DNA from: an uncultured Candidatus Peribacteria bacterium
GTDB lineage: Bacteria > Patescibacteriota > Gracilibacteria > BD1-5 > UBA2023
Reading direction: 5' to 3'
DNA: 64,000 bases
Assembly (NCBI GenBank): GCA_964482035.1
Contig: CAYZVC010000004.1
Coordinates: 19,572 to 83,571, forward strand
In this document: positions 1 to 64,000 of the stretch, piece by piece
How positions within the stretch are numbered: the first letter of the stretch is position 1
Layout of the letters: each line of letters opens with the position of its first letter
The notes under the pieces: generated by a model
Database searches by the model: none
The model's input: the letters and a program-made list of their open reading frames with translations, nothing else
What the model was told of the DNA's origin: nothing
Program-made: the position numbers and the translations under genes

Positions 1-115
1 TTTCCACCGGAGTTCGGGAATCGGGGAAATATTTGAGGAACGCGAACGAAACCACCGCGGAGGCGGCAATGGAAAACACGACGGTGGACGCGACGATCGC
101 CTTTACGGGAGACAT
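1..115 (-). CDS. 5' end of a membrane/secreted protein (only the N-terminal signal-anchor is in the window)
   Basis: Complement ATG at 113-115 followed by MSPVKAIVASTVVFSIAASAVVSFAFLKYFPDSRTPVE, a hydrophobic N-terminal helix; open to the window edge. Confidence 0.4.
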   Translation of the reverse strand, partial: MSPVKAIVASTVVFSIAASAVVSFAFLKYFPDSRTPVE

Positions 116-248
116 GCGGAATCGGGTTAAGTACGATGCCGGATTATACGGCTTCGAAAACGCGGAGCAAGGGCAACCTTGAAAATGCCCGTTTCTTGCC
201 TCGCGTACGCGCATGTGGTACCATGTGCGAAACGTATCACACCGATCC

Positions 249-3200
249 ATGGCGGAAATACCGACGTACGAACCTTCCGAAAAACGCGACTCGCGTTCGG
301 CGGCCGACAAACCGGCGGCGGCCGAGTCTTTGCCGAAGGGCGAGGCGAGAGAAAAAACGCGCCAAGTCCCCGAAAGTCTCCGCGAAGCGTTCAAATCCGC
401 GGCGGACGTGGCGATTTCCCGCGTCATGGCGAAAGTGGCCTCGAAAGAAGGCATGCCGACGGACGCGAAAACCTACCGGGCCGAAGTCGTCGCCGTGCTC
501 CGCGAAACGGACGCGAAGCTTCCGGAAGGACACGCCCTCAAAGGAACCACCGACCTCATCGTCGAAAATTTCCTCACCCCGGAAGAAAAAGGCGCCGAAC
601 TCATCCGCACGCTGCTCGAAAAAGGGTATTCCGTCGCGAAAGAAGGGAAAAAACTCAACGCCGGACCGAAAGAATTCGACGCCGGAATGGGCGCCATCCG
701 TTCGACTTTGGGATTTTCGATAGACCTCGCGAAAAAGAAGCCGGAGAAAATCGGCGAATTCATGAACGAAATCAAGAAGGTCCCCGAAGCGGCGAACCTT
801 CTTTCCCGTTTCCCGGACATGGAGACGGTGCTCGTGAAAATCCTCCCGGAAATCGCGAAAAACGTCGACAAGCAGACGTTCCTTGCGGCTTTCGATTCGT
901 TCGCTTCCGAAATCAAGGCCCCCGCGCTTTCGCTTCTGAGCGGAAAGGAGCTGGGCGACAAGGAACGCGGCGAAGTGGCGATGAAAATCGTCCACGAATC
1001 GGCGCGTCTCGTAGGATCGGCGCTCACGAAAGAAACCGTGAAGAGCGGAATCGAAGGCATCTCGACGCTTTCCGCCGTGAAGAACAATCCCGTCGCTTCG
1101 AAACTCGTCGAGCTCGTGAAGCGCCCGGAACTCTCCGACGACGACCGTTTCGCGCTCGTGAAAAAAGCGAACGAAGGCATCGCGGTCTTTACGAAAAATC
1201 CCCCGAACGAAGCCGAGCTGGAAAAATACGCGAATTCGGCGGCGGAACTGGTATCTTCCCTTTCGAACAAGCTCCCCAAAGCGCTCGTGACGGACGTCAT
1301 GGCCTCGATGTTCCGTCCGGAAGACGGCGGCAACGGGAAATGAGTGGAAATCAAAAGCAAAACCGAACTCGTGAAGCTTCTTTTCGACAATAAGTCGAAG
1401 CTTTTCGAAGCGCTCAAAAGGTACGCCCTGGGAGAACTCTCGACCATGAAGGACGTCGTGCGTTTCGTCGTCGAAGAAAGGGTTCTCGAGCAGAACATCG
1501 GCATGGCTAAGGGCGAACTCGTCGAACGCCTGAAAAAGGTCATCGAAATCGATCTCGCCTCGTTCTCGGAAAAACTCAAAGCGAAACTGGCTTCCGAAAT
1601 GGCGAAACCCGAATCGAAGGCCGTGTCGGAGGTTCCGCAGAACGCGGCGTTGGGAGACGCCCTTTCGAACAAGGTGCTCGCCGAAATGGCCGCTACGTTC
1701 TTCTGACCCGACCGCCCCGCGAGGATTACGAAAGAACTTTTGGCCGACCGGGCTTCCAAGGCGGCGGCCGCGGCCATCGATTCGATGCCGGGCAATACGG
1801 TGAAAATCTGAGGCGCGGAAGTTCCGAAACACGCCCTGAAAACCGCAGTAACGGGTATCGAATTCCGCCTCTTCGCGGCCGACGCTTTCGGCAAGCTCGC
1901 CGGAGAAGCCGGAAAAAGCGGCACTTCGATGGAGAAGCTCGCTTCGATCGTCGCGGAAATCATGAAGGATCCGCTCGGGAACAAATACGTGGGCGAACGC
2001 ACCCGCCAATTCGCTATCGACGCGTTTTATGCGATGCCGGCCACCGACATCGCGGAAACCGTATCGAACAACCTCGAGACTTCCGGGCTCGCGAAATACC
2101 TGAAAAAAACCGACGGGACCGTCGCGGTCGACAGACGCGACGTGACGGAAATGGTCAACATCCTCCGCGACGGGGAAATCCTTCCGAAAGAGACGCTCAC
2201 GAAAATCCTTTCCAAAGAAAATCTCACGCCGCCGGTGAACGTATTGAAAATCGTGGGCGACCTCTTGAAATCGCTTTCCAAGGAACAGCTCACGCTCCTT
2301 TTGGACAAGGCTTCCGCAAAGCGTCCCGACGGTTCGCCGAGCCTTCTGGAAAAAGGCCTGTCGATCGAACGCAAAGGCGATGGAAAACCCATGTCGAAAG
2401 AAGACGCGGTAAAAATCGCGGAGCTCGTCATGGAAACGGTCGGAAAAACCGATGCCGATTCGAGAAAACCGCTTTTCGAAGCGATCGGAGCGAACCCGAA
2501 ATCCGCGGAATACGGACTGTCGTTCTTCAAAGCGTTCGGAAAAGAACGCGTACTGAAACTCGTCTCCGAACATTCGGACGTTTTCGGTGAAATTTTTTCC
2601 TGAAAAATCGATCCGAAACGGGATGCGGCGAAACTCCTCCCCGTCGCGGTCGACGTCGCGTACGCTTCGGACTTCGCGTCGGATTCGAAAATGATCGCCG
2701 AAACGAAGGCCGCGTTCCCGGAGATGAAAGGACTCCTCGAAATGGAAGTTTTCTGAGGAACCGCCGTCGACCATCTCGATCGGATCCGCCATGCGGTCCC
2801 CAAAGAAAAAGCGCTCGCGTTCGTAAACGCCCATTCGGCGGAACTCGCTTCCCTCGCGGCGAATTTCGACAAAGCCAAGGCCGCGAAGCTCTGAGCCGAA
2901 TTCCTCCTCTCGGTAGACAAGGACAAGCTCGCGGTACTCGCCGATCCTTCGAAACTTACCGGTGCGGAAAAACTCGCCGCCGAGAAACTTCCGCAGGTGC
3001 GCGACGTTCTCGAATCGTTCAAAAAGGAAAGCGTCACCACTCCCGACGGAAAAACCGTTTCGCGCCTCGACGCGCTCATCGAAGCCGGAACCGCAGCGAC
3101 CGAAGGCAAAATCGACAAGAAGCGCGCGGATTTTCTCGCCGGAGAAGCATTCGAACTCGTTTCGCGCCTCTTGCCCGCTTTGGGCGACTGGAAGATGCCG

Positions 3201-3404
3201 GAAGGCGGAGGCGAAACGCCGGAAGCCGCCAAGAAATTCAAAAAGGAATTCGTTTCCAACAATCTGGGCTTCGTCATCGGACAAGCGCTCCCCTACCTTT
3301 TCGGACGCCCAACGGAAAAAATAGTGGGCGCCTATTTCGCGGACGCCGGAAATAAGGAAGCGTTCATAAAGACGCTTTCGGCGACGCTGGTAGGAAAATC
3401 TTAA
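249..3404 (+). CDS. large (about 1050 aa) Ala/Lys/Glu-rich helical hypothetical protein, no domain recognised
   Basis: ORF-track pieces 213-1343, 1344-1706, 1929-2603 and 2997-3404 share one frame and are joined by in-frame TGA (1341, 1704, 1809, 2601 and two more); ends TAA 3402-3404; start is ATG 249 or 213. Confidence 0.7.
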
Positions 3405-3423
3405 AGCGTTACCGACTTCGGAA

Positions 3424-5082
3424 ATGGTTCGAATCACGAAAAAGGCGAAGGATCTGGGAACCTTCGCAGCAAAGAAGATCACGAAACTCGAATCTTCGGA
3501 AATCAGCGTTTTCTGATGGGTCGCGGCGTTCGCAGCGGTAGTTTGCGTACGAAACTTTTTGGAAACCTGGTCGACGGGAAACTACGGCATGATGGCCTCG
3601 ACCGAACACGTCGTGACGAATTTCGTCTTTTACCACACCTTCCTCTCCTATCTTTTTCCGTTTCTCGGACTCGCGGCGATCGTTCGGATATTCACGGGAG
3701 AAAAGGCTTCGAAAATTCTCAATTTCGTCCTTGTTCTCTCCGCGATGATCTTCGTCGCGCCCACGGTCGACCTCGTCGTTCGGGCCTTATCGGACCATTC
3801 GACCCCCATCGTCTACGACCCCGTCACGGGCATCACGTCCATTAAGGATCTTTTGACGTACTGGCTCGATTTCGCGTTTTTCTGACCGTACGGAATCTTC
3901 TTCGGCGGGGACGTGAACGCCATGCGTTCGGGGCAGAACCTCGGAATCAGGGTGGAAGTGAACCTCATCCTCGCTATCGCGAGTTCGTACGTATTTTGGA
4001 AAACCCGCGACGCGGTAAGAACGATTGCCGCGTTCTTCGTCATGAACGCCGGATTCATGGTCTACGTTTCGTTCCCGATGTTCCTCTGAGTATTGGCATG
4101 AGCGTTTCCCACGTCCGAGAACGCGAGGATGTTTCCGGAAGCCATAGGCACCGGGCTGTGACCGAGCGATTTGGCGTACCTGCTTTCGGTGACCGCGCTT
4201 TCCGCGTATTTGCTCCGTTCGGTAAATTCGAAGAAATTCGACGCGCTTCTTTCGAACCTCAGGGCCGGCAGGGTCGCCAACGTTCTCATTCTCTACGTCT
4301 TCTGACTATTCCTCGGCTTTCAGACGGAAGGCTCGACATTCGGATGGACCGATATTTTCGACCCCATGGCCGTTGCCGTCGTCGCGCTCGCACTCGTGCT
4401 CGAATGGGCGTGCGCCGTCGGGCATAATGATTTGGAAGATGAGGAAGGCGACAAGCTCTCGATGTCGCACCGGCCGCTGCCCTCGGGCATGGTGGGCCGC
4501 GGGGAAATGGCCTCGTACGCGCTGCTCGCCGGCGCGGGAGCCCTGTATGCCGCCAATCTCGCCGGACATGCGGTTTTCGTCGCGGTGGCGTTTAAGATGG
4601 CGCTCCATTACCTCTATTCGGGCCGTCCGTTCCGACTGAAGGCGATTCCTTTGGTTTCCAATTTCGTATTGTCTCTCTCGTACCTTTTGACCGTACTTGC
4701 GGGATACCTTCTGGTATTCCCGAACGGGCTCGCGAATTTTCCGTCGTGAGCCGCCGCGCTCGTTCTCGTCACCTTCACGCTCGCAACGCCGTTCAAAGAC
4801 CTCAAGGACGTCGACGGGGACCGCAAGGTAGGGGTCCGGACGATTCCCACGCTTTTCTGACTCGAAAACGGCAAGCGAATAATAGCCGCCCTCTGATTCG
4901 CAGCGTTCGTTTGGATTCCTTTCGCCATGCCGGAATACGCTTCCCGGATTTGGATTCCTTCAATCGTTTCCGGCTTGGCGTTCGGCTGGGCGGTAACTCG
5001 AAAAAACTACGACGAACGCAAGGTTTTTTGGACCTACTACGCCTATGCCGCGACCTGCGCGCTCATCCTGATCCTGACCTAA
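3424..5082 (+). CDS. UbiA-family prenyltransferase with a long extra N-terminal membrane domain
   Basis: Single frame from ATG 3424 to TAA 5080-5082 through several in-frame TGAs; Asp-rich motifs NDLEDEEGD and KDLKDVDGDRKVGVRTIP; hydrophobic helices throughout. Confidence 0.8.
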
Positions 5083-5196
5083 TGAAACAGATCGATTGGA
5101 ACGCGGTCGCGTTCGGCATCCTCATTCTCGTGCTCATAAAAAACGCCGCGTTGAACGCGGCGAGTTCGAGTTTGTTAGACGTTTGGAAATAGAGTC

Positions 5197-6003
5197 CTAG
5201 TCGCGTATCCGGATCTTCTCTACCGACAAGCATTTCCCATCTTCGATTTCGACCAATACCGCATGCAGCGATCCGGGGCCGTCCGTAAGGGGTTCCGGTT
5301 TTTTAGAGAACATCGAAATGCCCGTGAGCATCGCCGGGAGCCGGCCTTCGAACTCTTGCCCGATGGCGCTGTGGAGCGGACCGGTCATGCCGACGTCGGC
5401 GATCATTCCGGTACCGGATTCGAGAACGTGTTCGTCATTGGTCTGCACGTGGGTATGGGTGCCGTACACGAACGTGGCGCGACCGGAAAGGTATTCGGCC
5501 ATGCAGTAGATTTCGGCGGTGGTTTCGCGGTGGAAATCCACGAGGATCGCGTCGAATTTTTCATTCGCGAACGAAGCGAGGATTTCGTCGGCCTTGAGGA
5601 ACGGGTTGTACACGTCGTCCTTCAAAAAGGTGGATGACATGAGATTGATGACGAGAACCTTTTTGCCGTTCTTTTCGATGACGCGGGTGCCCTTCCCCGG
5701 AATCGGGTATCACGGAACCTCGTAGTAGTTCGCCGGGCGGATCTGGATGGAATCGGGGTTGGCGAGTTCGTCGGCCAAATCCTTCACGTGGGAAAAAACG
5801 TGGTTTCCGCCAGTGAGGCAATCGAAACCGAGGTCCTTCATAAATGCGACGTGTTCGGGAACGGGCCCCTTGCCGCTGGTAATGTTCTCGCTGTTGGCAA
5901 TAACGAAATCCGGCGAAAAATCCTCACGGATTTTCGGAAGGTGCCGGGCGACGAGTTCGCGCCCCATGCGTCAGAAGACGTCTCAGAATATGAGGATTTT
6001 CAT
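5197..6003 (-). CDS. ymdB: YmdB-family metallophosphoesterase (2',3'-cyclic-nucleotide 2'-phosphodiesterase type)
   Basis: Pieces 5197-5640 and 5710-5967 are in frame; N-terminus MKILIF-G-DVF-G-RMGRE has both G encoded by TGA (5983-5985, 5971-5973); GNHVF motif; TAG stop. Confidence 0.85.
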
Positions 6004-6046
6004 GCGGCGATTGTACGGAAACCCGACGAAATGGGAAGAGGGAATT

Positions 6047-6505
6047 CTACGCCTCAATCCCGAGTTCCCTCGCGATCTTCGCCGCGTGTCCGGTGGCTTT
6101 GACGTTGCGCCATTCTTTCACGATTTCGCCCTTGGAATCCACGAGGAACGTCGAGCGGATGACGCCCACGTAGACCTTGCCGTAATTCTTCTTCTCGCCG
6201 ATGACGCCGAGCTCGTCGTGGAGGGTCTTGTCGTCGGAAATGAGGTCGATGCCGAGCGCGCACGAATCCAAGAACTTGGCATGGCTCTTTTCATCGTCGA
6301 GCGAAACGCCCACGATAGCGATTCCCGCATTCGCGAAAGTGGCCTTGGCACGCGTAAAATCCTGCGCTTCGAGCGTACAGCCCGGAGTGTTGTCTTTCGG
6401 GTAGAAGTACAAAAGCGTCCGCGGCGACGCGGCGAGGATTTCGCCAAGTTTCGCGTCGCGCGCCCCGTTTTGGGAAACGACGCGGTAGGTCTTGTTCAGG
6501 TCCAT
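6047..6505 (-). CDS. bcp: thiol peroxidase / peroxiredoxin Bcp
   Basis: Intact 152-aa ORF with YFYPKDNTPGCT active-site motif; TAG stop. Confidence 0.9.
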   Translation of the reverse strand: MDLNKTYRVVSQNGARDAKLGEILAASPRTLLYFYPKDNTPGCTLEAQDFTRAKATFANAGIAIVGVSLDDEKSHAKFLDSCALGIDLISDDKTLHDELGVIGEKKNYGKVYVGVIRSTFLVDSKGEIVKEWRNVKATGHAAKIARELGIEA

Positions 6506-6564
6506 AAGAAAAGGGCGTTATTGGTAACGCCCCATCCTATCCTATCGGTTGGATAATCCAAACC

Positions 6565-7170
6565 TTATCCGCGCTTTTTCGTCTTATGGAAGACGAACCA
6601 AGCGAAGAACGCCACCGTTGCCACGGCCGCCACGATGCTGGCTTCGTGTGAATAGGTCCGTACGGTGGCGATGACGCCTTCGCCGAAGGCGTCACCGAGC
6701 CACACGAGGAACGCGCACCAAATGGTGGCGCCCACGAACGTCAGCGCGGCGAATATCGGGTACGGCATCCTGAATATTCCGGCCGGAATGGAGATGAGGT
6801 GGCGAACTACCGGAATGAAGCGCCCGAGAAAGGTATAGAGCTTGTCGTTCTTATCGAAAAGCGCTTCGGCTTCTTGGTATTTTTCCTTTTTGATGAGGAA
6901 ATACTTGCCGTATTTTTCAATGAACGGCTTGCCCACGTACTTGCCGAGCAGATAGTTGGCGGTGGCGCCGAGAAGGCTTCCTGCGCCTCAGGCGAGAACC
7001 GCGAGGTACGGATTGAGATTTCCCGCAGCGGCCAAGTACCCGGCCGGGATCATGACGAGTTCCGAAGGAACGGGAAACAGGCTCGACTCGAGCGCCATGA
7101 GAAAGAAAATCCCTGCGTACGAAAGTCCGCCGAAGGCGTTGATGACGGATTCTACGAGTTGTGCGAACAT
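6565..7170 (-). CDS. DedA-family membrane protein
   Basis: Pieces 6565-6936 and 6988-7170 are in frame and joined by TGA 6988-6990; motifs [11 protein letters not shown] and [16 protein letters not shown]. Confidence 0.85.
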
Positions 7171-7195
7171 ACGATTCGGAAGTGAAGGGATTTGA

Positions 7196-7810
7196 CTACA
7201 GCTTTACGAACGCGGCGATCGACATGGGAACCGTGAACAGTTTGGAATCGCGGCATTCTTTTCGCGAAAGGTACCGAAGCGCGACGGAAGCGAAGATCGA
7301 GCCGACCGCGAAGCCCACGGCGACGTCGCCCGGATAGTGGATTCAAGCCAGGACCCTTGCGCAGAGCATGGGAATGCCGAACGCCAGAAGCGTGAACGCC
7401 AGGGCCTTGTTTTTGAAAATCCGATACGCCGCGACGAACGAAGCGCCAGCGAAGATGCCGTGTCCGGAAGGAAACGAATTGTCGGGCAAATGGTTGATGA
7501 GCGGCGCGATGGACGAGGCGGTTTCGGGACGCGGACGTGCGGGAAGTCAGAAATTCAACACCCAATAGAGCAGGAATGCGAAAATGACGGCGTAAAAGAA
7601 CGCGAGGGCGTCCTTTTTCAGTTCGGCGTCGTCGTTGCGAAGGAAACGCGCTTTCAGCCACAATCCCACGAGCACGAAGGCGACGAGCACGACTTCGATG
7701 TCGGCGAAAGCGTGCACGAGGCCGGTCTGCCAAGCGGACGAAGGATCGACGAGCGAGCGGAAGGACGCCAATGCGGCGGAGTCGAAGGACTGGAGGGTAT
7801 CGAGAATCAT
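7196..7810 (-). CDS. PAP2-family phosphatase (undecaprenyl-diphosphatase / lipid phosphatase type)
   Basis: Frame continues through two TGAs; PAP2 motifs SFPSGH and HYPGDV; TAG stop 7196-7198; start is ATG 7810, with an alternative TTG at 7858. Confidence 0.8.
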
Positions 7811-7944
7811 GACGGAAAAGTTACCCGTCGAGAATAAGGAGAATCCCCAAAACGCCAAGGCGAGTCGCCTATTTTGAAATAGGGATTGCCGAAACGTTCG
7901 CGGAAGGCTAAAATCCCAGTGAAAAACCGCTAAATCCCAAAAAA

Positions 7945-8350
7945 ATGAAACGTCCGAAAAGCATCCGCCGACTCTCGGGATTCACGCTCGCCGAACTCAT
8001 CGTCGTGATAACGATCCTTGCCATACTCGCCACCATCGGATTCCTCGCCCTTTCCGGGTACTCGGAAGACGCGAAGGAAGCTTCGGTAAAGACCAACGTC
8101 CGATCCGTATATACCGCGATCAATTCGGAAAGCGCGATTACGGGGAATTCCCCTCGGTACTACGTCGTGCACGATACCGGAGCGGCGCTCTCGGGAGCCT
8201 TCATCACCATAGACGGAAATCCGGTGGCGCTTACCGGAGGCGACTGGAACGTTTCGGGAACGAATTATTCCGCCGGAAAACCCGACTTCGTAAAATTGAA
8301 AATGAATCCCGCCAAATTCCGAATATCCGGAGCGGGGACGGAAGGGTTTC
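7945..8350 (+). repeat. pilin N-terminal module, paralogous copy 1 (copy 2 at 28869-29285)
   Basis: By-eye DNA and protein alignment with 28869-29285: GFTLAELIVV.TILAILATIGFLALSGY, KTNVRSVYTAI, SPRYYVVHD, LTGGDWN..GTNYSAG.PD.VKLK.NP.KFRI are shared. Confidence 0.7.
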
Positions 8351-9255
8351 CATTCCTCTCCGTCGCGCATGCCGCGAATTACCAGGAAATGATCGCCGGA
8401 GCGGCCGACGTAATCCGCGGCGGAACTTCAGGAAGGCCCCGTCCATTGGGATTCCTTCAGGTGGCGGGCGTTTCTCCGATAACGAAAATCGCGAGCGTCG
8501 CCGGAAACCTTCCGTCCGATCAGGCGGGAAATCCCATGGGGCTCATCAAAGATCCCAGCGATTCCGCGACGGCGACCGGATTCGTCGTCGACGGGAAAAC
8601 CATCGGCAACGTTACGAAAACCGTTTTTTCGAAAAGCTGTCTGGAAATCAAGAACGCCGGAGCGTGAAGCGCCGACGGAACGTACTCCATCGATCCCGAC
8701 GGCGAAGGATGAAACGCACCCATCCAAGCATATTGCGACATGACTACCGACGGCGGAGGATGGACGCTCACTTTCTACGCACCCTCGATGCCTTCGGACG
8801 GAAGCGCGGACCTTACGGCGAACCAAGTCGTCATCAAGGGATTGCCATTAAAGACCTATACGTCCGATTCGGCAACGTACCCCGTGCTTACCAACGGTAC
8901 GGTAAATTCCTATTCAGAAGTGCTCTTCAAATGAGGCAATTCAAGCTGGGTGGGCCAAAAAGGCGCATGGAGCCGATTCGCGACCTTTCCTTCGGGAACC
9001 ACTGCCATGAGCGTAACGTTCGACGGGGTGCTCAATGCCGACGGAAGTACGGCCCTTTACCATCATTCGAGGGGATGGACGACCGGAACCGTCAACCCCG
9101 CGACCGCGACGTTTTGAATCTGGGACGATGCCGGACAGAGCAACATCTGCTGAGGAAACGGTGTGCCGGGATGAAAGAACTGCCCGTATTTCGTACACAC
9201 CACGTACTCGTACCACTACGAAGTCGCTTCCCAAAGATGGCTCTTCGTTCGATAG
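7945..9255 (+). CDS. type IV pilin-like protein with a C-terminal fibrinogen-related (FReD-like) domain
   Basis: Prepilin signal RRLSG/FTLAELIVVITILAILA with Glu at +5; frame runs through 6 TGAs to TAG 9253-9255; SCLEIKNAGAGSADGTYSIDPDG...QAYCDMTTDGGGWTL matches the fibrinogen C-domain signature. Confidence 0.8.
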
Positions 9256-9265
9256 AACATACTTT

Positions 9266-9293
9266 TTGACAAAATCGTTTCGGTACGTATTTT
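9266..9293 (+). promoter_or_regulatory. sigma-70-like promoter (TTGACA - 16 nt - TATTTT)
   Basis: TTGACA at 9266-9271 and TATTTT at 9288-9293, upstream of an AAGGAG SD at 9317-9322. Confidence 0.35.
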
Positions 9294-9328
9294 ACACCAA
9301 TCAAAACCAATATAGAAAGGAGTCCGCG

Positions 9329-9709
9329 ATGCCGGCACCAAGATTTCCGCAAGAGCACCTCGCTTACGCAGACCTGGCGCTCCTCAGCTGTTGGGGCGTC
9401 AAAAGCCTGGAAAACTACACCCTCTCGGTCCAACTGCTCGAAATAGCCCGGACCTACGTCGAATGCCACTATCCGTGGATTGCCGAAGCGCTCGAAGCCG
9501 AAGACCAAAAAGTCTTCGCCAAAGCCTTCGACAGGCACGTGGAAACCCTCTCCAAGCACGGTTGGGGCGAATACGCGGCATCCGCCCTATACCACGCCCT
9601 CCGCGACTACGGTCCGATGCAAAAAGCCTTGCTGAAGCGTTTCCCCGACGCGAGCAAACATGACGCGAAATCCGTCGTGACGGCGTTCGTCAAGAACTGC
9701 CGCCCCTGA
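9329..9709 (+). CDS. hypothetical protein (126 aa) whose natural end is a TGA
   Basis: Strong SD AAGGAG 6 nt before ATG 9329; ORF closes at TGA 9707-9709, immediately followed by an intrinsic terminator; read as Gly it would run to TAG 9989-9991 across the terminator and antisense to yidD. Confidence 0.5.
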   Translation: MPAPRFPQEHLAYADLALLSCWGVKSLENYTLSVQLLEIARTYVECHYPWIAEALEAEDQKVFAKAFDRHVETLSKHGWGEYAASALYHALRDYGPMQKALLKRFPDASKHDAKSVVTAFVKNCRP

Positions 9710-9721
9710 CTGGCCAAAACG

Positions 9722-9748
9722 AAAGCCCCGCTTACCGCGGGGCTTTTC
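9722..9748 (+). terminator. intrinsic terminator
   Basis: Stem AGCCCCGC / GCGGGGCT with loop TTACC, then a T-run. Confidence 0.7.
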
Positions 9749-9771
9749 ATTGGGCCGGATTTCCGAAGGCC

Positions 9772-10071
9772 TTATTTGTCGGGTCCTTTCTCCACCGGAT
9801 CGTATCCGCCCTTCGTCCAAGGATTGCACCGGAGCACCCGCCACGAGGTCTTAAGAAGCCCGACGATAAAACCCCTCTTCTCGAAGGCTTCGACGCCGTA
9901 TTCGCTACAAGAAGGGATATGTTTGCAGTACGGCGGACGGCCCATCGCCTTCGCCCAGAACGAATGGTCGGGCGAAAGGATTTTCTGGTAGGCACGAATC
10001 AAAAAAACCGCCCCACGTGCGGGAAGTTTCACGATATCCGAGAATATGGAGCCGAATTTCGAACCGGTCAT
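9772..10071 (-). CDS. yidD: membrane protein insertion efficiency factor YidD
   Basis: YQKILSP....CKHIPSCSEYGVEAFEKRG....LLKTSWRVLRCNPW motif; TAA stop; start ATG 10071 is preferred over 10104, which overlaps the rplT terminator. Confidence 0.85.
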   Translation of the reverse strand: MTGSKFGSIFSDIVKLPARGAVFLIRAYQKILSPDHSFWAKAMGRPPYCKHIPSCSEYGVEAFEKRGFIVGLLKTSWRVLRCNPWTKGGYDPVEKGPDK

Positions 10072-10103
10072 AGAAAAACCCCCGCTTTCGCGGGGGTTGG
10101 TCA

Positions 10104-10448
10104 TTACTTTACGGAATCTACGACCTTCGCGAAAATCTGCGGGTGGCTGATTGCGAGGTTCGAGAGGTTCTTGCGGTCGATTTCCATCTTCGCCTTGTAA
10201 GCGAGGTTGATGAAAGCGCTGTAGGTGAGGCCGAGCGGGCGGAGAGCCGAATTCAAGCGGACGATCCAGAGAGCGCGGAAATCGCGCTTCTTGGTGCGGC
10301 GGTGGATGTAGGCGTTGGTTCCTGCCTTGGCGAGGGCGTTCTTTACACGGGAAAAGACGTTTCCGTTCATCAAGCGGTAGCCCTTCGCGCGTGCGATGAG
10401 CTTCTTGTGGCGCTTATGGGTGGCGAGACCACGTTTTACGCGAGTCAT
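10104..10448 (-). CDS. rplT: 50S ribosomal protein L20
   Basis: MTRVKRGLATHKRHKKLIARAKGYR..., intact ORF, TAA stop. Confidence 0.95.
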   Translation of the reverse strand: MTRVKRGLATHKRHKKLIARAKGYRLMNGNVFSRVKNALAKAGTNAYIHRRTKKRDFRALWIVRLNSALRPLGLTYSAFINLAYKAKMEIDRKNLSNLAISHPQIFAKVVDSVK

Positions 10449-10482
10449 AGTACTCTGATATTAGATAGGTAACTCGTTTGGT

Positions 10483-10680
10483 TTAACGACCGAACGGAAG
10501 GCAGCGCTTGAGAGCGGTTGCGTTTGCGGAGGATCCTTCGAAGCCGTACTTGTTGCGGCCCTTGGCCTTCTTCGACTTGTTGGCGAGGAGGTGGCGCTTG
10601 CAGGATTTCGGAAGCATGAACTTTCCGGAACCCGAGATCTTAACGCGCTTCTTGGCGCTGGAATGGGTCTTGCACTTCAT
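10483..10680 (-). CDS. rpmI: 50S ribosomal protein L35
   Basis: MKCKTHSSAKKRVKISGSGKF..., 65 aa, position between infC and rplT. Confidence 0.95.
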   Translation of the reverse strand: MKCKTHSSAKKRVKISGSGKFMLPKSCKRHLLANKSKKAKGRNKYGFEGSSANATALKRCLPFGR

Positions 10681-10706
10681 ATTCTCGATGATTGGGGATT
10701 GGTAAG

Positions 10707-11240
10707 CTACTTTTTCGGGTAGAGGAGGATGGAGAGAGTGTTCCCTGCGCGGGTGATCTTTCCGTCCAACTTGTACACGTCGGCGAGGGAGTTGACGAAT
10801 TCCTTCATCTTGTCCATCGCGTGGGTCTCGTAGTGGTTCTCGCGTCCGCGAAGGCGGAGTTCGATTTTGAGCGGGTGGCTCGCGGCACCGAACTTAAGCG
10901 CCTGCCCTCGACGGATGTCGATATCGTGGTCGCCGATCTTGTAGGTGAGCTTGAGCGTCTTTACGTCGGCCTTCTTCGAATTGCTTCGGGCCAACGCCTG
11001 CGTCTTCTGCTGTTTGAAGAGAAACTTTCCGTAGTCCATGATCTTGGCCATGACTACGTCGTCTTTCATTCCCATCTCTACCAAGTCGAGTTCCTTGGTT
11101 TCGGCCATGGCCAAAGCTTCGGAAAGGGAAAGAATGCCGAGCGGTTCGCCTTCTTCGGAAATGACTTGAAGGCGGCTCGCGATGATGTCGGAGTTGATTC
11201 TCCGCTGTTTCTCTTTAGAAACCGGTTTGGACATCCGCAC
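10707..11240 (-). CDS. infC: translation initiation factor IF-3
   Basis: RINSDIIASRLQVISEEGEPLGI...DLVEM...MDYGKFLF; conserved infC-rpmI-rplT order; start (GTG 11240 or ATG 11234) uncertain. Confidence 0.9.
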   Translation of the reverse strand: MRMSKPVSKEKQRRINSDIIASRLQVISEEGEPLGILSLSEALAMAETKELDLVEMGMKDDVVMAKIMDYGKFLFKQQKTQALARSNSKKADVKTLKLTYKIGDHDIDIRRGQALKFGAASHPLKIELRLRGRENHYETHAMDKMKEFVNSLADVYKLDGKITRAGNTLSILLYPKK

Positions 11241-11242
11241 TG

Positions 11243-11653
11243 TTATTTGGTAGCGGCCTTCTTAGCCGGAGCCTTTTTGGCTGCCGGAGCCTTCTCGGCC
11301 TTGGGAGCGGCTTCTTTCTTCGCTGCCGGAGCCTTCTTGGCTGCCGGAGCCTTCTTTTCAGCCTTCGGCTTCGCAGCAACCGGAGCGTCGGCACCCGGAA
11401 CGGACTTTACGAGCTTAGCGAACGCGGATTTCTTGCGGGAAGCGTTGTTCGCGTGGATGATGTTCTTCTTGGCGAGGGTGTCGATGCGCGAGTAAACTTC
11501 AGAAAGAAGTTCAGCGAAATTACCGGACTTAGCGGCAACGGCGCGTTCGAGTTTCTTAACCGACTCTTTGTAAATTTCGGAGAAGTGGCGGTTGCGGGAG
11601 CGGTTCTTTTCGCTCTGCTTGAGGGCCTTCTTCGCGGATTTCGTCGTAGGCAT
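11243..11653 (-). CDS. rpsT: 30S ribosomal protein S20 with an Ala/Lys/Pro-rich C-terminal tail
   Basis: MPTTKSAKKALKQSEKNRSRNRHF... S20 core, then about 45 aa of AAKPKAEKKAPAAKKAPAAKK-type repeats. Confidence 0.9.
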   Translation of the reverse strand: MPTTKSAKKALKQSEKNRSRNRHFSEIYKESVKKLERAVAAKSGNFAELLSEVYSRIDTLAKKNIIHANNASRKKSAFAKLVKSVPGADAPVAAKPKAEKKAPAAKKAPAAKKEAAPKAEKAPAAKKAPAKKAATK

Positions 11654-11780
11654 TCCGGAACGGATGATAAAAGTACAAATTGAGAAACGCCCGGAATAAT
11701 AGACGCAAAGTCCCGGGGGCGCCTCATAAAAGTACGCGCATTCTATGGAATCCGTCTAGGGTGTCAAATCCGTTTCATCC

Positions 11781-11826
11781 ACAAAAACAAAATCCCCGGC
11801 GCCCTTTCGGGAGACGGGGATTTTTG
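11781..11826 (-). terminator. intrinsic (bidirectional) terminator
   Basis: Stem ATCCCCG / CGGGGAT flanked by an A-run and a T-run, just downstream of the surface-protein gene. Confidence 0.6.
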
Positions 11827-11839
11827 AACTCTTGGGGAA

Positions 11840-13552
11840 TTATCCGCGGAGGCCGAAGCGGCGGCGGGTAATGAAGAACCCGATACCGAGCGCGAGGGAG
11901 AGAAGCGCGAGAACCTGGGCCGGTCCGGTCTGGACCTTGGTGGCTTCGGCGTAGTCGGCGGATTCGGTAGTAGCGTCGGAACAGACGGCCTTGACGGCGA
12001 AGTCTTCGTACTTGACGGCGTCCTTGGCGAGGTGGACGGTGTAGGAGGTGACCTTCACGTTTTCCACGAGGACGTAAGCACCGGTGGAATCCTTCTTATA
12101 GACGTTGTAGCTGAGGGCTTCCGGGATGGCATCCCAGGAGAGGACGCTCTGGTCGTCGGACTTGGCGACCTTGAGGCCGGAGACGTTGGCGATGGAACAG
12201 GTTCCGGCGGAGTTGAGAGCGATGTCTGCGGTGAAGACGTCGGATTCGGTAGCGGTGATCGGGGATCCGGCTACGTCGAGTGCGGCGATCTTGAAGAAGT
12301 ACTTGCCCGGTTCGAGACCGTCGACGTACCACTTATAGGTGGAGCCGGAAGCGGAAGCGCCGGTGCCGGTGAAGGCGATTCTGGACTTTTCGAAGGTGAT
12401 GGATTCCTTGGTGAGGGCGCCGGAGTCGGTGCCGTAGGAGAACTTGAACTTGGAGACGGATTCTACCGGGTTCACGACGTCGAAGGTGAAGGTGACGCGC
12501 TTGTCGCCGGATTCGATCTTCACGTTTTCGTACGCCATCTTCGGAGCTTCGAGGACGGTAATGGTTTCCGCGGCGGTCTTGACGGTCTTCTTTCCGAGGT
12601 CGGACGTGAGGGTCACGTCGATCGGGTAGGAACCGGAAGCGGTAGGAGCGGTGAGGGTGCCTACGTAGACGCCTTCGGAGGTTCCGCCGACGGTTACGTT
12701 ACCGGCGGTGACGCCGGAGGTCTGTTCTTTGAAGACTTCCACGCTGTCGCCGAGGGAAACGGAAACTTCCTTGAGCTTCGGTTCTGCGGTGACGGTGACG
12801 TTGAGGACGGCTCCGGACTTGACGGTCTTGCCTTCCTTCACGGTGATCGACTTGAACGCCGGGCCCTTGTCGGCAGCGGCCTTGAAGGAGATCTTTCCGG
12901 AGGTTCCGGCTTCCTTGTCGGAACCGTCGAGGACCTTGATTTCGAGAACGTTGTTTTCTTCGGTGATGCCCTTGAGCTTGTAGAGGATGGCGCCCTGGTC
13001 GTCGGACTGGCCTTCGCCGGTCTTGGTGCCGTTGAGGTAGACCTGGAACTTGGAGTTCTTCTTGGTGGTACCCACGACGTCGGTTTCGGCGCCCGAGATG
13101 GTGCTGCCGGATTCCGGTGCGGTGACGGTGACGGCTTCCTTGCCGGAAACGCCCGGTCCTACGTCGCCTTCGGTGACGTTGACCTTTGCGGTGCCTTCGA
13201 CCTTGTCGTCGTCGATGTCGATGACGGAGACGGTCATGTTACCAACCTTGGAGAATGCGAGACCCTTCGAGAAGGTCTTGGCGCCCTGGTCTGCGGCAAC
13301 GAAGGTGTAGCCTTCGGCGTACGGGAGGGTGGCCTTGGAGTCGTTGTCGACGGTGACGTAGACGGTGCCGGCGTAGTCGGCGACGTTGCCTCCGTCCTTA
13401 TCGAGGGCCTTGACGGTGAGGTCGAGAGCCTCGCCGACCTTGGCGGACTGGTTTACGGTAAGCGAGAACTTCGCAACCTTTCCTGCAGCGAACACGGCCG
13501 GGTGAGGAAGGAGGAAGGCGAGGGAGAGGAGGGCGGCAAAAAGACGTTTCAT
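11840..13552 (-). CDS. secreted cell-surface protein with Ig-like/FN3-like repeats and a C-terminal anchor signal
   Basis: Signal peptide MKRLFAALLSLAFLLPHPAVFA; beta-rich T/V/G/K repeats; FN3-like LSWDAIPEALSYNVYKK; C-terminus QTGPAQVLALLSLALGIGFFITRRRFGLRG (helix plus Arg cluster); no TGA. Confidence 0.8.
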   Translation of the reverse strand: MKRLFAALLSLAFLLPHPAVFAAGKVAKFSLTVNQSAKVGEALDLTVKALDKDGGNVADYAGTVYVTVDNDSKATLPYAEGYTFVAADQGAKTFSKGLAFSKVGNMTVSVIDIDDDKVEGTAKVNVTEGDVGPGVSGKEAVTVTAPESGSTISGAETDVVGTTKKNSKFQVYLNGTKTGEGQSDDQGAILYKLKGITEENNVLEIKVLDGSDKEAGTSGKISFKAAADKGPAFKSITVKEGKTVKSGAVLNVTVTAEPKLKEVSVSLGDSVEVFKEQTSGVTAGNVTVGGTSEGVYVGTLTAPTASGSYPIDVTLTSDLGKKTVKTAAETITVLEAPKMAYENVKIESGDKRVTFTFDVVNPVESVSKFKFSYGTDSGALTKESITFEKSRIAFTGTGASASGSTYKWYVDGLEPGKYFFKIAALDVAGSPITATESDVFTADIALNSAGTCSIANVSGLKVAKSDDQSVLSWDAIPEALSYNVYKKDSTGAYVLVENVKVTSYTVHLAKDAVKYEDFAVKAVCSDATTESADYAEATKVQTGPAQVLALLSLALGIGFFITRRRFGLRG

Positions 13553-13669
13553 ATGAGTGGTCCCTGGTATAAATAAGGTATTTTCGTCCTATACGTCCCG
13601 ATATTATCGGAAAAACCCGCCTTTGAAAAAGGATTGCCCTTTACAAATGGCAATTGTATTTCGTAAGTA

Positions 13670-14779
13670 TTAATCCGACTCAAACCCTGCCGAATAGGCA
13701 AAGGAAAATCGCCCCATCGAGAATCTATTTACGACCTCATCGGAGACATTTTGTCAAGCAATGATGAAATCTTTGTCGGCAACGCGTTTCAACACAAGAT
13801 CGGAGCGGTGCGGGTCGAGTTCGGAGAAAAGGTCGTCGAACAAGAGCACGAGCGGCTTACCGCCCTTTTCGATGAGAAAATCCGCGGCGATGAGCTTGAG
13901 GGCGTAGAGCAGGGATTTGTTCTCCCCTCTCGACAGGTAGTCTTCCGACCGGATCTCGCCGGAAGGCAGTACGACCGTAAGTCCGAAGTCGTCCAAGTGC
14001 GGGCCGACGTAGGTATGGCCGAGCACCACGTCGCGGTCGCGGTTTTTGGCGAGGTAGGCGGAAATGCTGCCTTCGACATCGGCTTCGTCGGTTTTGGTCT
14101 GGTAAACGAAGCGGACTTCGTATTTGCCGTCGAGGAGCGAGGAGATGTCGGAAGAGCGCGAGCGCACGTATTCGACGAAGCGCATCCTATAGCGGAAATA
14201 TTCGGCGGCTTTGGCGGTGAAAAGCGGATCCCATACGGAAAGATCGCCGGCCTTGGCCTCCCCTTCAGAAATCTTCTTGAGCAGGGCGTTGCGGTTCTTG
14301 AGGGCGGCGGAATAGTCTTTTTTCACTTTGGCGAACTCCGGAAACGCGAGGGAAACCGGCTCGTCTAAAAAGTCGCGGCGGAGCGAAGGGCCGAGATAGA
14401 GCACGTTCATCTCTATGGGCGAAAAGAGCATCGCCCGGACGGGAAGCTTGGAAAGGTAGTTCGCGCGCGAGACGTTTTCGCCCTGGATGGCGAACGAGAC
14501 GGCCTTCTTCTCGGTATCGCAGGAAATGCGGAACTCGTATTCGAGACCGGCGGGGTTTTCGAGCTTGGCGCGTACGAAAAACGCGCCCTCGAAACCGGCG
14601 GCGAGCTCGGTGGCGCGCTTGCCGGGCGGGAGGGCGCCGTTCAAAGCGAAATAGGCGGCTTCGAGAAAATTGGTTTTTCACGAACCGTTGGGACCGCAAA
14701 CGGCGGTCCGCCCGTGGAGGGGAACCGCCGTTTCGGAGTGGTTTTTAAACCGGTAGCAGGCGATCTCTTTGACCCGCAT
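13670..14779 (-). CDS. recF: DNA replication and repair protein RecF
   Basis: MRVKEIACYRFKNH...VCGPNGS-G-KTNFLEA with the Walker A Gly encoded by TGA 14678-14680; second TGA at 13754-13756, then 27 more codons to TAA 13670-13672; ATG overlaps the gatC stop (TAATG). Confidence 0.85.
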
Positions 14780-15075
14780 TACCCCATGATGTTAGGGATG
14801 GCAATCTGGTCGGCCACCACGCGCTGCGGCGAGCGGGAGAGAAGCTCTTTGCGGGTGGGGTCTTTCTTTTCCTTGACCACGTCCTCGCGGAGCGGAAGCA
14901 CCGAAGGGAACGTGGGTTCGATGCCGGCGAGCGATTCGGCGGGCACCGAGGCGAGCACCTCGACGTAGTCGACCACCGAGGAAAGGTTGGTGCGGTACTT
15001 TTCGAGCTCTTCGGCCGACGGCGACAGGCGCGAGAGTCGGGCGATGTGGGCGATTTGTTCTTGCGTGAGGGACAT
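14779..15075 (-). CDS. gatC: Asp/Glu-tRNA amidotransferase subunit C
   Basis: MSLTQEQIAHIARLSRLSPSAEELEKY...PLREDV, 98 aa. Confidence 0.9.
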   Translation of the reverse strand: MSLTQEQIAHIARLSRLSPSAEELEKYRTNLSSVVDYVEVLASVPAESLAGIEPTFPSVLPLREDVVKEKKDPTRKELLSRSPQRVVADQIAIPNIMG

Positions 15076-15083
15076 TTTTCGGT

Positions 15084-15482
15084 ATGCTTCAGGACAATTT
15101 AGAGCCCGAACATCCTATCGGTTCGATGGAAAAAATCAACGCGAACCTCCTCGCCAAAATCCGCACCGCCGCATTTCCGGACGAGCTCTCCGCCGTTGCC
15201 GTGCGCCTTTCCGTCGCGAAAAACGTTTTCATCGTTTCCGCGAGCCTGTATTTTTCGTTCTACCTGTTCGCCGTCGGCGGGTTCGAACCGTCGATCACCG
15301 GCCCCATCGCCTACCTCACCTATCCGGCCTTCCTCTTGGCCACCTACGCGTTCGCTTACGAACTCGTGAACTACGGCGTGAAAGTCTACGCCGAGAACAT
15401 GGGATTCCTCCGCTACATCGCCCTGGGCGTTTGCGGTTCGATGTTCGTCTTTGGTACCGTAGTTCATTTCTGGCCGTCCTAA
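15084..15482 (+). CDS. hypothetical membrane protein
   Basis: Intact 132-aa ORF with 3-4 hydrophobic helices; start uncertain. Confidence 0.55.
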   Translation: MLQDNLEPEHPIGSMEKINANLLAKIRTAAFPDELSAVAVRLSVAKNVFIVSASLYFSFYLFAVGGFEPSITGPIAYLTYPAFLLATYAFAYELVNYGVKVYAENMGFLRYIALGVCGSMFVFGTVVHFWPS

Positions 15483-15493
15483 TCCGCACTCCC

Positions 15494-16066
15494 ATGAAAA
15501 AATCCCGTCTCCTCGCATTGGCCGCCATCGCCGCGGCGCCGTTGTTCTTCGCTTCTTGCGGCAGCACCTCGACCGACACCGCGTCGCTCACCACTTTCAA
15601 GGGCGAAGGGTTCTCCATCGACGTTCCCAAGAGCTGGATCGCCAAGGAATCGAAAGACATCCCCACCCCGAAGAACGGTTCGGTAGCGCTCGCCATGACC
15701 TCGGCGGACATTTCGTCGGGCTTCGCGAACAACATCCTCATTCTCAAAGACACGCTCAATGCCGCCGAAAACGGCGAAAAGATGACCTCGAAGAAGTACT
15801 CGGTAGTCAACCAGGCGCTCACTACCGGAAAGTACGAGGAATATACCAAGATCGACGAGAAGGAAATCACCTACCCCGACGCCGACGTCTCCAACCTCTA
15901 CGTCTTCGAAGCCAAGTACAACCGCGACACCCCCAAGAAGCGTTTCGTGCAGACCGCCAAGATCTGCGACAACAAGGTCTACCTCGTCACCATCGGCATC
16001 GAACTCAACTCGGGTTCGACCTCGAAGTACGAGAACCTCGCCAAGAGCTTCCAGTGCGCTAAGTAG
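15494..16066 (+). CDS. lipoprotein, function unknown
   Basis: MKKSRLLALAAIAAAPLFFAS-C-GS lipobox; hydrophilic mature part; TAG stop. Confidence 0.75.
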   Translation: MKKSRLLALAAIAAAPLFFASCGSTSTDTASLTTFKGEGFSIDVPKSWIAKESKDIPTPKNGSVALAMTSADISSGFANNILILKDTLNAAENGEKMTSKKYSVVNQALTTGKYEEYTKIDEKEITYPDADVSNLYVFEAKYNRDTPKKRFVQTAKICDNKVYLVTIGIELNSGSTSKYENLAKSFQCAK

Positions 16067-16121
16067 CCAAAATCGCTTGATATCCGGGGATTTTCCCTAT
16101 AATGGCCGGGCTAATCCGCCT

Positions 16122-16195
16122 GGCGCCCTGGTAGAGCGGTTATACAGCGGCCTGCAAAGCCGTGGAGAGCGGTTCGACTCCGCTGGGTGCCTCCA
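16122..16195 (+). tRNA. tRNA-Cys (anticodon GCA), CCA encoded
   Basis: Acceptor GGCGCCC/GGGTGCC, anticodon arm GCGGC-CTGCAAA-GCCGT, T arm AGCGG-TTCGACT-CCGCT, discriminator U73 (Cys identity element), then CCA. Confidence 0.85.
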
Positions 16196-16206
16196 AACTG
16201 ATTCTG

Positions 16207-16238
16207 AAAACCTCCTCGTGTAAACGGGGAGGTTTTTC
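16207..16238 (+). terminator. intrinsic terminator after tRNA-Cys
   Basis: AACCTCC...GGAGGTT stem followed by TTTTT. Confidence 0.6.
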
Positions 16239-16583
16239 TGAAGCAGAATTCGGGATTCCCGATGGAGTCGAATAGAGGGTCGAGCGAGCCATGGATAGGC
16301 TTCTTGCGTACTGGGAATGGGTTGGCGAGCGAAGAGGGCGTGCCTAGTATGGCACGCCCGACCCGGCCCGTCTCCCGGAGCGGAGCCGGCAGGTGGAGCG
16401 TGAGGGAACGATGACTGGAGCCCATGTCGGATATACGAAAGAAAATCTAAGAAATACTCATGAAAAACAATTTTGATGCGAGCTCGGATAAGGTATACTC
16501 CGTCCGCTTTGCATAAAGGAGAAAGGCTATTCCCGCTTCGTATGAAATCTGGGAATGTCCTGTCGCAATTCTTTCAAATTTCC

Positions 16584-18926
16584 ATGGACAAAAGAAATCT
16601 CTCGGAATCCGACATTTGCTCAAAATTCATCACGCCGGCCCTTCATGAAGCCTCTTGGCAAGAATCCCAGATTCGCCGGGAGGTTTCTTTTACGAAAGGG
16701 CGGATTAAAGTGAAATGAAAAACCGTTTCTCGCGGGGAGACAAAGCGCGCGGATTACATCCTGCACCATGCGAACCATCTCCCGATAGCCATCGTAGAAG
16801 CCAAAGACAACTGCCATTCCATCGGGGACGGTATGCAACAGGCTCTCGGTTATGCAGAAACGCTCGACATTCCGTTCGTGTATTCATCAAACGGCGACGG
16901 CTTCCTTGAGCACGATAGGACGAAAAAAACCTGAACGGTCGAACGGGAACTTCGCATGGACGAATTCCCCACTCCCGACGAGCTGTACCGCCGTTACCGG
17001 GTCGCCAAGGGGTTCGATGAAGAAATCGAAAAAACGGTAATGGAGCCGTATTACGAGGACGTTAGCGGAAAGGGTCCGCGCTATTATCAGCAAATCGCCA
17101 TCAACAGAACAATCGAAGCAGTCGCGAAAGAACAGGATCGTATCCTCCTCGTCATGGCGACCGGTACTGGAAAAACGTACACCGCTTTCCAAATCATCTG
17201 GCGTCTCTAGAAAGCGCGCAAGAAAAAACGAATCCTCTTCCTTGCGGACAGGAACATCCTCGTCGACCAGACGATTACGAACGATTTTAAACCGTTCGGC
17301 GATAAAATGGCTAAGATCGAGAACCGCAAAGTAGATACTTCGTACGAAATCTACCTCGCCCTCTACCAAGGCCTCACCGGCGGTGAAGAGGACAAGAACG
17401 TCTTCAAACAGTTCTCGCCGGGCTTTTTCGACCTCATCGTCATCGACGAGTGCCACAGGGGCAGCGCGAGGGAAAACAGCGAATGGCGGGCCATTCTCGA
17501 CTATTTCAAAGGCGCTACACAAATCGGTCTTACCGCGACCCCGAAAGAGACTGAAGACGTATCGACGCATACGTATTTTGGAGACCCTATTTATACATAT
17601 TCGCTCAAACAGGGCATAGAAGACGGTTTTCTTGCACCGTACAAAGTGGTTCGCGTCTGAATGGATGTGGACGAAGGCTGGAGACCTTACAAAGGGCAGC
17701 TCGATTATTACGGCGCCGAGATTCCGGACAAAGTATACGAGCTTGGGGATTTCGACCGGAACATCGTCATCCGGGAGCGTACCGAAGCCGTTGCCAAGAA
17801 AATCAGCGAGTATCTCAAAGCGACAGACCGATATTCAAAAACCATCGTCTTTTGCGTGGATATCGACCATGCCGAACGTATGCGCCAAGCCCTCGTGAAC
17901 GAAAACGCGGACGAGGTCGCGAAGAATCCGAAATACGTAATGCGCATCACGGGCGATAACGAAGAAGGCAAAATGGAGCTCGACAATTTCATCGATCCGA
18001 AAGAACGATACCCCGTCATCGCCACGACCTCGAAACTCCTCACCACCTGAGTGGACGCGCAGACGTGCCGGGTTATCGCCCTCGATGCCATCATCAACTC
18101 GATGACGGAATTCAAGCAGATCATCGGTCGCGGAACCCGCATCAACGAAACCTACGGCAAATACTACTTCACCATCCTCGACTTCCGTAAGGCGACGAAC
18201 AAGTTCGCGGATCCAGATTTCGACGGCGAACCCGTCGTAATCTACAAACCCAAACCCGACGAACCGGTCGACGGCGGCGATGTCTGAACCGTTTGAGACG
18301 AAGACGATGGAAACGGCGGATGAACCGTAATCATCGGGGACGGTACGGGAGGATGAGCCGGTGGAGGACAGAAGAAGATCATGGTCCGCTGAGTGCCCGT
18401 GAGTGTTTCCCAGGAACGGGTCCAATACATCGGACCGGACGGCAAACTCATTACCGAGAGTCTCAAGGACTACTCGAAAAAGAACATCCTCTCGGCATAT
18501 GCGAGCCTAGACGATTTCCTGAACGAATGGAACCACGTCGAACAGAAGCTCGCCGTAGTATCCGCATTGGAAGAAAAGGGCGTATTCTTCGAGGACATGC
18601 AAAAGGAAGTCGGACAAGATTACGATCCGTTCGACATGGTGTGCCACCTGGCGTACGACCGTCCGCCGCTCACTCGCAAACAACGGGCGGACAAAGCGAA
18701 AAAATCCGACTATTTCTCCAAATACGGGGAACAGGCGAAAGAAGTGTTGAACATGCTTCTCGAAACATATGCGGACCGTTGAATCGGTGCGATAGAAGAC
18801 ATGGGCATTCTCACCGTCAGTCCGCTCTCGCGCCTTGGAAAACCCGTAGAAATCGTCACGCTTTTCGGAGGAAAGGCCCAATACAAGGCAGCACTTAGAG
18901 AGCTCGAAGCCGCTATTTACCAATAA
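16584..18926 (+). CDS. hsdR: type I restriction enzyme R subunit (HsdR), carrying one in-frame TAG (possible pseudogene)
   Basis: Pieces 16473-16718, 16956-17210, 17307-17660, 17661-18050, 18051-18287 and 18393-18782 are all in one frame; PD-(D/E)x[29 protein letters not shown] (TGA), EcoEI-R-like C-terminus; about 10 TGA=Gly; TAG at 17208-17210 in [20 protein letters not shown]. Confidence 0.85.
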
Positions 18927-18943
18927 GAAATCCTAAAGGAACC

Positions 18944-20371
18944 ATGTCTAATATTTCCGCGATCGTAAAATCCATTCAAGACACTATGCGCAAGGATGCC
19001 GGGGTCGACGGCGACGCCCAGCGCATCGGCCAAGTATCTTGGATGCTCTTTTTGAAAATTCTCGACGATCAAGATCGTAACCTCGAAGTCATTCTCGACG
19101 ACTACGTTTCCCCCGTGCCCGAGGATTGCCGTTGGGGCAATTGGGCAGCCAACAAAGAAGGGATGACGGGTGACGAGCTCGTGGAATTCGTTAACGAAAC
19201 CCTCTTCAAGAAACTCCGCAGCCTCCCTTATGACGCGAATCGTCCGATGACCGGGATTATCCGCGGCGTTTTTGAGGACTCGTTCAATTATATGAAATCG
19301 GGAACGCTCCTTAGGCAGGTAATCAATAAGATCGGCGAAATCGACTTCAGCAAGAAAACCGAACTCCACGTCTTCAACGACATCTACGAAAAAATCCTGA
19401 GCGATCTCCAATCCGCGGGGAACGCCGGGGAATACTACACCCCCCGTTCGGTTACTCAGTTTTTAGTAGACATGGCGGATCCGAAACTCGGCGAGACCGT
19501 TCTTGACCCTTCCTGCGGCACGGGCGGCTTTCTTACTTGCGCCATCGAGCATATCCGCAAGAACGGCGTACATGAACGCAAGGACGAAGAAACTCTTCAA
19601 AAATCCATCCGCGGAATAGAACTCAAACAGCTTCCGCACCTTCTCGCAACGACCAATCTCATTCTCCACGGTATCGAATGCCCCTCGGGACTCCGTCACG
19701 ACGACACACTTTCGCGTCCGCTCAAAGACTACGGCCCCGAAGATGCGGTAGACGTAATCGTCACGAATCCGCCCTTTGGCGGACAGGTAAAACCCGGCAT
19801 CATTCACAACTTTCCAAGTCAGTTCCAGACTGCGGAAACGTCGTTTTTATTCATGGTGCTCATCATCAATCTGCTTAAATCCGGAGGACGTGCCGGTGTG
19901 GTATTGCCGGATGGCTTCCTCTTCGGCGAAGGCGTGGCCACCCGCATCAAGGAAAAACTCCTTTCCGACTGCAACCTCCATACCGTCGTCCGCTTGCCGA
20001 ACGGGGTATTCAACCCGTATACCGGCATCACGACCAACCTCCTCTTCTTCACGAAAGGCGAACCGACGAAGGAAGTCTGGTATTTCGACCACCCGCTTCC
20101 GGCGGGTATCAAGAATTACAGCCGATCGAACCCGCTCCGTATCGAGGAATTCGATTTGGAAAAATCCTGGTGGAACGACCGGAAGGAAACCGGAAACGCC
20201 TGGAAGGTCGGCATCGACGAAATCAAGGCGAGAGATTACAATCTCGACATTAAGAACCCGAATCGGAAGGAAGAGAAAGAAATCTTGGATACGAAAGAAC
20301 TCATCGACGCTATCGAGGCGAATTTCAAGGAAGCGGCGGCAATTTTGGAGAAAATTAAGACGAGCGTGTAA
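18944..20371 (+). CDS. hsdM: type I R-M N6-adenine DNA methyltransferase subunit M
   Basis: Intact 475-aa ORF; GEYYTPR, DPSCGTGGFL, NPPFGG motifs; no TGA. Confidence 0.95.
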   Translation: MSNISAIVKSIQDTMRKDAGVDGDAQRIGQVSWMLFLKILDDQDRNLEVILDDYVSPVPEDCRWGNWAANKEGMTGDELVEFVNETLFKKLRSLPYDANRPMTGIIRGVFEDSFNYMKSGTLLRQVINKIGEIDFSKKTELHVFNDIYEKILSDLQSAGNAGEYYTPRSVTQFLVDMADPKLGETVLDPSCGTGGFLTCAIEHIRKNGVHERKDEETLQKSIRGIELKQLPHLLATTNLILHGIECPSGLRHDDTLSRPLKDYGPEDAVDVIVTNPPFGGQVKPGIIHNFPSQFQTAETSFLFMVLIINLLKSGGRAGVVLPDGFLFGEGVATRIKEKLLSDCNLHTVVRLPNGVFNPYTGITTNLLFFTKGEPTKEVWYFDHPLPAGIKNYSRSNPLRIEEFDLEKSWWNDRKETGNAWKVGIDEIKARDYNLDIKNPNRKEEKEILDTKELIDAIEANFKEAAAILEKIKTSV

Positions 20372-20372
20372 T

Positions 20373-21695
20373 ATGGAAATGCAAACGGTAAAGATAGGCG
20401 ATCTGCTCAAAAGGCGAAAAACGCCAGTACCCATTCTTGACGATAGCCTTTACAGGCGCGTGACCATTCGGATGAATAAACAAGGGGCTGTAAAGAGGGA
20501 TGAGGTTCTTGGAAAGGACATCTGAACAAAACAACAATTCCTCGTCAAGGAAGGCGACTTCCTGATATCCAAAATCGATGCGAGAAATGGGGCTTTCTGA
20601 CTGGCCTCAAAAGATCTCGACGGCTCAATTATTACGTGAAGCTTTCTCGCATTTGAGATTAATACGGGGATCGTCGACCGGGAATATTTCATTTCTTTTG
20701 TCAATTCCTGAGAGTTTCAGGACATATGCAGAAGAAACAGTTCGGGCACGACGAACAGAAAAAATGTCGATGAGACGAAATTTTTAGATGCCGAAATCAC
20801 GGTTCCCGTTTCGATCGAAGATCAGAAAAGGATCGCGAACAAAGTGGGCCACTTGAACGGAATGATGGTTGCCGCAAGGAGCGAGCTGGAGGCTGCGGGC
20901 GAATGAATCAAAAACCTCCGCTCCTCCATCCTCCAAGACGCCATCCAAGGAAAACTCGTGCCGCAAAACCCTTCCGACGAACCGGCCAGCGTACTTTTGG
21001 AGCGGATACGGAAAGAGAAGGAAACGCTCGCGAAAACCGGAAAGATCAAGAAGCAAAAGAACCTCCCGCCGATTTCGCCGGAAGAGGTGCCTTTCGAGTT
21101 ACCGAAGGGGTGGGCATGGGTGAGGCTATGAGAAATACTCACCTACGTTCAACGTTGACCATCCGCTATTTACGCAGAACTGAGTGAAGTTGAGATAATT
21201 AATCAAAAATGCATCCAATGGAGTGGATTGGATTTACACGTAACGAAATACTACAAGACGGATCTAATATCAAAGTTGGATGAATGTCGTTTTATTAGAA
21301 GTAACGACATACTTTTAAACTCAACCGGAACATGAACTATTTGAAGGTGCCTTTTGGTGAATCAAATAAAAGAAAGAACATATATTGCCGACAGTCACGT
21401 AACCATACTAAGATCGTACATTTCAAACAGTTACATCAATCTATTCCTACGAACCCCGAGGATCCAAGGTCTCATAAACGGGGTTGGCTGATCCACGAAT
21501 CAAATAGAATTGAGCAAGGCCATGATTGAATCCCTCCCGATCCCCGTACCACCCATGTCGGAACAGATTCGTATTATCGCAAAAGTTAGTGAACTAATAT
21601 CCGATTGCGACAAGTTGGGAAAAACAGCCGAACGATCATTAAAAAACAGCGAAAAATTACTGGAAAGCAGTTTGGTCAAAGTCTTTAAAAACTAA
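20373..21695 (+). CDS. hsdS: type I R-M specificity subunit S
   Basis: Starts 1 nt after the hsdM stop; 10 in-frame TGAs fall on G in SSGTTNRK-type, VRL-G-EI, NSTGT-G-TI-G-R and G-STNQIELS contexts; two TRDs plus the conserved central and C-terminal helices. Confidence 0.9.
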
Positions 21696-21701
21696 TGCCA
21701 T

Positions 21702-23690
21702 GTGCCCGTGTCAACCAATTTCGTTCTTTGAACTTCCGACGAATTCATAAAGCGCAAGTACTGCAAGGATATTGGGAAAGCCATATCTGAACTGGTTTGG
21801 AATTCGCTAGATGCCAATGCGACTAAGGTAAAGATCTCTTTTGGAAAGGGGTGATTGTTTTGAGAGGGCGAATATTCAGTAATTCGAGACGTCATCATCG
21901 AGGACAACGGTGATGGGATTGACCTGATTGACGTCAATGGTGCATTCACGCACTTATGAAAATCATCGAAAGTTAAATGAATGAAGAATAGGAGCGGTCG
22001 TTTCGTGCACTGAAAGAACGGCGAATGACGGGCCTATACGATAGGACTTTGAGGAAAAACGACCTGGGAAAGCCGGTATTTAGATAAGATTCAGGATAAA
22101 GCCTTCTCGTTTTCGATCTCAAATTCCAGCTCATTAAGAAATTTTTCCGTATCGGATCAAATCGAAACCTCGAACAAAGAGACCTGAGTTACGGTGAAAG
22201 TTACCGAAATAAACGATGAGATCGCGAAACAAATCGACCTTAGAAAACTGAAACAGGTGCTTCTGCTTGAATTCGCACATTATCTCAAGACTTATGAGAA
22301 GGATGGCATCGAAATCGAGGTAGATGGCGAAATTCTCAATATCTCTGACGCACTGGCTTCCTCACCAAAAGAAGTCGATTTTTCCGCAAGAAATCCAACT
22401 GACAATAACTCATATCAGTTCAAGCTCGCCATATACCATTGGAAAGATAAATGAGTCCATGCCCGTTATTTCGTAAATTCGGATTTTTCAATCATACACG
22501 AAGACGGCAATACCTGAGTCACTAGAAAGGACTTCTGACATTCCATCTACATTTCCGGAGCCGTGATCGAGGAAAAGGCGAACGTTTTTCAACTTTTCAC
22601 CTCCGAACCTTTCTTCGCCCATATCAGCGATGCTGCGAAGGAAAAAATAGAAGGGTATTATCGCGAGTATTTCAAAAAGGAGATCGCCCCGACGATAGAA
22701 GCCTTCAAAAAGGCTGGAGTGTACCCTTATAAGGACACGCCTGATACGCCGGTGGAGAAGGACGAACGCATGGTCTTCGACGCATGCTTATTTGCGATAT
22801 CCTCCAATTCCGAAAAATTCCACAAGGATAGCGCCGAGTCTAAAAAAATAATGCTCAACCTACTGAAGGAGGCCATAGAGAAGGATGCCACTTCTATCAT
22901 TCCAATCTTCCAGAGCGTCCTGAATCTTCCACAAGACGAGATAAATGATTTGATCGAGCTCATAGATGAATACTCTTTATCCTACGTTATCAAACTGTCG
23001 AGAATCATTACCGACAAGCTCTCTTTGATCGAGGAATTGGGTCTTCTTATTCAAGATCCCGAATTTAAAGGCAAAACCCTTGAAAGGAAACATCTCCATA
23101 GGATACTCGAACGAGAGCTGTGGATTTTCTGAGATGGGTATACCGAATGAACGAGCGACAGAACGATGAAGGACGTACTGAAGACGCATATAAGGTTACT
23201 CGGAAGAGAAGACCTGATCGACGAAGCAGCACTATCCTCCGTTTCCAACGATAGGCCAGATCTTTTTATTTACAGGCAGTACCCGCAAACAAGGGAAAGC
23301 CACTTTGAACACCTTGTGGTCGAACTTAAAAGACCGTCGTTGAAACTTACGACAAATGAGCTTTCACAAATCGAAGACTATGCCGATCAGGTGTCTGAAG
23401 ATGCAAGGTTCGACAAGGAATCAGTCAAGTGGAAATTCATCCTAATCGGAGATGACATGGATTCCCAAGTCAGACGGAGAATCAATCAAAAAGGTTTTCC
23501 CGAAGGATGTTCAATGTTACAGGATAACTATGAAGTCTGGGTATATAGTTGGGCGAAACTCTTGCAAAATCTTCGCTGGAAATACCAATTCCTCAAACAG
23601 AAACTGGATAGCGAATCTTCGCAGAATCCGAGGGATTTCAAATACTTGAAGAGAACGTTTCCCGAGATTGTGGATGCGGTAAATCCTTAA
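21702..23690 (+). CDS. GHKL-type ATPase fused to a Shedu/DUF4263-like PD-(D/E)xK nuclease domain (candidate defence protein)
   Basis: One frame (GTG 21702 to TAA 23688-23690) with about 14 TGA=Gly; Bergerat motifs AISELVWNSLDANA and EDNGDGID, then G-KSSKVK-G...GRFVH-G-KNGE-G-R; C-terminus LHRILERELWIF-G-DGY...RPDLFIYR...HLVVELKRP...QIEDYADQV. Confidence 0.7.
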
Positions 23691-23712
23691 TTCATCAATA
23701 ACCGCTTATCAA

Positions 23713-24036
23713 ATGGCAACAAAAAAGGAAATGGTGGACAAGGCACTATCCCATGTAAAGAATTTCGAATCGATCAAAGGACTTGTAACCATCGTGGAAC
23801 TGAAGGATGGAAAAACTGTAGTCAACCAGCGCGCCATGTATCGATGATCGAAATACACTAAAAGGGATTGGTGTTTCAGAACAGTCAGTGCAGTTATCAG
23901 AAATAATCCGTTCGACGAGACTCGTCCGAGCGTTTTCCAGATGAATCTGGACATTTCTAATATCAAAAGTCTAAGGGTGATTGCTAGCGATCAAGAGATT
24001 CGAGGCAATTCAACCGGCATCTCTGAGCGTAAGTAA
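23713..24036 (+). CDS. small hypothetical protein (107 aa)
   Basis: ATG 23713 to TAA 24034-24036 with one in-frame TGA (23845-23847); missed by the ORF track because it is split; competes with antisense ORF 23709-23966. Confidence 0.4.
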
Positions 24037-24054
24037 GACATATGCGACAACTCA

Positions 24055-24088
24055 AAAACCCCCTTTTCTTTTCGAGAAGGGGGTTTCA
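24055..24088. terminator. bidirectional intrinsic terminator
   Basis: AACCCCCTT / AAGGGGGTT stem flanked by an A-run and a T-run, between convergent genes. Confidence 0.65.
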
Positions 24089-24107
24089 GTAATGAGGGCT
24101 CGCTATT

Positions 24108-24641
24108 TTACACCGGAATGCTCATGGAACCATTACCAGATTCCCGAACAAATCTAACCATTTCTGTTTTAGTCTCGTTAAACTCGATATACAGGCCAAA
24201 TTTATACCCGAGTTGAACGGTGTACTCCGTTATCTTTCGTTTATCAAAATCCCGATAGGTCTCGCCTGATTTACGAGTGGCATCAGCATATTTTTTCTTC
24301 TTAACCTCTATAATAAGCAAATTTTTTTGATTCCCAGTCCTGTCATGCACTATTATGTCTGGAAATACTGTCGTTCACTTTTCATCGGTAGAATCGGTAT
24401 CTTCGACATCCAAATTAAGGCGCTTGGCCATAAAATGGCCATCTTCATCAACCTGGTACATTTTGTTGTATTCGCAATCGATGTCATACCCAGGGAAAAG
24501 ATCGACTATAAATTCCGCTAATTTATGGGTAATCGACCTTTCGTTCACATCCTGGCATAACAAAAATTTCTCTTTCACGGTAAATTGCCGAACACGGTCT
24601 TCTACGTCTTCCCAAGTAAATTCCACATCTTGTGATGTCAT
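24108..24641 (-). CDS. PD-(D/E)xK nuclease-fold protein (177 aa)
   Basis: Pieces 24108-24350 and 24375-24641 are in frame and joined by TGA; ERSITHKLAEF...VFPDIIVHDRTGNQKNLLIIEVKKK (D...ExK pattern). Confidence 0.6.
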
Positions 24642-24714
24642 GCGTTGATGTTCAATAGAGATAGAGCGAACACAATCCAGCTAACGATTAATCAATCCAG
24701 GATACTGGCAGCCA

Positions 24715-25591
24715 CTATTTTGGATTGATTATAACTTTGACGGCCTTTCACGGTTTTGATTGCCCCTCCAAATCTTGGATAAGTCACTTTTTATTCCGAA
24801 CGTAATCCCCTTTGTCGTAAATAAAGACCAAAAGGGTGCGATAACTCGGGTGCTGGTTGTACCTGACTATGTCAATGGCGATTTGTTCACCCAACTCTTT
24901 ATCTTTCAATTTCTCAGAAGCCATTTTCGTCTCAATGATGATCCCCTCTTCGGGCAAGACCATATCTATTCTCGAATTTCATCATGCGCTACTTGGCGAA
25001 TAGTCCTCCGCTCTCACATCTCAATAAAACATTTTCAATACAGATCTCAGTAAATCCTGAACATCATATTCGTCACTTATGGACAAGGTCTCCCTATTTG
25101 CATGCCTATATCTCAGCTCTTGAGCGCATTTGTGAAATCATTCGCATAAACTAGCAATATGCGCAAGGGCGTCCTTTTCCTCATTCTCGTAAACTTCTTC
25201 GTTAATAGGGATAAGATCGGCCTTGTTTAGCAAGATTTCCAATATGTATCTTCTTCTTTATGTCGTCCTTAAGGTCTTTGATCTTCTCGGATAGGTAGAT
25301 TTCGCGGTATCATCATACAAACACCATTCAAATCGATTCGTATTCCTCAAGATACGGATTCTCTTGATAGCTGTAACTCACCTTAAGAAATTCCCTGTTC
25401 CAATGGTCCCATTTTGAGTATTTTTGTTTCAATTCTTCAAGCTCCTCCTCTCGACGAATCTCTTCGTCGTATAAATCACGTCAGGAGTTGATTCGATCTT
25501 TGATAGTCTGCTTGAATTTCTCCTTTGGGATTATAAGTCTTGCGGGTCAATACATCTCAGAAACCGTCGGTGCCGTCCTCACTTTAGCCAT
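24715..25591 (-). pseudogene. coiled-coil plus PD-(D/E)xK nuclease gene split over two overlapping frames (frameshifted, or two genes)
   Basis: Frame A 25591-25202 (MAKVRT...KKKIHIGNLAKQGRSYPY*) overlaps frame B 25242-24715 (LEILLNKADLIP...DEYDVQDLLRSVL...SRIDMVLPEEGIIIETK...LLVFIYD); skipping one base near 25243 would give ...KKKIHIEILLNKADL... Confidence 0.45.
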
Positions 25592-25874
25592 ATGATTTCG
25601 CTTTAGTCATGTAATTAGGACCAATGTGATTCATTTTTACCGGTCGCATTTAGGTAAACACACTTTACCTAAAAAATCTGAAATAACACACGGTACTGAA
25701 TCAGCGCTATAAAGCCTTCTTGGAATTCTCCACGAAAGTTCGAAGATTACGACCCTTTAAGACCTCCAAGAACAATCAAAATCCCCCTGTCCGCAAGGAT
25801 GGGGGGATTTTCGTGCCAAAGCGCCATAATCGAGTAAAATCCATAGTAGGAATACGATTCCCTCTCTTCCGAAC

Positions 25875-26447
25875 ATGCCATTTTCCAAAGCATTCCCCGA
25901 TACATGGAACGAAGCTGTTGCCGAATTGTCTGCCTCGATGCGTTTCTCCGATTTTCCCTACAATCGAAATATTTCGTTTTTCAAAGCTTTCGTAAATGGA
26001 CGGGAATTTGAAATCCCTCAAAGGATCACGTTCGATCAGTTGGACGATACGCCCTTGGATAAGGAAAGCGCTACGATTTACGCTTGCATGCTCTCTCGAC
26101 ACGTCGACGGACACCTGAGGGGAGAATGAGCGAAACTCCTTGCTCTCCACGAAGAGGACTGGATCATGCCATACGTTTTGCGCTTAATCGGAGAATACGT
26201 ACCGGGAATATCGGCCGTACTTCTCCAAGGCATTGGAAGATTCAATCCGAAAGAATTGAACTCCTTCCTGAAAGCCAACCCCGAGCTCTACGAACTCGTC
26301 CAAAGGCAGGCAATAAGCTATCACAACGAATACTACCGAGAAATTCCACTGACGGAATATCCGCCATTTTTAGCATTGAAACGCATTTCCGAGGTTGGAA
26401 AAATACCGCTTTCCCGAAAAGTTTTCTCAGTAAACAACATCAATTAA
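25875..26447 (+). CDS. hypothetical protein (190 aa)
   Basis: Pieces 25875-26129 and 26166-26447 are in frame and joined by TGA 26127-26129; TAA stop. Confidence 0.55.
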
Positions 26448-26466
26448 GACCCCCCTCATTTCCCAT

Positions 26467-26496
26467 TTGACTTAAAGCACTTTAAGTTATTAGACT
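26467..26496 (+). promoter_or_regulatory. MerR-type promoter/operator (TTGACT, dyad, TAGACT)
   Basis: TTGACT 26467-26472 and TAGACT 26491-26496 with an 18-nt spacer containing the dyad ACTTAAAG-CA-CTTTAAGT (26470-26487), just upstream of the merR-family gene. Confidence 0.5.
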
Positions 26497-26522
26497 GTGC
26501 GCAGGTATTTCCGAAACCTCCC

Positions 26523-26963
26523 ATGCGCCGATATTCCATCAAAGAAACCGCCGAGCTCAGCGGACTCCCCGAAAGCACCCTCCGCTACTACGAAACCATG
26601 GGTCTCATCGGCCCCATAGAGCGCGACGGGAGCAGCAAGCACCGCACGTACGGCGAAGACGACGTGAACCTCATCGTGGGGATCGCGTGTTTGAGCGCGA
26701 CCGGGATGTCGATCGCGGACATGCGGAAATACCTGGACAACTTCCGATCCGGAAAGGACGCCGCCAAAGAACAGAAGTCGCTTTTGGAAACGCAGAAGAA
26801 ACTCCTTGCGAAAGAAGCCGAATCCGTCGTGCTCCGGCAAAAATACGTAGACGTGAAAATCGCCTACTGGAGCGCCGTGGAAGCCGGAGACGAAGCCGCG
26901 AAGAACGCCGCGTCCGAAAAGGCGTGGCAACTGGCGGCGAAGCTGAAGAATTCGAAAAAATAA
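26523..26963 (+). CDS. MerR-family transcriptional regulator (AdhR/NmlR-like)
   Basis: [32 protein letters not shown]; conserved Cys in [12 protein letters not shown]; coiled-coil C-terminus. Confidence 0.9.
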
Positions 26964-26974
26964 TCCCCCACCCC

Positions 26975-28012
26975 ATGATTCAGACAAAATCCCGCGCCGT
27001 TTTCGGCGCTACCGAAGCCTTCGTACCCTACGCGCTCGAACGCCGCGAAGTCGGAGAAAAAGACGTGCTCATCGAAATCAAATACGCCGGCATCTGCCAC
27101 AGCGACATCCATAACGCCCGCGGCGAATGGGGGCGTTCTAAGTACCCGATGGTTCCCGGCCACGAAATCGCCGGAATCGTTACGGCCGTAGGTTCTGAAG
27201 TCACGAAACACTCCGTGGGCGACCGCGTGGGCGTTGGCTGCATGGTGGATTCGTGCCGCGAATGCGGCCACTGCCACGACGGCGAAGAACAGTTCTGCAA
27301 GGCCTGCGTATACACCTACGGGGGCGTCGGAAAAGACGGAACCCCCACCCAAGGCGGATATTCGAGCCATATCGTAGTGACGGAGGATTTCGTAGTGCGC
27401 ATCCCCGATTCTATTCCGCTCGACAAAGCCGCTCCGCTCCTTTGCGCGGGCATTACCACGTACTCCCCGCTAAACCGCTGGAACGCCGGCGTCGGAAGGA
27501 AAGTGGCCGTCGTGGGCATGGGCGGACTCGGGCACATGGCCGTAAAGATCGCGAGCGCCATGGGCGCCGAAGTCACCGTCCTCTCGCAGTCGCTCAGCAA
27601 AAAGGAAGACGGCATTCGCTTCGGGGCGAAAGACTACCGCTCCACGAAAGACCCGTCGACCTTCGCCGAACTGAAGGGAAAATTCGACCTCATCCTCAAT
27701 ACCGTCAGCGCCAAAATCGACGTGGACGCCTACCTTTCGCTTCTCGCGGTGGACGGCTCGCTCGTCAACGTGGGAGCTCCGGCGGAAGCCCTCTCCGTCA
27801 ATGTTTTCTCGCTCATCATGCAGCGCAAATCGTTCTCGGGGTCGCTTATCGGCGGAATCCGCGAAACGCAGAAAATGCTCGATTTCTGCGCGGAACACGG
27901 CATCGCTCCGGAAATCGAAACCATCTCTGCCGACCAAATCGACGCCGCCTACGAACGGATGCTGAAATCCGACGTGAAATACCGCTTCGTCATCGATACG
28001 GCGACGTTGTAG
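26975..28012 (+). CDS. Zn-dependent NAD(P) alcohol dehydrogenase (YahK/AdhA cinnamyl-ADH type)
   Basis: [40 protein letters not shown] motifs; 345 aa, no TGA; TAG stop. Confidence 0.9.
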
Positions 28013-28042
28013 GGATTATTCAAGAATCCCTACCGCTCCATA

Positions 28043-28624
28043 TTACCGCAAGAAAAACGCTTCCCGGGAGTCGCCGGTAAGGGCGTCCACGTAGTCGTAT
28101 TTGCGCGCGCGGTCTCAGAACTTCGACAGCACCGCCTTTGACCGCAAGTTGTCTTCGTTGCAACAAGCCGAAAGCCCGGACAATCCCCAAACTCTCTGAA
28201 CGTGCCTCAGCCATTGCGCGATCAGCGCCGTTCAGAGCCCCTGGTCGCAGTAGGCGTCGAAAAGCTCGATGCCGAGATTTCAAAGTCGGCGCTCGTCCGA
28301 CCTGTTGCGGAACTGGCGGTGGGTCAACGTCCCGATCCACTCGCCTTCGCGGGTCACACAATATTCGTCGCTCTCCCGTATGCCGTATTCCTCGGTGACC
28401 TTCCTTCGCAATTCTTCCTGCGCGGTTTCGGAACAGAGATATCAAACGTAGTACTCCACGTTTTCTTTGACGAGATCGACGGTTACGCCGGCTTTTTTCC
28501 AATTCGAAAATATGTCGTTCACGGCCAGGGATCCGGCAATCCTTTCTGCATTCTCGGGCGCGAATCGAATGAGGGAGAAGTCTCCGCTGAGACGCATACG
28601 GCTTTCGTTCATCCTGTTTGCCAA
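28043..28624 (-). CDS. GNAT-family N-acetyltransferase
   Basis: Frame continues through 4 TGAs below ORF 28442-28624; motif A GIELFDAYCDQGL-G-TALIAQWL with the G encoded by TGA; TAA 28043-28045. Confidence 0.75.
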
Positions 28625-28868
28625 AGTGGGTATTGAACTTACTTATAATAATCGAGACACGTTTGTCAAAACGTGCGCGCCATTGGACTGTCGAGCGAAC
28701 TCGTGTACTATGGACGCGATATCCGTAAATATCCCCCGCATGGGGCTCGCGCTCCAGAATCAGCCGAAGGAGCCATCGAACTTTCCACTCCGGTCGGAAA
28801 TCGAATTTGCCAAGAGCGTATCGGGAAAAGTCCAACGGATCGTCGGATAACGTAACCTTTTTCGGAAC

Positions 28869-29285
28869 ATGCCGCCCGCAAAAACCCCCCATACGAAGCC
28901 CGCGGTTAAGAAAACCCTGAGTTTCCGCGGCTTCACCCTCGCCGAACTCATCGTCGTCGTCACCATCCTCGCCATTTTGGCGACGATAGGTTTTTTGGCG
29001 CTCTCCGGCTATACGCAGGACGCCAAGGACGCCGGCGTGAAAACCAACGTCCGTTCGGTCTATACCGCAATCACCGCGGAAAGCGCGGTATCCGGAAATT
29101 CGCCCCGGTACTACGTCGTCCACGATCCGGACGCGGCCCTTTCGGGCGGAATCGTCTTCGTCAGCGGAAACCCGAACGTCCTTACCGGAGGCGACTGGAA
29201 TACGCCCGGAACGAACTATTCGGCGGGCAATCCCGATTACGTGAAGCTGAAGCTGAATCCTGAAAAATTCCGCATCGCTTCGGCG
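28869..29285 (+). repeat. pilin N-terminal module, paralogous copy 2
   Basis: See 7945-8350; similarity stops where the C-terminal domains begin. Confidence 0.7.
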
Positions 29286-30203
29286 TTCTGATTCTTCGAC
29301 TCGGCACAAGCGTTCGATACCAAACAGCCGGTCATTGGCGCGGCGGACATGACGGAAGGATCCTCGGGCGCAAGGTTGACCCGTTCGGTCGGCTACGTTC
29401 AAGTCGTCTGAGCGCAGCCTTCCGGTTCGTACGTGGTCGTGGGGAATTACCCGACGACGGTTTCGGGTTCGGTCTCGGGACTCGTGAAAGATCCTTCGTC
29501 AAATAGCCTTACGGGCGCGGTGGTCGAGGGCGGTACTGCCGGCTCCTCTTCGACGAGCGGCCCGGTGACGGTAACGGTTTCGTCGAATTCGTACGACTAC
29601 GACATGTTCGTTGCCGCAGGATCCCCCTCCGGACCGGTTTCCGTTACGGTAACGCTCGCTCCGGGGACGGTGCTCTGAGCTTCAACGACCTCGAAGTACG
29701 CCTTCGATACGGGAACGGGATGGGCTGCGGGCTCGACGCTCAAGCTCGTCGTCTGAACCGGCGCGTACGTCAGCGGACGCGGCGGAAACGGCGGCGGTGC
29801 CGGGCGTTCGTACGCCGGAGACGCTGGAGGTCCTGCGTTCCGTGCGCAATACCCCATCTCGGTCACGAATTTTTGAACCATCCAATGAGGCGGAGGAGGA
29901 GGCTGATCGAGGCCGGACCTCTCTTGGTGAGGCGGCGGCGGTTGAGCCGGCGCGGACGGATGAGTGGGATGAGTGGGCGGAGGATACGACGACGGCCAAT
30001 GACCCAACGGCCGCGTAGGAACGCTTACGGCATGAGGAATCTGAGGATTCTACTACGGAGGAGGCGGGGGAGGACCCGGTGCGGCAGGAGCGGCATCGGC
30101 CACCATCGGACCCCAGCCCGGCTGAGCCGGCGGAGCGGCGGTAACCGGAAATGCGAAAGTCACTTGGACGGCAGCGGGAACGAGATTGGGGGCGGTGAAT
30201 TAA
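28869..30203 (+). CDS. type IV pilin-like protein, paralogue of 7945-9255, with a different Gly-rich C-terminal domain
   Basis: SFRG/FTLAELIVVVTILAILA prepilin motif; pieces 28869-29291, 29433-29678 and onward share one frame to TAA 30201-30203; 15 in-frame TGAs by my count, 13 of them in the GGGGG-type tail. Confidence 0.8.
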
Positions 30204-30276
30204 TCCGCGGTTCCGCGATTATGCGAACCGGGATTTTTCGCTATACTTTCCCTATCGTTTTTAAAATCGAACCACC

Positions 30277-30849
30277 ATGGACCAGAAAAAATCCGTCATT
30301 GCCGCGAAGGCCGCGCTAGCCCTCGCGTTTCTCGCCATCCCCGCGAAATCGTTCGCGTTCGTTCCGCTCGTATGCGACCTCTGTACCGTAGGCGTCGTGG
30401 CCGGATTGGCCGTTTCCCGCTATCTCGGCGTGGACGACTCGGTCGTCGGCGTTTGGATCGGCGCGGTCGTAGTGGCGCTCATCGCCATGACCAACGCGTA
30501 CCTCGAAAACAAGAACGTCCGCTTCAAGTTCCGCGATACCTTGATCGCCCTCTCCTACGTGGGATTCACCGGCGCGTCGCTGTATGTCGCGGGCGTCATC
30601 GGATTGCCGCGTAACGTGTTTTTCAAAATCTCCCAGAATTTTGCGGAATTCGTTCCGTCGATCGTGGCCGACAAGATCTTGCTCAGTTCCGTAGCGGGCG
30701 CGATCGTGCTCGTCGCCGCTTCGAAGTTCTACCAGTTCCTCAAAGCGAAGAACGGCGGAAAGGCCCACTTCCCTTTCGAAAAGGTGTTCATCCCGCTCGC
30801 AAGCCTCGCCGCCACCAGCGCCGTCTTCTACTTCGTCACCCTCAAATAG
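30277..30849 (+). CDS. hypothetical multi-pass membrane protein
   Basis: Intact 190-aa ORF with a signal-like N-terminus and 4-5 hydrophobic helices; TAG stop. Confidence 0.65.
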   Translation: MDQKKSVIAAKAALALAFLAIPAKSFAFVPLVCDLCTVGVVAGLAVSRYLGVDDSVVGVWIGAVVVALIAMTNAYLENKNVRFKFRDTLIALSYVGFTGASLYVAGVIGLPRNVFFKISQNFAEFVPSIVADKILLSSVAGAIVLVAASKFYQFLKAKNGGKAHFPFEKVFIPLASLAATSAVFYFVTLK

Positions 30850-30852
30850 GCC

Positions 30853-31476
30853 ATGTCCGCAAAGGAATCCAAGAAGTTCGAAGACATTAACGCGCTCATC
30901 GAACGCTACGACGCGATGAAGAAACAGGAAAAAATGGACCTCTCGAGCGACCAGGACCTGACCATCGCGATCATGAACCTCATTTCCATTGAGGAACACC
31001 TGATCTTTTCGGGCGCGAAGACCGGCAAGACCCATTTCTACGACCTCGTCGCCGAAGTGCGCGAAATGCGCAAGAACCTGCTCAAGACCGTCATCAAGGA
31101 ATACGAAGGCGAAGTATGGTGCATTTCCAAACACCTCCTCTCCGCCTCGATGCGGCTTTTGGAAGTGGGAACCAAAGCCCAAAGCATGGGGAAAACCCAA
31201 GATGCCTACGACTATTTTGGCAAGTCCTACGACCTCTACTCGCTCTTCTGGGGACTCCAGATGAACGTCATCGGCCCGGGCAGCGTCGAAGCCGTGGCGA
31301 GCGAAGTGTCGGGAGAAAAAATCCCCGCGCCGGAAGTCGTTCGCGTAAGCGGGACGAAGACGGAAGTTTCCGTCGAGACCGCGTCCACCGGAACCTCCGA
31401 ACAACTCCCCCGCCCGGGATTCATGGGAAAACTCGGCCAACTCGTACGCAAGGCCGTGGACTGCTGCATCGAATAA
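30853..31476 (+). CDS. hypothetical protein (207 aa)
   Basis: Intact ORF starting 1 nt after the previous stop; TAA stop followed by a terminator. Confidence 0.65.
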   Translation: MSAKESKKFEDINALIERYDAMKKQEKMDLSSDQDLTIAIMNLISIEEHLIFSGAKTGKTHFYDLVAEVREMRKNLLKTVIKEYEGEVWCISKHLLSASMRLLEVGTKAQSMGKTQDAYDYFGKSYDLYSLFWGLQMNVIGPGSVEAVASEVSGEKIPAPEVVRVSGTKTEVSVETASTGTSEQLPRPGFMGKLGQLVRKAVDCCIE

Positions 31477-31484
31477 ACGCGTAC

Positions 31485-31519
31485 AAAAAAGAAGGCCTTC
31501 GGGCCTTCTTTTCGTTTTT
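31485..31519 (+). terminator. intrinsic terminator
   Basis: GAAGGCC-TTCG-GGCCTTC followed by a T-run. Confidence 0.75.
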
Positions 31520-31534
31520 CACCCCCTCCCGAGA

Positions 31535-31618
31535 TCATTTCTGACGCGGGGGAACGTTTTTGTTTTTGGGATCGAAGCCGAACGGGGTGTCCGGATTTTC
31601 GCAACGGTTGGTCTTCAT
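31535..31618 (-). CDS. possible 27-codon micro-ORF ending at TGA
   Basis: GGAG 6 nt upstream of ATG 31618; MKTNRCENPDTPFGFDPKNKNVPPRQK then TGA 31535-31537; very short, with no homology recalled. Confidence 0.2.
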   Translation of the reverse strand: MKTNRCENPDTPFGFDPKNKNVPPRQK

Positions 31619-31637
31619 TTTTCACTCCTTCTCGAAC

Positions 31638-31664
31638 AAAAGAAAAACCCCCGGAAAACGGGGG
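31638..31664 (-). terminator. intrinsic terminator (leader/attenuator-like position)
   Basis: CCCCCG-TTTTC-CGGGGG then TTTTTCTTTT on the minus strand, immediately upstream of the micro-ORF SD. Confidence 0.5.
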
Positions 31665-31695
31665 CATCGGTTTTTTCTGAAAGCTCGGCGCTACG

Positions 31696-31719
31696 AAAAA
31701 ATCCCCCGAATTCCGGAGG
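31696..31719 (-). terminator. intrinsic terminator-like hairpin
   Basis: CCTCCG-GAATT-CGGGGG then ATTTTTT on the minus strand. Confidence 0.4.
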
Positions 31720-31777
31720 TCATGCAACAGGTGTTTTTGAAAATCTTTCGCATGTTTTCGCGTTAGGCGCTGGAAGA

Positions 31778-31805
31778 AATCTATCGACCGGCTGGGAATT
31801 GTCAA
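31778..31805 (-). promoter_or_regulatory. sigma-70-like promoter (TTGACA - 16 nt - TAGATT)
   Basis: Complement of 31800-31805 is TTGACA and complement of 31778-31783 is TAGATT. Confidence 0.35.
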
Positions 31806-31911
31806 TTTCCATGGCGGAGTTCATGCCTTCGGTCTTGGGAAATCACGCGTTTTCCATATACTCCCAAGCGTTATCCGCCGGCAACGAGCCGGTTACGAAC
31901 CCTTTGCGAAC

Positions 31912-32322
31912 GTGCTGAAATACCGACTGAGCTTCGACGATTTAGGAAGGAAATCGATCAATTCGAGAGCCAAATTCTCTGGAAAATACAAAGACGAGCT
32001 CGCCAAACTCTACGACGTTCTCGATGAGAACTTCGAAAACGAGACCGATTGGGGGCATTTCAATATGGATTCGATCGCTACGGCGGGAAACAACATCCGC
32101 TTCCGCGTGAGCGACCCGGAATACGGCGGACAGCTTCTGGTGAACTGCGTCTTCTGGTACCACCATTCCGACGAAAAGTACGGCTATATCAACGTCGACC
32201 TCGTCACTACGGGGCTCTCCCGCAAAGCCGAGACCAAATTCGTGGGAAAATTCTCGATTCTCGACGTCGAAGCGATTGAGACGGCCATCCGCGAAGGCCT
32301 CAAAGCCTGCGTGAAGTTCTAA
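31912..32322 (+). CDS. hypothetical protein (136 aa)
   Basis: Intact ORF (GTG start as listed in the track), TAA stop, hairpins downstream. Confidence 0.6.
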   Translation: MLKYRLSFDDLGRKSINSRAKFSGKYKDELAKLYDVLDENFENETDWGHFNMDSIATAGNNIRFRVSDPEYGGQLLVNCVFWYHHSDEKYGYINVDLVTTGLSRKAETKFVGKFSILDVEAIETAIREGLKACVKF

Positions 32323-32394
32323 GAAGCCTGATTAAAAAATGCCAGCGCCGCCCCAGGAATCAGGAGCTCTGGCGTTTTTTCGAATTCGGACATA

Positions 32395-34323
32395 ATGGAA
32401 ACGTTTGGCCGACCTTTTCGACCGACCGTTACCCCATCGCATATGCGAAACCCCTTTTCTTCCGAATCCCTCGAGAATTTTAAAAAATCCTCTTCCGAGG
32501 CGGTGCGGCGCTTCCCTATCGCCACTCTCGCGTTGGCGTTCGGCGCGTGCCTCGCGTTCTCGGGAGTTCACGAAGCGATTCCGGACGGATACGAAAACGT
32601 GTTCGCGCGGCTCTGAATGGCTATGGCCGCCGCGTATTTCGCAAGCGTCGCCATCGCGCTTTTCTGCGAATGAGCGAAGGCTTCGAAAACCCGAACCCTT
32701 GCCGCGCAACTTGGCGCCGTAGCCGTAGCCGGGGGATTCTTTTGGGTCTTCGATTTCGAAGGAGGCTTCAAAAACGCGCTTATTTTCGCGCTCACGTTCG
32801 CCGTTCTCGTAGGCTTCACGTTCTTCGCTCCGTACGCGAAGAACCCGTTCTCCAAGAAACCGGGACAAGACGCCTACTACGCGTATTTCCGACGAATCGC
32901 CACGGTGTTCGTCTTCTCCGCTATCCTCTGAGGAGCGCTTACCGCGTTGGGCAATATCGCCATCTTCGCGACCGGCACGCTTTTCGACATCCCGCACGCC
33001 GTTACCGGAAAAATGGTAGGCGACTGGATGGTTCTCGCGCTCGTGCTTTCGACCCCGTTCTTCGCCCTTACGTCGGTTCCGGCGAAATCCACTTTCGACG
33101 CTTCGAAATACGTGGAAACGACGTTCTTCTCGTTTCTCGTGAAGTACGTCGCGATTCCTTTCGTAACGATCTACTTCCTCATCCTCTACGCGTACAGCGC
33201 GAAGGTTTTGGCGAATTTCTCCGAGTGGCCGAAGGGCGAAGTCGCGTGGATGGTCATCGGTTTCTCGTTTTTCGGATACCTCGCCTACGCGTTCTCCTAC
33301 GGGCTCGAAAAGGACGTGGCGTTCGTAAGGAAATTCCGTAAGGCGCTCCCCTTCGCCATCATGCCGCAAACGGTCATGCTCGCGTACGCCATCTATCTCC
33401 GCCTCGCGCAGTACGACCTGACGGCCAACCGCTATTTCGTAGTGGTTTTCGGGGCCATGCTGCTCGCGCTCTCGGCGTATTTCGCCTTCTCCAAGGATAA
33501 GCGCCTCGTGGCGATTCCGGTGGCGGTGGTCGCCTTCGCGGCGGCGGTATCGGTGGGTCCGTGGTCGGTTTTCTCGCTTCCGTCGGCAAGGCAGGAAGCC
33601 CGGCTCGTCCATACTCTCGAAATCGCCGGAATGTTGAAGGACGGAAAGGTTTCGGCACCCGTAACCCCGCTTTCGAAAGAACTCTCGGTGGAAATCTACG
33701 AAGGCGCCGATTACCTCGTCGATTATGCGGGAACGGCGGCCTTGAAAGACGTCTTCCCCGAGCAGTACTCCAAGGCGTACGCAGAAGGAAAATCCGATTT
33801 CGACAAGAACCTCTCGTCTTTCGGACATTCCGGAACGAGGCGCGGCGCCAAGGGCGAATACCGATGACCGGACCGTTACCGGCTTTTCGAAATCCTCGAA
33901 AACGAACTCGGCATCAAGTCGAAATATTCGTGGGGGGATTTCAGCGAAAACGGCATCCTTACCTACCGTGCCATGGATACCGAGGCCGCGATGAACGTGG
34001 CGGGATATTCCGAAATGCGGAAATTGTCGGTCGGATCCTACGATACGGACGCGAAGGGAACCCGCTACGACATCGATTCGATGAAACTCTCCCTCGTCAC
34101 GGCGGGCGGAGGCGAAGAAATCGATCTCGCGCCGTTCGTGGAAAAGCTCGCGAAATCCCAAGAAGGAAACTCGCAGCGCGAAATTCCCAATTCGTACCTC
34201 GTCTTCGAAACCGGAAAGCACAAGTTCGTCTTCGAATCGTTCGCGATGAAGAATCCGAAAATCCAAGATCCGGACAAGCGTTCGCGGTACTGGTCGATCA
34301 GCGGATACGTGCTGACGAAATAA
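32395..34323 (+). CDS. large multi-pass membrane protein with a C-terminal soluble domain (DUF4153-like by recollection)
   Basis: Pieces 32395-32616, 32947-33867 and 33973-34323 share one frame and are joined by TGAs; about 10 hydrophobic helices; start is ATG 32395 or 32443. Confidence 0.65.
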
Positions 34324-34330
34324 CTGGTTC

Positions 34331-34368
34331 AAAAAAATCCCTTCCCGAGACGCGGGGAGGGATTTTTC
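34331..34368. terminator. bidirectional intrinsic terminator
   Basis: ATCCCTTCCC / GGGGAGGGAT stem flanked by an A-run and a T-run, between convergent genes. Confidence 0.7.
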
Positions 34369-34372
34369 AAGA

Positions 34373-37300
34373 TTAGGCGGATTTCTTCTTGGGTTTCACG
34401 TCTTCGCGGTAGAGCACCTTGAGTGCGCAAGGAATAAAGACGAGCGTGATGGTGGTGCCTACGATGAGTCCGCCGGCGAAAGCCAACGCGAACGGCCTCC
34501 ACATTTCGTCGGAAGCGGCGAGGACGAAGAGCCCGAGCGCCGTGATGGCCGTAGTGAGGAATACCGGTTCGAGACGCGATTTGACCGATTCGACGATGAT
34601 CGCGTCGAGGTCGCCCTTCCCTCCGGAACTCTCGAAGAGTTCGTTGAAACGGTTGACCAGATAGATGATGTGCGCCAACCCTACGCCGATGAGCCCGAAG
34701 AACCCGAGGTCGACCATGAAGCTCATGGTGAGTCCGCTCAGAAGGAGGAACGCGAGCGCGCCGGTAAGGAAGAGCGGCATGGTGGCGACGAGGATTCCCG
34801 GCTGCCGGAAATTGCCGAAGTTGAGCACGAGGATGGCGAACATCAGCACGAAGCCCACGAGAAACGCCATTCCGAGGTCTTTTCCGGACTGTTCCATGTC
34901 TTTGACGTCGGCACCGTAGGCCATCTGGACGGCCGGATATTTCGCTACGATGGCGTTGATCTTGGCGGTCGCCTCAGAGAGCGTGAGGTCGTTCCTTTTA
35001 TTGGCTTCTACGCGCACGACGAGGTTTCCGTCGAGGTGCTGGAAGCTCTTGAGCTGGGGCTGGAGACGCGTTTCTTTCAGTACTTCGGAAAGGTAGGCGT
35101 TGGTACCGGGGATGACGAGGTTCTTGAAGTCGACGCTCGCGCCCGAGCCGGACTGGTACGCCACGTATCCGCGGACAGGAATCACGTCTTTGCCGAAGTC
35201 GCCGAGGCTGGTAATCGAAATGCCGTTGCCCTTGTATTCGGTGAGGGCGTTGGATTGCCCCTTCTGATGAATGGAATACACGAACGCGTCGAGTTCGGCG
35301 GGGGCGATGCCGAGCTGGGCCAAACGGTCGAGGTCGTAGACCATTTCGACCTTTCCGTTGGTGTGTTGCAGACTGCTGGTCCAACCGTAGGTTCCGTCGA
35401 TGGCCTTGAGTTCGCCGAGCATCTTTTCGTATTCTCCGGCGAGCTTTTCGATTCCCCCTTCCGAACCGGAAAGCGAGAGGTTGAAGGTAACGTCCTTTCC
35501 TTCGCTCGGACCGGACTTTTGGATCATGACCGTCACGTCAGAAACGCGTTTCGAAAGTTCGGGGTCGGCGGCGATCTTTTCGCCGAGGAACTCGTGGAGT
35601 TCGGAATACATGTGGACCGCGTTGTCTTTTTCTTCGCGGCTGTCGGTATCGGTAAGAACGACGTTGAACTTGGTGAGGTCGGGATTGAAGCTGGAGCGGT
35701 AGACGGTGTTGTCGAGCGCGGACTGGGAGAAGTTTTCGCCAAGGCTGATTTCGAGGTTCTTTACGACCCCCGGGTGCTTTTCGCTGAAGAATTCTTCGAT
35801 AAGGTCCGAGAGTTTCGCCGTGGCCGCCTGGTTGGCTTCCATGCCCGTATCTTTGGAATAGGAAACGTTGACGTAGATGTTGTCCTTGTCGGTGAGCGGC
35901 ATGAAGTCGGCCGCGCCGAATTTGGCGAAGGCGATGATGACGAACACGAAGAGCGCGTAGAACGCCGTGATGAAGAATTTGGGCGTTTTGAGGATGCGTT
36001 CGTACATTCGGTCAAACGGCTTTTCGAAGCGCGAGAAGAATTTTTCGAGTTTTCCATGTCCGTCGCCCTTGCGGACTTTGAGATCCATGTACGAAAGCAC
36101 GAGCGGCAAGAACACGAACGCCACCACGATGGAGAACGCGAGGGTGAGGTTGACCGTGACTGGCAAAAACTTCATGAATTCGCCCATCTTTCCGCTGAGC
36201 ACGAATCCGATGGGAAGGAACATGGATATCGTGACGAGGTTTCCGATGAGGAGCGGTTTCCAGTAGATGGACAACGAGTGCTGGATGGCGCGGAACTTCG
36301 AGTAGCCCTTGCGCATGCCGTCTTCGGCGCCCTGCGCCATGACGATGAGGTTGTCCACCATGATTCCGAGCGACAGATTGAGCGCGACGGAAACGATGCT
36401 GTTGAACGTGTAGCCCATCTGCTTGAGCGCGATGAACGACAACAGGTAGACGAACGGGAACGTGATGGCGACCGCGAACGATCCGCGGAGACCGAGGAAG
36501 ATGGTGGCGATGATGACGATGAGCACCGAAGTGTCGCGGAAGCCGTCCAAAAACGCGTTGAACGTCTGCTTGATGGATATCTCCTGCGAGAACATTTCCT
36601 GCTCCTTGATGCTGTCCTTCGCGAATTCCGCGGACTTGCCGGCGAGGTAGTCTTTGACGCCGCCGATGACCTTGAGGATGTCGGAACCCGGAGACTTATA
36701 GACCATGAACGTCACCGCGTTTTCGCCGTTGACGTAGGAAAGGCGCTGGTAGAACGGGTGCGTTACGGAGACCTTCGCCAAATCTTTGAGGCGGAGCACG
36801 TTGCCGTTCTGGTTGACGAGCGGCACGTTTTCGAGGAAGTCGCGGAACTTCGAAAGCCGTTCGTCGACGTCGCCGGAGGTGCGCCCGTAGGTGCGAACCT
36901 CGAAACCGTAGAGGTTGCCTTCGAGTTTCTTCTTGTCGACCGGCTTCTGTTCGATGCTCGACGAAAGCATCTGCACGAGCACGGGAAGGCGGAGGTTGTA
37001 CCCGCGGAGCTTGTCGTAATCGAATTCGACTTCCACTTGCGAAACGTATTTCCCCACTACCGCGACCTTGTCGACCCCGGGAATCTTTTTCAATTCGTCT
37101 TCCATTCCTCCGACCTTGTCGAAAAGGACCGACGGATAGTACGGCCCCATGACCGAGAACGAATAGACCGGCATGTCTTTGGGGTCGGTCTTCGTCACCG
37201 CGATGTCGGAAACGCCCGTCGGGAGCGAGGCGCGCACTTCGTCGACGGCGGATTTGAGATCGGCGTACGCCGTACCCTTGTCGACGCCGCGCTGGAATTC

Positions 37301-37576
37301 GAGGTTGATGACCCCGACGTTGTTGGTGCTGACGGATTTGAACGTCGAAATGCCCTTTACCGACGGCAGCTTGTCCTCAATCTTCGAAATGACCTGCTGT
37401 TCGATGGTTTCGGCGTCGGCGCCCGGGTAGACGGCGGTGACGTTGAAGAACGGAAGGTTCACTTCCGGAATGGATTCCTTCGACATCGTCGTAAAACTGA
37501 CGTAGCCGATGGCCGCGAGCAATATCATGACGATGAGGAGGAACGGCCTAAAGGCCAAAAAGCGTTTTTCGAACAT
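34373..37576 (-). CDS. RND-family efflux transporter permease (AcrB/HAE type)
   Basis: Intact 1067-aa ORF with 12-TM / two-large-loop architecture and typical N-terminus FLAFRPFLLIVMILLAAIGYVSF; no TGA. Confidence 0.9.
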   Translation of the reverse strand: MFEKRFLAFRPFLLIVMILLAAIGYVSFTTMSKESIPEVNLPFFNVTAVYPGADAETIEQQVISKIEDKLPSVKGISTFKSVSTNNVGVINLEFQRGVDKGTAYADLKSAVDEVRASLPTGVSDIAVTKTDPKDMPVYSFSVMGPYYPSVLFDKVGGMEDELKKIPGVDKVAVVGKYVSQVEVEFDYDKLRGYNLRLPVLVQMLSSSIEQKPVDKKKLEGNLYGFEVRTYGRTSGDVDERLSKFRDFLENVPLVNQNGNVLRLKDLAKVSVTHPFYQRLSYVNGENAVTFMVYKSPGSDILKVIGGVKDYLAGKSAEFAKDSIKEQEMFSQEISIKQTFNAFLDGFRDTSVLIVIIATIFLGLRGSFAVAITFPFVYLLSFIALKQMGYTFNSIVSVALNLSLGIMVDNLIVMAQGAEDGMRKGYSKFRAIQHSLSIYWKPLLIGNLVTISMFLPIGFVLSGKMGEFMKFLPVTVNLTLAFSIVVAFVFLPLVLSYMDLKVRKGDGHGKLEKFFSRFEKPFDRMYERILKTPKFFITAFYALFVFVIIAFAKFGAADFMPLTDKDNIYVNVSYSKDTGMEANQAATAKLSDLIEEFFSEKHPGVVKNLEISLGENFSQSALDNTVYRSSFNPDLTKFNVVLTDTDSREEKDNAVHMYSELHEFLGEKIAADPELSKRVSDVTVMIQKSGPSEGKDVTFNLSLSGSEGGIEKLAGEYEKMLGELKAIDGTYGWTSSLQHTNGKVEMVYDLDRLAQLGIAPAELDAFVYSIHQKGQSNALTEYKGNGISITSLGDFGKDVIPVRGYVAYQSGSGASVDFKNLVIPGTNAYLSEVLKETRLQPQLKSFQHLDGNLVVRVEANKRNDLTLSEATAKINAIVAKYPAVQMAYGADVKDMEQSGKDLGMAFLVGFVLMFAILVLNFGNFRQPGILVATMPLFLTGALAFLLLSGLTMSFMVDLGFFGLIGVGLAHIIYLVNRFNELFESSGGKGDLDAIIVESVKSRLEPVFLTTAITALGLFVLAASDEMWRPFALAFAGGLIVGTTITLVFIPCALKVLYREDVKPKKKSA

Positions 37577-37597
37577 GGAAGGAATCGGATACGGGCT

Positions 37598-39484
37598 TTA
37601 GCGGCAGAGGACGTCGCCGGAAGAAAGCCCCGAACGGACTTCTACGCGGTCGGAATCGAGGTCGCCCAAGACGACGGTCTTTTCGGTGACGGAACCGTCG
37701 GCCGATTTGGCCTTCACGCGGAACCCGCCGATGGTGTTGGTAATGAAATTCACCGGAACGGAAATCTTCGCCGAAGAAAGCGCCGAGCCGGATGCCGTAG
37801 CCGAAACGTCAATGACGCGCCCTTCGGAAACGACCGAGGAAAGTCCGACGGTTTTGCCGTCCTGAACCGCGGACGACGAGGTTTCGTAGATGGAGTTCTG
37901 CGTTACCGGATCCTGATAGCTGAGCTTGGCCTTGAGTTCGGAAGAATACTTCTTGCCGTCGATTTCGAACGAAACCGGAAGCGGCAACGGGAGGTCGTCG
38001 GGGGAATACGCCTGGATTTTCAAGCCCGATTCGTCCGGAACGATCTGGCAGACGGTGGCCCCTGCGGCGACCTTGTTGCCTTCGCTCGCGGATTTTTCCT
38101 TTACGGTACCCGCGATGTCGGAGACGACCGACTGGGTCACGAGGGCGTTGGCGACATTGGTCAGGCCGTTTTCCAGCTGGGCGATCTGGTTGTTCAACTG
38201 GTTGATCTGGATTTCTTTCTGCGACTGGAGCGATTCGATCTGCGAATTCACGCCGCTCAGGTTGGTTTTGAGCGTAGCGAGCGACGAGACCGACTGGTTT
38301 TTCTGGAGGTCGAGCGACGAAACGTAGCTGCCGAGCTTGTTCGACTTCACGTTGTCGATATTGGCCAATACGCTCTTCTTGCTGTTCTCAGCGCCGTTGA
38401 TCTGGGTGCTGAGCGAAAGGATCTGGGTGTCGTAGGTGTTACGGACGGTGTCGAAACTCTTGCCGACGGCGTCGAAACTTCCCTTGGCGGTAAGGATGCC
38501 GTTTTCGAATTGGACGAGCGTGCCGAAAAGCGAGTCGATGGTGGATTGCGAAAAGTTGGTGGAAACGACCGATCCCTTCACCGATTCCTTCGCTTTGCCC
38601 AAGAGGTCGGCGACGGAACCGAGGAACGCGGACTGCGCGTCGGCGTCCATCGAATCGAACTTCATGAACGCGGCATTGGCAGCGGACCATCCGGAAACTA
38701 CCGAGTTTTTCAACGAGGAATCCTTGGCGCCCAAGTAGGTGTCGTAGGCGTCGTTCTTTTCGCGGTTCTTATCGGAAATTCCGTAGGTTTCGTCCAAAAC
38801 GGTGAGCGCGTTGGCTACGAGCGCCTTGGATTGGTTTCGGGCATTGGCGAGGTTGGAATCGAGCTTGGCCAAATCGGCCTTTTGGGAATCCTGAAGCTTG
38901 GCTTTGGAAGCGGTGAGGTCGGCGATTTGGGTGTCGAGCGTGGAGAGCTGGATGTTCAGAAGGTCGAGCTGCTTGTCGATGTCGGAAACGCCGAATCCGC
39001 GCTGCTCCTCGATCTTGGAAAGCGTGTCTTCGAGAATGGAAATCTGGTTTTCGAGATTGGATTTCTGCGTCTGGAGCGAACCGAGCTGGGTGGCGAAGTT
39101 CGAATTGGTAGAAGCGAGGATTTCGCGGGTATTGGAAAGCTGCGAAGAGAGCGATTCCTTTTGGGAAATCTGGTTCTTTACGGAAACGTCCGAAAAATCG
39201 GGAACGATCTTGGCGACCACGTCACCCGCGCGGACCTTCTTCCCCTTTTCGCACGAGAGGGATTCCACCGTGCCGCCGTTACCGGCGGAAAGGTTGCGGA
39301 CGTTGTCGGAAAGGACCTTCGCTTTGAGCGTGAGGGAACGGTCGCCGGAAGAACCGACCTGGAAGGTTTCGGCGCACGTCGCACCGGAACTCGAGGCGGA
39401 GGGAGTGGCGGCTTCTTGGGTTTTTCCGCAGGAAGCGAGAAGCGCCGCGCAAAAAACGGCGGCGATGACGGGAGATTTTCGCAT
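37598..39484 (-). CDS. efflux adaptor (HlyD/membrane-fusion family) lipoprotein with an unusually long coiled coil
   Basis: Lipobox AALLAS-C-G; biotinyl/lipoyl-like GDVVAKIVP and GATVCQIVP halves separated by about 400 aa of heptad-like Q/S/L/N repeats; C-terminal beta domain; directly upstream of the RND gene. Confidence 0.8.
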   Translation of the reverse strand: MRKSPVIAAVFCAALLASCGKTQEAATPSASSSGATCAETFQVGSSGDRSLTLKAKVLSDNVRNLSAGNGGTVESLSCEKGKKVRAGDVVAKIVPDFSDVSVKNQISQKESLSSQLSNTREILASTNSNFATQLGSLQTQKSNLENQISILEDTLSKIEEQRGFGVSDIDKQLDLLNIQLSTLDTQIADLTASKAKLQDSQKADLAKLDSNLANARNQSKALVANALTVLDETYGISDKNREKNDAYDTYLGAKDSSLKNSVVSGWSAANAAFMKFDSMDADAQSAFLGSVADLLGKAKESVKGSVVSTNFSQSTIDSLFGTLVQFENGILTAKGSFDAVGKSFDTVRNTYDTQILSLSTQINGAENSKKSVLANIDNVKSNKLGSYVSSLDLQKNQSVSSLATLKTNLSGVNSQIESLQSQKEIQINQLNNQIAQLENGLTNVANALVTQSVVSDIAGTVKEKSASEGNKVAAGATVCQIVPDESGLKIQAYSPDDLPLPLPVSFEIDGKKYSSELKAKLSYQDPVTQNSIYETSSSAVQDGKTVGLSSVVSEGRVIDVSATASGSALSSAKISVPVNFITNTIGGFRVKAKSADGSVTEKTVVLGDLDSDRVEVRSGLSSGDVLCR

Positions 39485-39496
39485 GCTGGATTTGGA

Positions 39497-39697
39497 TTAT
39501 TCGAGGGTGACGCCTTCGGCGCGGGCGTATTCGATAAGGCTGAGCAGGTCGTCGTTGCGGATGAGGGCTACTGCGCGTTCGTCCTTTACGACGATGGTGA
39601 CGCCGGTACCCGGCTGAAGGCCGAGTTTGTCGCGGACGTCCTTGGGAATGACGATTTGCCCCTTGGTTCCGACGATGACGGTACCGCAAAGGCGCAT
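39497..39697 (-). CDS. AbrB/MazE/SpoVT-family DNA-binding protein
   Basis: GTKGQIVIPKDVRDKLGLQPGTGVTIVV swapped-hairpin motif; GGAGG SD; first gene of the adaptor-RND operon. Confidence 0.85.
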   Translation of the reverse strand: MRLCGTVIVGTKGQIVIPKDVRDKLGLQPGTGVTIVVKDERAVALIRNDDLLSLIEYARAEGVTLE

Positions 39698-39885
39698 TTT
39701 TCCTCCGGAAGGGGAAAGCTTGTTTCAATTTTTTCCTTCGGACATCTTACGTTTCTTTATGAAGTATGACTAAACATACTTGTATGATATTTCATATTTT
39801 TGAGATTTCAAATGCAAAGATGGGAAGAGTGTTATTTGGATTTCGCGCCGTTTCGCTATAATCCGTCAGTTCCAAACCCGAAATC

Positions 39886-41370
39886 ATGAAAACCTTCTAC
39901 GTCACCACCCCCATCTACTATTCCAACGGCATCCCGCATATCGGGCACGCCTACGCTTCGTTCATCGCGGACGTTTTGGCAAAGCACCGCCGCAACCTCG
40001 GATACGAGGTGAAATTTTCGACGGGCGTTGACGAAAACAGCCAGAAGGTGGTCGAAAAGGCCGCCGAAGCGGGCATGGGCATCATGGAATACTGCGATTC
40101 CATGGCTGGCAAACACCAGGCCATCTGGGATGGGCTCGGCATCACCTACACCGATTTCGTACGCACCACCACCGATCAGCACAAAGCCTTCGTACAAGGC
40201 GTTTTGCAGAAATCGTTCGACAACGGCGACATCTACCTGGGCGAATACGAAGGCCTCTACTGCGTGGGTTGCGAAGCGTTCAAGAAGGCTTCCGACCTCA
40301 CCGAAGACGGCCTCTGCCCCGACCACAAGAAGAAGCCCGACGTCATCAAGGAGAAGAACTACTTCTTCCGCCTTTCCAAGTACGAAGCGGCGCTTAAGGA
40401 GCTCTTCGTAAAAAATCCCGATTTCATCGTTCCCCGCTCCCGCGGAAACGAAGTCGTACAGTTCATCGAAGAAGGGCTCGAAGACTTCTCGATCTCCCGC
40501 GAAGGCAGCACCTTCGGCATTCCGCTCCCGTTCGACAACAGCCACGTGACCTACGTCTGGTACGACGCGCTTTTCAACTACGTCAGCGCCTGCGAGGGCG
40601 GCGACGAGAAATTCTGGCCGGCGGACGTGCACGTCGTAGGTAAGGACATCATCCGTTTCCATGCCATTTTCTGGCCGGCGATGCTCATGTCGGCAGGATA
40701 CGCTTTGCCGAAAAACATCCTCGCTACCGGGCACTTCACCATCGACGGACAGAAGATCTCCAAGAGCCTCGGCAACGCCATCGATCCGGTGGAATTCTGC
40801 CAGCAGTACCCTAAAGAGCTTCTCCTCCTCTACCTCCTCACGTCCTTCCCCATCGGTCAGGACGGCGACTTCTCGGTAACGCAGGCGGTCAACGCGTTCA
40901 ACGCCAAGCTCGCCAACAACTTGGGCAACCTCCTCAACCGCTTCCTCGTGCTTTCGCTCAAGCAGGGCGGTAAAATCGACGGAACCATGGACGGCGAAGT
41001 CGAAACCAAGAAGCTCGAATTCGTGGCTGCGTTCGAAAAGGCGATGGAATGCTTCGACCTCCGCGCGGCGCTCGAATCGGCATTCGAATTCGGCGACGTT
41101 CTCAACAAGTTCGTCGACACGAAGAAACCCTGGGACAAAGAAGCCACCGGCGTCGTCGATACGCTCCACACCGTGGGCGAAGGACTCCGCGCCATGGCGA
41201 TTTGCCTCATGCCGTTCTTCCCCGAGAAGATGTCCGAACTTCTCGACCGCATGGGTCTCGCCTCGCAGCGCGAACGCCTGCTTGCCGGAAAATATAGCGA
41301 AGTCGTATCGGAAAAAACCGCGTTCTCCGTCGCCGAAAAGGGCGAACCGCTCTTCCAGCGCATCGCGTAA
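39886..41370 (+). CDS. metG: methionyl-tRNA synthetase
   Basis: TPIYYSNGIPHIGHAY (HIGH), KISKSLGN (KMSKS), CxxC knuckle CVGCEAF...CPDH; intact 494 aa, no TGA. Confidence 0.95.
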   Translation: MKTFYVTTPIYYSNGIPHIGHAYASFIADVLAKHRRNLGYEVKFSTGVDENSQKVVEKAAEAGMGIMEYCDSMAGKHQAIWDGLGITYTDFVRTTTDQHKAFVQGVLQKSFDNGDIYLGEYEGLYCVGCEAFKKASDLTEDGLCPDHKKKPDVIKEKNYFFRLSKYEAALKELFVKNPDFIVPRSRGNEVVQFIEEGLEDFSISREGSTFGIPLPFDNSHVTYVWYDALFNYVSACEGGDEKFWPADVHVVGKDIIRFHAIFWPAMLMSAGYALPKNILATGHFTIDGQKISKSLGNAIDPVEFCQQYPKELLLLYLLTSFPIGQDGDFSVTQAVNAFNAKLANNLGNLLNRFLVLSLKQGGKIDGTMDGEVETKKLEFVAAFEKAMECFDLRAALESAFEFGDVLNKFVDTKKPWDKEATGVVDTLHTVGEGLRAMAICLMPFFPEKMSELLDRMGLASQRERLLAGKYSEVVSEKTAFSVAEKGEPLFQRIA

Positions 41371-41391
41371 GCCATTATTGCCAAACGACCG

Positions 41392-41419
41392 AAATCCCCC
41401 CGATCGAACGGGGGGATTT
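41392..41419. terminator. bidirectional intrinsic terminator
   Basis: AAATCCCCCC-GATCGAAC-GGGGGGATTT. Confidence 0.7.
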
Positions 41420-41434
41420 CTTATCTATGGCAAA

Positions 41435-41950
41435 CTATCCGGCTTCCCCGCAAGCTTCCGATATCCTCGTAGCGATCGAGCGCGCAAGAATTGCCGACGG
41501 AGACATATCCCCTTTTGGGGATCGTTCCCACGAGAGCACCAAGCGCGCGAATTTCGCCAGATTCGCGGGGCGATCGGAATCGAAATCGGATTCTTGCCGG
41601 ATTTCAGAGGATACGTACCCGTATAAAAGCGCTTCCGAATACCCCTTTCCAAGATTTCCGCCAGTAGATTTGGAGAGCGCGTCCCGGTAGTTGGCAATGA
41701 GTTCCAATATTTCCTTTTGCGTTGAAAAAAGTTCCTCCTTCGAATTCGACCATATGGTAGGAAAACGCGTTGGCTCGTATTTCTTCAAATTCGCGAGGAT
41801 GCCTGCGAAGGCCGCCGCTTTGCATGCCTTCGCCTGAATGAGCAATTCGAGCGTAACGACGGAATCCATGACGACTTGCGCCTTTTGGAGGACTTCCCGG
41901 GAATCGGAGTTTTCTCCGACGGTTTCTGAGGGCTTGAGATTGGAGTTCAT
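41435..41950 (-). CDS. hypothetical helical protein (171 aa)
   Basis: ATG 41950 (MNSNLKPSE...) inside ORF 41435-42058; TAG stop. Confidence 0.5.
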   Translation of the reverse strand: MNSNLKPSETVGENSDSREVLQKAQVVMDSVVTLELLIQAKACKAAAFAGILANLKKYEPTRFPTIWSNSKEELFSTQKEILELIANYRDALSKSTGGNLGKGYSEALLYGYVSSEIRQESDFDSDRPANLAKFARLVLSWERSPKGDMSPSAILARSIATRISEACGEAG

Positions 41951-41973
41951 AAATCGGTTGGTAACGGGGCGGA

Positions 41974-42498
41974 TTATTGCAGAATAGCGCTGGCGGCATT
42001 GACGGTTTTTCCAGCCGTCGCCGAAGGGGCGACGTTTCAGGTGGCGTAGTATTCCCACGAAGGCATGACGTATTCCAAAAGCAGGGCCTTACGGGTTTTT
42101 TCAGAATCGAAGTCGGCTTCTTCACGCATGTCCGCGCCGGTGAGCGCGTCACGGAGTTGGGCTAGGGCGCCTAAGGAATCCCTGCTTGCCCGATTTTCCA
42201 TGGAAAGCTTCTCAAGTTGTCCCAAGGTACTTTCGATCTGATCGTAAAACAACGCCACCTTTCCGTCGTATTTTCCAAAAACTTCGGAGAACATGGCCTC
42301 GCTCGCGTCTTTCATATTCAAAAGCATCCCTACGGTGTGCGAGTATCGCTTAATGAGATCGGACAGCTTGGATTCCAGCTGGGCACAAACTTCGGATTCC
42401 GGACACCGTTCGTCATCTTGGAAATCGAGTGCTGCGTTCATAACGGAATAAGTGAATGGTAGAAGGTCGTACGGATTGCCGGCGACCGAAAGCACCAT
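41974..42498 (-). CDS. hypothetical helical protein (174 aa)
   Basis: ORF 42037-42498 continues through TGA 42037-42039 for 20 codons to TAA 41974-41976. Confidence 0.5.
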
Positions 42499-42557
42499 GA
42501 AAATACCCGAGGCGAAAAAGAAAAAATCGGAAGAAAAAAGAAAAGCGGGTCACCCCG

Positions 42558-42836
42558 CTATTCTTGAATTTCGAAATGGCTTCTGAACACGTGGTAGATA
42601 TGAAAGAAATCACCGGCGTTTTCCAGGTACGAAAAATCGGTGGCGGCATACATTCCGGTTTCTTTTCCATTCGATAAGAAACCCACTCTCAACGCGTCTT
42701 TCGGAAAATCGAGCTCGAAATCCACGGGGCTGTCACCGATGACGGCCTTGCGGAGTTCGGCTTCGTTTCCGCGGTGCGCGGCGGATTCGTCGGCGACGAC
42801 GCCGACTTCTTCTCAGAATTGGGAGATGGCTTTCAT
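42558..42836 (-). CDS. small hypothetical protein (92 aa)
   Basis: ATG 42836 overlaps the stop of the upstream hydrolase gene (TAATG); one in-frame TGA; TAG 42558-42560. Confidence 0.45.
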
Positions 42837-43696
42837 TACGGAGTCCTGTTCGTTACCGGACCTTTGAGAAAATTCTCGGTCGCTTGCGCGATTATACCAT
42901 TGTTTTCGAAATGTCCGCCATTATGGAAGCCGGTAATTTCCAGAAAGGTTTTGGGGGCCGGAATCGCCGCATACAGGGCTTTTCATTGCTCGAAAGGAAT
43001 GAGGTCGTCGTCTTTCGAATGGATGACGAGCGTGGGTACGGAAATCTTGGGAGCGTCGTCGACGGAACGGAAATGGAACCGGTTGAGAAGGCGGACGGGG
43101 AGGTACGGGTATTGGTTTTCGGCCATGTCGTCCATCGAGGTGAACGATGATTCGACTATCAGTCCCGCAACCTTCCGCGAGGCCGCGACTTTTATTGACG
43201 CCGTTCCTCCGAGCGACCTTCCCCATACGACGATCTTTCGCGGCGGAACTCACCGGGCGACCAGTCGGTCGTATGCCGACAACGCGTCGGCATAGAGGTC
43301 GCCTTCCTTTTCGATACGCCCGGAGCTCATCCCGTACCCCCGGTAATCGACCGCGTAAAAATCCGCACCCGCGGAAACGATGGTGGAAAGCTCGTCGTAC
43401 GCCCGTTCGAGGTTCCCGCCGTTCCCATGGAAATACAAAACGGTGAACGGCGCGCCGGAATCCTTTCCGAAAGCCGACAGCGCCTGTCCGTCGGAATTGT
43501 AGAACGTCTCGGAGAAATATCCGCTACCGGTGGGAAAATCGATAGTTTGGCGCAACGGGAAAAAGACGAGGTCTTTCTGTATGAAAAAGACTGCGGCGCA
43601 AACGGCCGCGTACCCGGCAAGCACGAAAAGGGCGGCGGAAACGATTTGCGAAGGACGGAATTTCCAAAAATTTCTCATAGCGGGATGATACGGCAT
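42836..43696 (-). CDS. alpha/beta hydrolase (serine hydrolase, membrane-anchored)
   Basis: N-terminal TM helix; HGNGGN oxyanion motif; W-G-RSLGG nucleophile elbow; frame joined through TGA 43250-43252 and one more. Confidence 0.8.
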
Positions 43697-43714
43697 CCGG
43701 GATTTCGAATCAAT

Positions 43715-43740
43715 GGAAAAACCCCCGTTCGAACGGGGGT
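43715..43740 (-). terminator. intrinsic terminator
   Basis: CCCCCGTTC/GAACGGGGG palindrome followed (minus strand) by TTTTT. Confidence 0.7.
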
Positions 43741-43750
43741 CGATTTCACT

Positions 43751-44848
43751 TTAGGAAATTCCGTAATCCTTGCGTAATTTCTCAATAACCGATTTCGCCA
43801 TGAGGTACTTGTGCGAAGTTTTCCAACTGCCGTCGGTCTTGCCTCAGAACGTTTCCGGTTCGTTTTCGAGCATTTCGAGCATTTTCGACGAGGGTACGAG
43901 TTCGACCGCGTCGATTTCGCGACGGTCGAAACCGGTAACCTCGCCGCGGAATTCGAACGCGTACACGTCGACGCGTTCGTTGTTGTCCTCGACGATTTCG
44001 CGTCCTTCTTTGTTCTTTTTCGTGACGGAAGCGTACGGGGCGTTGAATTCTACGAGTTTCAAAGCCGGGACCTCGGGAAGGAGGGAATCGAAATCGATGA
44101 CGCCCGAAGCCGAAACCGTGGGAATGCGTTCAGTCCGTTCGAGACGGATGCCGGTCTCCTCTTCGATTTCACGGAGCACCGAGGTGAACGAAACGTATTT
44201 CCTGAGCCCCGGATTCACCGAGCCGTCGGCCGGGTACGCATTGGAACCGTTTCCTGGCGCGGCGGGGATTTCGGAAACCGCGTACCCCACGTGCCCGCCT
44301 CAAAGCCTTTGCCAATGCGCTTTGCCGGTGGCCGATTTCTCAGCGGAACGCTTGCCCATGTAGATGCCGATGTCGCCGATGTCGCGGTACGCGTCGGGAT
44401 TTACGGCCCAATAGTGGGTGGAAATATGGCCTATCCCTTCTTCGTGGGCGACTTTTCGGTCGACGAGGCGAGAAGTGAGTCGGCCCTTGGAATCGATTTC
44501 CGGGAGGTACTCGACCCTTTTTTCCGCGAGGGCATTCAAAACCCCGTCCAAAACCGCGGTTCGGACCGATTGGAGGTCGGGAGATTTACGAAACGCCTCG
44601 AAAAGGGCGCGATCGCTGAAAGAAAGCGTTTTTACGGGCTTCCCGTCTTGCGAGAACACGACGTTCGAAGTTCCGTCCACATAACCGCCGAGCACGGTAT
44701 AGAAAGGGAAATTTTTGACCGTTCCGTCCTCGAAGCGCGCTTGGACGCCATGGAAATTCGGACCTCATCAAAATCCCTCGCCGATGCCGATGCGGCAGTC
44801 GGTGGATTCGGTGACGAGAATATGGGAATCGGTCGCGTTATGGCTCAT
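43751..44848 (-). CDS. NUDIX-family hydrolase with an N-terminal extension
   Basis: Pieces 43844-44290 and 44300-44695, plus upstream, share one frame via TGAs (including a tandem TGA-TGA in GEGF-GG-GPN); Nudix box ...LREIEEETGI. Confidence 0.7.
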
Positions 44849-44878
44849 GGGTACGATTTTACGATATAGTTGGAAAAT

Positions 44879-45718
44879 TTAAAAGAAACGGCGTTCGGTG
44901 AGTTCGAGAAACCCTTCGACGCCCACCAAATCCCGGTCGTTCGCGAAGAGCACGTAACCGTCGGTCTTGGCGAAAACCTCCTTTCCGGAATCGCGGGCGA
45001 TGAGTTGTCCCTTCTTTACGGGCTCGAAATCGGCGAATTCCTTCACCACCCTGAATTCCGAAGTTTTCGTGAAATACGCGCGGGAAAGCTTCATCGTGCG
45101 CTGCGCGTATTCCCGTACCGGCGCGTCGACCATGCCGAGCTGCGCGAGGAAGGCGGTGGCGATTTCGCGGGCGTTGGAAAAAGTCTTCGGTTCGGAATGC
45201 TGGCCGCATTCGACCCCTACCGCGACGATGCCGTTCTTCGTCGCCCATTCTTCCGTTCCGCCCGGCATGGCGGTTTCGAATCCGACGCAGCGGATTTCGA
45301 TCGGCAATTTCGAAACGAGGGGAAACGCCGCTTCGGAACACACTGCCACCGTCGGACTTCCGGGCGTCGGGCTCGAATGGAGATCGAGACAGTAATCGCA
45401 CCCGGCCATGACCTTCATCATCTCGCGGGAACGGACGTATTCGTAGGCGGATTTGGCCGTTTCGTCCAATTCGCGGTCATCACGGAACATGCGGTTGAGA
45501 TTGGCATCGGTTTGGCGGATTCCACGTTCTATGGCACGCAGGTTTCCATAGAGAAGCTTGACGGAACCGCGTTTCAAAAAGAGGTGTTCGCGGAAATAAT
45601 GGAGGAGTTCGACTCCGCATTTTTCACTTCCGTGGACTCCGCCGATGATACAGACGGTCGGCCCAGGAACTCCCGAGGATACGGTGACCGCGTCAGAGGT
45701 AGGACGGTATTTGCACAT
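44879..45718 (-). CDS. succinylglutamate desuccinylase / aspartoacylase-family zinc hydrolase
   Basis: C-terminal 279 codons of ORF 44879-46282 from ATG 45718; IIGGVHGSEKCG and LDLHS motifs. Confidence 0.75.
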   Translation of the reverse strand: MCKYRPTSDAVTVSSGVPGPTVCIIGGVHGSEKCGVELLHYFREHLFLKRGSVKLLYGNLRAIERGIRQTDANLNRMFRDDRELDETAKSAYEYVRSREMMKVMAGCDYCLDLHSSPTPGSPTVAVCSEAAFPLVSKLPIEIRCVGFETAMPGGTEEWATKNGIVAVGVECGQHSEPKTFSNAREIATAFLAQLGMVDAPVREYAQRTMKLSRAYFTKTSEFRVVKEFADFEPVKKGQLIARDSGKEVFAKTDGYVLFANDRDLVGVEGFLELTERRFF

Positions 45719-45852
45719 ATGGGATGGGGTTACGGCACCGGTATAATCCGATTTCCGGGGAAGGAATCGGAAAAAAAAAGAAAACGGTGGCGAGACTGGC
45801 TGGCAAGACGTTAAAAATTCCGTATCATCAGGCGAGTAATCCCGCATCGAAC

Positions 45853-47568
45853 ATGGAAAGCAACCTTTCGAACCTCGACGAAGTGCGCGCGTCCCACGCG
45901 AACGCCTACCGCGAATTCTTCGCGAAATACGACCTCGTAACCAGCGCCAATTACTGCGTGAGCTGGAGTCCGAGCGGATTCGACGGCGGAACCGAGCGGG
46001 TACTCCTTCGCACCAAGACTCCGCTCGAATGCTTGGTCGGCATCCGTTCGGCGAAAAACGGAAAATCGTCTTTCGCCAAGGTAACGAACTACGACGTTCG
46101 AAAGGACGCGTTCGAAACCGTAGAATTCGAAAAACTCTCGGACCAATCGGCCCGCGTACTCGAAATCGTGGACGAGTTCCTCGAATCCGCCGATTTGCCC
46201 CCGGTAGAAATCGGCATCCTTTCCGAAACCGCGCGCGGACACGGGTTCGGATTCTCATGAACGATGGCCGCGGCGCTTTCATGAGCGCTCTTCAAACTTG
46301 CCGGAGAAGTCTCGGCAGAAGAACTCTCGCCTGCGGATTCTTCACGCCCTCCCCTCTTTGCCGACGAATTCGCGCTCGCGTTCAGGATCATGAGCGTCAT
46401 GCGGTACGACGGAACGGCCGGATCCAACGCGGCTGCGGCGCTCTTGCCGTGACAAGTGTTCATCGCGCAGGTATCGAATTCCGTTTCCGAAGAATCCGAC
46501 GCGTCCGACAACTTTTCCGTCGGCACGGAAAATCCCCCGTATCTCGATTACGGAATCGTGTTTTCCGGCCTCAGAACGGACACGAAGGCCGTAGAAAACC
46601 AGAAAAAAACCGACGAAGGGAAGCTCGAACGTTTTTCGACGTACCTTCGGGAGACGCTCGGGGTGAAGAAATCCGAATCTGGACTCGGCAGGCTTTCCGA
46701 ACCCGGACAGGTCCATCAGGCGTTTGCCGATTCGGTTTCGGCGACGTCGGTGAAAATGGCTTATTATCTTCGGAAGTTGGTCGCCGAAGGGTACGAAGAA
46801 CATCTCGCGGAAGAAATCATCGACGCGGCGAACAATTACCGGCAAGCCGTAGCCATGCTCTCGAAACCCGAACGGTTTCCCGACCGCTTGCGAACGGCCT
46901 TTCTTTCCAGCGTCGGGCATCCGGACGCGGATTTCGGAATCTTTCCGATATACGGCGGGAAAATGGGCGGCGGATACCTCTTCGTCATGAAGCCGCAAAC
47001 CGGCCGCGAAGCGTTGTTGAAAGCCGTTGACGAAATTCGGTCGCAATATCCGAACGCCAAGATCGAGTACGCGAATTACGCCCAAAGCGGATCGCAAACG
47101 GCCGTGGTCGTACGTCAGGATTTGGAAAACGGATTCGTAGCGAAAGAGCTTGAGGAAGGCGGCGGATTCATTTACAGCGACAATGCCGGACAGTTCAAGA
47201 TCGGCGAACTCTCCGACCTTCTCGAGTACGCGTCCGACGGGATCGCGTTCTGCGAGGCCGTCGGAGAAATCCACATCCTCGGCAAGGCGGCGAATTCGAC
47301 GCAACTCAAATCCCAGAACGCGACCATCGAACTCTTCGGAGCGCTGCTTTCGAAATGAACGGTGAAGAACGACGAACTCCCGGCTTCGAGCTACTCGAAA
47401 AACCGCAGCGAAATGCAGTCGAAAATCCTCTGACCGGTAGGAAAAGTCTTCGAAGAGGCTTTTGGGAAGAAAATCCCCCTCACCTGTTCCGGGACGGTAT
47501 CGGAATTCGTCATGGAACTTGGAAAAACGAACGTGAAAATCGGATACGTAAAAAAAATCGGGGCATAG
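45853..47568 (+). CDS. GHMP-kinase-like protein with a long C-terminal extension (571 aa)
   Basis: Pieces 45724-46260, 46456-47358 and the tail share one frame via TGAs; GHGFGFS-G-TMAAALSGAL resembles GHMP motif II; TAG 47566-47568. Confidence 0.55.
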
Positions 47569-47630
47569 GTCCCGGTTTTTTGTTTTTCGCGGGGTTTTCG
47601 GGCAAAATGGAAGGGTAACCGAACATTGCA

Positions 47631-50600
47631 ATGCGCGACGGAAAGAACGGGAATGACCGAATCGAAACCGAATGAAAAAACGGAACTCCGGAATGGGGTT
47701 CCGACGTTTTGTCGACGAACGTATCGCGACACGTCACATGAACCCTCGAATTGGAAAAGGGCGCCGTTTCGGCGATTTTCGAATCGGCGCTCGACCGTGT
47801 GGCCGAAACCTGAGGCAAGTACCGCCGCATCTGGCTGGTCCGCCATTTCGACTACGAAGACTCGGAAGAAGCGCGGGAATACGTGAAACGATCCAAAGAA
47901 GACAAGAGCAAGATGTCGAAGGAAAAGATCGACGAACTCAACGAACTCAGCAAAAAAGTGCGTGCGAACGTGAACGATCCGTTCATCCAGAAGATCCTCT
48001 TATGATCCCTCAGGGGACGGCCGGACAAAACGAAAACGTCGGTGTATCTGGATATCGAAGCAAGCATCGCGACCCGAAACAAGATGACCTACGAGTGGGT
48101 AGCGAACTCGGGAGAACTTAAGGATTGGCTCGTTACCAAAAGATTCAAGATCACGACGGAAAAGGTCGACGACAATGGGGAAAAGAACTTTCGGGCATTT
48201 TCGGAAATCAAGAACATACTGGACGATTGGACGAGCGACAAAGACGGAGGCGACGGCGTGATTTTTGGCAACAGGACGCCTTCTCACGCGTTCTGAATTC
48301 GCGTCTGACGGCCGTGTTACAGCGAAAAGGACCATACCGACCAAATGGAGCGTCTCGGTTACGATTTTTTGGACATTGAAAAAGCGACGGGGAAACCCGT
48401 TCTCATCCAAAATGGAAAAACGCTCAGGGTCACGTTGGAAAACCTTGACGGAATCGAAAAAGCCATTCTTGACACCGGTGACGATACCGGGAGGAAAGCG
48501 AAGATTTCGAAAGCTTTTTCGGAATTTCCGCTCATCATGCTTCAGGAAGCCATCAACGAAGTGATTGCGGAACTGGAGAAGACGGATCGTGCGCAATACT
48601 TGGCCGTCTTGCGCTCGCTTTGCGAATGGAAAGACGCCAAAGGGAAACACGATCCCGAACTGCAAGCGTACGTTTTCGAACGGCTCATCGAAAACTGATT
48701 TCCATGGGAAACCCTGCTGCAATGGGAATGGTCGACGGGCGCGCTCGAATGGATGGCGACCAAAGGGTACCGCGAAATGGTCATCCGGTATTTTTGAGAT
48801 TCCGAAGAAGGGCCGACGGGCGATCTCGGACCTTTTGCCAAATCGATCAACGTCAAGGGAATGAAGGAACTCTTCGCGGACGCGTACGAATACTGGAAGA
48901 TTCGACAAAAGCAGAAGCGGTCGGTAGATCCGGCCATCCGCGCAGGCAAGAAGGGAGCTATCGCCGAAAGGTACGCGCATACCGCACGGTGAGACGGGAC
49001 CGAACGTCGGGAATACCTTAACTTCGAAGGGATCGCGAAACTCTCGACCGTACGTAACGTCGTGGTCCTCGGTACGATCGGGGAAGGAAAAAGCCTTTGG
49101 CTCTGCGAATTCGCCAAGTCCGCGATTGTCAAAGGCCAAAAAATCCGCTTTTACGAAGCACGGGACCTTTTGCCCAAATCTTTCCAGCGAGGAGGAAATA
49201 TTTTCGAAGAATTCGAAAATTTTCCGGAAGCGCTTTTCTGCGTAGACGGGATGGATGAAATCCGCGATCCGAAAACGCGCGACGAAATCAAATCGGCAAT
49301 CGATTCTCTCGGAAAACGTTTCATCATAGGATCGAGGCCCTCGGAATACTCCGAACACTCCGAAAAACATGCCACCGTCCGTCTCGCGGGAATGGAGCTC
49401 GACGATTTTCTCGAAGAGCGGTTCGACGATGAACGGGATAGGGAAAAAGTACGGATCCTCATTAGGGGCATGCGGTTTTCGGAAAGCGCACAATCATCGC
49501 AAACGGAAGCTGACCCGCTTCTGTTGGCTTTCGCTTGCATGCTTGCCGAGAACGGCGACCGCGCGGATTCTCCCGATTTCCGAAATAGGGCGGATTTGTA
49601 CGAAAACGCGGCGAAATACGTCCTTTCGAAACATTCCAAGGATTCCAAAGGACAACAGGATTACGATCCGTCCAGAGACGTGGACGGATGGATGAAAGAA
49701 TTGGGCAAGCGCGCTTACGAGAAATTTTCGGGAACCGAAAAAATCGGGGCGGACCGATATTCCGATACGCATTTAGGACTTCTCTACCGAAAAGAAGGGA
49801 CCGAAAAATACGAATTCGCGCACCACTCGTTTTACGAGTATTTCCTCGCGAGGCATTTTGCGGAAAATCCGGAATCATTCGAACGGGGAGGCCGTGAAGG
49901 ATTGCCGAACGGCTTAACCTCGGAACGGAACTCGCTTATCTACCTTGCCGAAATCCTTGCGAATTCCGGAAAAATCGAAGAGCTTGCCGAATTTCTTAAA
50001 AAGCTGCGTCGGTTTCCGGTAGAAAAAAAGCGAAAAGGTACGGATTCGGTTTCGGTCGGACGGACGCCGTTCATTACCTGACTGGAAATTCTGCACGCCC
50101 TTCCGAATGAGTTCTTAGGACTCCCCGAGATTCGTAAGATTCGGAAAAAGTACGAAAATGACGTATCCGAAATCGACGCGACTTGGATCGGAGAAAACTA
50201 CCAGGAAATATTGGAGTTCGCCAAGAGGACTGACCGTGCGGATTCGCCTCTTATCCTAAGGACGATCGACGTCTTCAAATCAGCCATCGAACCCCGAATA
50301 GCGAGCGAGGTGGGCGCCGACGATCCCATGTCCGGAATCACCGAATTGTGCAAGGCCCTCGCATCAATGGGAACCCCGTTGTCCGTATCGACGGCCGATA
50401 AGATCGAGAACGTGGTCCGAAAACTCAGACTGTCGCTTTTCATGCCGATTCCCGATTCCGAGGAAGATTTCCTGGCTCTTGAGGCGGATCTCAGAAGAGA
50501 AGACGTCCAAGGGGTATTTTGAAAATTCCACAAAGGGAAGAAGGATTTCGAATTCCATTTGGCAGCAATCGGCACCCAGTCATCCATGAGCGCGATCGAA

Positions 50601-50993
50601 TCACGCATAAAATACATGTCGGTTGACGACATGGCAAGAATGTACGAAACGATCGCCGGAGGACCGGTTTCGCGATTGTCCTTGGAAATCGCGGAAAAGG
50701 GCGCTCAAAAGATGATGGAAGGCGGGCATTACACGCCGGCACGCTGGATTTACCGCTCCATATTCGAAATGGGGACGAGAAAAGCCAAATTGATTGCCTT
50801 GAAATGAGCCAGAAGCCTGGAAGGAAAATGCAGGGATCCTTGGAAAATCTGGGCCAATTCCACTTTGTTCGACTACCGCGCCCCACGAAGGCTCCCTCCG
50901 GTCACGGACCTCTCGAAACTTCTCGTTTTGGAGGATCGTTGGAGCACAACGATCCGACGCATTTCGAAAATGAAAAAGCGCTTCTTGTGATAA
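47631..50993 (+). CDS. NACHT-type STAND NTPase (1120 aa), Avs/bNACHT-like candidate defence protein
   Basis: Pieces 48042-48296, 48345-48698, 49062-50081, 50211-50522 and 50559-50807 share one frame, joined by about 13 TGAs; Walker A VVLGTIGEGKS, Walker B LFCVDGMDE, FAHHSFYEYFLARH; ends ...RFL-G-TAA (50991-50993). Confidence 0.8.
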
Positions 50994-51012
50994 TCTTCGG
51001 ATCAAGTTCTCA

Positions 51013-51050
51013 GAAAAAGAACCGCCATCGCGGTTCTTTTTCTTTTTTCT
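51013..51050 (+). terminator. intrinsic terminator
   Basis: GAACCG-CCATCG-CGGTTC followed by a long T-run. Confidence 0.75.
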
Positions 51051-51131
51051 TCCGGTTTTTTCTTTTCGAGCCGAAGTACAAATGCCGTGCAAGTCGCTCA
51101 TTAACGTCAACGCTCTCGAAAGGAGAACACC

Positions 51132-51248
51132 ATGATTGCCAACGCACTGCTCATCGGGCTGGGCCTCGTCATCGGCTTCATCATCTGCGCCGTTTGGCTG
51201 GCCAAGAAGGTTTTTCGCGGCCTCGGTAAATTGAAAGACAAGTTCTGA
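51132..51248 (+). CDS. 38-aa single-TM micro-protein, apparent TGA stop
   Basis: AAAGGAG 6 nt before the ATG; MIANALLIGLGLVIGFIICAVWLAKKVFRGLGKLKDKF; TGA 51246-51248 sits just before the next SD. Confidence 0.5.
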   Translation: MIANALLIGLGLVIGFIICAVWLAKKVFRGLGKLKDKF

Positions 51249-51262
51249 AAGGAGAACCGGAC

Positions 51263-51790
51263 ATGAGAATCATTACCTACACGGTCATCAGTTTTATTGC
51301 GGCCTTGAGCGCGTGGGGATTCCTCACGTCCTGGTTCTTTGCCGCAGTAATCACGACGACCTTCGCGTACCCGTACTTTTTCGATACGCTGGTTTCGACC
51401 GGCATCGACCCTTGGACGGCAAGGACGCTCTCCGCGCTCTTCGCCCTCGGAACGCTCTTCGCGCTCCGGGAATGGGGACGAGGATCGAAAGCGAGGGCCG
51501 CCGTAATCGGCACCTTGCTGTTCGTCGCGATATTCGGCATAGCGAGATTCCAAACCGACGGATTCAACTTCGATCCGAAAACCGGAAAGAATCTCGTGAA
51601 CGTCGTACGTACTCCGGATGGTGGAAAAACGGTTCCCAAGCATTGGGCATACGATCCCGCCTCCGGAAACAAAACCGAAGCCGCCACGCCTGAAAACGTA
51701 CGGCACATCGGAAAACCCAACGGTTCCGAATCCGGAGACGGACAAGAACTTCGTCAATTGCAACGAATCCTGCGTTCGCAAAACCCCTGA
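51263..51790 (+). CDS. 175-aa membrane protein (about 4 TM plus a soluble tail), apparent TGA stop
   Basis: AAGGAG 8 nt before the ATG; intact in the ORF track; TGA 51788-51790 lies 10 nt before the next SD. Confidence 0.55.
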   Translation: MRIITYTVISFIAALSAWGFLTSWFFAAVITTTFAYPYFFDTLVSTGIDPWTARTLSALFALGTLFALREWGRGSKARAAVIGTLLFVAIFGIARFQTDGFNFDPKTGKNLVNVVRTPDGGKTVPKHWAYDPASGNKTEAATPENVRHIGKPNGSESGDGQELRQLQRILRSQNP

Positions 51791-51809
51791 ACTTCCATCG
51801 GAGGCAATC

Positions 51810-51959
51810 ATGCAATACCAAACCAATACCAAAAAGAAGGCGGCCATTCTGGTCATCTTCGGCCTTATGCTTACCGCATTCGGCATCCTGCTGGGAAAGA
51901 AACCCGAAGCGATCGACGCCATCAAGGCAAAAATCGCGGAACGTTTTCCTTCCAAGTAA
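51810..51959 (+). CDS. 49-aa single-TM micro-protein
   Basis: GGAGG 5 nt before the ATG; MQYQTNTKKKAAILVIFGLMLTAFGILLGKK...; TAA stop. Confidence 0.5.
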   Translation: MQYQTNTKKKAAILVIFGLMLTAFGILLGKKPEAIDAIKAKIAERFPSK

Positions 51960-52019
51960 TCCCCAATGGGCGGACGCCATCCATAACCGTCCGCCCGCTT
52001 TCCGTAAGAGGAGGCCGCC

Positions 52020-52127
52020 ATGCGGAAAACTCTCAAAGAAATCGCCCTCGAAGCTTTTATCGGAGGGATTACCAACGCCATTTACACCGGACTCCGGAGA
52101 TGGCTCATCAAATACGTAAAAGATTGA
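52020..52127 (+). CDS. 35-aa micro-protein, apparent TGA stop (or the N-terminus of the next gene if TGA=Gly)
   Basis: GGAGG 5 nt before the ATG; TGA 52125-52127 is in frame with ATG 52140. Confidence 0.4.
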   Translation: MRKTLKEIALEAFIGGITNAIYTGLRRWLIKYVKD

Positions 52128-52139
52128 AAGGAGTACGAA

Positions 52140-52661
52140 ATGTGGGGAAAAATCAAACCCGAATTGGCGGTTGCCATCATAATCATGGCCGTTGTCTTGG
52201 TGGGCTCCATGGTCGCCCGGAACGAGCCGCTCGTTCTCGCCGAATATTTCCCGCATTTCGCTCCGGAATCGGCAAAAACTCGACTGAAGCTCAAGAAGCT
52301 GGAAGAACTCGGAAATCAGATGCTGAAAGAATACGGCGATCTTGAAAAGGACCTCGAAATCCAGACGACGAAGCTTCAGTACCTTTTGGACGAAGTCGAA
52401 AGAAGGAATTCCGACAAAAGGAAAAAATCGGAAGTCGAGGAGGCGCGGGACTTCTACGAAAAACGCGCGATTGAGTCCTACAGGAAAACAATCCGAGAAA
52501 TACGGAAACGGATAGTCGCATTGAAATTGGCAAGCGCCGAGAAAGCGTTCATGGTGCGCGAACTCGAAGCCGAATTGAAAATGCAGACGATTCGAGAACG
52601 TAACGAAATCCTCGTACGGAAAATCGACGAAGCCGTTCCCAATACGGCTGCGAAAAAGTAG
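52140..52661 (+). CDS. 173-aa N-terminally anchored coiled-coil protein
   Basis: AAGGAG 6 nt before the ATG; TM helix ELAVAIIIMAVVLVGSMV, then K/E-rich heptads; TAG stop. Confidence 0.6.
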   Translation: MWGKIKPELAVAIIIMAVVLVGSMVARNEPLVLAEYFPHFAPESAKTRLKLKKLEELGNQMLKEYGDLEKDLEIQTTKLQYLLDEVERRNSDKRKKSEVEEARDFYEKRAIESYRKTIREIRKRIVALKLASAEKAFMVRELEAELKMQTIRERNEILVRKIDEAVPNTAAKK

Positions 52662-52728
52662 TAACGGCGACGGACTCGACGTGACGCGACCGGAAAATCC
52701 GGTTCACGACACGCGGACTCGACATACG

Positions 52729-52758
52729 AAATCCCCCCGGAATTCCGGGGGGATTTTT
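52729..52758. terminator. bidirectional intrinsic terminator
   Basis: Perfect palindrome ATCCCCCCGGAATTCCGGGGGGAT flanked by an A-run and a T-run. Confidence 0.75.
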
Positions 52759-52776
52759 AATGCGGGGTTTCTAATA

Positions 52777-53466
52777 CTAAGTTCCGCACTTCCCTACGAA
52801 CGCCCGGAAAATCGGCGCGTGAGATTCGAGACACTCCGGATGCCATTGAACCCCGTACACGGGAAGTTCGCGGTGTTGGATGGCTTCGACCGCGCCGTCT
52901 TCGGCGCTTTTGGCTATGATTTCCAACTCATCGCCCAATACGTCGATCGCCTGGTGGTGGATGGAATTGACCGGAATCCGGGATTCGTCGAAAGCTACCG
53001 AAAGGAATCCTCCGTCCCCGCAAATCACCACTTCGTGAATCTTTTCGTGCCGTTCGTCCGGGCGGAAATGGAACTCGCTATTGGAAAGGTTCTGGATGAG
53101 CGAACCCCCGAAATACACGTTGATGAGCTGCATGCCCTTGCAAATTCAGAGCACGGGCTTTTCGGCGGCGATGACGGCTTTCATGAACCGGAAAAGGAAC
53201 CCGTCATGTTTGGGAACGAACTCCACCGCTCCGCAAAGCTCGGCTCCGTAGAGCGCGGGGTAGATATCGGCCCCGCCGGGAAATACGAAACCGTCGAGAT
53301 CCTCGACGTACGTCGAAACCGCTTCGGCATTGCAGGGCACGATATAGGCGACTCATCCGGCCTTTTCGATGGCGGTAACGTACCGGAACGTTACGCGATT
53401 GGTTTCCCCATGGGTTTCCTGCCGGTAATCCGATAGGATTCCGACGCGCACTCTCTTTCTTTCCAT
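52777..53466 (-). CDS. class I glutamine amidotransferase / gamma-glutamyl-GABA hydrolase (PuuD, peptidase C26) family
   Basis: Pieces 52777-53133 and 53146-53340, plus upstream, are in frame; catalytic G-ICKGMQLINV with the G encoded by TGA 53146-53148; HHQAI and VQWHPE motifs. Confidence 0.85.
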
Positions 53467-53470
53467 TTCC

Positions 53471-54274
53471 CTACGGCTTCAGGATGCTATTGGTCTTCGA
53501 GTCGAGATATCCCGTTATCGTCGTCAGGTTCGCATTGGCGAAGAGGAGGTCGAACCCATGGACGTTCGCGTACGACTTTACCGTTTTCGCCCAAGACGCG
53601 TACGTGAAGGGGTTGCCGTAACTGAGGGCATAGAGCTTTTTTCCGAAATTCTTTTTCAGATCGGCGTATTCGGCCATCTGCGCGACGTACCACTGTCCGT
53701 CGGAACTCGACGCTACGGTGCCACGATTCCAAAAATTCTCGAACATGAAGGCGTCGACGTCGTCCATTATCCGGTATTTGATGTCGTGGGCGTTGTTCAC
53801 GACGATGAACGCCGTCTTCCAATTCGACCGCAACGTCTTCATGAGCGCCACTGCCTGGTTTTCGTACCCGCTTTGCCAAACGGTATCGAGAAACAGTCCG
53901 GTGCAGCCTTTGGATTTGAGGGAAGCCTCCTGTTTTACGAGATATCCGGTCCACGAAGCGGCGCCCATGTCCATCACGTAGCTGTTCCAATCGGGATTGA
54001 ACCCCACCACTGCGCCGGAAAGGCCGAGCGAACCGAGTTCCGCGGATGAACCGTCGAACTCGCCTACCGAAAGGTAACAGATTTTCGGACCCGAATATTT
54101 GGCGTAGAGCGGCAAGTTGTACGGCTGGACGATGACCGGGGAAAGCTTGAAGGTCTTGTTCGCGTACGTTTGGCTGGTACCGTAATAAATGCCGTAGTCG
54201 GCATACGCGGGCGACGCGGCGATAAGCGCGAAGAACGCCGCGAAGACAAAAAATATGCGATTGGAGGATTTCAT
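53471..54274 (-). CDS. secreted TIM-barrel putative glycoside hydrolase (GH114 / TM1410-like by recollection)
   Basis: Signal peptide; ICYLSVGEFDG...GLFLDTVW pattern. Confidence 0.55.
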   Translation of the reverse strand: MKSSNRIFFVFAAFFALIAASPAYADYGIYYGTSQTYANKTFKLSPVIVQPYNLPLYAKYSGPKICYLSVGEFDGSSAELGSLGLSGAVVGFNPDWNSYVMDMGAASWTGYLVKQEASLKSKGCTGLFLDTVWQSGYENQAVALMKTLRSNWKTAFIVVNNAHDIKYRIMDDVDAFMFENFWNRGTVASSSDGQWYVAQMAEYADLKKNFGKKLYALSYGNPFTYASWAKTVKSYANVHGFDLLFANANLTTITGYLDSKTNSILKP

Positions 54275-54346
54275 GGCGGGCCGTTACGGAAACGGTGGGG
54301 ATGGTACGCGTATTCCGTCGGTCTTCAAATGAATTCCCTTTAAAAA

Positions 54347-54370
54347 AATCCCCCGAAAACCGGGGGATTT
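54347..54370. terminator. bidirectional intrinsic terminator
   Basis: AAATCCCCCG-AAAAC-CGGGGGATTT. Confidence 0.7.
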
Positions 54371-55513
54371 TTAAGCGGACCAATCGGATTCCAGAATGGA
54401 ATCGACCACCGACGGTTCGCCGGTTTTCCTGTGGCGCTTTTTCGGACGGTAAACTCCACGGCGCGCGGCTTCGATTTCTTCTTGCCGCTCGATGTCGCTG
54501 AAATCGAATTCCTTTTCGATGCGGCGGATTTTCCGAAGCAGCACGCTGCCTTTGATCTTGGTGAGTTCGGCTTGGATTCGACGGTTTTCGAGAAACACGT
54601 CTTTCCAGAGGGCGAAACCCGCTTCCAGACATTTTTCCGCCGTGCGGCCGTACGGTTTGGTAGAGAAATCGGTTCGGAACGCGGTAACAGATTTGCCTCC
54701 GTTCCTCCGCATGAGGCCGGAGAATTTCTGACGCCACCGGTCGTAATCCCGGTCGAACGAAGCCTTCGCGGAGCGGAGGATTTCAGGATCTTCCGAATCC
54801 CTATGCTCGTCCGAAGGAGTGAGAAGTCGAATGGCCTTGAGCCGGAACTTCGTCTTGGGAGAGCGTACCGCGGAGGAAACGTAGGAATGCTTGTGGTCGT
54901 TCCATTGCCCTTCCCGGTCGAAAAATACGCCGAGGGTTTCCGAAAGGTAAAGAAGGAAAGTTCCGATGTCGGCAAGTTCCGATTCCGGAGTGCCTACCGA
55001 AATCCTGCCCGATAGGTCGAGTATCGTCTTCACGTGGTACGCGGGAAAATCCGCGTCTTCCGAGAGGATTCCGAAAATTTCGGATTTAAGGGCGTCGAAC
55101 TGAGCGCGACGGACGGTATCGACGGCGGATCGGATCTTTGGCGGTTCTTCGGCTTCGGGCGGAAGTTCGGAAGGAACGCCGAGCTCCGTGACGGTTTCCC
55201 TATCGGACGGAGCCGGAAGGACGTGCGAACTTTGGGGAACGGACGTATCCACCGATTCTCCGAAAGGCACCGCGATAATCCGGTCGACTTCGTCGGATAC
55301 GGCATCGGAGAGGACGTCCGGAACGGCGGAAGATTCCCTTTCGGCCCTAGCCGCGTCCATGGCCGCCTGGATTTCTTCGAGTTCCGCGCGCACTTCCGGC
55401 AAAAGCTCCGGAAATTCGGGAATATGGGAAAACCTCGTGACCACCGGGGATTCTTCCCGGTGATCGGACATGATGCCGTCGAGACCGGAAAAATCCGAGA
55501 CTGCGGAAATCAT
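54371..55513 (-). CDS. hypothetical protein (380 aa; possibly 30 codons longer, from ATG 55603)
   Basis: Intact ORF; acidic N-terminal half and basic C-terminal half; the upstream in-frame extension contains 2 TGAs. Confidence 0.6.
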   Translation of the reverse strand: MISAVSDFSGLDGIMSDHREESPVVTRFSHIPEFPELLPEVRAELEEIQAAMDAARAERESSAVPDVLSDAVSDEVDRIIAVPFGESVDTSVPQSSHVLPAPSDRETVTELGVPSELPPEAEEPPKIRSAVDTVRRAQFDALKSEIFGILSEDADFPAYHVKTILDLSGRISVGTPESELADIGTFLLYLSETLGVFFDREGQWNDHKHSYVSSAVRSPKTKFRLKAIRLLTPSDEHRDSEDPEILRSAKASFDRDYDRWRQKFSGLMRRNGGKSVTAFRTDFSTKPYGRTAEKCLEAGFALWKDVFLENRRIQAELTKIKGSVLLRKIRRIEKEFDFSDIERQEEIEAARRGVYRPKKRHRKTGEPSVVDSILESDWSA

Positions 55514-55736
55514 GAGTTCGTCGAGCCCAGAAGCGTCGTTTCAGTCCCCCGTTTCTTCTTTACGGGGAGCGGAGTACGGTCATGTCGGAAGATTCGTCGT
55601 CATAAGGGTCGCGCGGAGTTTCGAACTTGGCAATCCTAATGCGATTGCGAAAAAGTCAATTCCCTTCCATTTTATCACGTTTTCGAGTTCCGCGCATCTT
55701 TTCGCTTGCCGGATTTCGAAATTCGGCTAGGCTTTG

Positions 55737-55860
55737 CCGCACATCAAGAGATGACGCGAGGGAAACAGGCCCGTTCGAGCGTCGCAGCAACCAACTACAA
55801 GTCCGAAAGGATTGGAAAACCGGTGCTACTTCCTGCCCCTTCGAGGGGAGAGATGCGATA
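55737..55860 (+). promoter_or_regulatory. SAM-I (S-box) riboswitch
   Basis: ATCAAGAGATGACGCGAGGGAAACAGGCCCGTTCGAGCGTCGCAGCAACC...GGTGCTACTTCCTGC...GAGAGATG matches the S-box core (AGAG..GAGGGA..GGCCC..GCAACC..GGUGCUA..UCC.GC..AGAUG); directly upstream of metK. Confidence 0.8.
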
Positions 55861-55885
55861 GATGCCCCTTTCAGGTAACGATCCC

Positions 55886-55920
55886 AAACCCTCTTCTCGC
55901 AAGGAAGAGGGTTTTATTTC
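55886..55920 (+). terminator. riboswitch expression-platform terminator
   Basis: CCCTCTTC-TCGCAAG-GAAGAGGG followed by TTTTATTT. Confidence 0.75.
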
Positions 55921-55955
55921 GCCGCGCCACCGGGGCGCGACCACCTATCCACACC

Positions 55956-57110
55956 ATGTCCAAAGAATTCCTTTTCACCTCCGAATCCGTTTCCGAAGGC
56001 CACCCCGACAAGGTCGCCGACCAGGTTTCGGACGCCATTCTCGACGCCATCCTCACCCAAGACCCGTACGCCCGCGTAGGCGCCGAAACCCTCGTCAACA
56101 CGGGGCTTTGCGTCCTCGCCGGAGAGATTACCACCACCGCGAACGTCGACTACATCCAAATCGCCCGTAAGAAGATCGTGGAAATCGGCTACGATTCCTC
56201 CGAACTCTGCTACGACGGCAATACCCTCGCCGTCATGGTCTGCTACGACAAACAGTCCCCCGACATCGCCCAGGGCGTCAACGAAGGCCAGGGCATCGAC
56301 CTCGACCAGGGCGCCGGGGACCAGGGCCTCATGTTCGGGTTCGCCTGCGACGAAACCCCCGACCTCATGCCCGCGCCCATCTGGTACTCGCACCGTCTCG
56401 TAGAGCGCCAGTCGCAAGTGCGCAAAGACAAGACCCTTCCGTGGCTCCGTCCCGACGCCAAATCGCAGGTCACGTTCAAATACGTGGACGGCGTGCCGAC
56501 CGAAATCGACACCGTCGTGCTTTCCACCCAGCACCACCCGGACGTCAGCCACAAGCAAATCGAGGAAGCGATTATCGAAACCGTCATCAAGCCCGTAATC
56601 CCGGAAAACCTCCGCAAAAACGCCAAATACCTCGTCAATCCTACCGGACGCTTCGTCATCGGCGGCCCTATGGGCGACGCCGGACTTACCGGACGCAAAA
56701 TCATCGTCGACAGCTACGGCGGATCCGCTCCGCACGGAGGCGGTGCGTATTCCGGAAAAGACCCGTCCAAGGTCGACCGTTCCGCTGCTTACGCGGGCCG
56801 CTACGTCGCGAAAAACATCGTCGCGGCGGGTCTCGCGAAACGCTGCACCATCCAAGTCGCCTACGCCATCGGCGTAGCGAAACCGGTTTCGGTCTCCGTC
56901 GACACCGCCGGCACGGGAATCATCCCGGATTCGGCAATCGAAAAGCTCGTTCTCGAACATTTCGACCTGCGTCCGAAAGGGATCGTCCAAATGCTCGACC
57001 TTTTGAAGCCCCGATACGCGAAAACCGCCGCATACGGCCATTTCGGTCGCAACGACGCCCTGTTCACATGGGAGAAAACGGACAAGGCGGACGTTTTGAA
57101 AAACCGCTAA
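55956..57110 (+). CDS. metK: S-adenosylmethionine synthetase
   Basis: [31 protein letters not shown]..., [24 protein letters not shown]; ATG 55956 inside ORF 55812-57110. Confidence 0.95.
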
Positions 57111-57124
57111 TCCGAAACGTATCG

Positions 57125-57168
57125 AAAACGGGGTCCCGGCATTTCCGGAGGCCCCGTTTCGTTTTTTC
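57125..57168 (+). terminator. intrinsic terminator
   Basis: AAACGGGG...CCCCGTTT stem followed by a T-run. Confidence 0.7.
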
Positions 57169-57254
57169 CACCCTGTCCCCAAGCCTTACGCTTGACTTCC
57201 CCGCTCTCGCAAGTAGTAAAGACAGCGTATTTACGATTTTGAAAGAATCCCGCC

Positions 57255-59411
57255 ATGTCCCAATTTTTTCTCGCTACCCTTTCGTTCGTCAGCCTCCTCG
57301 TCATCGCGGCGGGGGTTTCGTACTGGGCCAAGCGCGTGAAAATTCCGGCTACGGTCGCCCTCGTCGCCGTGGGAATGCTCATCGCGATCGCGGCGAAGTT
57401 CGGATTCGCGGAGTTCTTAGACGATTTCGAACTCACTCCCGACATCCTCTTTTACGTATTCCTCCCCATCCTCCTTTTCGAATCGGCGTACAACGTCCGA
57501 TATAAGGAACTGCTTCGGAATATCCGCTCGGTCACGCTCCTTTCGGTCGTCTCGCTCGTCATTTCGGCGTTTTTCGTAGGCTTCGCGCTCCGGTACGGCC
57601 TCCTTCTTTTCGGCATCGACGTCCCGTTCGAGGTTACGCTCCTCTTCGGCGCGCTCATCTCTTCCACCGACACTGCCGCGGTCCTCGCGGTATTCAAAGA
57701 ACTCGGGGTTCCGCGCCGGCTCAACCTCATCTTCGAAGGCGAAAGCCTCTTTAACGACGGCACGGCCATCGCGCTCTTCCTCATCGTTCTCGGCGTGGTG
57801 GAATCGCATGCCTCTTCAGGCGTTCCGAAAGCCGAACACCTCAGCCTTTTTGAAAAATTCTTCGACCGCATAGGCGGACATTTCTGAAATTTCCAAGTGG
57901 TCGCCGAAGGGCTCGCGACGTTCGGATCGATGATCGGGTTCGGCATCCTTTTGGGCGCCATCGTCGGAACGGGATTTTCGAAAGTCATCCAGAAAATCCG
58001 CAACGAGAAACATCTCGAAATCACCCTTTCGCTCGCTCTCGCACACGCCACGTTCCTTCTCGCGGAAGCGGTCAACCACTACGTATTGCCGGTATCCGGC
58101 ATCGTCGCCACGGTCGCGGCGGCAATGGTGCTCGGCAACTACGGGCGCTATAAAATCAGCCCGAAGGTCGAAGAAGTCATGGAAAAATACTGGAGCTTCT
58201 TCGCGTTCGTCACCAACGGCCTCGTATTCGTGCTCGTCGGCATGATGCTCGTGAACCTCAATGCCGACTGGAAGCCCCTGCTCCTCCCCATCCTGCTCGC
58301 CGTCCCGACGGTCATCCTCGCCCGCGCGACGAGCGTGTACCCGATGTTTTTCGTACTGAACTTCTCGAGAACCGAGGAACGGGTGCCGAAATCGTGGCAG
58401 CACGTCCTCTCGTGGGGAGCGCTCCGCGGGGGTTTGGCCGTCATGATGGTACTGCTCGTGCCCGAGAGCCTCACTCTCCCCCATTGGTCGGTCGAAGGGG
58501 TTTCGGTACGCGATTTCCTCCTTTCGCTCACGCTCGGCTGCGTAGTGTTCAGCGTCTTCGTAAAAACGCTCACCATCGGTCCGCTCATCCGCCGGTTCAA
58601 GATTGACAAGCTCCATGAAATCGAAGAATTCGAATACGCCGAAGGCCGCATCCTCATGGCTTCCGCCGCACTCGAAAAGATTAAGAAGGTCCGAAAGGAC
58701 GGATACGTCGACTCGGTAGAAGAACGCCTGCTTACCGCGAAATATTCCAAAATCCTCGAAGAAGCGCGGCAAGACGCCCGCAACCTCATGGAGAGGAAAG
58801 GCGACGAATTCGGCAACCTGGTTCGCCGGGTCGCGGCGCTCCACGCGCTCGGAATCGAAAAATACTGGCTCAAACACCTCTACAAGTACAACGAAATCCC
58901 GGAACCGGTCTTCAAGAAGATCATGAAGAGGGTCGCGCTCCAGATCCGCCGCGTCGAAAAGGGCGAATCGCAAATCGATCGCGTACGCTTGAAAAAACCG
59001 AAAACCGACGTCTTCGAACGTATTTCGGAATACTTCGTCGACCGTCTCGAACCCAAAATCGACCCGGTAAAAGAAAAATACCTCGAGCTCCGCACTATCC
59101 ATATCGTCATCGAAAAAGCGTTGGAGGGGCTCGTGGAACTCGGGAAAGTGGACTTCGTGGGCAATCGTGAGGAATTCCGCGAGGTCGTGGAACTCTACGA
59201 AGGGTTCCGTTCGAACGCGGAAAAAATCCGGAGGGCCCTGTTCAAGGAGCATAAGGACGAACTCCGCCGACTCAGCGCGAAACTCACTGAAAAATCGCTC
59301 ATCCAAGTAGAAGAGGAAATTCTCGAAGACCTTTCCGCGAAAGAAATCGTCTCCCCCAAGCTCGCGCTGCGGTTCGAAAAGGAACTCTCCCGGCGCCTGC
59401 ACGGAAAATAA
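57255..59411 (+). CDS. Na+/H+ (cation:proton) antiporter, CPA1/NhaP type, with a long cytoplasmic C-terminal domain
   Basis: Pieces 57255-57887 and 57897-59411 are in frame and joined by TGA 57885-57887; FLPILLFESA and GESLFNDGTAIALF motifs. Confidence 0.9.
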
Positions 59412-59422
59412 CCTGAGGGATG

Positions 59423-59460
59423 AAGCCCCGGCCCGAAAGAACGCCGGGGCTTTACTTTTT
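59423..59460 (+). terminator. intrinsic terminator
   Basis: AAGCCCCGGC / GCCGGGGCTT stem followed by a T-run. Confidence 0.7.
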
Positions 59461-59512
59461 CCCATTCGTCATTACGGTACGTCCGTCAAAAACACAAACG
59501 AAAGGGGATGGA

Positions 59513-60406
59513 ATGTCCTACTCAACCAAAAAATGGCTTTTCGCCGCGCTCGTCGCGATTGTCATGACCGCATTCGACGCGAAGGCCGACTATAAGGAAC
59601 TCTGGTCCCTCGGGGCGATCGATCCCGATTACGTCGCCGCGAAAAAATGCGGACCCGACGCCTTCGTGGTCATATCGTGGAACGTCGCGAATTTCGGCGG
59701 GAACGAACCGGCGGAACGGATCGAATCGTTGGCGAAAATCCTCCGATATTCCGAACTCGCGTTCGTACTCGAAGTCTCCGGAAGCTTCCAAGGTCCCAAG
59801 GCCGCGGCCATGCTCCAAGAAGAACTCATGCGCAAAGGGGCGAGATGGCGTATCGCCGTTTCCGATGCGACGACTGCGGAACCCGCCGGAAAAAACACTT
59901 CCGAACGGATGGTCGCGTATTGGAAGCAGCACGCCGTTTCCATGGGCGCGCTGAATTCGGGGCTCGTATCCGAACTCGCTCCCACGGTAGCGCGCGAACC
60001 CTACCGTATCGAAGCTACTACTTCTAAGCTCGGCAAGGTCGAATTCTATTCGTTCCACGCCAGGCCGGAAGGCTCCGGAGCGACGGAAGAAGCGGCCTTG
60101 GTCGCGGCCCATCTCGGCTCGAAGCGCGCTTCTTCCGAAATCGGGACCGTCGTACTGGGTGACTTCAACCTCTCCAAAACCCAACTCGACAAAGCCTTCG
60201 TTCCGCGCGGTTTCCAAGCGGGCGTATCTGGCGCGACGAGCCTGCGCAAAAACGGCGACGGCGTTTCCCGGAAACGCGACAACGCGTATTTCCGCAACGT
60301 TTCGGTCTGCGAAGCCGGACGAATCCGTACCGACAAAATCTTCGGCACGAATTCCGTCAACGTCAGCGACCACGTTCCCATCTATCTCGCCATCCAGGCG
60401 AACTGA
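59513..60406 (+). CDS. secreted endonuclease/exonuclease/phosphatase (DNase I-like) family protein, apparent TGA stop
   Basis: Signal peptide; ISWNVANFG and GDFN motifs, and SDHVPIYLAIQAN at the very C-terminus; TGA 60404-60406 followed by a terminator. Confidence 0.75.
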   Translation: MSYSTKKWLFAALVAIVMTAFDAKADYKELWSLGAIDPDYVAAKKCGPDAFVVISWNVANFGGNEPAERIESLAKILRYSELAFVLEVSGSFQGPKAAAMLQEELMRKGARWRIAVSDATTAEPAGKNTSERMVAYWKQHAVSMGALNSGLVSELAPTVAREPYRIEATTSKLGKVEFYSFHARPEGSGATEEAALVAAHLGSKRASSEIGTVVLGDFNLSKTQLDKAFVPRGFQAGVSGATSLRKNGDGVSRKRDNAYFRNVSVCEAGRIRTDKIFGTNSVNVSDHVPIYLAIQAN

Positions 60407-60410
60407 CCCA

Positions 60411-60438
60411 CGCCCCCGCTTCGAGCGGGGGTTTTCTT
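60411..60438 (+). terminator. intrinsic terminator
   Basis: CCCCCGC-TTCGA-GCGGGGG followed by TTTTCTT. Confidence 0.8.
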
Positions 60439-60485
60439 ATGGCGGAAAACGGATATCATACCGCCTTCCGTTACCCATTTTCCAA

Positions 60486-61106
60486 ATGTCATTCCTTTCC
60501 CAACTGAACTGGCGCTACGCTACCAAGAAATTCGACGCCAAGAAACGCGTGTCCGAAAACGATCTCGACGCGGTGCTCGAAGCCGTCCGCATGACTCCCA
60601 CTTCGTTCGGTCTCGAATCGTACAAGGTCGTCGTCGTTTCCGACCAGAAGACCAAGGACGCCCTCCGCGAAGCCTCTTTCGGCCAAGAATCGGTTTCTAC
60701 CGCCTCCCACGTCATCGTGCTTTGCGCCCGCAAAGACCTCTTTCGGGTGAAGAACGAAAAATTCGCTCGGTTGTCCGGAGGCGACGCCGAAAAACGGAAG
60801 GCCCTTTCGAAATTCGAATCGCTCGTGCGCATGGTGCTCGTTTTGAAGAACCTCACGTGCTCGGCGACTTCCTGGTCGGCCAAGCAGACCTACATCCACC
60901 TCGGCTTCGCGATGGCGGCTTGCGCGGAGCTTGGCATCGACTCATGCCCTCTCGAAGGGTTCCGTCCGGGAAAATATAAGAAAATCCTGTGACTCCCGGG
61001 CAATCTCCTCCCGACGCTCGTCCTCCCCATCGGCTACCGCGCCGCAGACGACGTCCAGCGTCCGAAAAGCCGGTCCCCGATGAAAGAAATCCTCATCCGC
61101 AAGTAA
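60486..61106 (+). CDS. NAD(P)H nitroreductase-family oxidoreductase
   Basis: LNWRYATKKFD, RMTPTSFGLESYKVVVV; continues through TGA 60990-60992 to ...LVLPIGYRA...TAA 61104-61106. Confidence 0.85.
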
Positions 61107-61196
61107 TGCCGCCAAACGAGCGCCCGAATTCCGGGCGCTTGTTTTCGCAAAAAAGCGTGCGACAATACGTGCGGTAATATCCTAACCTCCGTTACC

Positions 61197-62336
61197 ATGC
61201 AGAAGAAAAACGCAAGCCTCATCCTCGCCGGAACCCTCGCGGCCTCGGCTCTCGGAGCCCACGCGTTCGCGAACTCCGAAATGGAATCCTCTTCGGATTC
61301 TTCGTCTTCCTACGAACGGTCGCAATCAAGCGACTATTGGGAAGCGAAAAAAGCGGAAATGCAGAAAAGGTCTTCCGAAATGCGTGCGAAGAAGGTGGCG
61401 GAACTTAAAGAAAAGGGGCTCGACGTTTCGTCGATCACCCCGGATCTCCTCGACGCGACCAAAACGGACGAGGGAAAATTCTGGGACGCGGTCAAAAAGA
61501 TTATGAACGCCCACGAAATCGAAGCCCGTCGCGCCTTCCTCGAAAAACTCAAAGCCCAGGGCGTAGACGTTTCGTCCATTACCGAAGACGTCATCGCCGA
61601 CGGTTCGAAATTCTGGGAGGCAGTGAAGAAACTCCAGAAAACGGGTTCGGGATCGACGTCCGGAAACGGCGCTCCCCTTGGGGGCGAGCTCAAAGAATAT
61701 CTCCGCGCCGACATTACGTCCGAAGAGATGAAGGCGCTCATGGCGACCATGGAAGAGCTCGGAAAATCCACGAAGTACGTATTGGACAATAAAACCCTGT
61801 CCGTCGAAGAAAAGGTTTCGAAAATCGTGGAACTCCATAAGGCGAACATGGAAACCCTCATCGCGAAATACGTCGATCCGGCCAAGGCGGACGCGTTCCG
61901 TGTGAAATCCGAAAAAATGCTCACCGAAGTCGCCGCCTATGTCAAGAAAGCACTCGAAAACGGAAAAAACCTTCCGCCCAAGTACGACGACCGCAAACCC
62001 CAGGAACAGGAAAGGAAGAAGAACGTTCCGAAAGAACGCGAAGACAAGAAGCCGCCGGTAATCATGCAGAAGGCCAATCCTCTTTCTCCGAAACTCCGCA
62101 AATCGCTCGAAACCAAGCTCCGTGCGATTCCGGATGAGAAGAAGGACGAATTCTACCAGCGTGCGAAAACCGTAATCGGCGCGCAGATCGAAAAAGCGAA
62201 AACCGCCGGCAATGCCAAGCTCGTCGCGAAACTCGAAGCCGTCATGGCTATCGTCGAAGACGTGCTCGGACCCGTCGACGGCGAAGATTCGGCAATCATC
62301 GACGCGATCTTCAACTCCGGTTCTACCACTCAGTAA
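61197..62336 (+). CDS. secreted helical hypothetical protein (379 aa)
   Basis: Signal peptide MQKKNASLILAGTLAASALGAHA; internal duplicated K(G)xDVSSIT.D....(S)KFW.AVKK segment; TAA stop. Confidence 0.65.
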   Translation: MQKKNASLILAGTLAASALGAHAFANSEMESSSDSSSSYERSQSSDYWEAKKAEMQKRSSEMRAKKVAELKEKGLDVSSITPDLLDATKTDEGKFWDAVKKIMNAHEIEARRAFLEKLKAQGVDVSSITEDVIADGSKFWEAVKKLQKTGSGSTSGNGAPLGGELKEYLRADITSEEMKALMATMEELGKSTKYVLDNKTLSVEEKVSKIVELHKANMETLIAKYVDPAKADAFRVKSEKMLTEVAAYVKKALENGKNLPPKYDDRKPQEQERKKNVPKEREDKKPPVIMQKANPLSPKLRKSLETKLRAIPDEKKDEFYQRAKTVIGAQIEKAKTAGNAKLVAKLEAVMAIVEDVLGPVDGEDSAIIDAIFNSGSTTQ

Positions 62337-62351
62337 AAACGTCGAATTTCG

Positions 62352-62381
62352 AAAATCCCCGGGACGTCCCGGGGATTTTTC
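62352..62381 (+). terminator. intrinsic terminator
   Basis: AATCCCCGGG-ACGT-CCCGGGGATT followed by TTT. Confidence 0.75.
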
Positions 62382-62451
62382 TGACTTTTTCGTCACGTTC
62401 GGTACAATCTTTCCGTCATACCGGGTGCGACCGCACGAATTATTCAAAAAC

Positions 62452-63021
62452 ATGACCGACACCGCCAAGATCGAGGAAGCGGCGAAATCATTCAACTCTG
62501 GCGACCGACGCTCGTTCGGTACCGTTTTCGACGCGCTTTCCGAAGATATTTTCCGATACGTCGGATACCGCGTGGAAGATCCGCTCGAACGTGAAGAAAT
62601 CGTCTCCGACGTCTTCTTCAAAATCCTCAAGAGTGGAAAACTCCCCGAAGAATGGGAATCCGTCCGCCGTTTCGCCTACGCCGTCGCGAAAAACGCCGTC
62701 ATCGACCGCTACCGTTCGAAAAAGTTCACCGACGATCTCGACGACGCCGATTCGATGGGAAAGATCAGCCACAGCGAAAACCATTCGGCCAATATCGACG
62801 ACCGCGCGACCGTCGAAAAAATCCTCGGCTACCTCGACACCGTGAATCCCGAATACAAAGAAATCCTCATTCTCAGGATTTGGGACGACCTCGCCTACGA
62901 AGACATCTCGCAGATTACCGGAAAATCCGTCGACAACTGCAAAAAGATCGTCTCGCGGATGCTCGAAAACGTACGTTCCAACGTGGCGTACCTGTTTTTC
63001 TTCGCGCTCCTCATCCGATAA
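62452..63021 (+). CDS. ECF-type sigma-70 family RNA polymerase sigma factor
   Basis: Region 2 (IVSDVFFKILK...FAYAVAKNAVIDRYR) and region 4 HTH (YKEILILRIWDDLAYEDISQITGKSVDNCKKIVSR). Confidence 0.85.
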   Translation: MTDTAKIEEAAKSFNSGDRRSFGTVFDALSEDIFRYVGYRVEDPLEREEIVSDVFFKILKSGKLPEEWESVRRFAYAVAKNAVIDRYRSKKFTDDLDDADSMGKISHSENHSANIDDRATVEKILGYLDTVNPEYKEILILRIWDDLAYEDISQITGKSVDNCKKIVSRMLENVRSNVAYLFFFALLIR

Positions 63022-63031
63022 ATTTCCGAAC

Positions 63032-64000
63032 ATGAAAATCCACGACGCTCGGAAAATCCTCTCCGAATTGAAAGACGTCCACGGCTTCGTTTCCGCCGAC
63101 GATGAAAAGACCCTCGACCTCATTTTCAAAATGGTCGCGGGCAAACCGAAGGTCGAAGCCGATCCGCGGTTTTTGGAAAATCTCAGGAGCCGGCTGCTTC
63201 TCGAAGCCTCGGCACCGGCGGCTTCGCCATGGTGGAAAACCTGGCAGTCCTTCGCGAAGTTCCTTTCGGTTCCGGTAGCGCTTGCGGGAATCGCGGCCAT
63301 CGCCGGCACGCTCGGGTTCTTGGACATCGGAAAACAACCGGAACGAACCCGGGAACCTTCCGTTCCGGTAACGGCCGTATCCACCGATAGCGACAAGGCC
63401 GCACCGGTTGCCGTCGCTCCGGATAACGAAACGCCGTCGGGCGAAACCGCACGGGCTCCGGCCGGAGCCACCGCCCCGAAGACGAACCCCCTCCCGTCCC
63501 TCAGGGGCACGGAAACCGTGAAAACCGACGCGGGTACGAAACCGGTGAATCCGTCGAAAAGCGAAGCGGCCGACCGTACGCTCGAAAGCGTCGATTCGGG
63601 AATCTCCAACATCGTCGGAGACGCTGCCGAAAGCACGACCACTGCCATTCCGATGGCGGATTCGGCGGACTTTTCCGCCCCGATGGCCATGACTTCGCCC
63701 GCCGGCGGAAGCGCCCTGAAAATGGCCAACCCCTCGAACGTCGCGGTTACCGAATACCGCTATTCCTTCGCGGGCGAACTTCCGAAAATCTCGACGGCGC
63801 TCCCGACGTACGAGCGCGTTCCGAAATCCCCGCTCCCGGCTTTCTCCAAGGCCGCCTGAATGGGGATGACGGTTTCCCAAGACGCGGAAAACGGATATTC
63901 GACCGTCATGCGCGATTACGAGAAATGGCCGGAAACGCCGTGCCAAGGCGATTCGTGCGGAAAGGTCTTGAAAGAAAGCGACGTTCCCGCGGACTCCGTC
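63032..64000 (+). CDS. single-pass membrane protein downstream of the ECF sigma (putative anti-sigma factor), runs off the window
   Basis: Short cytoplasmic N-terminus, TM helix FLSVPVALAGIAAIAGTLGFL, Pro/Ala/Thr-rich linker; continues through TGA 63857-63859 to the window end. Confidence 0.55.

Follow-up and report, generated by a model that had tools for sequence, protein, structure and literature searches.

The 64,000-nt window, by which we mean the whole stretch of DNA that was analysed, almost certainly comes from a BD1-5/Gracilibacteria-type lineage that uses NCBI translation table 25, in which UGA encodes glycine, as judged from sequence comparisons. In-frame TGA codons match glycine in homologues, the genome contains a gene for a tRNA with a UCA anticodon, release factor RF2 is absent, and the tRNA and the absence of RF2 are shared across the order. 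The initial annotation had proposed this code for the window, and the alignments, tRNA(UCA), the missing RF2, and the lineage all agreed with that proposal.

In-frame TGA codons and the residues they match

Genome-wide, 1,693 in-frame TGA codons occur in 575 of 954 open reading frames. The window holds 128, in at least 23 of 36 curated genes, or in ~27-30 genes when weaker ORFs are counted, a total near, though not demonstrably higher than, the more than 30 split genes claimed initially. The genes considered here, including the TGA-free hsdM, are as follows.

3424..5082, + strand: UbiA-family prenyltransferase gene (PF01040, 8.9e-25 on the table-25 translation); 9 in-frame TGA
5200..6003, - strand: ymdB-like phosphoesterase gene (PF13277, 9e-73); TGA at 5983-5985, 5971-5973, and 5710-5712
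13673..14779, - strand: recF (PF02463); TGA at 14678-14680 (Walker A glycine) and 13754-13756
16584..18926, + strand: hsdR (EcoEI-type); 10 in-frame TGA, including 18048-18050 in helicase motif VI
18944..20371, + strand: hsdM (PF02384, 1.6e-74); TGA-free
20373..21695, + strand: hsdS (PF01420); 10 in-frame TGA (VRLxEI, NSTGTxTIxR)
21702..23690, + strand: GHKL-type ATPase gene (PF13589); 14 in-frame TGA (21 per 1000 codons)
24718..25242, - strand: DpnII/MboI-like restriction endonuclease gene (PF18742, 1.7e-44); 6 in-frame TGA
28046..28609, - strand: GNAT acetyltransferase gene (PF13302 and PF00583); 4 TGA, including 28232-28234 in GLxTAL
28869..30203, + strand: pilin-like gene with an N_methyl motif and a Gly-rich tail; 15 in-frame TGA
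42839..43696, - strand: alpha/beta hydrolase gene (PF12146 and PF00561); TGA at 43250 and 42983
47631..50993, + strand: gene for a 1120-aa NTPase; 13 in-frame TGA, the last (50988) directly before the TAA stop
52780..53466, - strand: peptidase C26/class-I amidotransferase gene (PF07722, 1.6e-49); TGA at 53146-53148 (xICKGMQ) and 53353-53355

Public gene calls on identical DNA were broken up under the standard code, as the initial annotation had anticipated. In these calls hsdR lay in six pieces, recF was represented by 296 + 33 aa, and only a 59-aa fragment of the DpnII/MboI-like gene was called; hsdM was the only restriction-modification gene left intact, and its exact protein is present in a public collection. 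The ResIII and EcoEI_R_C domains of hsdR span the TGA breaks. As an addition to the earlier reading, hsdR also contains an in-frame TAG at 17208-17210, a real nonsense codon that is seen too in the JGI and Logan assemblies. The GHKL-type ATPase gene sits in an island of 41-43% GC in the GC profile.

The in-frame TGA codons named initially in recF, hsdR, ymdB, the C26 gene, the hsdS motifs, and the GNAT gene were all found. Homologue alignments to solved structures, made with TGA masked as X, bore out the accompanying claim of invariant glycines for YmdB X7 and X11 (metal site; opposite Gly in PDB 4b2o and 1t70), RecF X34 (opposite the Gly of GxxxxGK(S/T) in PDB 5z67), HsdR X279 (LLTTxVDA matching LLTTGVDA of PDB 3h1t, with Gly at X), and C26 X38 (opposite Gly in PDB 3fij and 7d4r, in which X107 is opposite Ala or Gly). 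The claim failed for the alpha/beta hydrolase, in which the GxSxG elbow glycine of WGRSLGG is a GGN codon (VARxVPPRKIVVWGRSLGG) and the TGA at 43250 is 11 codons upstream. At two variable sites, RecF X342 was opposite His and HsdR X149 opposite Ile. Among six YmdB-family orthologues, TGA and GGN interchanged at 25 columns (44 TGA, 93 GGN, 38 other).

Scoring the homologous residue at each TGA, a check that the initial annotation had put forward, gave the same answer on a larger scale. Compared to E. coli K-12 orthologues, 22 of 29 TGA sites (76%) were opposite Gly, far above the background rate of 8% (P = 6e-19) and equal to the rate for GGN codons (61-76%), and none of the 29 was opposite Trp or Cys. 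The remaining 61 codons all peaked on their standard residue in this comparison, including CGA, CGG, AGA, and AGG on Arg. When a congener was used instead, 242 TGA sites corresponded to 131 GGN and 20 TGA codons (151/242), and Trp was not among the top residues. Non-Gly residues stood opposite ~24-38% of TGA sites, and GGN codons showed the same non-Gly share, indicating ordinary variability. TGA makes up ~3-5% of Gly codons in the genus, compared to 20-77% in lower-GC relatives, and does not occur in genes for ribosomal proteins, EF-Tu, or RNA polymerase; it is a rare Gly codon here because the genus represents the GC-rich extreme of the lineage.

Decoding machinery and lineage

The source genome, a MAG, is 1.63 Mb long with 55% GC and 98.85% completeness, ~0.4 Mb larger than its congeners; GC content in the genus is 55-59%. 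The tRNA(UCA) gene (79 nt; positions 9845-9923 of contig C3) has the acceptor stem GCGGGGG/CCCCCGC, U73, and CCA, lies 25 nt from tRNA-Gly(GCC), and fits the ordinary tRNA model RF00005 at 43.4 bits. Under the Gly identity rule of PMC8629427, this tRNA carries the Gly identity set (G1:C72, C2:G71, G3:C70, and U73), and it is Gly-like, unlike the only tRNA-Trp in the genome, which has anticodon CCA. RF1 (prfA) is the sole GGQ-domain/RF-1-domain protein of the genome (466 bits versus a cut-off of 423) and has PET as its PxT motif, which is shared with low-GC relatives. We did not find prfB (RF2) in the genome; the prfB model scored 277 versus a cut-off of 370, and did so at the RF1 locus itself. 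Searches of the genome also found no ArfB and no selA, and a tmRNA gene is present. A tRNA-Gly with anticodon UCA and a missing prfB were the two features that the initial annotation had suggested looking for. The absence of a gene from a MAG is never fully conclusive, but this one is nearly complete and the relatives tested likewise lack RF2.

In the mechanism we propose, UGA would be read as glycine by the dedicated tRNA(UCA) through its GlyRS identity set; we infer both the charging of this tRNA by GlyRS and the actual insertion of glycine. RF1 would terminate translation at UAA and UAG, the other codons would be standard, and the loss of RF2 would remove competition for UGA.

One further gene of the window was used for placement.

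39886..41370, + strand: metG (MetRS; PF09334); TGA-free

Among named relatives, this MetRS best matches those of Candidatus Gracilibacteria MAGs (55-59% identity), and one unclassified Patescibacteria MAG contains a MetRS that is 96% identical. In the prfB search, RF2 was missing from 15/15 tested genomes of the order and present in most other families of the class. The UCA tRNA was full length in 39/41 sampled genomes of the order, representing 19/19 genera, with anticodon TCA in every case checked. The prfA genes of RF2-less relatives contained 0-17 in-frame TGAs, with at least one in 16/17, and those of RF2-bearing families contained none. The MetRS neighbours together with the order-wide tRNA and RF2 loss point to placement in the recoded Gracilibacteria/Absconditabacteria lineage, consistent with the initial assignment to the Gracilibacteria/SR1 code, and the order-wide pattern shows this to be the known table-25 lineage rather than a new event.

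Two other readings of the in-frame TGAs were rejected. Table 4, the code of Mycoplasmatales and a number of insect endosymbionts, under which TGA would encode tryptophan, is likewise marked by RF2 loss and a tRNA with a UCA anticodon, but the alignments refute this code, with Trp at 0/29 sites versus E. coli and outside the top residues at the 242 sites versus the congener, and the Gly-type acceptor stem and U73 of tRNA(UCA) are unlike tRNA-Trp(CCA); we consider it extremely improbable. We give even less credence to a standard code, with the TGAs explained as sites of selenocysteine insertion, errors of sequencing, or lesions in pseudogenes. The number of in-frame TGAs, their interchange with GGN in orthologues, and the lack of RF2 throughout the order all contradict it, even though ARAGORN tags the UCA tRNA 'SeC' on its anticodon and the hsdR TAG is one real nonsense codon. 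For selenocysteine, moreover, Cys is opposite no TGA site, selA is missing from the genome, and the tRNA is of ordinary length and model fit.

TGA codons at gene ends

Using our own hairpin and frame heuristics, we surveyed 338 terminator-like sites with a clear coding frame upstream, of which 184 had TAA, 81 had TAG, 38 had TGA only, and 35 had none of these. TGA therefore fills the stop slot at 38/303 terminator-flanked gene ends genome-wide (12.5%), compared to 265/303 for TAA or TAG. The initial statement that natural genes end on TAA or TAG thus described ~87% of ends and missed the others, which in the window include TGAs at 60404, 9707, 51246, and 51788. Among sites without TAA and TAG, TGA was present at 52%, whereas coding DNA would be expected to give 7% and random DNA 21%; control codons were as expected. 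Median stop-to-hairpin distances were 22.5 nt for TGA, 20 nt for TAA, and 23 nt for TAG. TGA-ended genes contained 26 internal TGAs versus 26.3 expected, at a density of 2.78 per 1000 compared to 2.8 in TAA/TAG-ended genes. They were shorter, with lower codon scores (P = 2e-5), and fewer of them (8% versus 22%) could be matched to an orthologue in the congener or E. coli DNA that was sampled. Read-through past the terminal TGAs would run for 10 to 907 codons, with random-looking lengths. In congener G173, gene ends comprised 16 TAA, 19 TAG, and 14 TGA (14/49, 29%), and in low-GC relatives they are mostly TAA.

The features at the four window TGAs are as follows.

59420..60406, + strand: endonuclease/exonuclease/phosphatase-family gene; no internal TGA; coding signal ends on TGA 60404-60406
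60412..60432, + strand: intrinsic terminator hairpin and T-run from the terminator scan, 6 nt past TGA 60404-60406
9035..9709, + strand: 224-codon ORF; TGA 9707-9709 is the only stop-like codon ahead of the terminator hairpin
51132..51790, + strand: two small membrane-protein ORFs (38 + 175 codons); coding signal stops at TGA 51246 and TGA 51788

Five related lineages share the synteny of the gene at 59420-60406, whose terminal codon is TGA in four of them (62-89% identity) and TAA in the fifth, with variable flanking bases. The downstream hairpin is kept in five lineages, with two pairs retained despite changes on both sides. Read-through of this TGA would add 190 codons, across a nitroreductase gene. 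The hairpin after the 224-codon ORF (9727-9745 plus TTTTCATT) is missing from the terminator scan's own list. For the membrane-protein ORFs, each TGA is followed by a Shine-Dalgarno sequence and the next ATG, GC3 falls from 0.79 to 0.39 across TGA 51246 and from 0.65 to 0.35 across TGA 51788, and the codon score turns negative. Both TGAs are retained in two strain variants; homologues of these ORFs were not found, and the block is missing from congeners.

A code in which UGA means only Gly and RF2 is missing does not account for TGA in the stop slot of 38/303 ends. We mildly favour the view that terminal TGAs are eroded stops, produced by GC-biased change of TAA to TGA, with read-through, or rescue by tmRNA at the end of the transcript, tolerated in weakly selected genes and UGA always meaning glycine. 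The share of TGA ends climbs with GC, from 12.5% at 55% GC to 29% at 58% GC, TAA predominates in low-GC relatives, the affected genes are short, low-scoring, and poorly conserved, tmRNA is encoded in the genome, and TGA falls exactly at the orthologue's TAA or TAG in at least one gene of this genome and in one or more congener genes, or as many as five of the latter when the criterion is relaxed. Set against erosion, there is roughly one TGA end for every two TAG ends, so that selection against TGA ends would be surprisingly weak; a Gly codon of no selective importance in a junk tail would be expected to drift to GGN, whereas the gene at 59420-60406 keeps TGA or TAA across lineages; and products on which purifying selection otherwise acts would be destroyed if tagged by tmRNA. 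UGA might instead be dual in this GC-rich genus, specifying glycine inside genes and acting as a working end signal at a minority of them, mostly just upstream of intrinsic terminators, with release perhaps by a non-stop route at the transcript end or in a context-dependent manner. Such a role would add to table 25 rather than replace it, and we regard it as unlikely: no factor is at hand for it, as the genome has no GGQ protein besides RF1 and lacks RF2 and ArfB, the PET motif of RF1 also occurs in low-GC relatives, the shorter, lower-scoring genes with fewer orthologues fit weak selection, read-through lengths look random, and the survey depends on our own heuristics. Its attractions are the enrichment of TGA at sites without TAA or TAG, a TGA-to-hairpin spacing like that of TAA and TAG, the normal rate of internal TGAs in TGA-ended genes, the 14 TGA ends of G173 beside its TAA and TAG ends, and the retention of the terminal TGA of gene 59420-60406 in four lineages, with TAA in the fifth, amid variable flanks. 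Less probable again is recent import of TGA-ended genes from standard-code donors (hosts or phages) with the old stop retained. The uniform density of internal TGAs argues against import as a general cause, as does the synteny of gene 59420-60406, although the 51.1-52.7 kb block is punctuated in standard style (TGA, Shine-Dalgarno, ATG, three times), has no homologues, and is missing from congeners, and the genome is larger than those of its congeners.

Relation to other recoded systems

Table 25 is known from the BD1-5 group (Gracilibacteria) and the SR1 group (Absconditabacteria) (Campbell 2013 and Rinke 2013, both cited in PMC8629427; Hanke 2014, PMC4032931), with the GTDB class given as JAEDAM01 in PMC13695967. 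Our genome resembles these lineages in UGA = Gly, the tRNA-Gly(UCA) identity set, RF2 loss, UAA/UAG stops, and its probable Gracilibacteria placement. It differs in the 55-59% GC of its genus, which is above the range of 0.21-0.53 reported for recoded lineages (PMC8629427), in its larger size of 1.63 Mb, in the use of TGA for only 3-5% of Gly codons, and in the measurable share of gene ends on TGA. CGG encodes Arg here, whereas it is predicted to encode Trp in some Gracilibacteria. Table 4 systems (Mycoplasmatales, Hodgkinia, Zinderia, Nasuia, Stammera) likewise combine UGA capture, RF2 loss, and a UCA-anticodon tRNA, but they are unrelated lineages and the amino acid is tryptophan rather than glycine; Hodgkinia demonstrates that a UGA change can persist at high GC. 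In Candidatus Providencia siddallii PSAC, reassignment of UGA from table 11 to table 4 is in progress and, as here, in-frame sense UGAs occur while at least nine genes apparently still end on UGA (PMC10540940, which also mentions Blastocrithidia). PSAC keeps prfB and its change is recent, in contrast to the old reassignment and the order-wide absence of RF2 seen here.

A triplet that is sense inside genes but fills the stop slot near the transcript 3' end is also found in Blastocrithidia and certain ciliates, eukaryotes that terminate translation through eRF1 and in a poly(A)-linked manner. The placement of the triplet is similar here, where any termination by context would be hypothetical. 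We know of no bacterial counterpart of such context-dependent stop/sense codons. The code variant itself, TGA = Gly, was already known; the surprise in this genome is that about one-eighth of gene ends are on TGA.

Glycine at in-frame TGA codons and its decoding machinery

The initial annotation had read the window in genetic code table 25, in which TGA encodes glycine, and had named examples of the glycines concerned. Its TGA coordinates were correct for RecF (14678), HsdR (18048), YmdB (5983 and 5971), the C26 amidotransferase (53146), HsdS, and GNAT; in the hydrolase motif W-G-RSLGG, GGN encodes the glycine, with the TGA 11 codons upstream of it. When translations with TGA masked as X were compared with solved structures from standard-code organisms, glycine stood opposite YmdB X7 and X11, the RecF Walker A site, HsdR motif VI, and C26 X38, Ala or Gly stood opposite C26 X107, and two variable positions aligned to residues other than glycine.

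We also determined codon meanings by comparing ORFs from 150 kb of E. coli K-12 with six-frame host translations in which TGA was masked, removing overlapping wrong-frame matches before counting. TGA aligned to glycine at 22/29 sites (76%; P = 6e-19 against an 8% glycine background), compared to 61–76% for GGN codons, and neither Trp nor Cys was opposite TGA at any of these 29 sites. Every other codon, including CGA, CGG, AGA, and AGG, peaked on its standard residue. Additional reassignments (CGG or CGA to Trp, or AGG) were rejected, as all of these codons read as Arg. Among 242 TGA sites compared with a congener (419 kb), 131 were opposite GGN and 20 opposite TGA. An alignment of YmdB orthologues from six genomes within the family shows TGA and GGN interchanging at 25 columns (44 TGA, 93 GGN), and all of the proteins end at the same residue with TAA or TAG as the stop. 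Genes for ribosomal proteins, EF-Tu, EF-G, and RNA polymerase contained no TGA.

Two further expectations, a tRNA with anticodon UCA and the loss of RF2, were borne out in the host genome. ARAGORN located the tRNA(UCA) on contig C3 (C3:9845-9923), with tRNA-Gly(GCC) following 25 nt downstream. It fits the ordinary Rfam tRNA model, and its acceptor stem (GCGGGGG/CCCCCGC) and U73 match the other Gly tRNAs of the genome and constitute the set of Gly identity elements that Shulgina and Eddy applied (PMC8629427); we infer that GlyRS charges it. A single RF-1 domain is present in the genome, encoded at the prfA locus, and this lone class-I release factor scores above the prfA cut-off and below the prfB cut-off; neither selA nor ArfB or a second GGQ factor was found in the host genome. 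UGA thus has a decoder and lacks a release factor. The PET motif of RF1 (rather than PAT or PVT) was rejected as a mark of altered specificity because low-GC members of the order also carry PET; the residue at the middle position differs (A, V, S, L, K, E, D) among RF2-bearing and RF2-less relatives alike. ARAGORN also called a 69-nt tRNA-Phe with anticodon AAA at window 43715-43783 (−), overlapping an open frame just upstream of the alpha/beta hydrolase start; this call is probably a false positive, and a normal tRNA-Phe(GAA) sits on host contig C1. The observation of in-frame TGA at glycine positions is confirmed, and its interpretation as table 25 is supported by the alignments, the tRNA(UCA), and the absence of RF2.

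Distribution of the code and the GC-rich host genus

The host MetRS is 96% identical to that of an unclassified 'Patescibacteria group' MAG and 55–59% identical to those of Candidatus Gracilibacteria MAGs. RF2 was absent from 15/15 genomes of the order containing the host and from two other families, and present in 112/151 of the wider class sample. The 79-nt tRNA was present at full length in 39/41 genomes and 19/19 genera of the order; 12/12 loci checked had anticodon TCA. The prfA genes of RF2-less relatives contained 0–17 in-frame TGAs each (at least one in 16/17), some on invariant glycines (xVHRVQR, QxRVHTS), whereas those of RF2-bearing families of the same class had none, so that the TGA content of prfA cleanly marks where the code changes. 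The order-wide tRNA, the absence of RF2, and the prfA TGAs together indicate that the recoding is ancestral. The UGA = Gly code is textbook knowledge, and Gracilibacteria-type recoding has been described previously (PMC8629427, PMC13695967, PMC4032931).

Published recoded lineages span a GC content of 0.21–0.53 (PMC8629427), whereas the host genus lies at 53–59% and other genera of the order at 24–42%. TGA makes up about 3–5% of glycine codons in the host versus 20–77% in relatives. In the host genus, the reassignment survives at 55–59% GC, with TGA now a rare glycine codon. One segment of the window departs from this composition:

20500-26000, low-GC island (41–43% GC) with hsdS, GHKL ATPase, and DpnII-like genes

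The island contains 21–33 TGAs per 1000 codons, a density resembling that of lower-GC relatives in the order, which suggests an acquired segment whose donor likewise read TGA as glycine and did not use the standard code. The host genome is the largest among sampled members of the order, about 0.4 Mb above two congeners (about 1.2 Mb), a size that implies much accessory DNA.

Gene calls in the window and in public data

The host assembly comprises 1.63 Mb in 20 contigs (completeness 98.85%, contamination 0.77%), with 54% GC in the window and 55–57% in the four large contigs. At such GC, open stretches crowd all six frames and ORF length alone is no proof of coding, so window genes were set by Pfam matches on table-25 translations and a self-trained codon model; this model was weak on the low-GC island, where genes were assigned by Pfam. 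In-frame TGAs numbered 128, spread over 23 of 36 curated window genes, and every curated gene except one ended in TAA or TAG. Including weaker ORFs brings the TGA-bearing genes to about 27–30, close to the initial count of more than 30. Genome-wide, 575/954 selected ORFs contained 1,693 in-frame TGAs (4 per 1000 codons). At window 50988-50993, a tandem TGA-TAA closes a 1120-aa NTPase gene; read with table 25, the protein gains one glycine ahead of the true stop.

Public gene calls were examined on 100% identical DNA (JGI 3300028826, Logan SRR10823754) and showed the fragmentation that had been predicted: hsdR appears in six pieces, recF as 296 + 33 aa, and the DpnII gene only as a 59-aa fragment. 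Full-length table-25 products of five genes were not in a 15-billion-protein collection, whereas MetRS and HsdM, whose genes are free of TGA, are present there. The nearest public record bears no label beyond 'Patescibacteria group bacterium'. Because JGI and Logan calls use the standard code, about 60% of the organism's genes are truncated or split publicly, and its protein sets need re-calling with table 25. Separately, hsdR contains an in-frame TAG at window 17208-17210 (IIWRL*KARKK) that recurs unchanged in the JGI and Logan assemblies and splits the ResIII domain; as judged from sequence, the restriction subunit is probably inactivated, and the adjacent hsdM and hsdS look intact. A search for further in-frame TAA or TAG breaks, scored as split congener matches, was overwhelmed by non-coding frames that are conserved in such GC-rich DNA.

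TGA in the stop position at gene ends

Several window ORFs have TGA in the stop slot:

60404-60406, end of gene 59420-60406 (+), endonuclease/exonuclease/phosphatase family
9707-9709, end of a 224-codon ORF, 9035-9709 (+)
51246-51248 and 51788-51790, ends of two small membrane-protein ORFs, 51132-51790 (+)
51100-52700, block of five ORFs encoding small proteins of membrane or coiled-coil type; SD sites are strong and junctions take the form TGA-SD-ATG

Gene 59420-60406 has no internal TGA, and its terminal TGA lies 6 nt before a canonical terminator whose hairpin is conserved with compensatory changes; the gene is syntenic in five related lineages, ending in TGA in four and TAA in one. Coding signal ceases at TGA 51246 and TGA 51788 (GC3 falls from 0.79 and 0.65 to 0.39 and 0.35, respectively), and each is followed by an SD and ATG. 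The TGAs of the 51.1–52.7 kb block are kept in near-identical strain variants; a search for homologues that might fix the natural ends recovered only the query ORF itself and these variants, and the block is absent from both congeners. Under table 25, its ORFs 4 and 5 (52020-52661) would be fused via TGA 52125. Outside the window, at C4:147034-149074 (−) on the same contig, a TGA falls exactly at the stop of the congener orthologue (MLSWLK-x; 85% identity), and read-through would add about 325 codons.

We then took a census, resting on our own heuristics, of host-genome sites where a clear coding frame precedes a hairpin plus T-run (n = 338). The stop-like codon was TAA at 184, TAG at 81, only TGA at 38, and none at 35. 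Natural ends had been expected to use TAA or TAG; this held for most, but TGA occupied the stop slot at 38/303 terminator-flanked ends. At sites without TAA and TAG, TGA was present in 52% versus 7–21% expected, with control codons as expected, and the median codon-to-hairpin distance was 22.5 nt for TGA, 20 nt for TAA, and 23 nt for TAG. Orthologue comparisons pointed the same way, at a lower level: C-terminal tails were 2.4-fold enriched in TGA, and TGA stood opposite the other genome's stop in one or more host genes and in one or more congener genes (as many as five under a looser criterion). Genome-wide enrichment of stop triplets upstream of SD and ATG was uninformative (TGA 1.30-fold, TAA 1.27-fold). 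In congener G173 (58% GC), gene ends were TAA 16, TAG 19, and TGA 14 (14/49 TGA).

TGA-ended genes fall below the others in length and codon score, and orthologues in the sampled congener or E. coli DNA are less frequent among them (8% versus 22%). Their internal TGAs occur at normal, uniform density (26 versus 26.3 expected), which is at odds with an origin by import from donors using the standard code. With moderate confidence, we consider the most likely cause to be GC pressure that erodes stop codons, with tolerated read-through, which would run 10–907 codons past the terminal TGAs. At roughly 1 in 8 terminator-flanked host genes, and more than 1 in 4 in the 58% GC congener, TGA fills the stop slot about 20 nt upstream of the terminator hairpin. 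We judge it improbable that UGA there has a second role beside glycine in this GC-rich genus, as a position-dependent signal for the end of a gene in a cell without RF2, ArfB, or a second GGQ factor; if it does, bacteria would have an equivalent of the context-dependent stop/sense codons seen in Blastocrithidia and some ciliates.

Less textbook than the code itself are its persistence at 55–59% GC and the presence of TGA in the stop slot of a sizeable minority of genes. Should these ends function, termination in the absence of RF2 calls for an explanation; should they not, the genus illustrates how GC pressure wears away stop codons in a recoded genome.

Follow-up and report, generated by a model that had tools for sequence, protein, structure and literature searches.

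The locus at positions 7945 to 9255 raises the question of whether a single bacterial gene joins a type IV pilin to a fibrinogen-related domain (FReD) and, if so, what role the resulting protein would have. The gene lies on the + strand of the window (the whole 64-kb stretch of DNA that was analysed) and its coding sequence is complete: it starts with an ATG at 7945, ends with a TAG at 9253-9255 and comprises 1311 nt. Translation yields a protein of 436 aa under code 25, but would end at aa 240 under the standard code.

The frame contains six TGA codons (aa 241, 256, 330, 391, 403 and 410), all of which fall on Gly-compatible columns in an alignment with standard-code homologues. On the + strand, they can be described as follows: (i) the codons for aa 241 (8665..8667) and aa 256 (8710..8712) are read as Gly from the alignment and the open reading frame; (ii) the codon for aa 330 (8932..8934) belongs to a conserved LFK-G-G motif, and a database fragment from a close relative (P0121) stops precisely there; (iii) the codon for aa 391 (9115..9117) aligns with a column occupied by Gly, Ser or Thr; (iv) the codon for aa 403 (9151..9153) lies in a C-G-G motif whose Gly is invariant across homologues, including those from standard-code Burkholderia, phage PaBG and a metagenome; and (v) the codon for aa 410 (9172..9174) is placed within G-G-KNCP by the homologue alignment. 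In the window as a whole, ORFs of at least 150 aa add up to 46.8k aa if TGA is a stop and to 78.1k aa if it is a sense codon.

It might be argued that TGA is a real stop, in which case only a 240-aa pilin would be produced and the FReD-like frame downstream would be a dead remnant; in fact, public databases contain exactly this 240-aa product (P0001). However, the window-wide ORF statistics, the position of the codons on Gly columns (one of them an invariant Gly), a frame that stays open across six TGA over 196 codons, the 36-46% identity of the post-240 region to intact homologues through the terminal LFVR, and the same pattern in relatives make such a reading extremely improbable. To judge from these alignments, the six TGA codons encode glycine (code 25) and the 436-codon frame is one gene. 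The original prediction had presupposed that the TGA-joined frame is translated as one protein, and the glycine columns, the ORF statistics and the intact homologues support this. The source organism is a code-25, Gracilibacteria-class bacterium. About 30 nt 5' of the start codon there is a sigma-70-like promoter match (7886..7914, + strand), composed of TTGCCG, a 17-nt spacer and TAAAAT, which is a consensus match only (2 sigma-70-like sites observed vs 0.8 +/- 1.0 in shuffles). The gene is surrounded by housekeeping genes and is an orphan located outside any pil locus.

The N-terminal part of the protein corresponds to a pilin. The class III (prepilin) leader covers aa 1-12 (7945..7980, + strand; MKRPKSIRRLSG), is short and basic, and ends with Gly-1; it is followed by the mature N-terminus FTLAELIVVITILAILATIGF, with a hydrophobic stretch and Glu+5. 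The motif across the cleavage site is RRLSG/FTLAELIVV, with Phe+1. Both Pfam N_methyl (25.0 bits, cut-off 21.2) and TIGR02532 (23.7 bits, cut-off 16.3) score over their cut-offs on the target, so that the prepilin N-terminus with Glu+5 claimed at the outset is indeed present, and PDB pilins match aa 6-64 by sequence. The mature pilin stem (aa 13 to ~220; 7981..8604, + strand), delimited from an AF2 model, an alignment with cluster-encoded pilins and its identity to a paralogue, contains no cysteines and no TGA codons. Residues 1-240 of the target itself were modelled with AF2 (pLDDT 84.3): a helix spans residues 15-66 and strands are found at 74-187, which is the lollipop fold, with its long alpha-1 helix and antiparallel beta-sheet; a Foldseek search of this stem model against the PDB returned no significant structural neighbour. 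The stem aligns end to end with Gracilibacteria pilins of 199-206 aa, with 30-32% identity. These cluster pilins end where the target continues into a linker of ~10 residues (aa ~221-231, the NVTKTVFSKS region; 8605..8637, + strand), and it is around this linker that confidence in the aa 1-240 model is low (pLDDT <50 at aa 226-234). Residues 1 to ~220 are a complete type IV pilin module.

As regards the machinery for such a pilin, species representatives of GTDB were scanned using a trimmed 10-sequence stem alignment as query; the window's genome is not among them and the closest match has 78% identity. In one locus (L008), a cluster pilin lies between genes for a PilB-type T2SSE (397 bits), a T2SSF (PilC) and a PilT-type T2SSE; in a close relative (L006), a T2SSE ATPase gene adjoins a pilin-FReD gene in divergent orientation. 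Judging by such gene content, relatives of the source organism are equipped with type IV pilus machinery. In the 64-kb window, a search of the ORFs other than those at 34373-37576 and 47631-50993, by a Walker-A regex and three Pfam batches, found neither pilus machinery nor a prepilin peptidase. A stem-only pilin of 276 aa from the same sample series (P0028), with a TAA stop and no TGA, is a candidate major pilin. The notion that all the ~250-aa database relatives are major pilins was rejected: P0001 and P0021 are code-11 truncations, and P0028 is truly 276 aa long.

The stem might belong instead to a type II secretion-like pseudopilus or to a competence (Com) pilus, with the head capturing substrates or DNA-associated material. 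It does give weak N-terminal matches to GspG, GspH, ComGC and ComGD, and the Gracilibacteria literature treats pili mainly as DNA-uptake devices. Nevertheless, those matches correspond to the shared alpha-1 segment only and lie far under the family cut-offs, related clusters have a PilT-type retraction ATPase, and the modules that this stem carries as heads are of the adhesin type. An assignment to a pseudopilus or Com pilus is, in consequence, very unlikely.

Beyond the linker, the protein consists of a FReD-like head of the PaBG gp217 type (aa 232-436, ~205 aa; 8638..9252, + strand), recognised by tblastn, alignment and Foldseek with a proxy model. It opens with a segment corresponding to the FReD A-subdomain or GGGWT_bact domain (aa 231-275; 8635..8769, + strand; YCDMTTDGGGWT), which contains Cys232 and Cys264 and displays the fibrinogen signature SCLEIKNAG..GTYSIDPDG..QAYCDMTTDGGGWTL. 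Two profiles score over their cut-offs on it: NCBIfam NF040941 GGGWT_bact, with 77.7 bits (cut-off 30; E 4.8e-22) over model positions 1-45 of 46 (aa 231-275), and Pfam PF00147 Fibrinogen_C, with 27.4 bits (cut-off 22) over model positions 2-46 of 221 only, no alignment being obtained in the target past position 46. By these scores the similarity is far beyond chance, and both profiles span just the first ~45 residues of the domain. The same segment is matched by PDB sequences of XEEL, intelectin, FIBCD1, fibrinogen beta and tenascin, of which XEEL is the best (E 6e-6, aa 230-276 only).

The rest of the head has features of its own. A head-subfamily profile searched against the PDB gave no FReD similarity past the first ~50 residues, and neither with phmmer, nor with the family profile, nor with hhalign does such similarity reach the P-subdomain. 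Compared by hhalign with a canonical-type FReD carried by the same stem family (L006), the target head matches with a probability of 98.7% (E 2e-16) over 113 columns, an alignment that extends ~65 residues beyond GGGWT and ends there. Towards the C-terminus there is a second Cys pair (402/413), in a conserved CGG...K.CP motif, and a terminal LFVR strand. The motifs conserved in the head subfamily comprise W335, W342, GW377-378, W393, CGG402-404, K411, CP413-414 and H424, and 41 columns are invariant across pilin, phage and Ig-stalk carriers. The pattern WDD...C402-x10-C413, also conserved in the subfamily, has a superficial likeness to the DxD...C...C layout of the L006 domain, in a region where the proxy model has pLDDT <50. 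It appears from the sequence comparisons that only the A-subdomain matches canonical FReDs, the remainder forming a divergent bacterial/phage subfamily (PaBG gp217-type). A FReD-like domain in the C-terminal region had been rightly predicted, as both profiles indicate; as to the fibrinogen C-domain proposed there, its A-subdomain is recognised by sequence but the ligand-binding P-subdomain is not.

The fold of the head was taken from the AF2 model of a homologue, P0122, which is 43-46% identical to the target head. In a Foldseek search against the PDB, the top 47 matches of this model are all FReD lectins (probability 1.0), its matches including XEEL, intelectin-1, ficolins, FIBCD1, angiopoietin, tenascin and fibrinogen beta; XEEL is the best of them (E 1.7e-5, TM 0.34-0.36). 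The superpositions on PDB FReDs are loose (TM 0.3-0.43, rmsd about 10 A), and model residues 234-295 have pLDDT <50. Against the 'Fibrinogen C-terminal domain' of phage PaBG, TM is 0.57. The model of this homologue thus lends loose structural support to a FReD affiliation of the head fold. The structure prediction called for by the original prediction, carried out on this proxy, matches FReD lectins only, but it does so loosely and with a ligand-binding subdomain that has no confident model.

The head also exists without pilins. By tblastn, 97% of the target head matches Pseudomonas phage PaBG gp217 (YP_008433589.1, 'putative fibrinogen domain-like containing protein') with 36% identity (E 4e-19). 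This phage protein keeps the motifs of the target head through the C-terminus; it differs in being a stand-alone protein of 223 aa that lacks the pilin stem and the first A-subdomain Cys. Its gene is directly upstream of two 'putative adhesin' genes. In Burkholderia ubonensis, the same head is borne on Ig-repeat stalks, and it is these Burkholderia Ig-stalk proteins and PaBG gp217 (36-46%) that the target head resembles most closely, the heads of other pilins being more distant. The head is one portable domain, independent of pilins. FReD-like domains in bacteria are not rare: 718 matches were found at E <= 0.01, and a dedicated NCBIfam model exists.

A second modular pilin is encoded in the window (28869..30203, + strand), with 444 aa, 15 TGA codons and a glycine-rich Gp38-like head. 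The two stems are 55% identical over aa 1 to ~225. The head of this paralogue matches PF05268 (Gp38) with 39.3 bits (cut-off 25) over profile positions 7-216 of 218, as well as phrog_2056, 'tail fiber protein; host specificity' (E 4e-11). The Gp38 of phages binds outer-membrane proteins. In relatives, the same stem bears other heads (Gly-rich, LamG, FISUMP and canonical FReD), several paralogues with different heads occur per genome, and the alpha-1 segment is nearly identical among paralogues. For the two pilin genes of the window, both a recent gene conversion and a cassette mechanism were considered and rejected: the genes have only 74% nucleotide identity in a stretch of 348 nt, and the sequences upstream of them are unrelated. 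The combination of one stem with interchangeable heads (FReD-like, Gp38-like, LamG, FISUMP) probably sets or broadens the range of targets.

What the FReD-like head binds can be approached through its animal counterparts. The FReD lectins of animals (ficolins, FIBCD1, tachylectin-5A) and the intelectins/XEEL share with the target (i) the A-subdomain signature C...G.Y.I......YCDM..GGGWT; (ii) two disulfide-capable Cys pairs; and (iii) a hydrophobic C-terminal strand ending in Arg. Compared with animal FReDs, the target has only ~45 alignable residues, is shorter (~205 aa, about 75 residues less than an intelectin or X-type lectin) and has no recognisable Ca2+/ligand P-subdomain; besides, it is carried by a pilin, whereas the carrier of animal FReDs is a collagen-like or coiled-coil oligomerisation stalk. 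In animal FReDs, the P-subdomain contains the calcium and ligand sites, and it is there that ficolins and FIBCD1 have their acetyl/glycan pocket. Since FReD similarity in the target stops before this subdomain, a lectin activity has no backing from conserved binding residues. By analogy, glycan binding by the head is predicted and plausible.

Not all FReDs are lectins: fibrinogen gamma-C and the angiopoietin FReDs have protein or peptide ligands. The same architecture could then display a head that recognises a protein, a peptide or another host-surface ligand that is not a glycan. In favour of a non-lectin head, the P-subdomain that would hold the ficolin/FIBCD1 pocket is not recognisable and is replaced by motifs of the subfamily's own, the sister head of the paralogue resembles Gp38, and the vWA head of Streptococcus sanguinis PilB binds proteins (PMC8179133). 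On the other hand, FReDs that bind carbohydrates and intelectins are its best neighbours in structure, it has many conserved Trp, His and Gly residues of a kind suited to binding sugars, and the Saccharibacteria offer a precedent of lectin-like pilin heads with glycan-dependent binding (PMC11623550). A non-glycan ligand is hence unlikely, albeit the most serious of the alternatives.

Pilins with added modules are already known. In S. sanguinis, PilB combines a pilin with a vWA domain and PilC combines a pilin with a concanavalin-A-like lectin (Raynaud et al. 2021, PMC8179133; Shahin et al. 2023, PMC9934059). In PilB, PilC and the target alike, a class III signal peptide precedes a complete pilin, which a short linker connects to a C-terminal module that is not pilus-specific; in PilB and PilC the head mediates adhesion and a tip placement has been proposed, which would apply to the target by analogy. 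The target differs in that its head is FReD-like, not vWA- or ConA-like, and in that it belongs to a code-25 Patescibacterium and is an orphan gene outside a pil locus. As far as its domains go, it fits the modular pilins of Raynaud et al. (2021), with a short linker joining a complete pilin to a module that also exists without pilins. The architecture itself (prepilin motif plus fibrinogen C-terminal domain, IPR012902-IPR002181) is catalogued in Dataset S1 of that work (8 + 2 proteins; PMC8179133), and the region past GGGWT is highly variable among these proteins. At least 13 further pilin-plus-fibrinogen proteins were found, many from TGA-recoded lineages. One example of the same two-module architecture as in the target is MDQ7022692.1 (P0082), which comes from a Candidatus Gracilibacteria MAG and is named 'fibrinogen-like YCDxxxxGGGW domain-containing protein'. 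A literature search yielded no characterised pilin-FReD fusion and nothing relevant on the evolution of bacterial FReDs. The original remark that no such fusion had been characterised therefore holds, with the reservation that the architecture had already been listed.

Two further systems deserve comparison. Nanosynbacter lyticus TM7x, of the Saccharibacteria, has minor pilins with lectin-like heads, PilX1 and PilX2, and deletion of pilX2 halves host binding, which is glycan-dependent (PMC11623550). Like the target, they are patescibacterial pilins with large C-terminal modules, TM7x being an episymbiont; in contrast to the FReD-like head of the target, theirs are a beta-jelly-roll and an RCC1 beta-propeller, and they are encoded in pil loci and lack the canonical PilD signal peptide that the target has. 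In Bdellovibrio bacteriovorus, MAT fibres with conserved stalks have exchanged, in the course of evolution, the lectin-like or phage tail-fibre-like tips that serve to recognise bacterial prey (PMC10769870). These fibres are trimeric and beta-helical and are not pilins; their likeness to the target is an analogy of logic, not homology, and no FReD tips are described in that paper (PMC10769870).

On balance, the evidence favours, with somewhat better than even confidence, a modular type IV pilin whose head is held outside the filament as a pilus-displayed adhesin for a host or prey cell; by analogy with the known modular pilins, a pilus-presented adhesin is the likeliest role of a pilin-FReD protein, and the terms 'lectin' and 'pilus tip' are used here in the same analogical sense. 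Cleavage of the leader after Gly12 would be the task of a prepilin peptidase whose gene lies in another part of the genome. By means of its hydrophobic alpha-1 helix, with Glu+5, the ~210-aa stem would then be incorporated into a type IV pilus, assembled by PilB/PilC/PilT machinery like that of related Gracilibacteria, and the short flexible linker would hold the ~205-aa head outside the filament. The protein would most likely sit at the pilus tip, as a low-abundance pilin, because its head is bulky. There, the head would recognise a ligand on the surface of a second cell, the most plausible candidate being an envelope glycan of a bacterial host or prey, and retraction of the pilus would draw both cells together.

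Alternatively, the protein could be the shaft (major) pilin, with a FReD-like head on every subunit and the pilus as a multivalent lectin fibre. Its stem is homologous over the full length to the pilins encoded in clusters, which are presumably major pilins, the alpha-1 segment hardly varies among paralogues, the gene is preceded by a promoter-like site of its own in a housekeeping neighbourhood, and a shaft location is possible if the linker is flexible, according to Raynaud et al. (PMC8179133). However, if every ~210-aa subunit bore a 205-aa head, the heads would probably clash when the subunits are packed helically, as can be seen in the model of S. sanguinis PilB (PMC8179133). Moreover, the several differently headed paralogues per genome and the stem-only 276-aa pilin in the same community fit one major pilin plus several accessory adhesin pilins. 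A shaft pilin is, in consequence, improbable, and an accessory pilin that presents its adhesin head at the tip is preferred.

A wider and rather doubtful reading may be put forward tentatively: the conserved stem and its interchangeable heads would be the host-range repertoire of a code-25 Gracilibacteria episymbiont or predator, and the heads would be exchanged both with the receptor-binding modules of phages (PaBG gp217-type, Gp38-type) and with surface proteins of proteobacteria; the FReD-like head would be a genuine lectin that, through its specificity for a host-envelope glycan, co-decides to which bacteria the cell can attach; and public protein databases would not show most of the repertoire, since its genes are cut short there at the first TGA. 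Indeed, with the wrong genetic code, public pipelines keep only the 240-aa stem, and adhesin heads are therefore systematically missed.

Modular pilin adhesins, lectin-headed pilins of Patescibacteria and the pilin-plus-FReD architecture are all already in the literature; hence, the present gene extends known work and comes as no surprise. In any case, knowledge of how ultrasmall Patescibacteria recognise their hosts and attach to them is largely confined to a few cultivated Saccharibacteria. The gene and its paralogue suggest that organisms of the Gracilibacteria class diversify one pilin stem with borrowed receptor-binding heads, and the FReD-like and Gp38-like heads are concrete candidates for host specificity which, once expressed, could be used as probes for the hosts.

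The open reading frame at 7945-9255 (+) has 1311 nt, from an ATG at 7945 to a TAG stop at 9253-9255, and corresponds to 240 codons under the standard code vs. 436 amino acids under code 25, where TGA is read as glycine. In-frame TGA codons occur at residues 241, 256, 330, 391, 403 and 410. The recoding of TGA is a window-wide property: the summed length of ORFs of at least 150 aa increases from 46.8k to 78.1k aa once TGA is taken as sense. Upon alignment, the TGA positions of the gene fall on glycine columns of homologues that use the standard code (Burkholderia ubonensis, Pseudomonas phage PaBG): residue 403 is the invariant glycine of a C-G-G motif, and residue 330 lies within a conserved LFK-G-G motif. 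P0121, a database entry from a close relative (80% identical), is a fragment that breaks off precisely at the LFK preceding the residue-330 TGA. The ORF statistics and the glycine columns, one of them invariant, support the original reading of a single protein translated across the TGA codons; a true stop at residue 241, which would leave the 240-aa form, has practically no chance of being correct.

Public databases hold the protein only as that 240-aa code-11 truncation (P0001; 100% identical; contigs of up to 209 kb). Similarly, P0021, a relative from locus L084, is listed with 258 aa but has 527 aa and a FISUMP-type head under recoding. Since both are held only as truncations, their functional heads are absent from annotation. 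Five distant pilin-GGGWT homologues (P0083, P0086, P0088, P0091 and P0093) carry many tryptophans at sites where glycine is expected (e.g., WYQWFVWDG); evidently, code 4 was applied in their translation where code 25 was called for, a further systematic artefact in the annotation of these lineages.

The stem of the protein is a complete type IV pilin. Its leader, MKRPKSIRRLSG, has Gly-1 as its last residue; the sequence after it begins FTLAELIVV, which places Phe at +1 and Glu at +5. Both Pfam N_methyl (25.0 bits; cut-off 21.2) and TIGR02532 (23.7 bits; cut-off 16.3) exceed their cut-offs, in agreement with the canonical prepilin N-terminus originally proposed, and residues 6-64 are matched by solved pilins (Geobacter PilA, PilE1, MshA, and others). 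An AlphaFold2 model of residues 1-240 (P0001), built with 64 family sequences, has a pLDDT of 84.3 and shows a helix (residues 15-66) followed by a beta-sheet, with confidence collapsing at residues 226-234. Because the globular part of this model had no significant neighbour in a PDB structure search, the pilin assignment rests on the N-terminal signature, topology and homology.

In the genome scan, the stem family was confined to MAGs labelled as Patescibacteria, Gracilibacteria or Peribacteria; matches elsewhere cover the shared alpha-1 segment only. The low-GC Gracilibacteria homologues are stem-only pilins of 199-206 aa which align from the leader to approximately residue 220 (30-32% identity). 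One such pilin lies in a pilus cluster (L008) among a PilB-type ATPase (T2SSE, 397 bits), a PilC-type platform protein (T2SSF) and a PilT-type ATPase. That the stem serves a pseudopilus or a Com pilus instead of a type IV pilus is very unlikely. In that same locus (125-7744; Candidatus Gracilibacteria MAG-139), a 633-aa protein with a SpoIIE-type phosphatase domain, encoded between the PilB-type ATPase and PilC-type platform genes, may be a regulatory part of the pilus system. The closest relatives are two MAGs of high GC content with recoded TGA and stems 72-78% identical; there, a T2SSE ATPase gene adjoins a pilin-FReD gene in divergent orientation (L006).

A Walker-A motif search and three sets of Pfam scans recovered no pilus genes other than pilins from the 64-kb window, and the gene is an orphan, flanked by a PAP2 gene on one side and, judging by eye from ORF translations, by apparent yidD, rplT, rpmI and infC genes on the other. 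As to the rest of the window, Type I restriction-modification genes are found within ~16300-23700 (+), namely HsdR-like pieces at 16317-17210 and 17307-18926 (ResIII, Helicase_C, EcoEI_R_C) and HsdM at 18944-20371 (+); a 662-aa HATPase_c_3 protein comes after them at 21702-23690 (+). Third-position GC is clearly lower across ~20-26 kb (~0.5) than in other parts (~0.7), suggesting that a defence island was acquired here. Large, well-scoring coding ORFs at 33-3404 (+), 11840-13552 (-), 45724-47568 (+) and 54371-55678 (-) have no Pfam match; among their products are one of 1123 aa and one of 570 aa with a signal peptide and a membrane anchor at its C-terminus. Within 34373-39484 (-), an HlyD-like membrane-fusion lipoprotein (37598-39484) adjoins a 1067-aa ORF whose N-terminus resembles, by appearance, an RND-type transporter. 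A secreted GH114-like glycoside hydrolase at 53471-54274 (-) scores 28 bits (cut-off 27).

Regarding the head, the predicted fibrinogen C-domain signature was recovered in profile searches with NCBIfam NF040941, "fibrinogen-like YCDxxxxGGGW domain" (77.7 bits; cut-off 30; E 4.8e-22), and Pfam Fibrinogen_C (27.4 bits; cut-off 22). In sequence, animal FReDs (XEEL, intelectin, FIBCD1, tenascin, fibrinogen beta, ficolins) resemble the head over residues ~230-276 alone, whether the single sequence or the subfamily profile is used; of the 718 bacterial GGGWT proteins recovered, most have no more than this segment in common with the head. Nevertheless, on sequence comparison residues 232-436 behave as a single, portable domain. 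The head is 42-46% identical, over its full length, to C-terminal domains of secreted He_PIG Ig-repeat proteins (e.g., B. ubonensis WP_060059773), and 36% identical over 97% of its length (E 4e-19) to PaBG gp217, a stand-alone 223-aa "putative fibrinogen domain-like containing protein". Across these three types of carrier (pilin, Ig-repeat, phage), 41 invariant columns are distributed over the entire head, including W335, W342, G377-W378, W393, C402-G403-G404, K411, C413-P414, H424 and the C-terminal L433-F434-x-R436. An Arg or Lys is C-terminal in 104 of the 136 GGGW proteins retrieved, most commonly after hydrophobic residues (FVR, FIR, YVR), an ending that corresponds to the last strand of canonical FReDs.

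The head structure was modelled on a homologue, P0122 (43-46% identical to the head), with a mean pLDDT of 67.5 (70-90 in the A-subdomain and first half of the core; below 50 at residues 234-295). The 47 best PDB matches of this model are without exception FReD-type proteins (probability 1.0), yet their TM-scores are just 0.3-0.43; from the predicted structures of viral proteins, PaBG gp217 scores best (E 1.4e-11; TM 0.57). The same stem family also carries more typical FReDs: a canonical-type one in L006 covers positions 8-183 of the 221 of the Pfam profile, and a clearly canonical one, in the relative P0003, reaches 114 bits. A profile alignment of the head with the L006 FReD (probability 98.7%; E 2e-16) stops ~65 residues past the GGGWT segment. 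The four cysteines of the head (232/264 and 402/413) fit the FReD arrangement of two disulfides. In sum, the A-subdomain can be assigned to the FReDs with good support, and the fold as a whole with reasonable support. The ligand-binding P-subdomain was neither recognisable by sequence in the head nor confidently modelled in P0122. The observation of a pilin joined to a fibrinogen-like region is confirmed, and its interpretation as a pilin-FReD fusion is supported, with the loose fold match and the P-subdomain as caveats.

Heads are swapped on this stem. A second modular pilin at 28869-30203 (+), with 444 aa under code 25 and 15 TGA codons, has a stem 55% identical to the first (E 6e-78) and a glycine-rich head that matches the phage long-tail-fibre adhesin Gp38 (PF05268; 39.3 bits; cut-off 25; nearly the full profile) and PHROG 2056 ("tail fiber protein; host specificity"), scores that could be inflated by glycine-rich composition. 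Of the two fusions, pilin-FReD and pilin::Gp38-like, the second may be the more unusual. Other heads on the same stem in relatives are Gly-rich, LamG-type, FISUMP-type, FGE-sulfatase, He_PIG and RCC1. In PaBG (223239-230760; L086), the next two genes downstream of gp217, on the same strand, are large and annotated as "putative adhesin" (1029 and 1231 aa); in this jumbo phage, FReD-like proteins may have an accessory part in receptor binding. The GGGWT region of the pilin head also matches phage family phrog_10681 (no function annotated), and GGGWT segments occur in cyanophages S-RIM14, S-ShM2 and S-SSM2. This family context points to an adhesin.

The InterPro entry IPR002181 is that of the fibrinogen C-terminal domain. 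The protein belongs to the modular pilins as understood by Raynaud et al. (2021; PMC8179133), who catalogued more than 1,200 such pilins in 264 architectures, characterised Streptococcus sanguinis PilB (a pilin with a vWA adhesin), and listed IPR012902-IPR002181 in 8 proteins and IPR012902-IPR013545-IPR002181 in 2 (Dataset S1). One Gracilibacteria pilin-GGGWT protein (MDQ7022692.1) is named by NCBI "fibrinogen-like YCDxxxxGGGW domain-containing protein". Literature searches found neither a characterised pilin-FReD fusion, as had been anticipated, nor any experiments on GGGWT proteins from bacteria. Type IV pili are reported to be encoded and expressed in Gracilibacteria (PMC11452946), in S. 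sanguinis PilC a pilin is joined to a lectin module (PMC9934059), and the cultivated Saccharibacterium TM7x bears lectin-like heads on the minor pilins PilX1 and PilX2, its host binding being sugar-sensitive and halved by pilX2 deletion (PMC11623550). The Bdellovibrio MAT fibres, with conserved stalks and exchanged lectin-like tips, are analogous but non-homologous (PMC10769870).

On this basis, prepilin peptidase would cleave the leader, and the alpha-1 helix would bring the protein into a retractile type IV pilus. The head would be exposed on the pilus, probably at the tip because it is bulky; a shaft position is improbable, and P0028, a genuine stem-only pilin from the same sample series (276 aa; TAA stop; no TGA), is a candidate major pilin. 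From the tip, the head would bind a ligand on the host-cell surface, plausibly a glycan, while a protein ligand seems rather unlikely; binding would then be followed by retraction-driven contact with the host cell.

The protein is uncharacterised and newly found, and a lectin-type head on a Patescibacterial pilin would not surprise a specialist. More interesting are (i) the repertoire of one stem with swappable heads, including a phage Gp38-like head; (ii) the connection between the FReD-like head and a phage gene adjoining putative adhesin genes; and (iii) the code-11 truncation that hides these heads in public databases.

Follow-up and report, generated by a model that had tools for sequence, protein, structure and literature searches.

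Comparison with relatives shows that TGA, a codon otherwise read as glycine in this genome, stands at the ends of a defined class of genes, where selection apparently keeps it as an end-of-gene signal. The gene described here belongs to that class, has 126 sense codons and lies in the window, that is, the whole stretch of 64,000 nucleotides that was analysed. With less certainty we infer that the terminal UGA is not handled by the ribosome like any other glycine codon, and that the functional protein ends at or near Pro126. The locus comprises the following features:

9266 to 9293, plus strand: sigma-70-type promoter, with -35 TTGACA at 9266-9271, a spacer of 16 nt and -10 TATTTT at 9288-9293.
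9300 to 9328, plus strand: short, unstructured, A/C-rich 5' leader with a Shine-Dalgarno (SD) site, AAGGAG, at 9317-9322.
9329 to 9706, plus strand: coding region, read from the table-25 and table-11 ORF lists; it has 126 sense codons, none of which is TGA.
9707 to 9709, plus strand: terminal TGA, at the position of the protein's end.
9710 to 9720, plus strand: spacer of 11 nt from the TGA to the terminator, not conserved.
9721 to 9751, both strands: predicted bidirectional intrinsic terminator, its hairpin at 9721-9747 with T-rich runs on either side.
9710 to 9991, plus strand: in-frame table-25 continuation of 94 codons, ending in TAG at 9989-9991.

The promoter matches the consensus at 10 of 12 positions, and the 6-kb region contains four sites of the same quality against 1.5 expected. 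The distance between its TTGACA and a TAnnnT hexamer is unchanged across all orthologous loci. The leader folds at only -5.4 kcal/mol (z = -0.28), and its AAGGAG, which is complementary to the 3' end of the 16S rRNA (...AUCUCCUU) and is kept in the orthologues, lies 6 nt ahead of the ATG at 9329. None of the 10 neighbouring starts has an SD site, in line with the remark of the preliminary description that most neighbouring genes lack one, and the promoter, the SD site, the ORF free of internal TGA and the TGA at 9707-9709 are all present as it gave them. It had also pointed out the terminator, which is there, with coordinates of 9721-9747 for the hairpin instead of 9722-9748 and a gap of 11 nt instead of 12. 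The next in-frame stop is indeed the TAG at 9989-9991, past the terminator and antisense to yidD; since the continuation leading to it is not conserved and runs antisense to that gene, it does not appear to be a coding extension.

The terminator hairpin (GAAAGCCCCGC/TTACC/GCGGGGCTTTT) has a GC-rich stem of 11 bp and a 5-nt loop and is followed by the T-rich run TTTTCATT. It folds at -32.2 kcal/mol on the plus strand (z = -5.7; none of 200 shuffles folds equally well) and at -29.9 kcal/mol on the minus strand (z = -4.2), and the predicted terminator is common to the gene and to the convergent yidD (9772-10104, minus strand; Pfam YidD, E = 6.5e-24). A simple terminator scan overlooked this hairpin because the A/T closing pairs consume the T-run. 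Spacers in six close relatives are 12, 12, 15, 13, 13 and 13 nt long, counted to a stem that begins one base further in than the one at 9721, and since these lengths vary the reading frame past the TGA is not kept. Promoter, SD site, TGA and hairpin recur in 9/9 close homologous loci examined, which places the cassette beyond chance. Inspection by eye revealed no complementary stretch between the SD site and the 3' end, and Rfam gave no match above the gathering score at the locus. As we read these signals, transcription of the gene would start at a sigma-70-type promoter of its own and translation at a true SD site, and the gene would end at the TGA, 11 nt ahead of a strong bidirectional terminator.

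The preliminary description assumed a cell in which TGA means glycine and in which the ribosome would not stop here, and the genome bears this premise out. The assembly (1.63 Mb, 55% GC, 98.85% complete) encodes a tRNA-Gly(UCA) at C3:9845-9923, with a normal cloverleaf and adjoining a tRNA-Gly(GCC), and the same pair is found in the congener G004. A single gene contains the RF-1 domain (PF00472), with a PxT loop of the RF1 type (RIPETE.KGRVHTS…GGQ), and neither RF2 nor ArfB was found in this 98.85% complete genome. Forty relatives of the order likewise possess a single RF1-type gene each, apart from two weak extra matches, and no RF2; the relative G015 (88% complete) gave no RF-1-domain match. 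A self-trained codon model yielded 1211 genes, in which 0.56% of in-frame codons and about 7% of glycine codons are TGA, with about 2,500 internal TGAs read genome-wide. When internal TGAs were aligned to G004 (about 959 kb of sequence, n = 883), 651 of the 883 (74%) faced glycine, compared with 77% for GGN codons, and the partner codon in G004 was GGN in 59% and TGA in 14%. Since the internal TGA faces glycine as GGN does and mostly becomes GGN, it behaves as an ordinary, freely exchanging glycine codon. By these genomic signs the host uses genetic code 25, which is known from Gracilibacteria/BD1-5 and Absconditabacteria/SR1 together with the loss of prfB (PMC4032931; PMC6851277), and the presence of a single RF1 without RF2 agrees with the BD1-5 literature (PMC6851277). 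Genome-wide, 5% of first starts have a strong SD motif ahead of them, compared with 4% at a control position inside genes; despite this scarce use the 16S 3' end retains CUCCU.

On comparative evidence, 9329-9709 is a genuine, vertically inherited and lineage-specific gene. Among close relatives dN/dS is 0.21-0.24 at dS 0.6-0.85, and substitutions at codon positions 1, 2 and 3 number 288, 259 and 677, so that the third position dominates. The product is predicted to be a soluble, all-helical protein of 126 aa; the AlphaFold2 model, built on a 16-sequence alignment, is all-alpha with seven helices (pLDDT 89.3). No Pfam family matched it, and a fold search against the PDB gave no significant neighbour (best E = 2). 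Because tandem paralogues occur in related lineages, our guess is a small regulatory or protein-binding factor of the immunity type. Homologues were found in 6/6 genomes of the genus and in 0/55 other relatives, and metagenomic homologues form 12 clusters, each of 126-127 aa.

The preliminary description had proposed that the gene was acquired recently from a standard-code bacterium or phage that uses SD sites, with donor signals not yet remodelled. Every signal of a standard-code gene is present in the cassette while host genes mostly lack an SD site, and the class to which the gene belongs is lineage-specific. However, the order PAP2/pilin - gene - yidD - rplT - rpmI - infC is kept in 6/6 genus genomes, including deeply diverged ones at 31-37% identity, and the GC and GC3 of TGA-ended genes (0.575/0.708) equal those of the rest of the genome (0.571/0.714). 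Moreover, when 1.84 billion representative proteins were searched with a profile, only 12 small relatives of 121-128 aa came up, with no donor lineage and no homologue outside the lineage. Genus-wide synteny, native composition and the lack of outside homologues in that search thus do not support a recent import. In addition, internal TGA is entirely lacking even from the old members of the class, so their features seem to be maintained and are not merely awaiting loss. For the 126-aa gene recent acquisition appears largely refuted, and we now consider it very improbable.

A further comparison concerns the place where the protein ends. Six genus orthologues, down to 31-37% identity, have TGA at the same place and a GC hairpin 12-30 nt further on, and three further relatives likewise have TGA and then a hairpin. 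The in-frame continuations of the orthologues range from about 31 to >250 codons and are unrelated in sequence, and no conserved sequence was seen downstream of the terminal codon in the family loci compared. More distant members end in …NCRP-TAA (L144, whose tandem paralogue also ends in TAA) and in …QNC-TAG (L142), each of these TAA/TAG-ended members being followed by a hairpin. In the paralogue L143 the TGA stands 33 nt ahead of the next gene's ATG, with no hairpin and with a paralogue following directly. Over 13 family loci the terminal codon is TGA in 10, TAA in two, TAG in one and a glycine codon in none. Orthologues that continue in frame past this position with conserved sequence would, according to the preliminary description, have spoken against its reading; none is seen among the homologues examined, which stop there with TGA, TAA or TAG. 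Since the terminal TGA swaps with TAA and TAG and never with glycine codons, it appears to evolve as a stop-like signal.

The same arrangement is found in other genes of the genome. Gene models, starts and terminators come from simple in-house scripts, and G004 is the one congener sampled deeply. The screen checked 714 terminator-like hairpins for an upstream coding frame. Among those with a clear frame, 207 have TAA or TAG before the stem and 17 inside it, 55 have no TAA/TAG and an in-frame TGA 2-57 nt upstream, and 49 have neither; the 55 are nearly all strong and the 49 mostly weak. In eight of these 55, most of which have a weak hairpin of 6-7 bp, the alignment to G004 runs >40 aa beyond the TGA; they proved to be internal TGAs and were dropped, and the TGA-only set after removal is 43. 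About 41-43 genes, roughly 20% of those followed by a terminator, therefore end on TGA, and among strong hairpins (at least 9 bp) the counts are 174 with TAA/TAG, 41 with TGA only and eight with none. The median distance from TGA to hairpin is 15 nt, compared with 13 nt for TAA/TAG (p = 0.51). In a small sample of 11 clean orthologous pairs with G004, read beside the 13 family loci, the terminal TGA corresponds to TGA in seven, to TAA/TAG in four and to GGN in none. The converse also occurs, some TAA stops of this genome (G000) having a TGA followed by a hairpin as their counterpart in G004. Over this divergence about 36% of genes exchange TAA and TAG, so stop codons are saturated and the retention of TGA is gene-specific. 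A reciprocal analysis from the side of G004, which is noisy, gave two clean cases, TGA/TGA and TGA/TAG.

The members of this class share further properties. They are short (median 148 versus 275 codons), are mostly hypothetical, membrane or accessory proteins, and show weaker codon adaptation; a solute symporter, a spermidine-synthase-like protein and a chemoreceptor-like protein are also included. Matches in G004, G024 and G037 were obtained for 33%, 2% and 0% of them compared with 66%, 21% and 17% of TAA/TAG genes, by which the class is lineage-specific as far as these genomes indicate. A strict SD-led start is found in 27/43 (63%) of the class and in 48/207 (23%, about chance level) of TAA/TAG genes (p = 9e-7), and the link is replicated in G004 (9/13 versus 16/53). 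With SD-defined starts the class has 1.0 internal TGA per 1000 codons, against 3.95 for the comparison genes. Lineage-specific TAA/TAG genes have SD sites in 29% and 3.9 internal TGAs per 1000 codons, that is, neither the excess nor the depletion, so gene age explains neither. With crude ORF boundaries TGA-free genes number 508 of 1211, which is unremarkable; the depletion is significant only with SD-defined starts.

Terminal TGAs could be relics of a fossil stop, or products of drift from TAA to TGA under GC pressure in a symbiont of small population size, nearly neutral where a terminator limits the damage. The mostly accessory and lineage-specific nature of the genes and their weaker codon adaptation are consistent with this, as is their distribution: the class is most frequent in this GC-rich genus, where TGA is 6-7% of glycine codons, its share of the terminator-linked genes is about 20% for G004 against about 10% for G024 (43% GC), and it is practically missing from the relative G037 (25% GC, 0/11, TGA being 70% of glycine codons). 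Nevertheless the class is also practically missing from G011, a member of another genus with 52.5% GC, for which reason GC pressure as the sole cause was rejected. Moreover, a neutral TGA would decay, whereas it is kept in 10/10 family loci that carry it, including four deep genus lineages (31-37% identity), and in 7/11 orthologues of the class. Neither the link with SD sites nor the depletion of internal TGA would be explained, and we regard relic or drift as improbable.

The more serious alternative is that these are constitutive non-stop genes. UGA would be read as glycine and the ribosome would run on through a further 14 codons (G-LAKTKAPLTAGLFI) until the terminated mRNA ends, where tmRNA-SmpB would rescue it and add a tag ending in …APSFALAA, with most of the product degraded. 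In a variant, the strong SD site would offset the loss, or the protein would be gated to times when trans-translation is saturated, as for arfA and brfA. Standard biochemistry expects such an outcome given tRNA-Gly(UCA) and no RF2, and since tmRNA, SmpB and ClpP are all present in the genome, tagging and degradation are the textbook result of read-through. The terminator is strong and close, the median read-through to the predicted 3' end across the class being 17 codons; terminal TGAs do not have a context of the release-factor type; and backup TAA or TAG codons behind the terminal TGA are not enriched in the class, as if they were not under selection. However, any sense codon would do for a non-stop end, yet GGN occurs in 0/11 pairs and in 0/13 family loci, whereas at equal divergence 59% of internal TGAs have become GGN. 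Likewise strong terminators without a stop-like codon number only eight, against 41 with TGA. Why the class is poor in internal TGA would be left without explanation, and purifying selection (dN/dS 0.22) would act on proteins made only for degradation. We therefore take the non-stop reading to be somewhat unlikely. A non-stop or a context-dependent ending had been offered by the preliminary description; both are still live, the data favouring a stop-like TGA, and a simple rule of local context is unsupported.

It is the stop-like role of the terminal TGA, coupled to a release route independent of RF2, that we tentatively favour, at slightly less than even confidence. Release, with no need for RF2, would occur either directly at the UGA or in the course of the 14 codons that are left ahead of the 3' end of the transcript. 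A possible route is a kinetic competition that tRNA-Gly(UCA) loses at this position; alternatively, a rescue-type release may occur near the mRNA end, instead of productive read-through to the TAG at 9991. A bolder version, possible in our view and held with more reserve, is that UGA works in two ways in one genome, as glycine in about 700 genes and as a true end of translation in the SD-led class free of internal TGA, without RF2. A real UGA end signal without RF2 would imply a novel release mechanism or decoding that depends on the class of mRNA in bacteria.

Several observations speak against release at UGA. No factor for it is known, RF2 and ArfB being absent, and the loop of RF1 (PET/PAT) is identical in the genus and in relatives that have no TGA-ended genes; a broadened specificity of RF1 is not supported on this ground. 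In addition, the tRNA-Gly(UCA) looks normal and must serve its internal codons efficiently. The surroundings of the codon do differ between kinds of ends: lysine precedes the terminal codon in 0/43 TGA cases versus 24% at TAA/TAG, T follows at +4 in 5% versus 35%, and terminal TGAs favour C or A at +4 and C at -1. Internal TGAs nevertheless do not avoid the terminal type of context, the fraction with C at +4 being 0.181 compared with 0.160 for GGN, and the two uses are thus not told apart by any simple local signal. With about 18% of internal glycine TGAs carrying C at +4, a local tetranucleotide rule was rejected as a sufficient signal.

A further explanation would have the class written for translation under conditions where UGA means stop and SD sites are in use, for example when an infecting standard-code phage supplies RF2 or removes tRNA-Gly(UCA), or in the standard-code host cell of a presumed epibiont. 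The specific co-occurrence of SD site, lack of internal TGA, TGA stop, consensus promoter and own terminator, which gene age does not account for, is in keeping with it, and code-25 CPR bacteria are predicted to be hosts of phages whose genomes are compatible with code 11 (Liu et al., mBio 2023, PMC10746230). There is, however, no evidence of a switch or of transfer of DNA or RNA, and the class holds ordinary cell functions such as the symporter, the spermidine-synthase-like and the chemoreceptor-like proteins. Specialised ribosomes were rejected as well, since the single 16S gene of the assembly gives no sign of them. Such conditional decoding is in our judgement most unlikely. The code-11-compatible phages have TGA stops backed by nearby TAA or TAG (PMC10746230). 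They resemble the present gene in the absence of in-frame TGA and in possible TGA ends inside a host with TGA = Gly. In contrast, the next stop here is 94 codons off and backups are not enriched, and the gene is chromosomal and syntenic, with PAP2, a pilin-like gene and yidD-rplT-rpmI-infC as neighbours and no phage or mobile context.

Other known systems offer partial parallels to the stop-like TGA. Published descriptions of code 25 treat UGA as a sense codon only (PMC4032931; PMC6851277). The present genome and its 40 relatives agree with them in lacking RF2, and this genome has the tRNA-Gly(UCA) and internal TGAs that align with glycine; the difference is a TGA conserved in the place of a stop in about 40 genes. 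Keyword searches of the literature found no earlier description of a stop-placed TGA in code 25, which is not proof of absence.

Context-dependent codons are known from Condylostoma and Blastocrithidia, where one codon is sense within genes and marks the end near the 3' end of the mRNA. In these ciliate and trypanosomatid systems a release factor for the codon is kept and cues come from the proximity of the poly(A) tail. The likeness lies in the use of one codon as sense inside genes and as an end mark near the mRNA 3' end, and internal and terminal TGAs here differ in their substitutions, as the pattern of a codon of dual meaning would have it. Here, however, the system is bacterial, it has no known factor for UGA, and only genes of a class that avoids internal TGA show the stop-like use.

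The genes arfA of E. coli and brfA of B. subtilis are expressed from non-stop mRNAs that end in a hairpin or terminator and are gated by tmRNA; their products are small basic proteins of 55-75 aa that act with RF2. Similar to these, the table-25 frame of the present gene runs into a terminator without a usable stop and tmRNA-SmpB is present. On the other hand, the product is a helical bundle of 126 aa without similarity to ArfA or BrfA, the partner RF2 is absent, the arrangement extends to about 40 unrelated genes, and what is conserved is TGA, not just any sense codon.

Reassignment of a stop codon is commonly portrayed as complete: RF2 is lost, a cognate tRNA is present and UGA is sense everywhere. 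The comparisons presented here point instead to a reassigned codon that selection still holds at the ends of a defined gene class. If termination there is real, bacteria would be able to release at UGA without RF2 or to decode the same codon differently from one mRNA to another, and the dual-meaning codons of ciliates and trypanosomatids would thereby have their first counterpart in bacteria. If instead the genes undergo programmed non-stop translation, tmRNA would control several percent of all genes in these symbionts. There is also a consequence for annotation, as table-25 gene callers over-extend the class; the 126-aa gene would be called as 220-318 aa, overlapping yidD. Finally, intermediate stages in the change of a genetic code may thereby become testable on a short list of concrete genes.

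The gene family is also found as tandem paralogues in related lineages, at two metagenome loci which carry more distant members:

L143, 580-951: tandem paralogues of the gene family
L144, 804-1587: tandem paralogues of the gene family

In L143 the terminal TGA of the upstream paralogue is placed just 33 nt ahead of the ATG of the next copy, and there is no terminator between the two paralogues in this 33-nt gap. The end of the upstream copy is a TGA end internal to an operon. This cannot be accounted for by a non-stop model, according to which the terminal UGA is read as glycine and the ribosome runs to the terminated end of the mRNA, to be rescued there by tmRNA.

About 40 genes of the source genome have TGA at the stop position, and their starts are often led by a Shine-Dalgarno (SD) site. 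The assembly has a sole 16S rRNA gene:

contig C10, 220-1694: 16S rRNA gene, 3' end …GGAUGGACUAUCUCCUU

Its anti-SD core is CUCCU inside UCUCCUU, the usual form being CACCUCCU, and it fits SD sites of the AAGGAG(A) type, as found in this class of TGA-ended genes.

TGA usage is strongly over-dispersed across the 1211 genes of the whole genome, in which the window corresponds to C4:19572-83571. Genes with no in-frame TGA number 508 (Poisson expectation 286), and among those of at least 300 codons 173 of 588 have none, against an expectation of 44. At the opposite extreme some genes contain more than 15 TGA per 1000 codons. The gene upstream of the one under study has six in-frame TGA codons, one of them within the domain match:

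window 7945-9255, plus strand: pilin-like gene whose product carries an N-terminal methylation motif together with a fibrinogen-C/collagen-C-like segment

Two ARAGORN calls are odd and may be artefacts or unusual tRNAs:

window 43715-43783, minus strand: tRNA-Phe, anticodon AAA, 69 nt
contig C2, 344697-344793: "tRNA-???", two-base anticodon, 97 nt, adjoining tRNA-Met

Ten small contigs of the assembly (C6-C9, C11 and C15-C19; 1.0-2.3 kb) have a GC content of 63-73%, the four large ones having 55-57%, and these high-GC contigs may be bin contamination.

A strong hairpin lies 3' of rplT, inside the first codons of the annotated yidD ORF (9772-10104):

window 10077-10098, minus strand: terminator hairpin, AACCCCCGCGAAAGCGGGGGTT followed by T's

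As this hairpin falls in the annotated N-terminus and the Pfam YidD match begins only at residue 32, the real start of yidD is probably an ATG further downstream.

Strong intrinsic terminators behind genes number about 220 in the 1.6 Mb of the source genome, whereas in G011, a GC-rich relative from another genus of the same family, they are very scarce (18 in a sample of about 555 kb). Reliance on terminators is sharply different between the genera.

Follow-up and report, generated by a model that had tools for sequence, protein, structure and literature searches.

A defence gene cassette at the 3′ end of a tRNA-Cys gene in a Gracilibacteria-type bacterium that reads TGA as glycine

Introduction

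In standard-code bacteria, tRNA-associated genomic and defence islands lie integrated at the 3′ end of a tRNA gene, with a direct repeat of that end on either side; they show an atypical composition, are missing from close relatives, and hold packed defence modules, with cargo that differs between strains. The block analyzed here, found in a 64,000-nucleotide stretch of DNA (the window, meaning this whole stretch), shares these traits, but no integrase was retained, the repeat is only 7 nt long, the host and very probably the donor both use code 25, giving cargo with in-frame TGA codons read as glycine, and the cassette is a mosaic joined within hsdS. It is a clear yet fairly ordinary example of a genomic island, composed of partly broken anti-phage genes at tRNA-Cys. 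New here are the junction in a relative (L001) and the 7-nt repeat, which set the limits of the insert, the recoded homologues of the nuclease gene g7/g6, the GC step at the second target-recognition domain (TRD2) of hsdS, and the lesions of hsdR (a TAG) and g7/g6 (a frameshift).

The cargo can be compared with described systems. As in type IB (EcoAI/EcoEI-family) restriction-modification (R-M), there are full-length matches for HsdR (NF046051), HsdM, and a two-TRD HsdS, and the genes run R-M-S, separated by 17 and 1 nt; the differences are that hsdR is cut by a TAG at an invariant Trp and that TRD2 is unlike the remainder in composition. Prokaryotic MORC/paraMORC-like GHKL ATPases were reportedly linked to restriction systems by Iyer, Abhiman and Aravind in 2008. 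Like these proteins and the BbrUII/HgiDII enzymes, the GHKL protein encoded here joins an N-terminal Bergerat-fold ATPase (HATPase_c_3) to a C-terminal D...ExK motif, its family has Foldseek matches to MORC, MutL, and Hsp90, and its gene lies directly downstream of an R-M operon, whereas its C-terminal nuclease fold is putative and its homologues are stand-alone. PD-lambda-3 is an abortive-infection system of Vassallo et al. 2022 (as cited in PMC13190303 and PMC10952713), listed with a PD(D/E)XK domain (PMC10952713); the product of g5 fits the profile of its component A and carries a PD...ExK motif, but no further component was detected beside g5, and the neighbour is a frameshifted DpnII/MboI-type gene. 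Finally, code-25 prophages of Gracilibacteria and Absconditabacteria are mobile DNA with dense in-frame TGA, for which code 25 was the only fit (PMC10746230). The block resembles them in this density within the mobile DNA of such lineages, but it is a defence cassette that lacks an integrase and genes for phage structural proteins, and its hsdM contains no TGA.

Results

Host and genetic code

The host is a Gracilibacteria-type bacterium (Patescibacteria/CPR) with an unusually high GC of 0.56 and TGA as a glycine codon. TGA is read in this way everywhere in the window, with in-frame TGAs in the confirmed core genes for UbiA (9), RecF (2), and a Gly-rich pilin (15), and the island genes were translated accordingly. 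Type IV pilin-like proteins are also encoded in the window, and DprA is encoded in one relative.

Boundaries of the insert

An earlier note, made from the sequence alone, placed a defence-type block directly after tRNA-Cys, and this was confirmed by ARAGORN, Rfam, and the profile matches of its genes. The integration target, tRNA-Cys(GCA), lies at 16122-16195 on the plus strand (Rfam tRNA, 52.9 bits), and in 7 of 10 distant relatives the lipoprotein gene is linked to it. The relative L001 showed 93% nucleotide identity over window positions 9264-16196, where the homology stops, and lacked the entire 16197-25769 block. In this contig tRNA-Cys, the heptamer CCTCCAA, and the terminator hairpin termA are unbroken, while in the window the order is tRNA-Cys, CCTCCAA, 9.57 kb, CCTCCAA, and termA; the heptamer is thus found once in L001 and twice in the window. 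The left copy (16190-16196, plus strand) begins with the final two acceptor-stem nucleotides and continues through the discriminator and CCA to one base beyond. The right copy (25763-25769, plus strand) lies at the end of a 49-nt stretch with 100% identity between L001 2224-2272 and window 25811-25763. These copies place the right end of the insert at 25769 rather than near 26.45 kb; it therefore spans 16197-25769 (9.57 kb) and not the 16122-26470 of the earlier note, which had also seen no obvious repeat of the tRNA 3′ end, a point that the 7-nt repeat corrects. A longer tRNA-like remnant was not found at the right repeat, where local alignment was no better than with shuffled sequences.

The hairpin termA (25778-25811, plus strand; -25.1 kcal/mol, z = -5.0) is the original tRNA-Cys terminator. 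It directly follows tRNA-Cys in L001, and all the distant relatives have a hairpin directly 3′ of this gene; in the window, there is no plus-strand gene upstream left for it to terminate. At the other end, the insert begins with a non-coding leader of host-like GC (16197-16583, plus strand) with a replacement tRNA terminator hairpin at 16206-16237 (-26.6 kcal/mol, z = -6.9); the leader had no Rfam match and no homology to L001, L012, or L013.

To the right, g8 (25875-26447, plus strand; 190 aa, function unassigned) lies outside the repeat-bounded insert, still in DNA that varies between strains, and had no family match in profile searches, including PADLOC, PHROGs, Pfam, and NCBIfam. The relative L006 is homologous to the window only from 26364, with a different AT-rich, TGA-containing gene upstream. 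The merR-family regulator (26523-26963, plus strand; MerR_1, 8.6e-16) is the nearest conserved core gene beyond the right edge of the variable region; its protein is identical in L006, and the surrounding DNA of that contig is 93% identical to the window.

The same site in relatives

The block was also absent from L002, L021, L023, and L026, and three relatives with 79-93% identity carried differing cargo between the same flanks. An EcoRII-type R-M system occupies the same tRNA-Cys in L001, and a Mrr nuclease is found there in L021. Two relatives besides L001 have other genes next to the same tRNA-Cys or merR, which, together with L001, sustains the island status proposed earlier; a true empty tRNA-Cys/merR junction was not found among the relatives; L001 has other cargo past termA, and its contig ends there. 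In L026, two further direct copies of the 11-12-nt tRNA-Cys 3′ end lie 6.3 and 7.0 kb downstream, and in L023 a large serine recombinase abuts tRNA-Cys, followed by a phage-type AAA_24 ATPase gene. Among the relatives, the 3′ end of tRNA-Cys recurs as an att-like site, and this narrows a mobility mechanism that had been called unclear. In agreement with the earlier report of no integrase, we found no recombinase, transposase, or terminal inverted repeats within 16197-26447. Seven nucleotides are short for a classical tyrosine-integrase tRNA att site, and the repeat could instead be a transposition target duplication or microhomology.

Composition of the block

The GC profile supported the proposal of AT-rich DNA from about 21.15 kb. 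GC drops sharply there, from about 0.56 to about 0.41 for 21.15-25.8 kb, and is back at 0.56 at about 26.45 kb; the five 1-kb windows at 21-26 kb (0.408-0.430) are each below all 1-kb windows outside 16-27 kb (minimum 0.504). GC3 is 0.47 in this segment versus 0.72 in host genes. Of the 79 Gly codons in the AT-rich half, 31 (39%) are TGA, compared with 81 of 1168 (6.9%) for the core genes (Fisher p = 1.8e-14), and other recoded contigs with GC of 0.23-0.43 showed TGA shares of 20-78%. The GC boundary falls inside hsdS, at about 21135-21150, the start of TRD2, indicating that the insert is a mosaic.

Type I R-M genes

The PADLOC profile search suggested earlier was run, and it matched REase_I, MTase_I, and PD-Lambda-3_A. 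The hsdR gene (16584-18926, plus strand) encodes a type I R subunit of the EcoAI/FtnUII family (NCBIfam NF046051, 1176.8 bits; PADLOC REase_I, 1121.5 bits; Pfam ResIII and EcoEI_R_C) and contains 10 in-frame TGAs; TGA falls on invariant Gly columns in this gene too. The earlier reading as an R subunit stands, amended by an in-frame TAG at 17208-17210, just past the Walker A motif, in a column that is Trp in 24 of 24 homologues. The TAG truncates HsdR at codon 209, which probably leaves a modification-only system. The type I N6-adenine methyltransferase gene hsdM (18944-20371, plus strand; Pfam N6_Mtase, 1.5e-74, and HsdM_N; PADLOC MTase_I, 685 bits) has no in-frame TGA. The specificity gene hsdS (20373-21695, plus strand; Methylase_S in two stretches) reads intact through the GC step as a single 440-aa protein, complete with both conserved regions and two TRDs.

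The hsdR-hsdM pair showed 87% amino acid and 73.6% nucleotide identity to a Ca. Gracilibacteria cassette at a non-tRNA locus. The homology extends from the hsdR ATG to the end of hsdM, plus the hsdS centre (20912-21134), and ends at the GC drop; at the nucleotide level, the Gracilibacteria cassettes L012 and L013 cease to match at 21134-21136. Both of these have an XRE-type controller gene upstream, which is absent here.

GHKL gene and orphan reading frame

The next gene (21702-23690, plus strand) probably starts with GTG, 6 nt past the hsdS stop, and encodes a GHKL (MORC/MutL/Hsp90-type) ATPase (HATPase_c_3, 4.4e-13) with a C-terminal D...ExK-motif domain, in which D513, E534, and K536 are invariant. 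It also matched phrog_6203 (2.8e-57) and, weakly, HSDR_N_2 (0.011), and Foldseek with its homologue P0001 returned TRAP1, MORC, and MutL. Of its 14 in-frame TGAs, 6 align with columns where 18-23 of 23 homologues have Gly, 3 of these columns being invariant, and none aligns with a Trp column. The full-length homologues found were at most 41% identical and mostly standard-code. Homologues occur as stand-alone genes, carried by ICEs, phage-like elements, and contigs that bear an integrase. The N-terminus also hit the BbrUII/HgiDII model (2.5e-11), and membership in that family was rejected, as the 42.9 bits compare with a model cutoff of 550 bits. An orphan frame of 107 aa with one TGA follows (23713-24036, plus strand; no match in Pfam or PHROGs), and then a bidirectional terminator hairpin (24056-24086, z = -4.7).

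Minus-strand nuclease genes

On the minus strand, g5 (24108-24641) encodes a 177-aa PD-(D/E)xK-type protein that matched PD-Lambda-3_A (1.9e-24), with a weak TnsA-like N match (0.0013) and the motif FPDIIV...IIEVKK read from the sequence. The earlier gene list held, except that one PD-(D/E)xK gene and one unknown proved to be halves of a single gene, g7/g6 (24715-25591, minus strand; about 292 aa), which has a helical N-domain and a DpnII/MboI-type nuclease domain (DpnII-MboI, 3.6e-44 and 1.7e-44) and is frameshifted at about 25245-25260. The fused reading aligned over 100% of its length, with 53-59% identity, to proteins of 291-296 aa. The gene has 12 in-frame TGAs, and TGA falls on invariant Gly columns. 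The 12 nearest homologues, at this same identity, come from low-GC contigs and have Trp-rich, Gly-poor translations, the mark of TGA-recoded contigs; in 2 of these contigs, checked directly, TGA stands at matching positions, which are invariantly Gly in the standard-code homologues. This result, like the TGA share, supported the table-25 donor proposed earlier.

Discussion

The best explanation overall, which we consider probable, is a mosaic cassette inserted at the tRNA-Cys of a recoded host, with an AT-rich part from donors reading TGA as Gly. The 9.57-kb cassette entered exactly at the 3′ end of the gene, duplicating CCTCCAA, displacing the original terminator by 9.6 kb, and bringing a new one. 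Its left part (hsdR, hsdM, TRD1 and centre of hsdS; GC 0.51) is an EcoAI-type module that circulates also in other Gracilibacteria, and its right part (TRD2, the GHKL-nuclease gene, the orphan, g5, and g7/g6; GC 0.41) comes from lower-GC bacteria with TGA = Gly or from their mobile elements, the two having most likely been fused through a recombination event within the conserved central part of hsdS. The code, the insertion, the mosaic structure, and the decay of genes are shown here. We infer site-specific recombination at the tRNA-Cys 3′ end by a recombinase since lost from the cassette or acting in trans, the best candidate being a large serine recombinase like the one beside the same tRNA in L023. 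Judging from homology alone, HsdM2S would methylate a bipartite site set by both TRDs, an intact HsdR would restrict unmodified DNA, the GHKL protein would work as an ATP-driven stand-alone nuclease, and both minus-strand genes would encode PD-(D/E)xK nucleases, one of them frameshifted.

The cargo might instead have been swapped by homologous recombination after DNA uptake, with crossovers in the conserved flanks, namely tRNA-Cys and the lipoprotein gene at the left end and merR/ADH at the right, and inside the block in the hsdS centre, the 7-nt repeat being incidental microhomology of an older illegitimate join. We regard this as possible but doubtful. It would suit a block with no recombinase gene and the three relatives whose cargo differs between shared flanks, the GC step coincides exactly with the point where the conserved hsdS centre ends, as TRD swapping predicts, and the pilin-like proteins and DprA fit DNA uptake. 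Nevertheless, a duplicated heptamer of the tRNA end delimits the insert to the base and the old terminator is preserved whole, which is the signature of insertion and not of allelic replacement, and the repeats of L026 and the serine recombinase of L023 point the same way. It is quite unlikely that the block is ancestral and was lost from L001 by deletion between the CCTCCAA copies, its low GC reflecting relaxed or special selection on defence genes: such a deletion would yield the same empty sequence, and two genes are decaying, but termA stands directly after tRNA-Cys in L001, like the terminators of all the distant relatives, and is stranded in the window, four other relatives are without the block, and its GC3 and TGA share are too different from the host for long residence.

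Insertion of DNA from recoded donors also has to be set against a standard-code donor, or standard-code fragments, with TGAs that arose after transfer or mark pseudogenes. The identity and mostly standard code of the GHKL homologues, which do not directly identify the donor of that gene, would allow this, but we consider it extremely improbable: the TGAs fall on invariant Gly columns, the frames are collinear with full-length homologues throughout only when TGA is a sense codon, which excludes the fragments considered earlier, a TGA share six times host usage cannot be given by host mutation pressure with GC unameliorated, and the nearest g7/g6 relatives are recoded at the same sites. Equally, there is very little likelihood that the AT-rich half is an assembly chimera of two Gracilibacteria populations joined inside hsdS. 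The Logan contigs from SRR10823754 do end or start at 21071-21073, right at the GC step, so that only the JGI contig spans the join; the TAG of hsdR (L009) and the frameshift of g7/g6 (L007) were reproduced in Logan contigs from this run, possibly the same sample as the JGI assembly. Against a chimera, hsdS is intact across the join, the tRNA-derived repeat and termA fix the right end and so bind the AT-rich DNA to the locus, and identical lipoprotein, HsdM, and MerR proteins are encoded on each of five contigs of 50-200 kb.

Boundaries of the insert at tRNA-Cys

A search of GTDB with the RecF protein retrieved contig L001, from a Patescibacteria MAG (93% nucleotide identity to 9264-16196), and contig L002, from a Candidatus Gracilibacteria MAG (79%). 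In both contigs the homology to the window ended at the last base of tRNA-Cys(GCA), which was called at 16122-16195 on the + strand by ARAGORN and Rfam. The sequence found directly 3' of the L001 tRNA, GAACAATCAAAATCCCCCTGTCCGCAAGGATGGGGGGATTTT, recurred in the window at 25763-25811 with 100% identity over 49 nt, and the heptamer CCTCCAA, of which L001 has a single copy, was present in the window at both 16190-16196 and 25763-25769. The junction of tRNA and terminator in L001 and the single versus double heptamer therefore delimited the insert to 16197-25769 (9.57 kb). This insert separated tRNA-Cys from its own terminator hairpin (termA, 25778-25811, z = -5.0) and supplied a new one (16206-16237, z = -6.9). 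Terminator hairpins were assessed by folding and z-scores in place of a consensus promoter and terminator scan, which gave the same counts as shuffled sequences and was left unused. Scanning metagenome contigs for the exact termA pattern gave no match, and even the contig of origin was missed.

These boundaries altered the picture in the earlier note, which had drawn a defence island over 16122-26470. A block placed directly after tRNA-Cys and absent at the L001 tRNA was indeed found; the insert, however, ended at 25769 and left g8 (25875-26447, + strand, no family match) outside. This gene was nevertheless strain-variable: in L006, 93% identical to the window across merR (26523-26963, + strand, MerR family) and the zinc alcohol dehydrogenase gene that follows it on the + strand, the homology did not begin until 26364, with another AT-rich gene, one that contains TGA, upstream. 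The proposed comparison with relatives for an empty junction was borne out in L001 as far as its tRNA-Cys was joined straight to termA, but past termA this contig carried other cargo, an EcoRII-type nuclease and a C5 methyltransferase, each with in-frame TGA. The statement that there was no obvious repeat of the tRNA 3' end had to be withdrawn in view of the 7-nt CCTCCAA at both ends, and the failure to see an integrase was confirmed, as no ORF in 16197-26447 had a match to a recombinase or transposase.

No tRNA-like remnant was detected beyond the heptamer at the right end, where the alignment score of 8 was equalled by 40% of shuffles, and the insert ends examined had neither a long direct repeat nor a terminal inverted repeat. 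The leader (16197-16583, 387 nt) matched no RNA family in Rfam, and blastn against the relatives gave a single 31-nt match, in L002. The motifs GGAGTCGAAT[A/G]GAGGG and TCTTGCGT were observed near the tRNA-proximal cargo start both in the window (16264-16279 and 16303-16310) and in L001 (around 2160-2220, - strand), in reversed order and next to otherwise unrelated cargoes. Their region had no Rfam match, and they may mark the end of an element or have a regulatory role.

Gene content

Genes were called with a finder seeded on homology-confirmed genes. A codon-usage finder trained on long ORFs was discarded, as it confused sense and antisense ORFs in GC-rich DNA and chose the strand opposite hsdR. 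Five genes were found on the + strand: hsdR (16584-18926; EcoAI/FtnUII family, 1176.8 bits), hsdM (18944-20371; type I methyltransferase), hsdS (20373-21695; two target-recognition domains, TRDs), the GHKL protein gene (21702-23690), and an orphan ORF of 107 aa with no family match (23713-24036). The gaps between them were 17, 1, 6, and 22 nt, and they probably form one operon. A hairpin at 24056-24086 (z = -4.7 by folding), read as a terminator for both strands, separated them from two genes on the - strand, g5 (24108-24641) and g7/g6 (24715-25591), the latter encoding a helical N-domain and a DpnII/MboI-type nuclease domain (REase_DpnII-MboI, PF18742, 151.5 bits versus a cutoff of 27) in an ORF that is not intact.

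The N-terminus of the GHKL protein matched HATPase_c_3 (4.4e-13), as expected of a Bergerat-fold ATPase. For its structure, the homologue P0001 was modelled (pLDDT 82), and Foldseek matched this model to TRAP1, MORC, and MutL at E ~1e-11. The C-terminus contained an invariant D513...E534-x-K536 in a predicted beta-beta-alpha region, with a weak match to HSDR_N_2 (E = 0.011). The whole-model Foldseek search gave no structural match specific to this C-terminal domain, because the GHKL domain dominates the matches. Membership of the BbrUII/HgiDII family (NF050001) was rejected, since the match, confined to the N-terminal 190 residues, scored 42.9 bits against a curated cutoff of 550. The best homologues of this protein stood alone as single genes, in contexts with an ICE, an integrase, or a serine recombinase, and no conserved partner gene was found in homologue neighbourhoods. 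The PADLOC profile of the PD-lambda-3 A component matched g5 (1.9e-24), and none of the other PD-lambda-3 profiles matched its neighbouring genes.

On its predicted gene content, with a type IB restriction-modification system, a MORC/MutL-like GHKL-nuclease protein, and two PD-(D/E)xK proteins, the insert belongs to a familiar class of defence islands, or hotspots, linked to tRNA genes. ARAGORN also called tRNA-Phe(aaa) at 43715-43783 and tRNA-Ala(tgc) at 55863-55936, both on the - strand; these calls are doubtful, since tRNA-Cys was the sole match of the window to the Rfam tRNA model at gathering threshold.

Composition and mosaic structure

The window had a GC content of about 0.56 overall and 0.48-0.53 over 16-21 kb. 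Between 21 and 26 kb, the values of the five 1-kb windows were 0.408-0.430, all below the minimum (0.504) of the 1-kb windows outside 16-27 kb. At 300-nt resolution, GC fell abruptly at about 21.15 kb and was host-like again from about 26.45 kb, in agreement with the AT-richer stretch that had been described by eye between these points. The left half of the insert, hsdR to the hsdS centre, had GC 0.51 and GC3 0.63, and the AT-rich half, from the second TRD of hsdS (TRD2) onward, had GC 0.41 and GC3 0.47, as compared with 0.56 and 0.72 for core genes.

HsdR, HsdM, and HsdS gave full-length family matches as one EcoAI/type IB operon. The best HsdR homologue (87% amino acid identity) was found in the Candidatus Gracilibacteria MAG GCA_028689065, in a cluster ordered XRE-hsdR-hsdM-PemK-hsdS-AAA_13 that is not beside a tRNA. 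This cluster was 73.6% identical in nucleotides to the window from the hsdR start codon (16584) to the end of hsdM (20358) and in the conserved hsdS centre (20912-21134), and the homology stopped exactly at the GC drop, as it did in the Gracilibacteria cassette L013. This pattern argues that the type I module moves between Gracilibacteria whose GC differs. Judged by sequence, hsdS TRD2 and everything to its right are assigned a separate, lower-GC origin. The join would be explained most simply by a recombination event within the conserved centre of hsdS, as is usual when TRDs are exchanged. Two Logan contigs of SRR10823754 broke inside hsdS at 21071-21073, at the GC step (L009 covering 15478-21073 and L007 covering 21071-29479), and this break may reflect population heterogeneity at the join, with TRD2 variants.

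Decay of the type I system and g7/g6

The hsdR frame contained an in-frame TAG (17208-17210, codon 209), in a column that was Trp in 24/24 homologues and lies directly after the Walker A motif; the product would be devoid of motor domains. Read-through or reassignment of TAG was rejected, as other genes of the window (e.g. g6) end in TAG and this is an ordinary column of invariant Trp. In g7/g6, a frameshift at about 25245-25260 (- strand), in a AAGAAGAAGATA stretch, split a gene of about 292 aa into two overlapping ORFs, with the break between the helical N-domain and the nuclease domain. The TAG was also found in Logan contig L009 and the frameshift in L007, so a single-assembly error is unlikely for both. 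The reading frames of hsdM, hsdS, the GHKL gene, and g5 were intact. As compared with type IB systems, the hsdR-hsdM-hsdS operon is complete, but it lacks the intact hsdR expected of a functional type I system; the hsdR TAG together with intact hsdM and hsdS points to a system that is probably modification-proficient and restriction-deficient (r-m+). The island is partly decaying.

It was also observed that hsdM is TGA-poor in three homologous Gracilibacteria cassettes, with 0/36 Gly codons in the window (18944-20371), 1/32 in L012 (12356-13783), and 2/32 in L013 (2711-4138); pooled over the cassettes counted, TGA made up 24/199 Gly codons in hsdR and 15/58 in hsdS. This scarcity could be accidental, or it could result from tighter constraint or from selection to keep methylase expression reliable.

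Genetic code and donor of the AT-rich half

The genes of the tRNA-Cys block were fragmented when TGA was read as stop and full length when it was read as sense. With the homology-seeded gene finder, in-frame TGA was found in core genes throughout the window, with Pfam-confirmed examples in UbiA (9), RecF (2), and a Gly-rich pilin-like protein (15). When 24 GHKL protein sequences were aligned, TGA codons lay in columns that were Gly in 23/23, 23/23, 23/23, 21/23, 21/22, and 18/23 homologues; the mean Gly frequency was 0.475 in TGA columns versus 0.054 in all columns, three TGA columns were invariant Gly, and none coincided with a Trp column. In-frame TGA also fell on conserved Gly at positions 45, 117, 489, and 733 of hsdR, and at positions 37, 204, 205, and 270 of g7/g6, which were Gly in 21-27 of 27 standard-code homologues. 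TGA on conserved Gly columns in these three proteins, along with TGA-bearing core genes, argues that the host uses table 25, in which TGA encodes Gly. The relatives found by GTDB search were named as Candidatus Gracilibacteria or Patescibacteria MAGs, consistent with this code, and the literature on the Gracilibacteria clade is consistent with TGA=Gly (PMC6851277, PMC10746230). Of two further marks of this code, a tRNA-Gly(UCA) and loss of release factor 2, the former was not among the ARAGORN calls, whose scope was the 64-kb window.

The share of TGA among all Gly codons was 6.9% in window core genes (81/1168; coding GC 0.564), 13.2% in the left half of the insert (16/121; GC 0.514), and 39% in the AT-rich half (31/79; GC 0.414), the last differing from core genes with a Fisher p = 1.8e-14. 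In recoded contigs the share was 23.7% in L010 (61/257; GC 0.43), 19.5% in L012 (85/435; GC 0.39), and 77.6% in L011 (90/116; GC 0.23). The codon usage of the AT-rich half is that of a lower-GC code-25 genome, unlike that of the host. TGA share was seen to follow AT content, reaching 78% at GC 0.23, and the host is a high-GC outlier (GC 0.56, TGA 6.9%) beside synteny-sharing relatives of GC 0.26-0.29 with very dense TGA (L020-L029).

The fused g7/g6 protein aligned over its whole length to twelve proteins of 289-296 aa with 53-59% identity, whose database translations contained 8-17 Trp and 0-9 Gly; standard-code homologues (38-46% identity) had 1-4 Trp and 7-18 Gly. In the two contigs inspected, L010 and L011, the 'Trp' residues were TGA codons at the TGA sites of the window, such as SSA-TGA-TGA-NSRID and YDK-TGA-D, sites that are Gly in every standard-code homologue. 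The best homologues of the GHKL gene, at ≤41% identity, were from standard-code bacteria. The earlier note had held that the in-frame TGAs of the AT-rich genes make sense only as Gly and that the donor was presumably a table-25 organism or a mobile element of one; the Gly columns of GHKL and g7/g6 upheld the former, and the codon usage of the AT-rich half, together with the TGA sites common to the g7/g6 homologues, supported the latter.

The tRNA-Cys site in relatives and origin of the insert

The lipoprotein gene led to ten more distant relatives of GC 0.26-0.29, with the lipoprotein-tRNA-Cys linkage in 7/10. After the tRNA, the nearer relative L002 (79% identity) contained housekeeping-type genes, and L021 a Mrr-type nuclease. 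L023 had a large serine recombinase adjoining tRNA-Cys, followed by a phage-type AAA_24 ATPase; this recombinase ORF (10651-12198, - strand) was observed to run antisense across the entire tRNA-Cys gene and to end only at TAA or TAG, since code 25 reads TGA as sense. In L026, the tRNA had a HlyD-AcrB pair after it, beyond which its terminal 11-12 nt, (A)GGCACCTCCAA, recurred twice in direct orientation, 6.3 kb and 7.0 kb downstream. At 10725-17710 of this contig, the repeats set off two segments, one of 6.3 kb with HlyD-AcrB and one of 0.67 kb, and a recombinase was in neither. The window has AcrB/HlyD-like genes of its own at 34373-39484.

By these comparisons, the tRNA-Cys 3' end is an att-like site that recurs in the clade. 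Site-specific integration is therefore the likeliest source of the window insert, even though the insert retains no recombinase gene. Like tRNA-associated integrative islands, the insert is located at a tRNA 3' end, is absent in a close relative, ends in a distal direct repeat, and has atypical composition; unlike them, it has no integrase or recombinase of its own, and its repeat is only 7 nt, versus 11-12 nt in L026. We regard as improbable a broader model in which the tRNA-Cys 3' end (…CCTCCAA) would be a dedicated attachment site for small, often integrase-less cassettes, moved by serine recombinases acting in trans among TGA=Gly bacteria only, with TGA-dense restriction and effector genes (hsdM excepted) usable only behind a code-25 'firewall'. 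If true, the recoded clade would own a private, code-locked defence mobilome across genomes of 23% to 56% GC.

Significance and further observations

Code-25 prophages have already been described (PMC10746230), and thus code-25 mobile DNA is not new. What is new here is a case of gene transfer among code-25 bacteria that differ widely in GC, resolved to the base with its insertion site, empty site, and displaced terminator, conserved TGA positions that link the cargo to other recoded genomes, and transfer across a genomic GC span of 23% to 56%. The case shows that defence islands of CPR bacteria form at tRNA hotspots and decay like those of standard-code bacteria, and it leaves current concepts unchanged. 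It may be of use in testing whether codon reassignment confines gene flow to the recoded clade. It also carries a warning for annotation, as public table 11 translations fragment such genes, and table 4 gives Trp at Gly positions, so that identities and family profiles are distorted. The gene calls in L004, L005, and L008 and database proteins P0030-P0041 and P0151-P0165 were table 11 fragments or table 4 translations.

Two paralogous pilin-like genes, at 7945-9255 and 28869-30203, have an N-terminal methylation motif and about 348 nt in common at 74% identity; the latter has a GP38-like match and a poly-Gly tail partly encoded by its 15 TGA codons. A second lower-GC stretch was observed at 47000-53000 (GC 0.50-0.53). 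A 1120-aa gene in it (47631-50993, + strand), which has TGA in frame 13 times and gave a weak match to an IstB-like P-loop, may be another acquired or defence-type gene.
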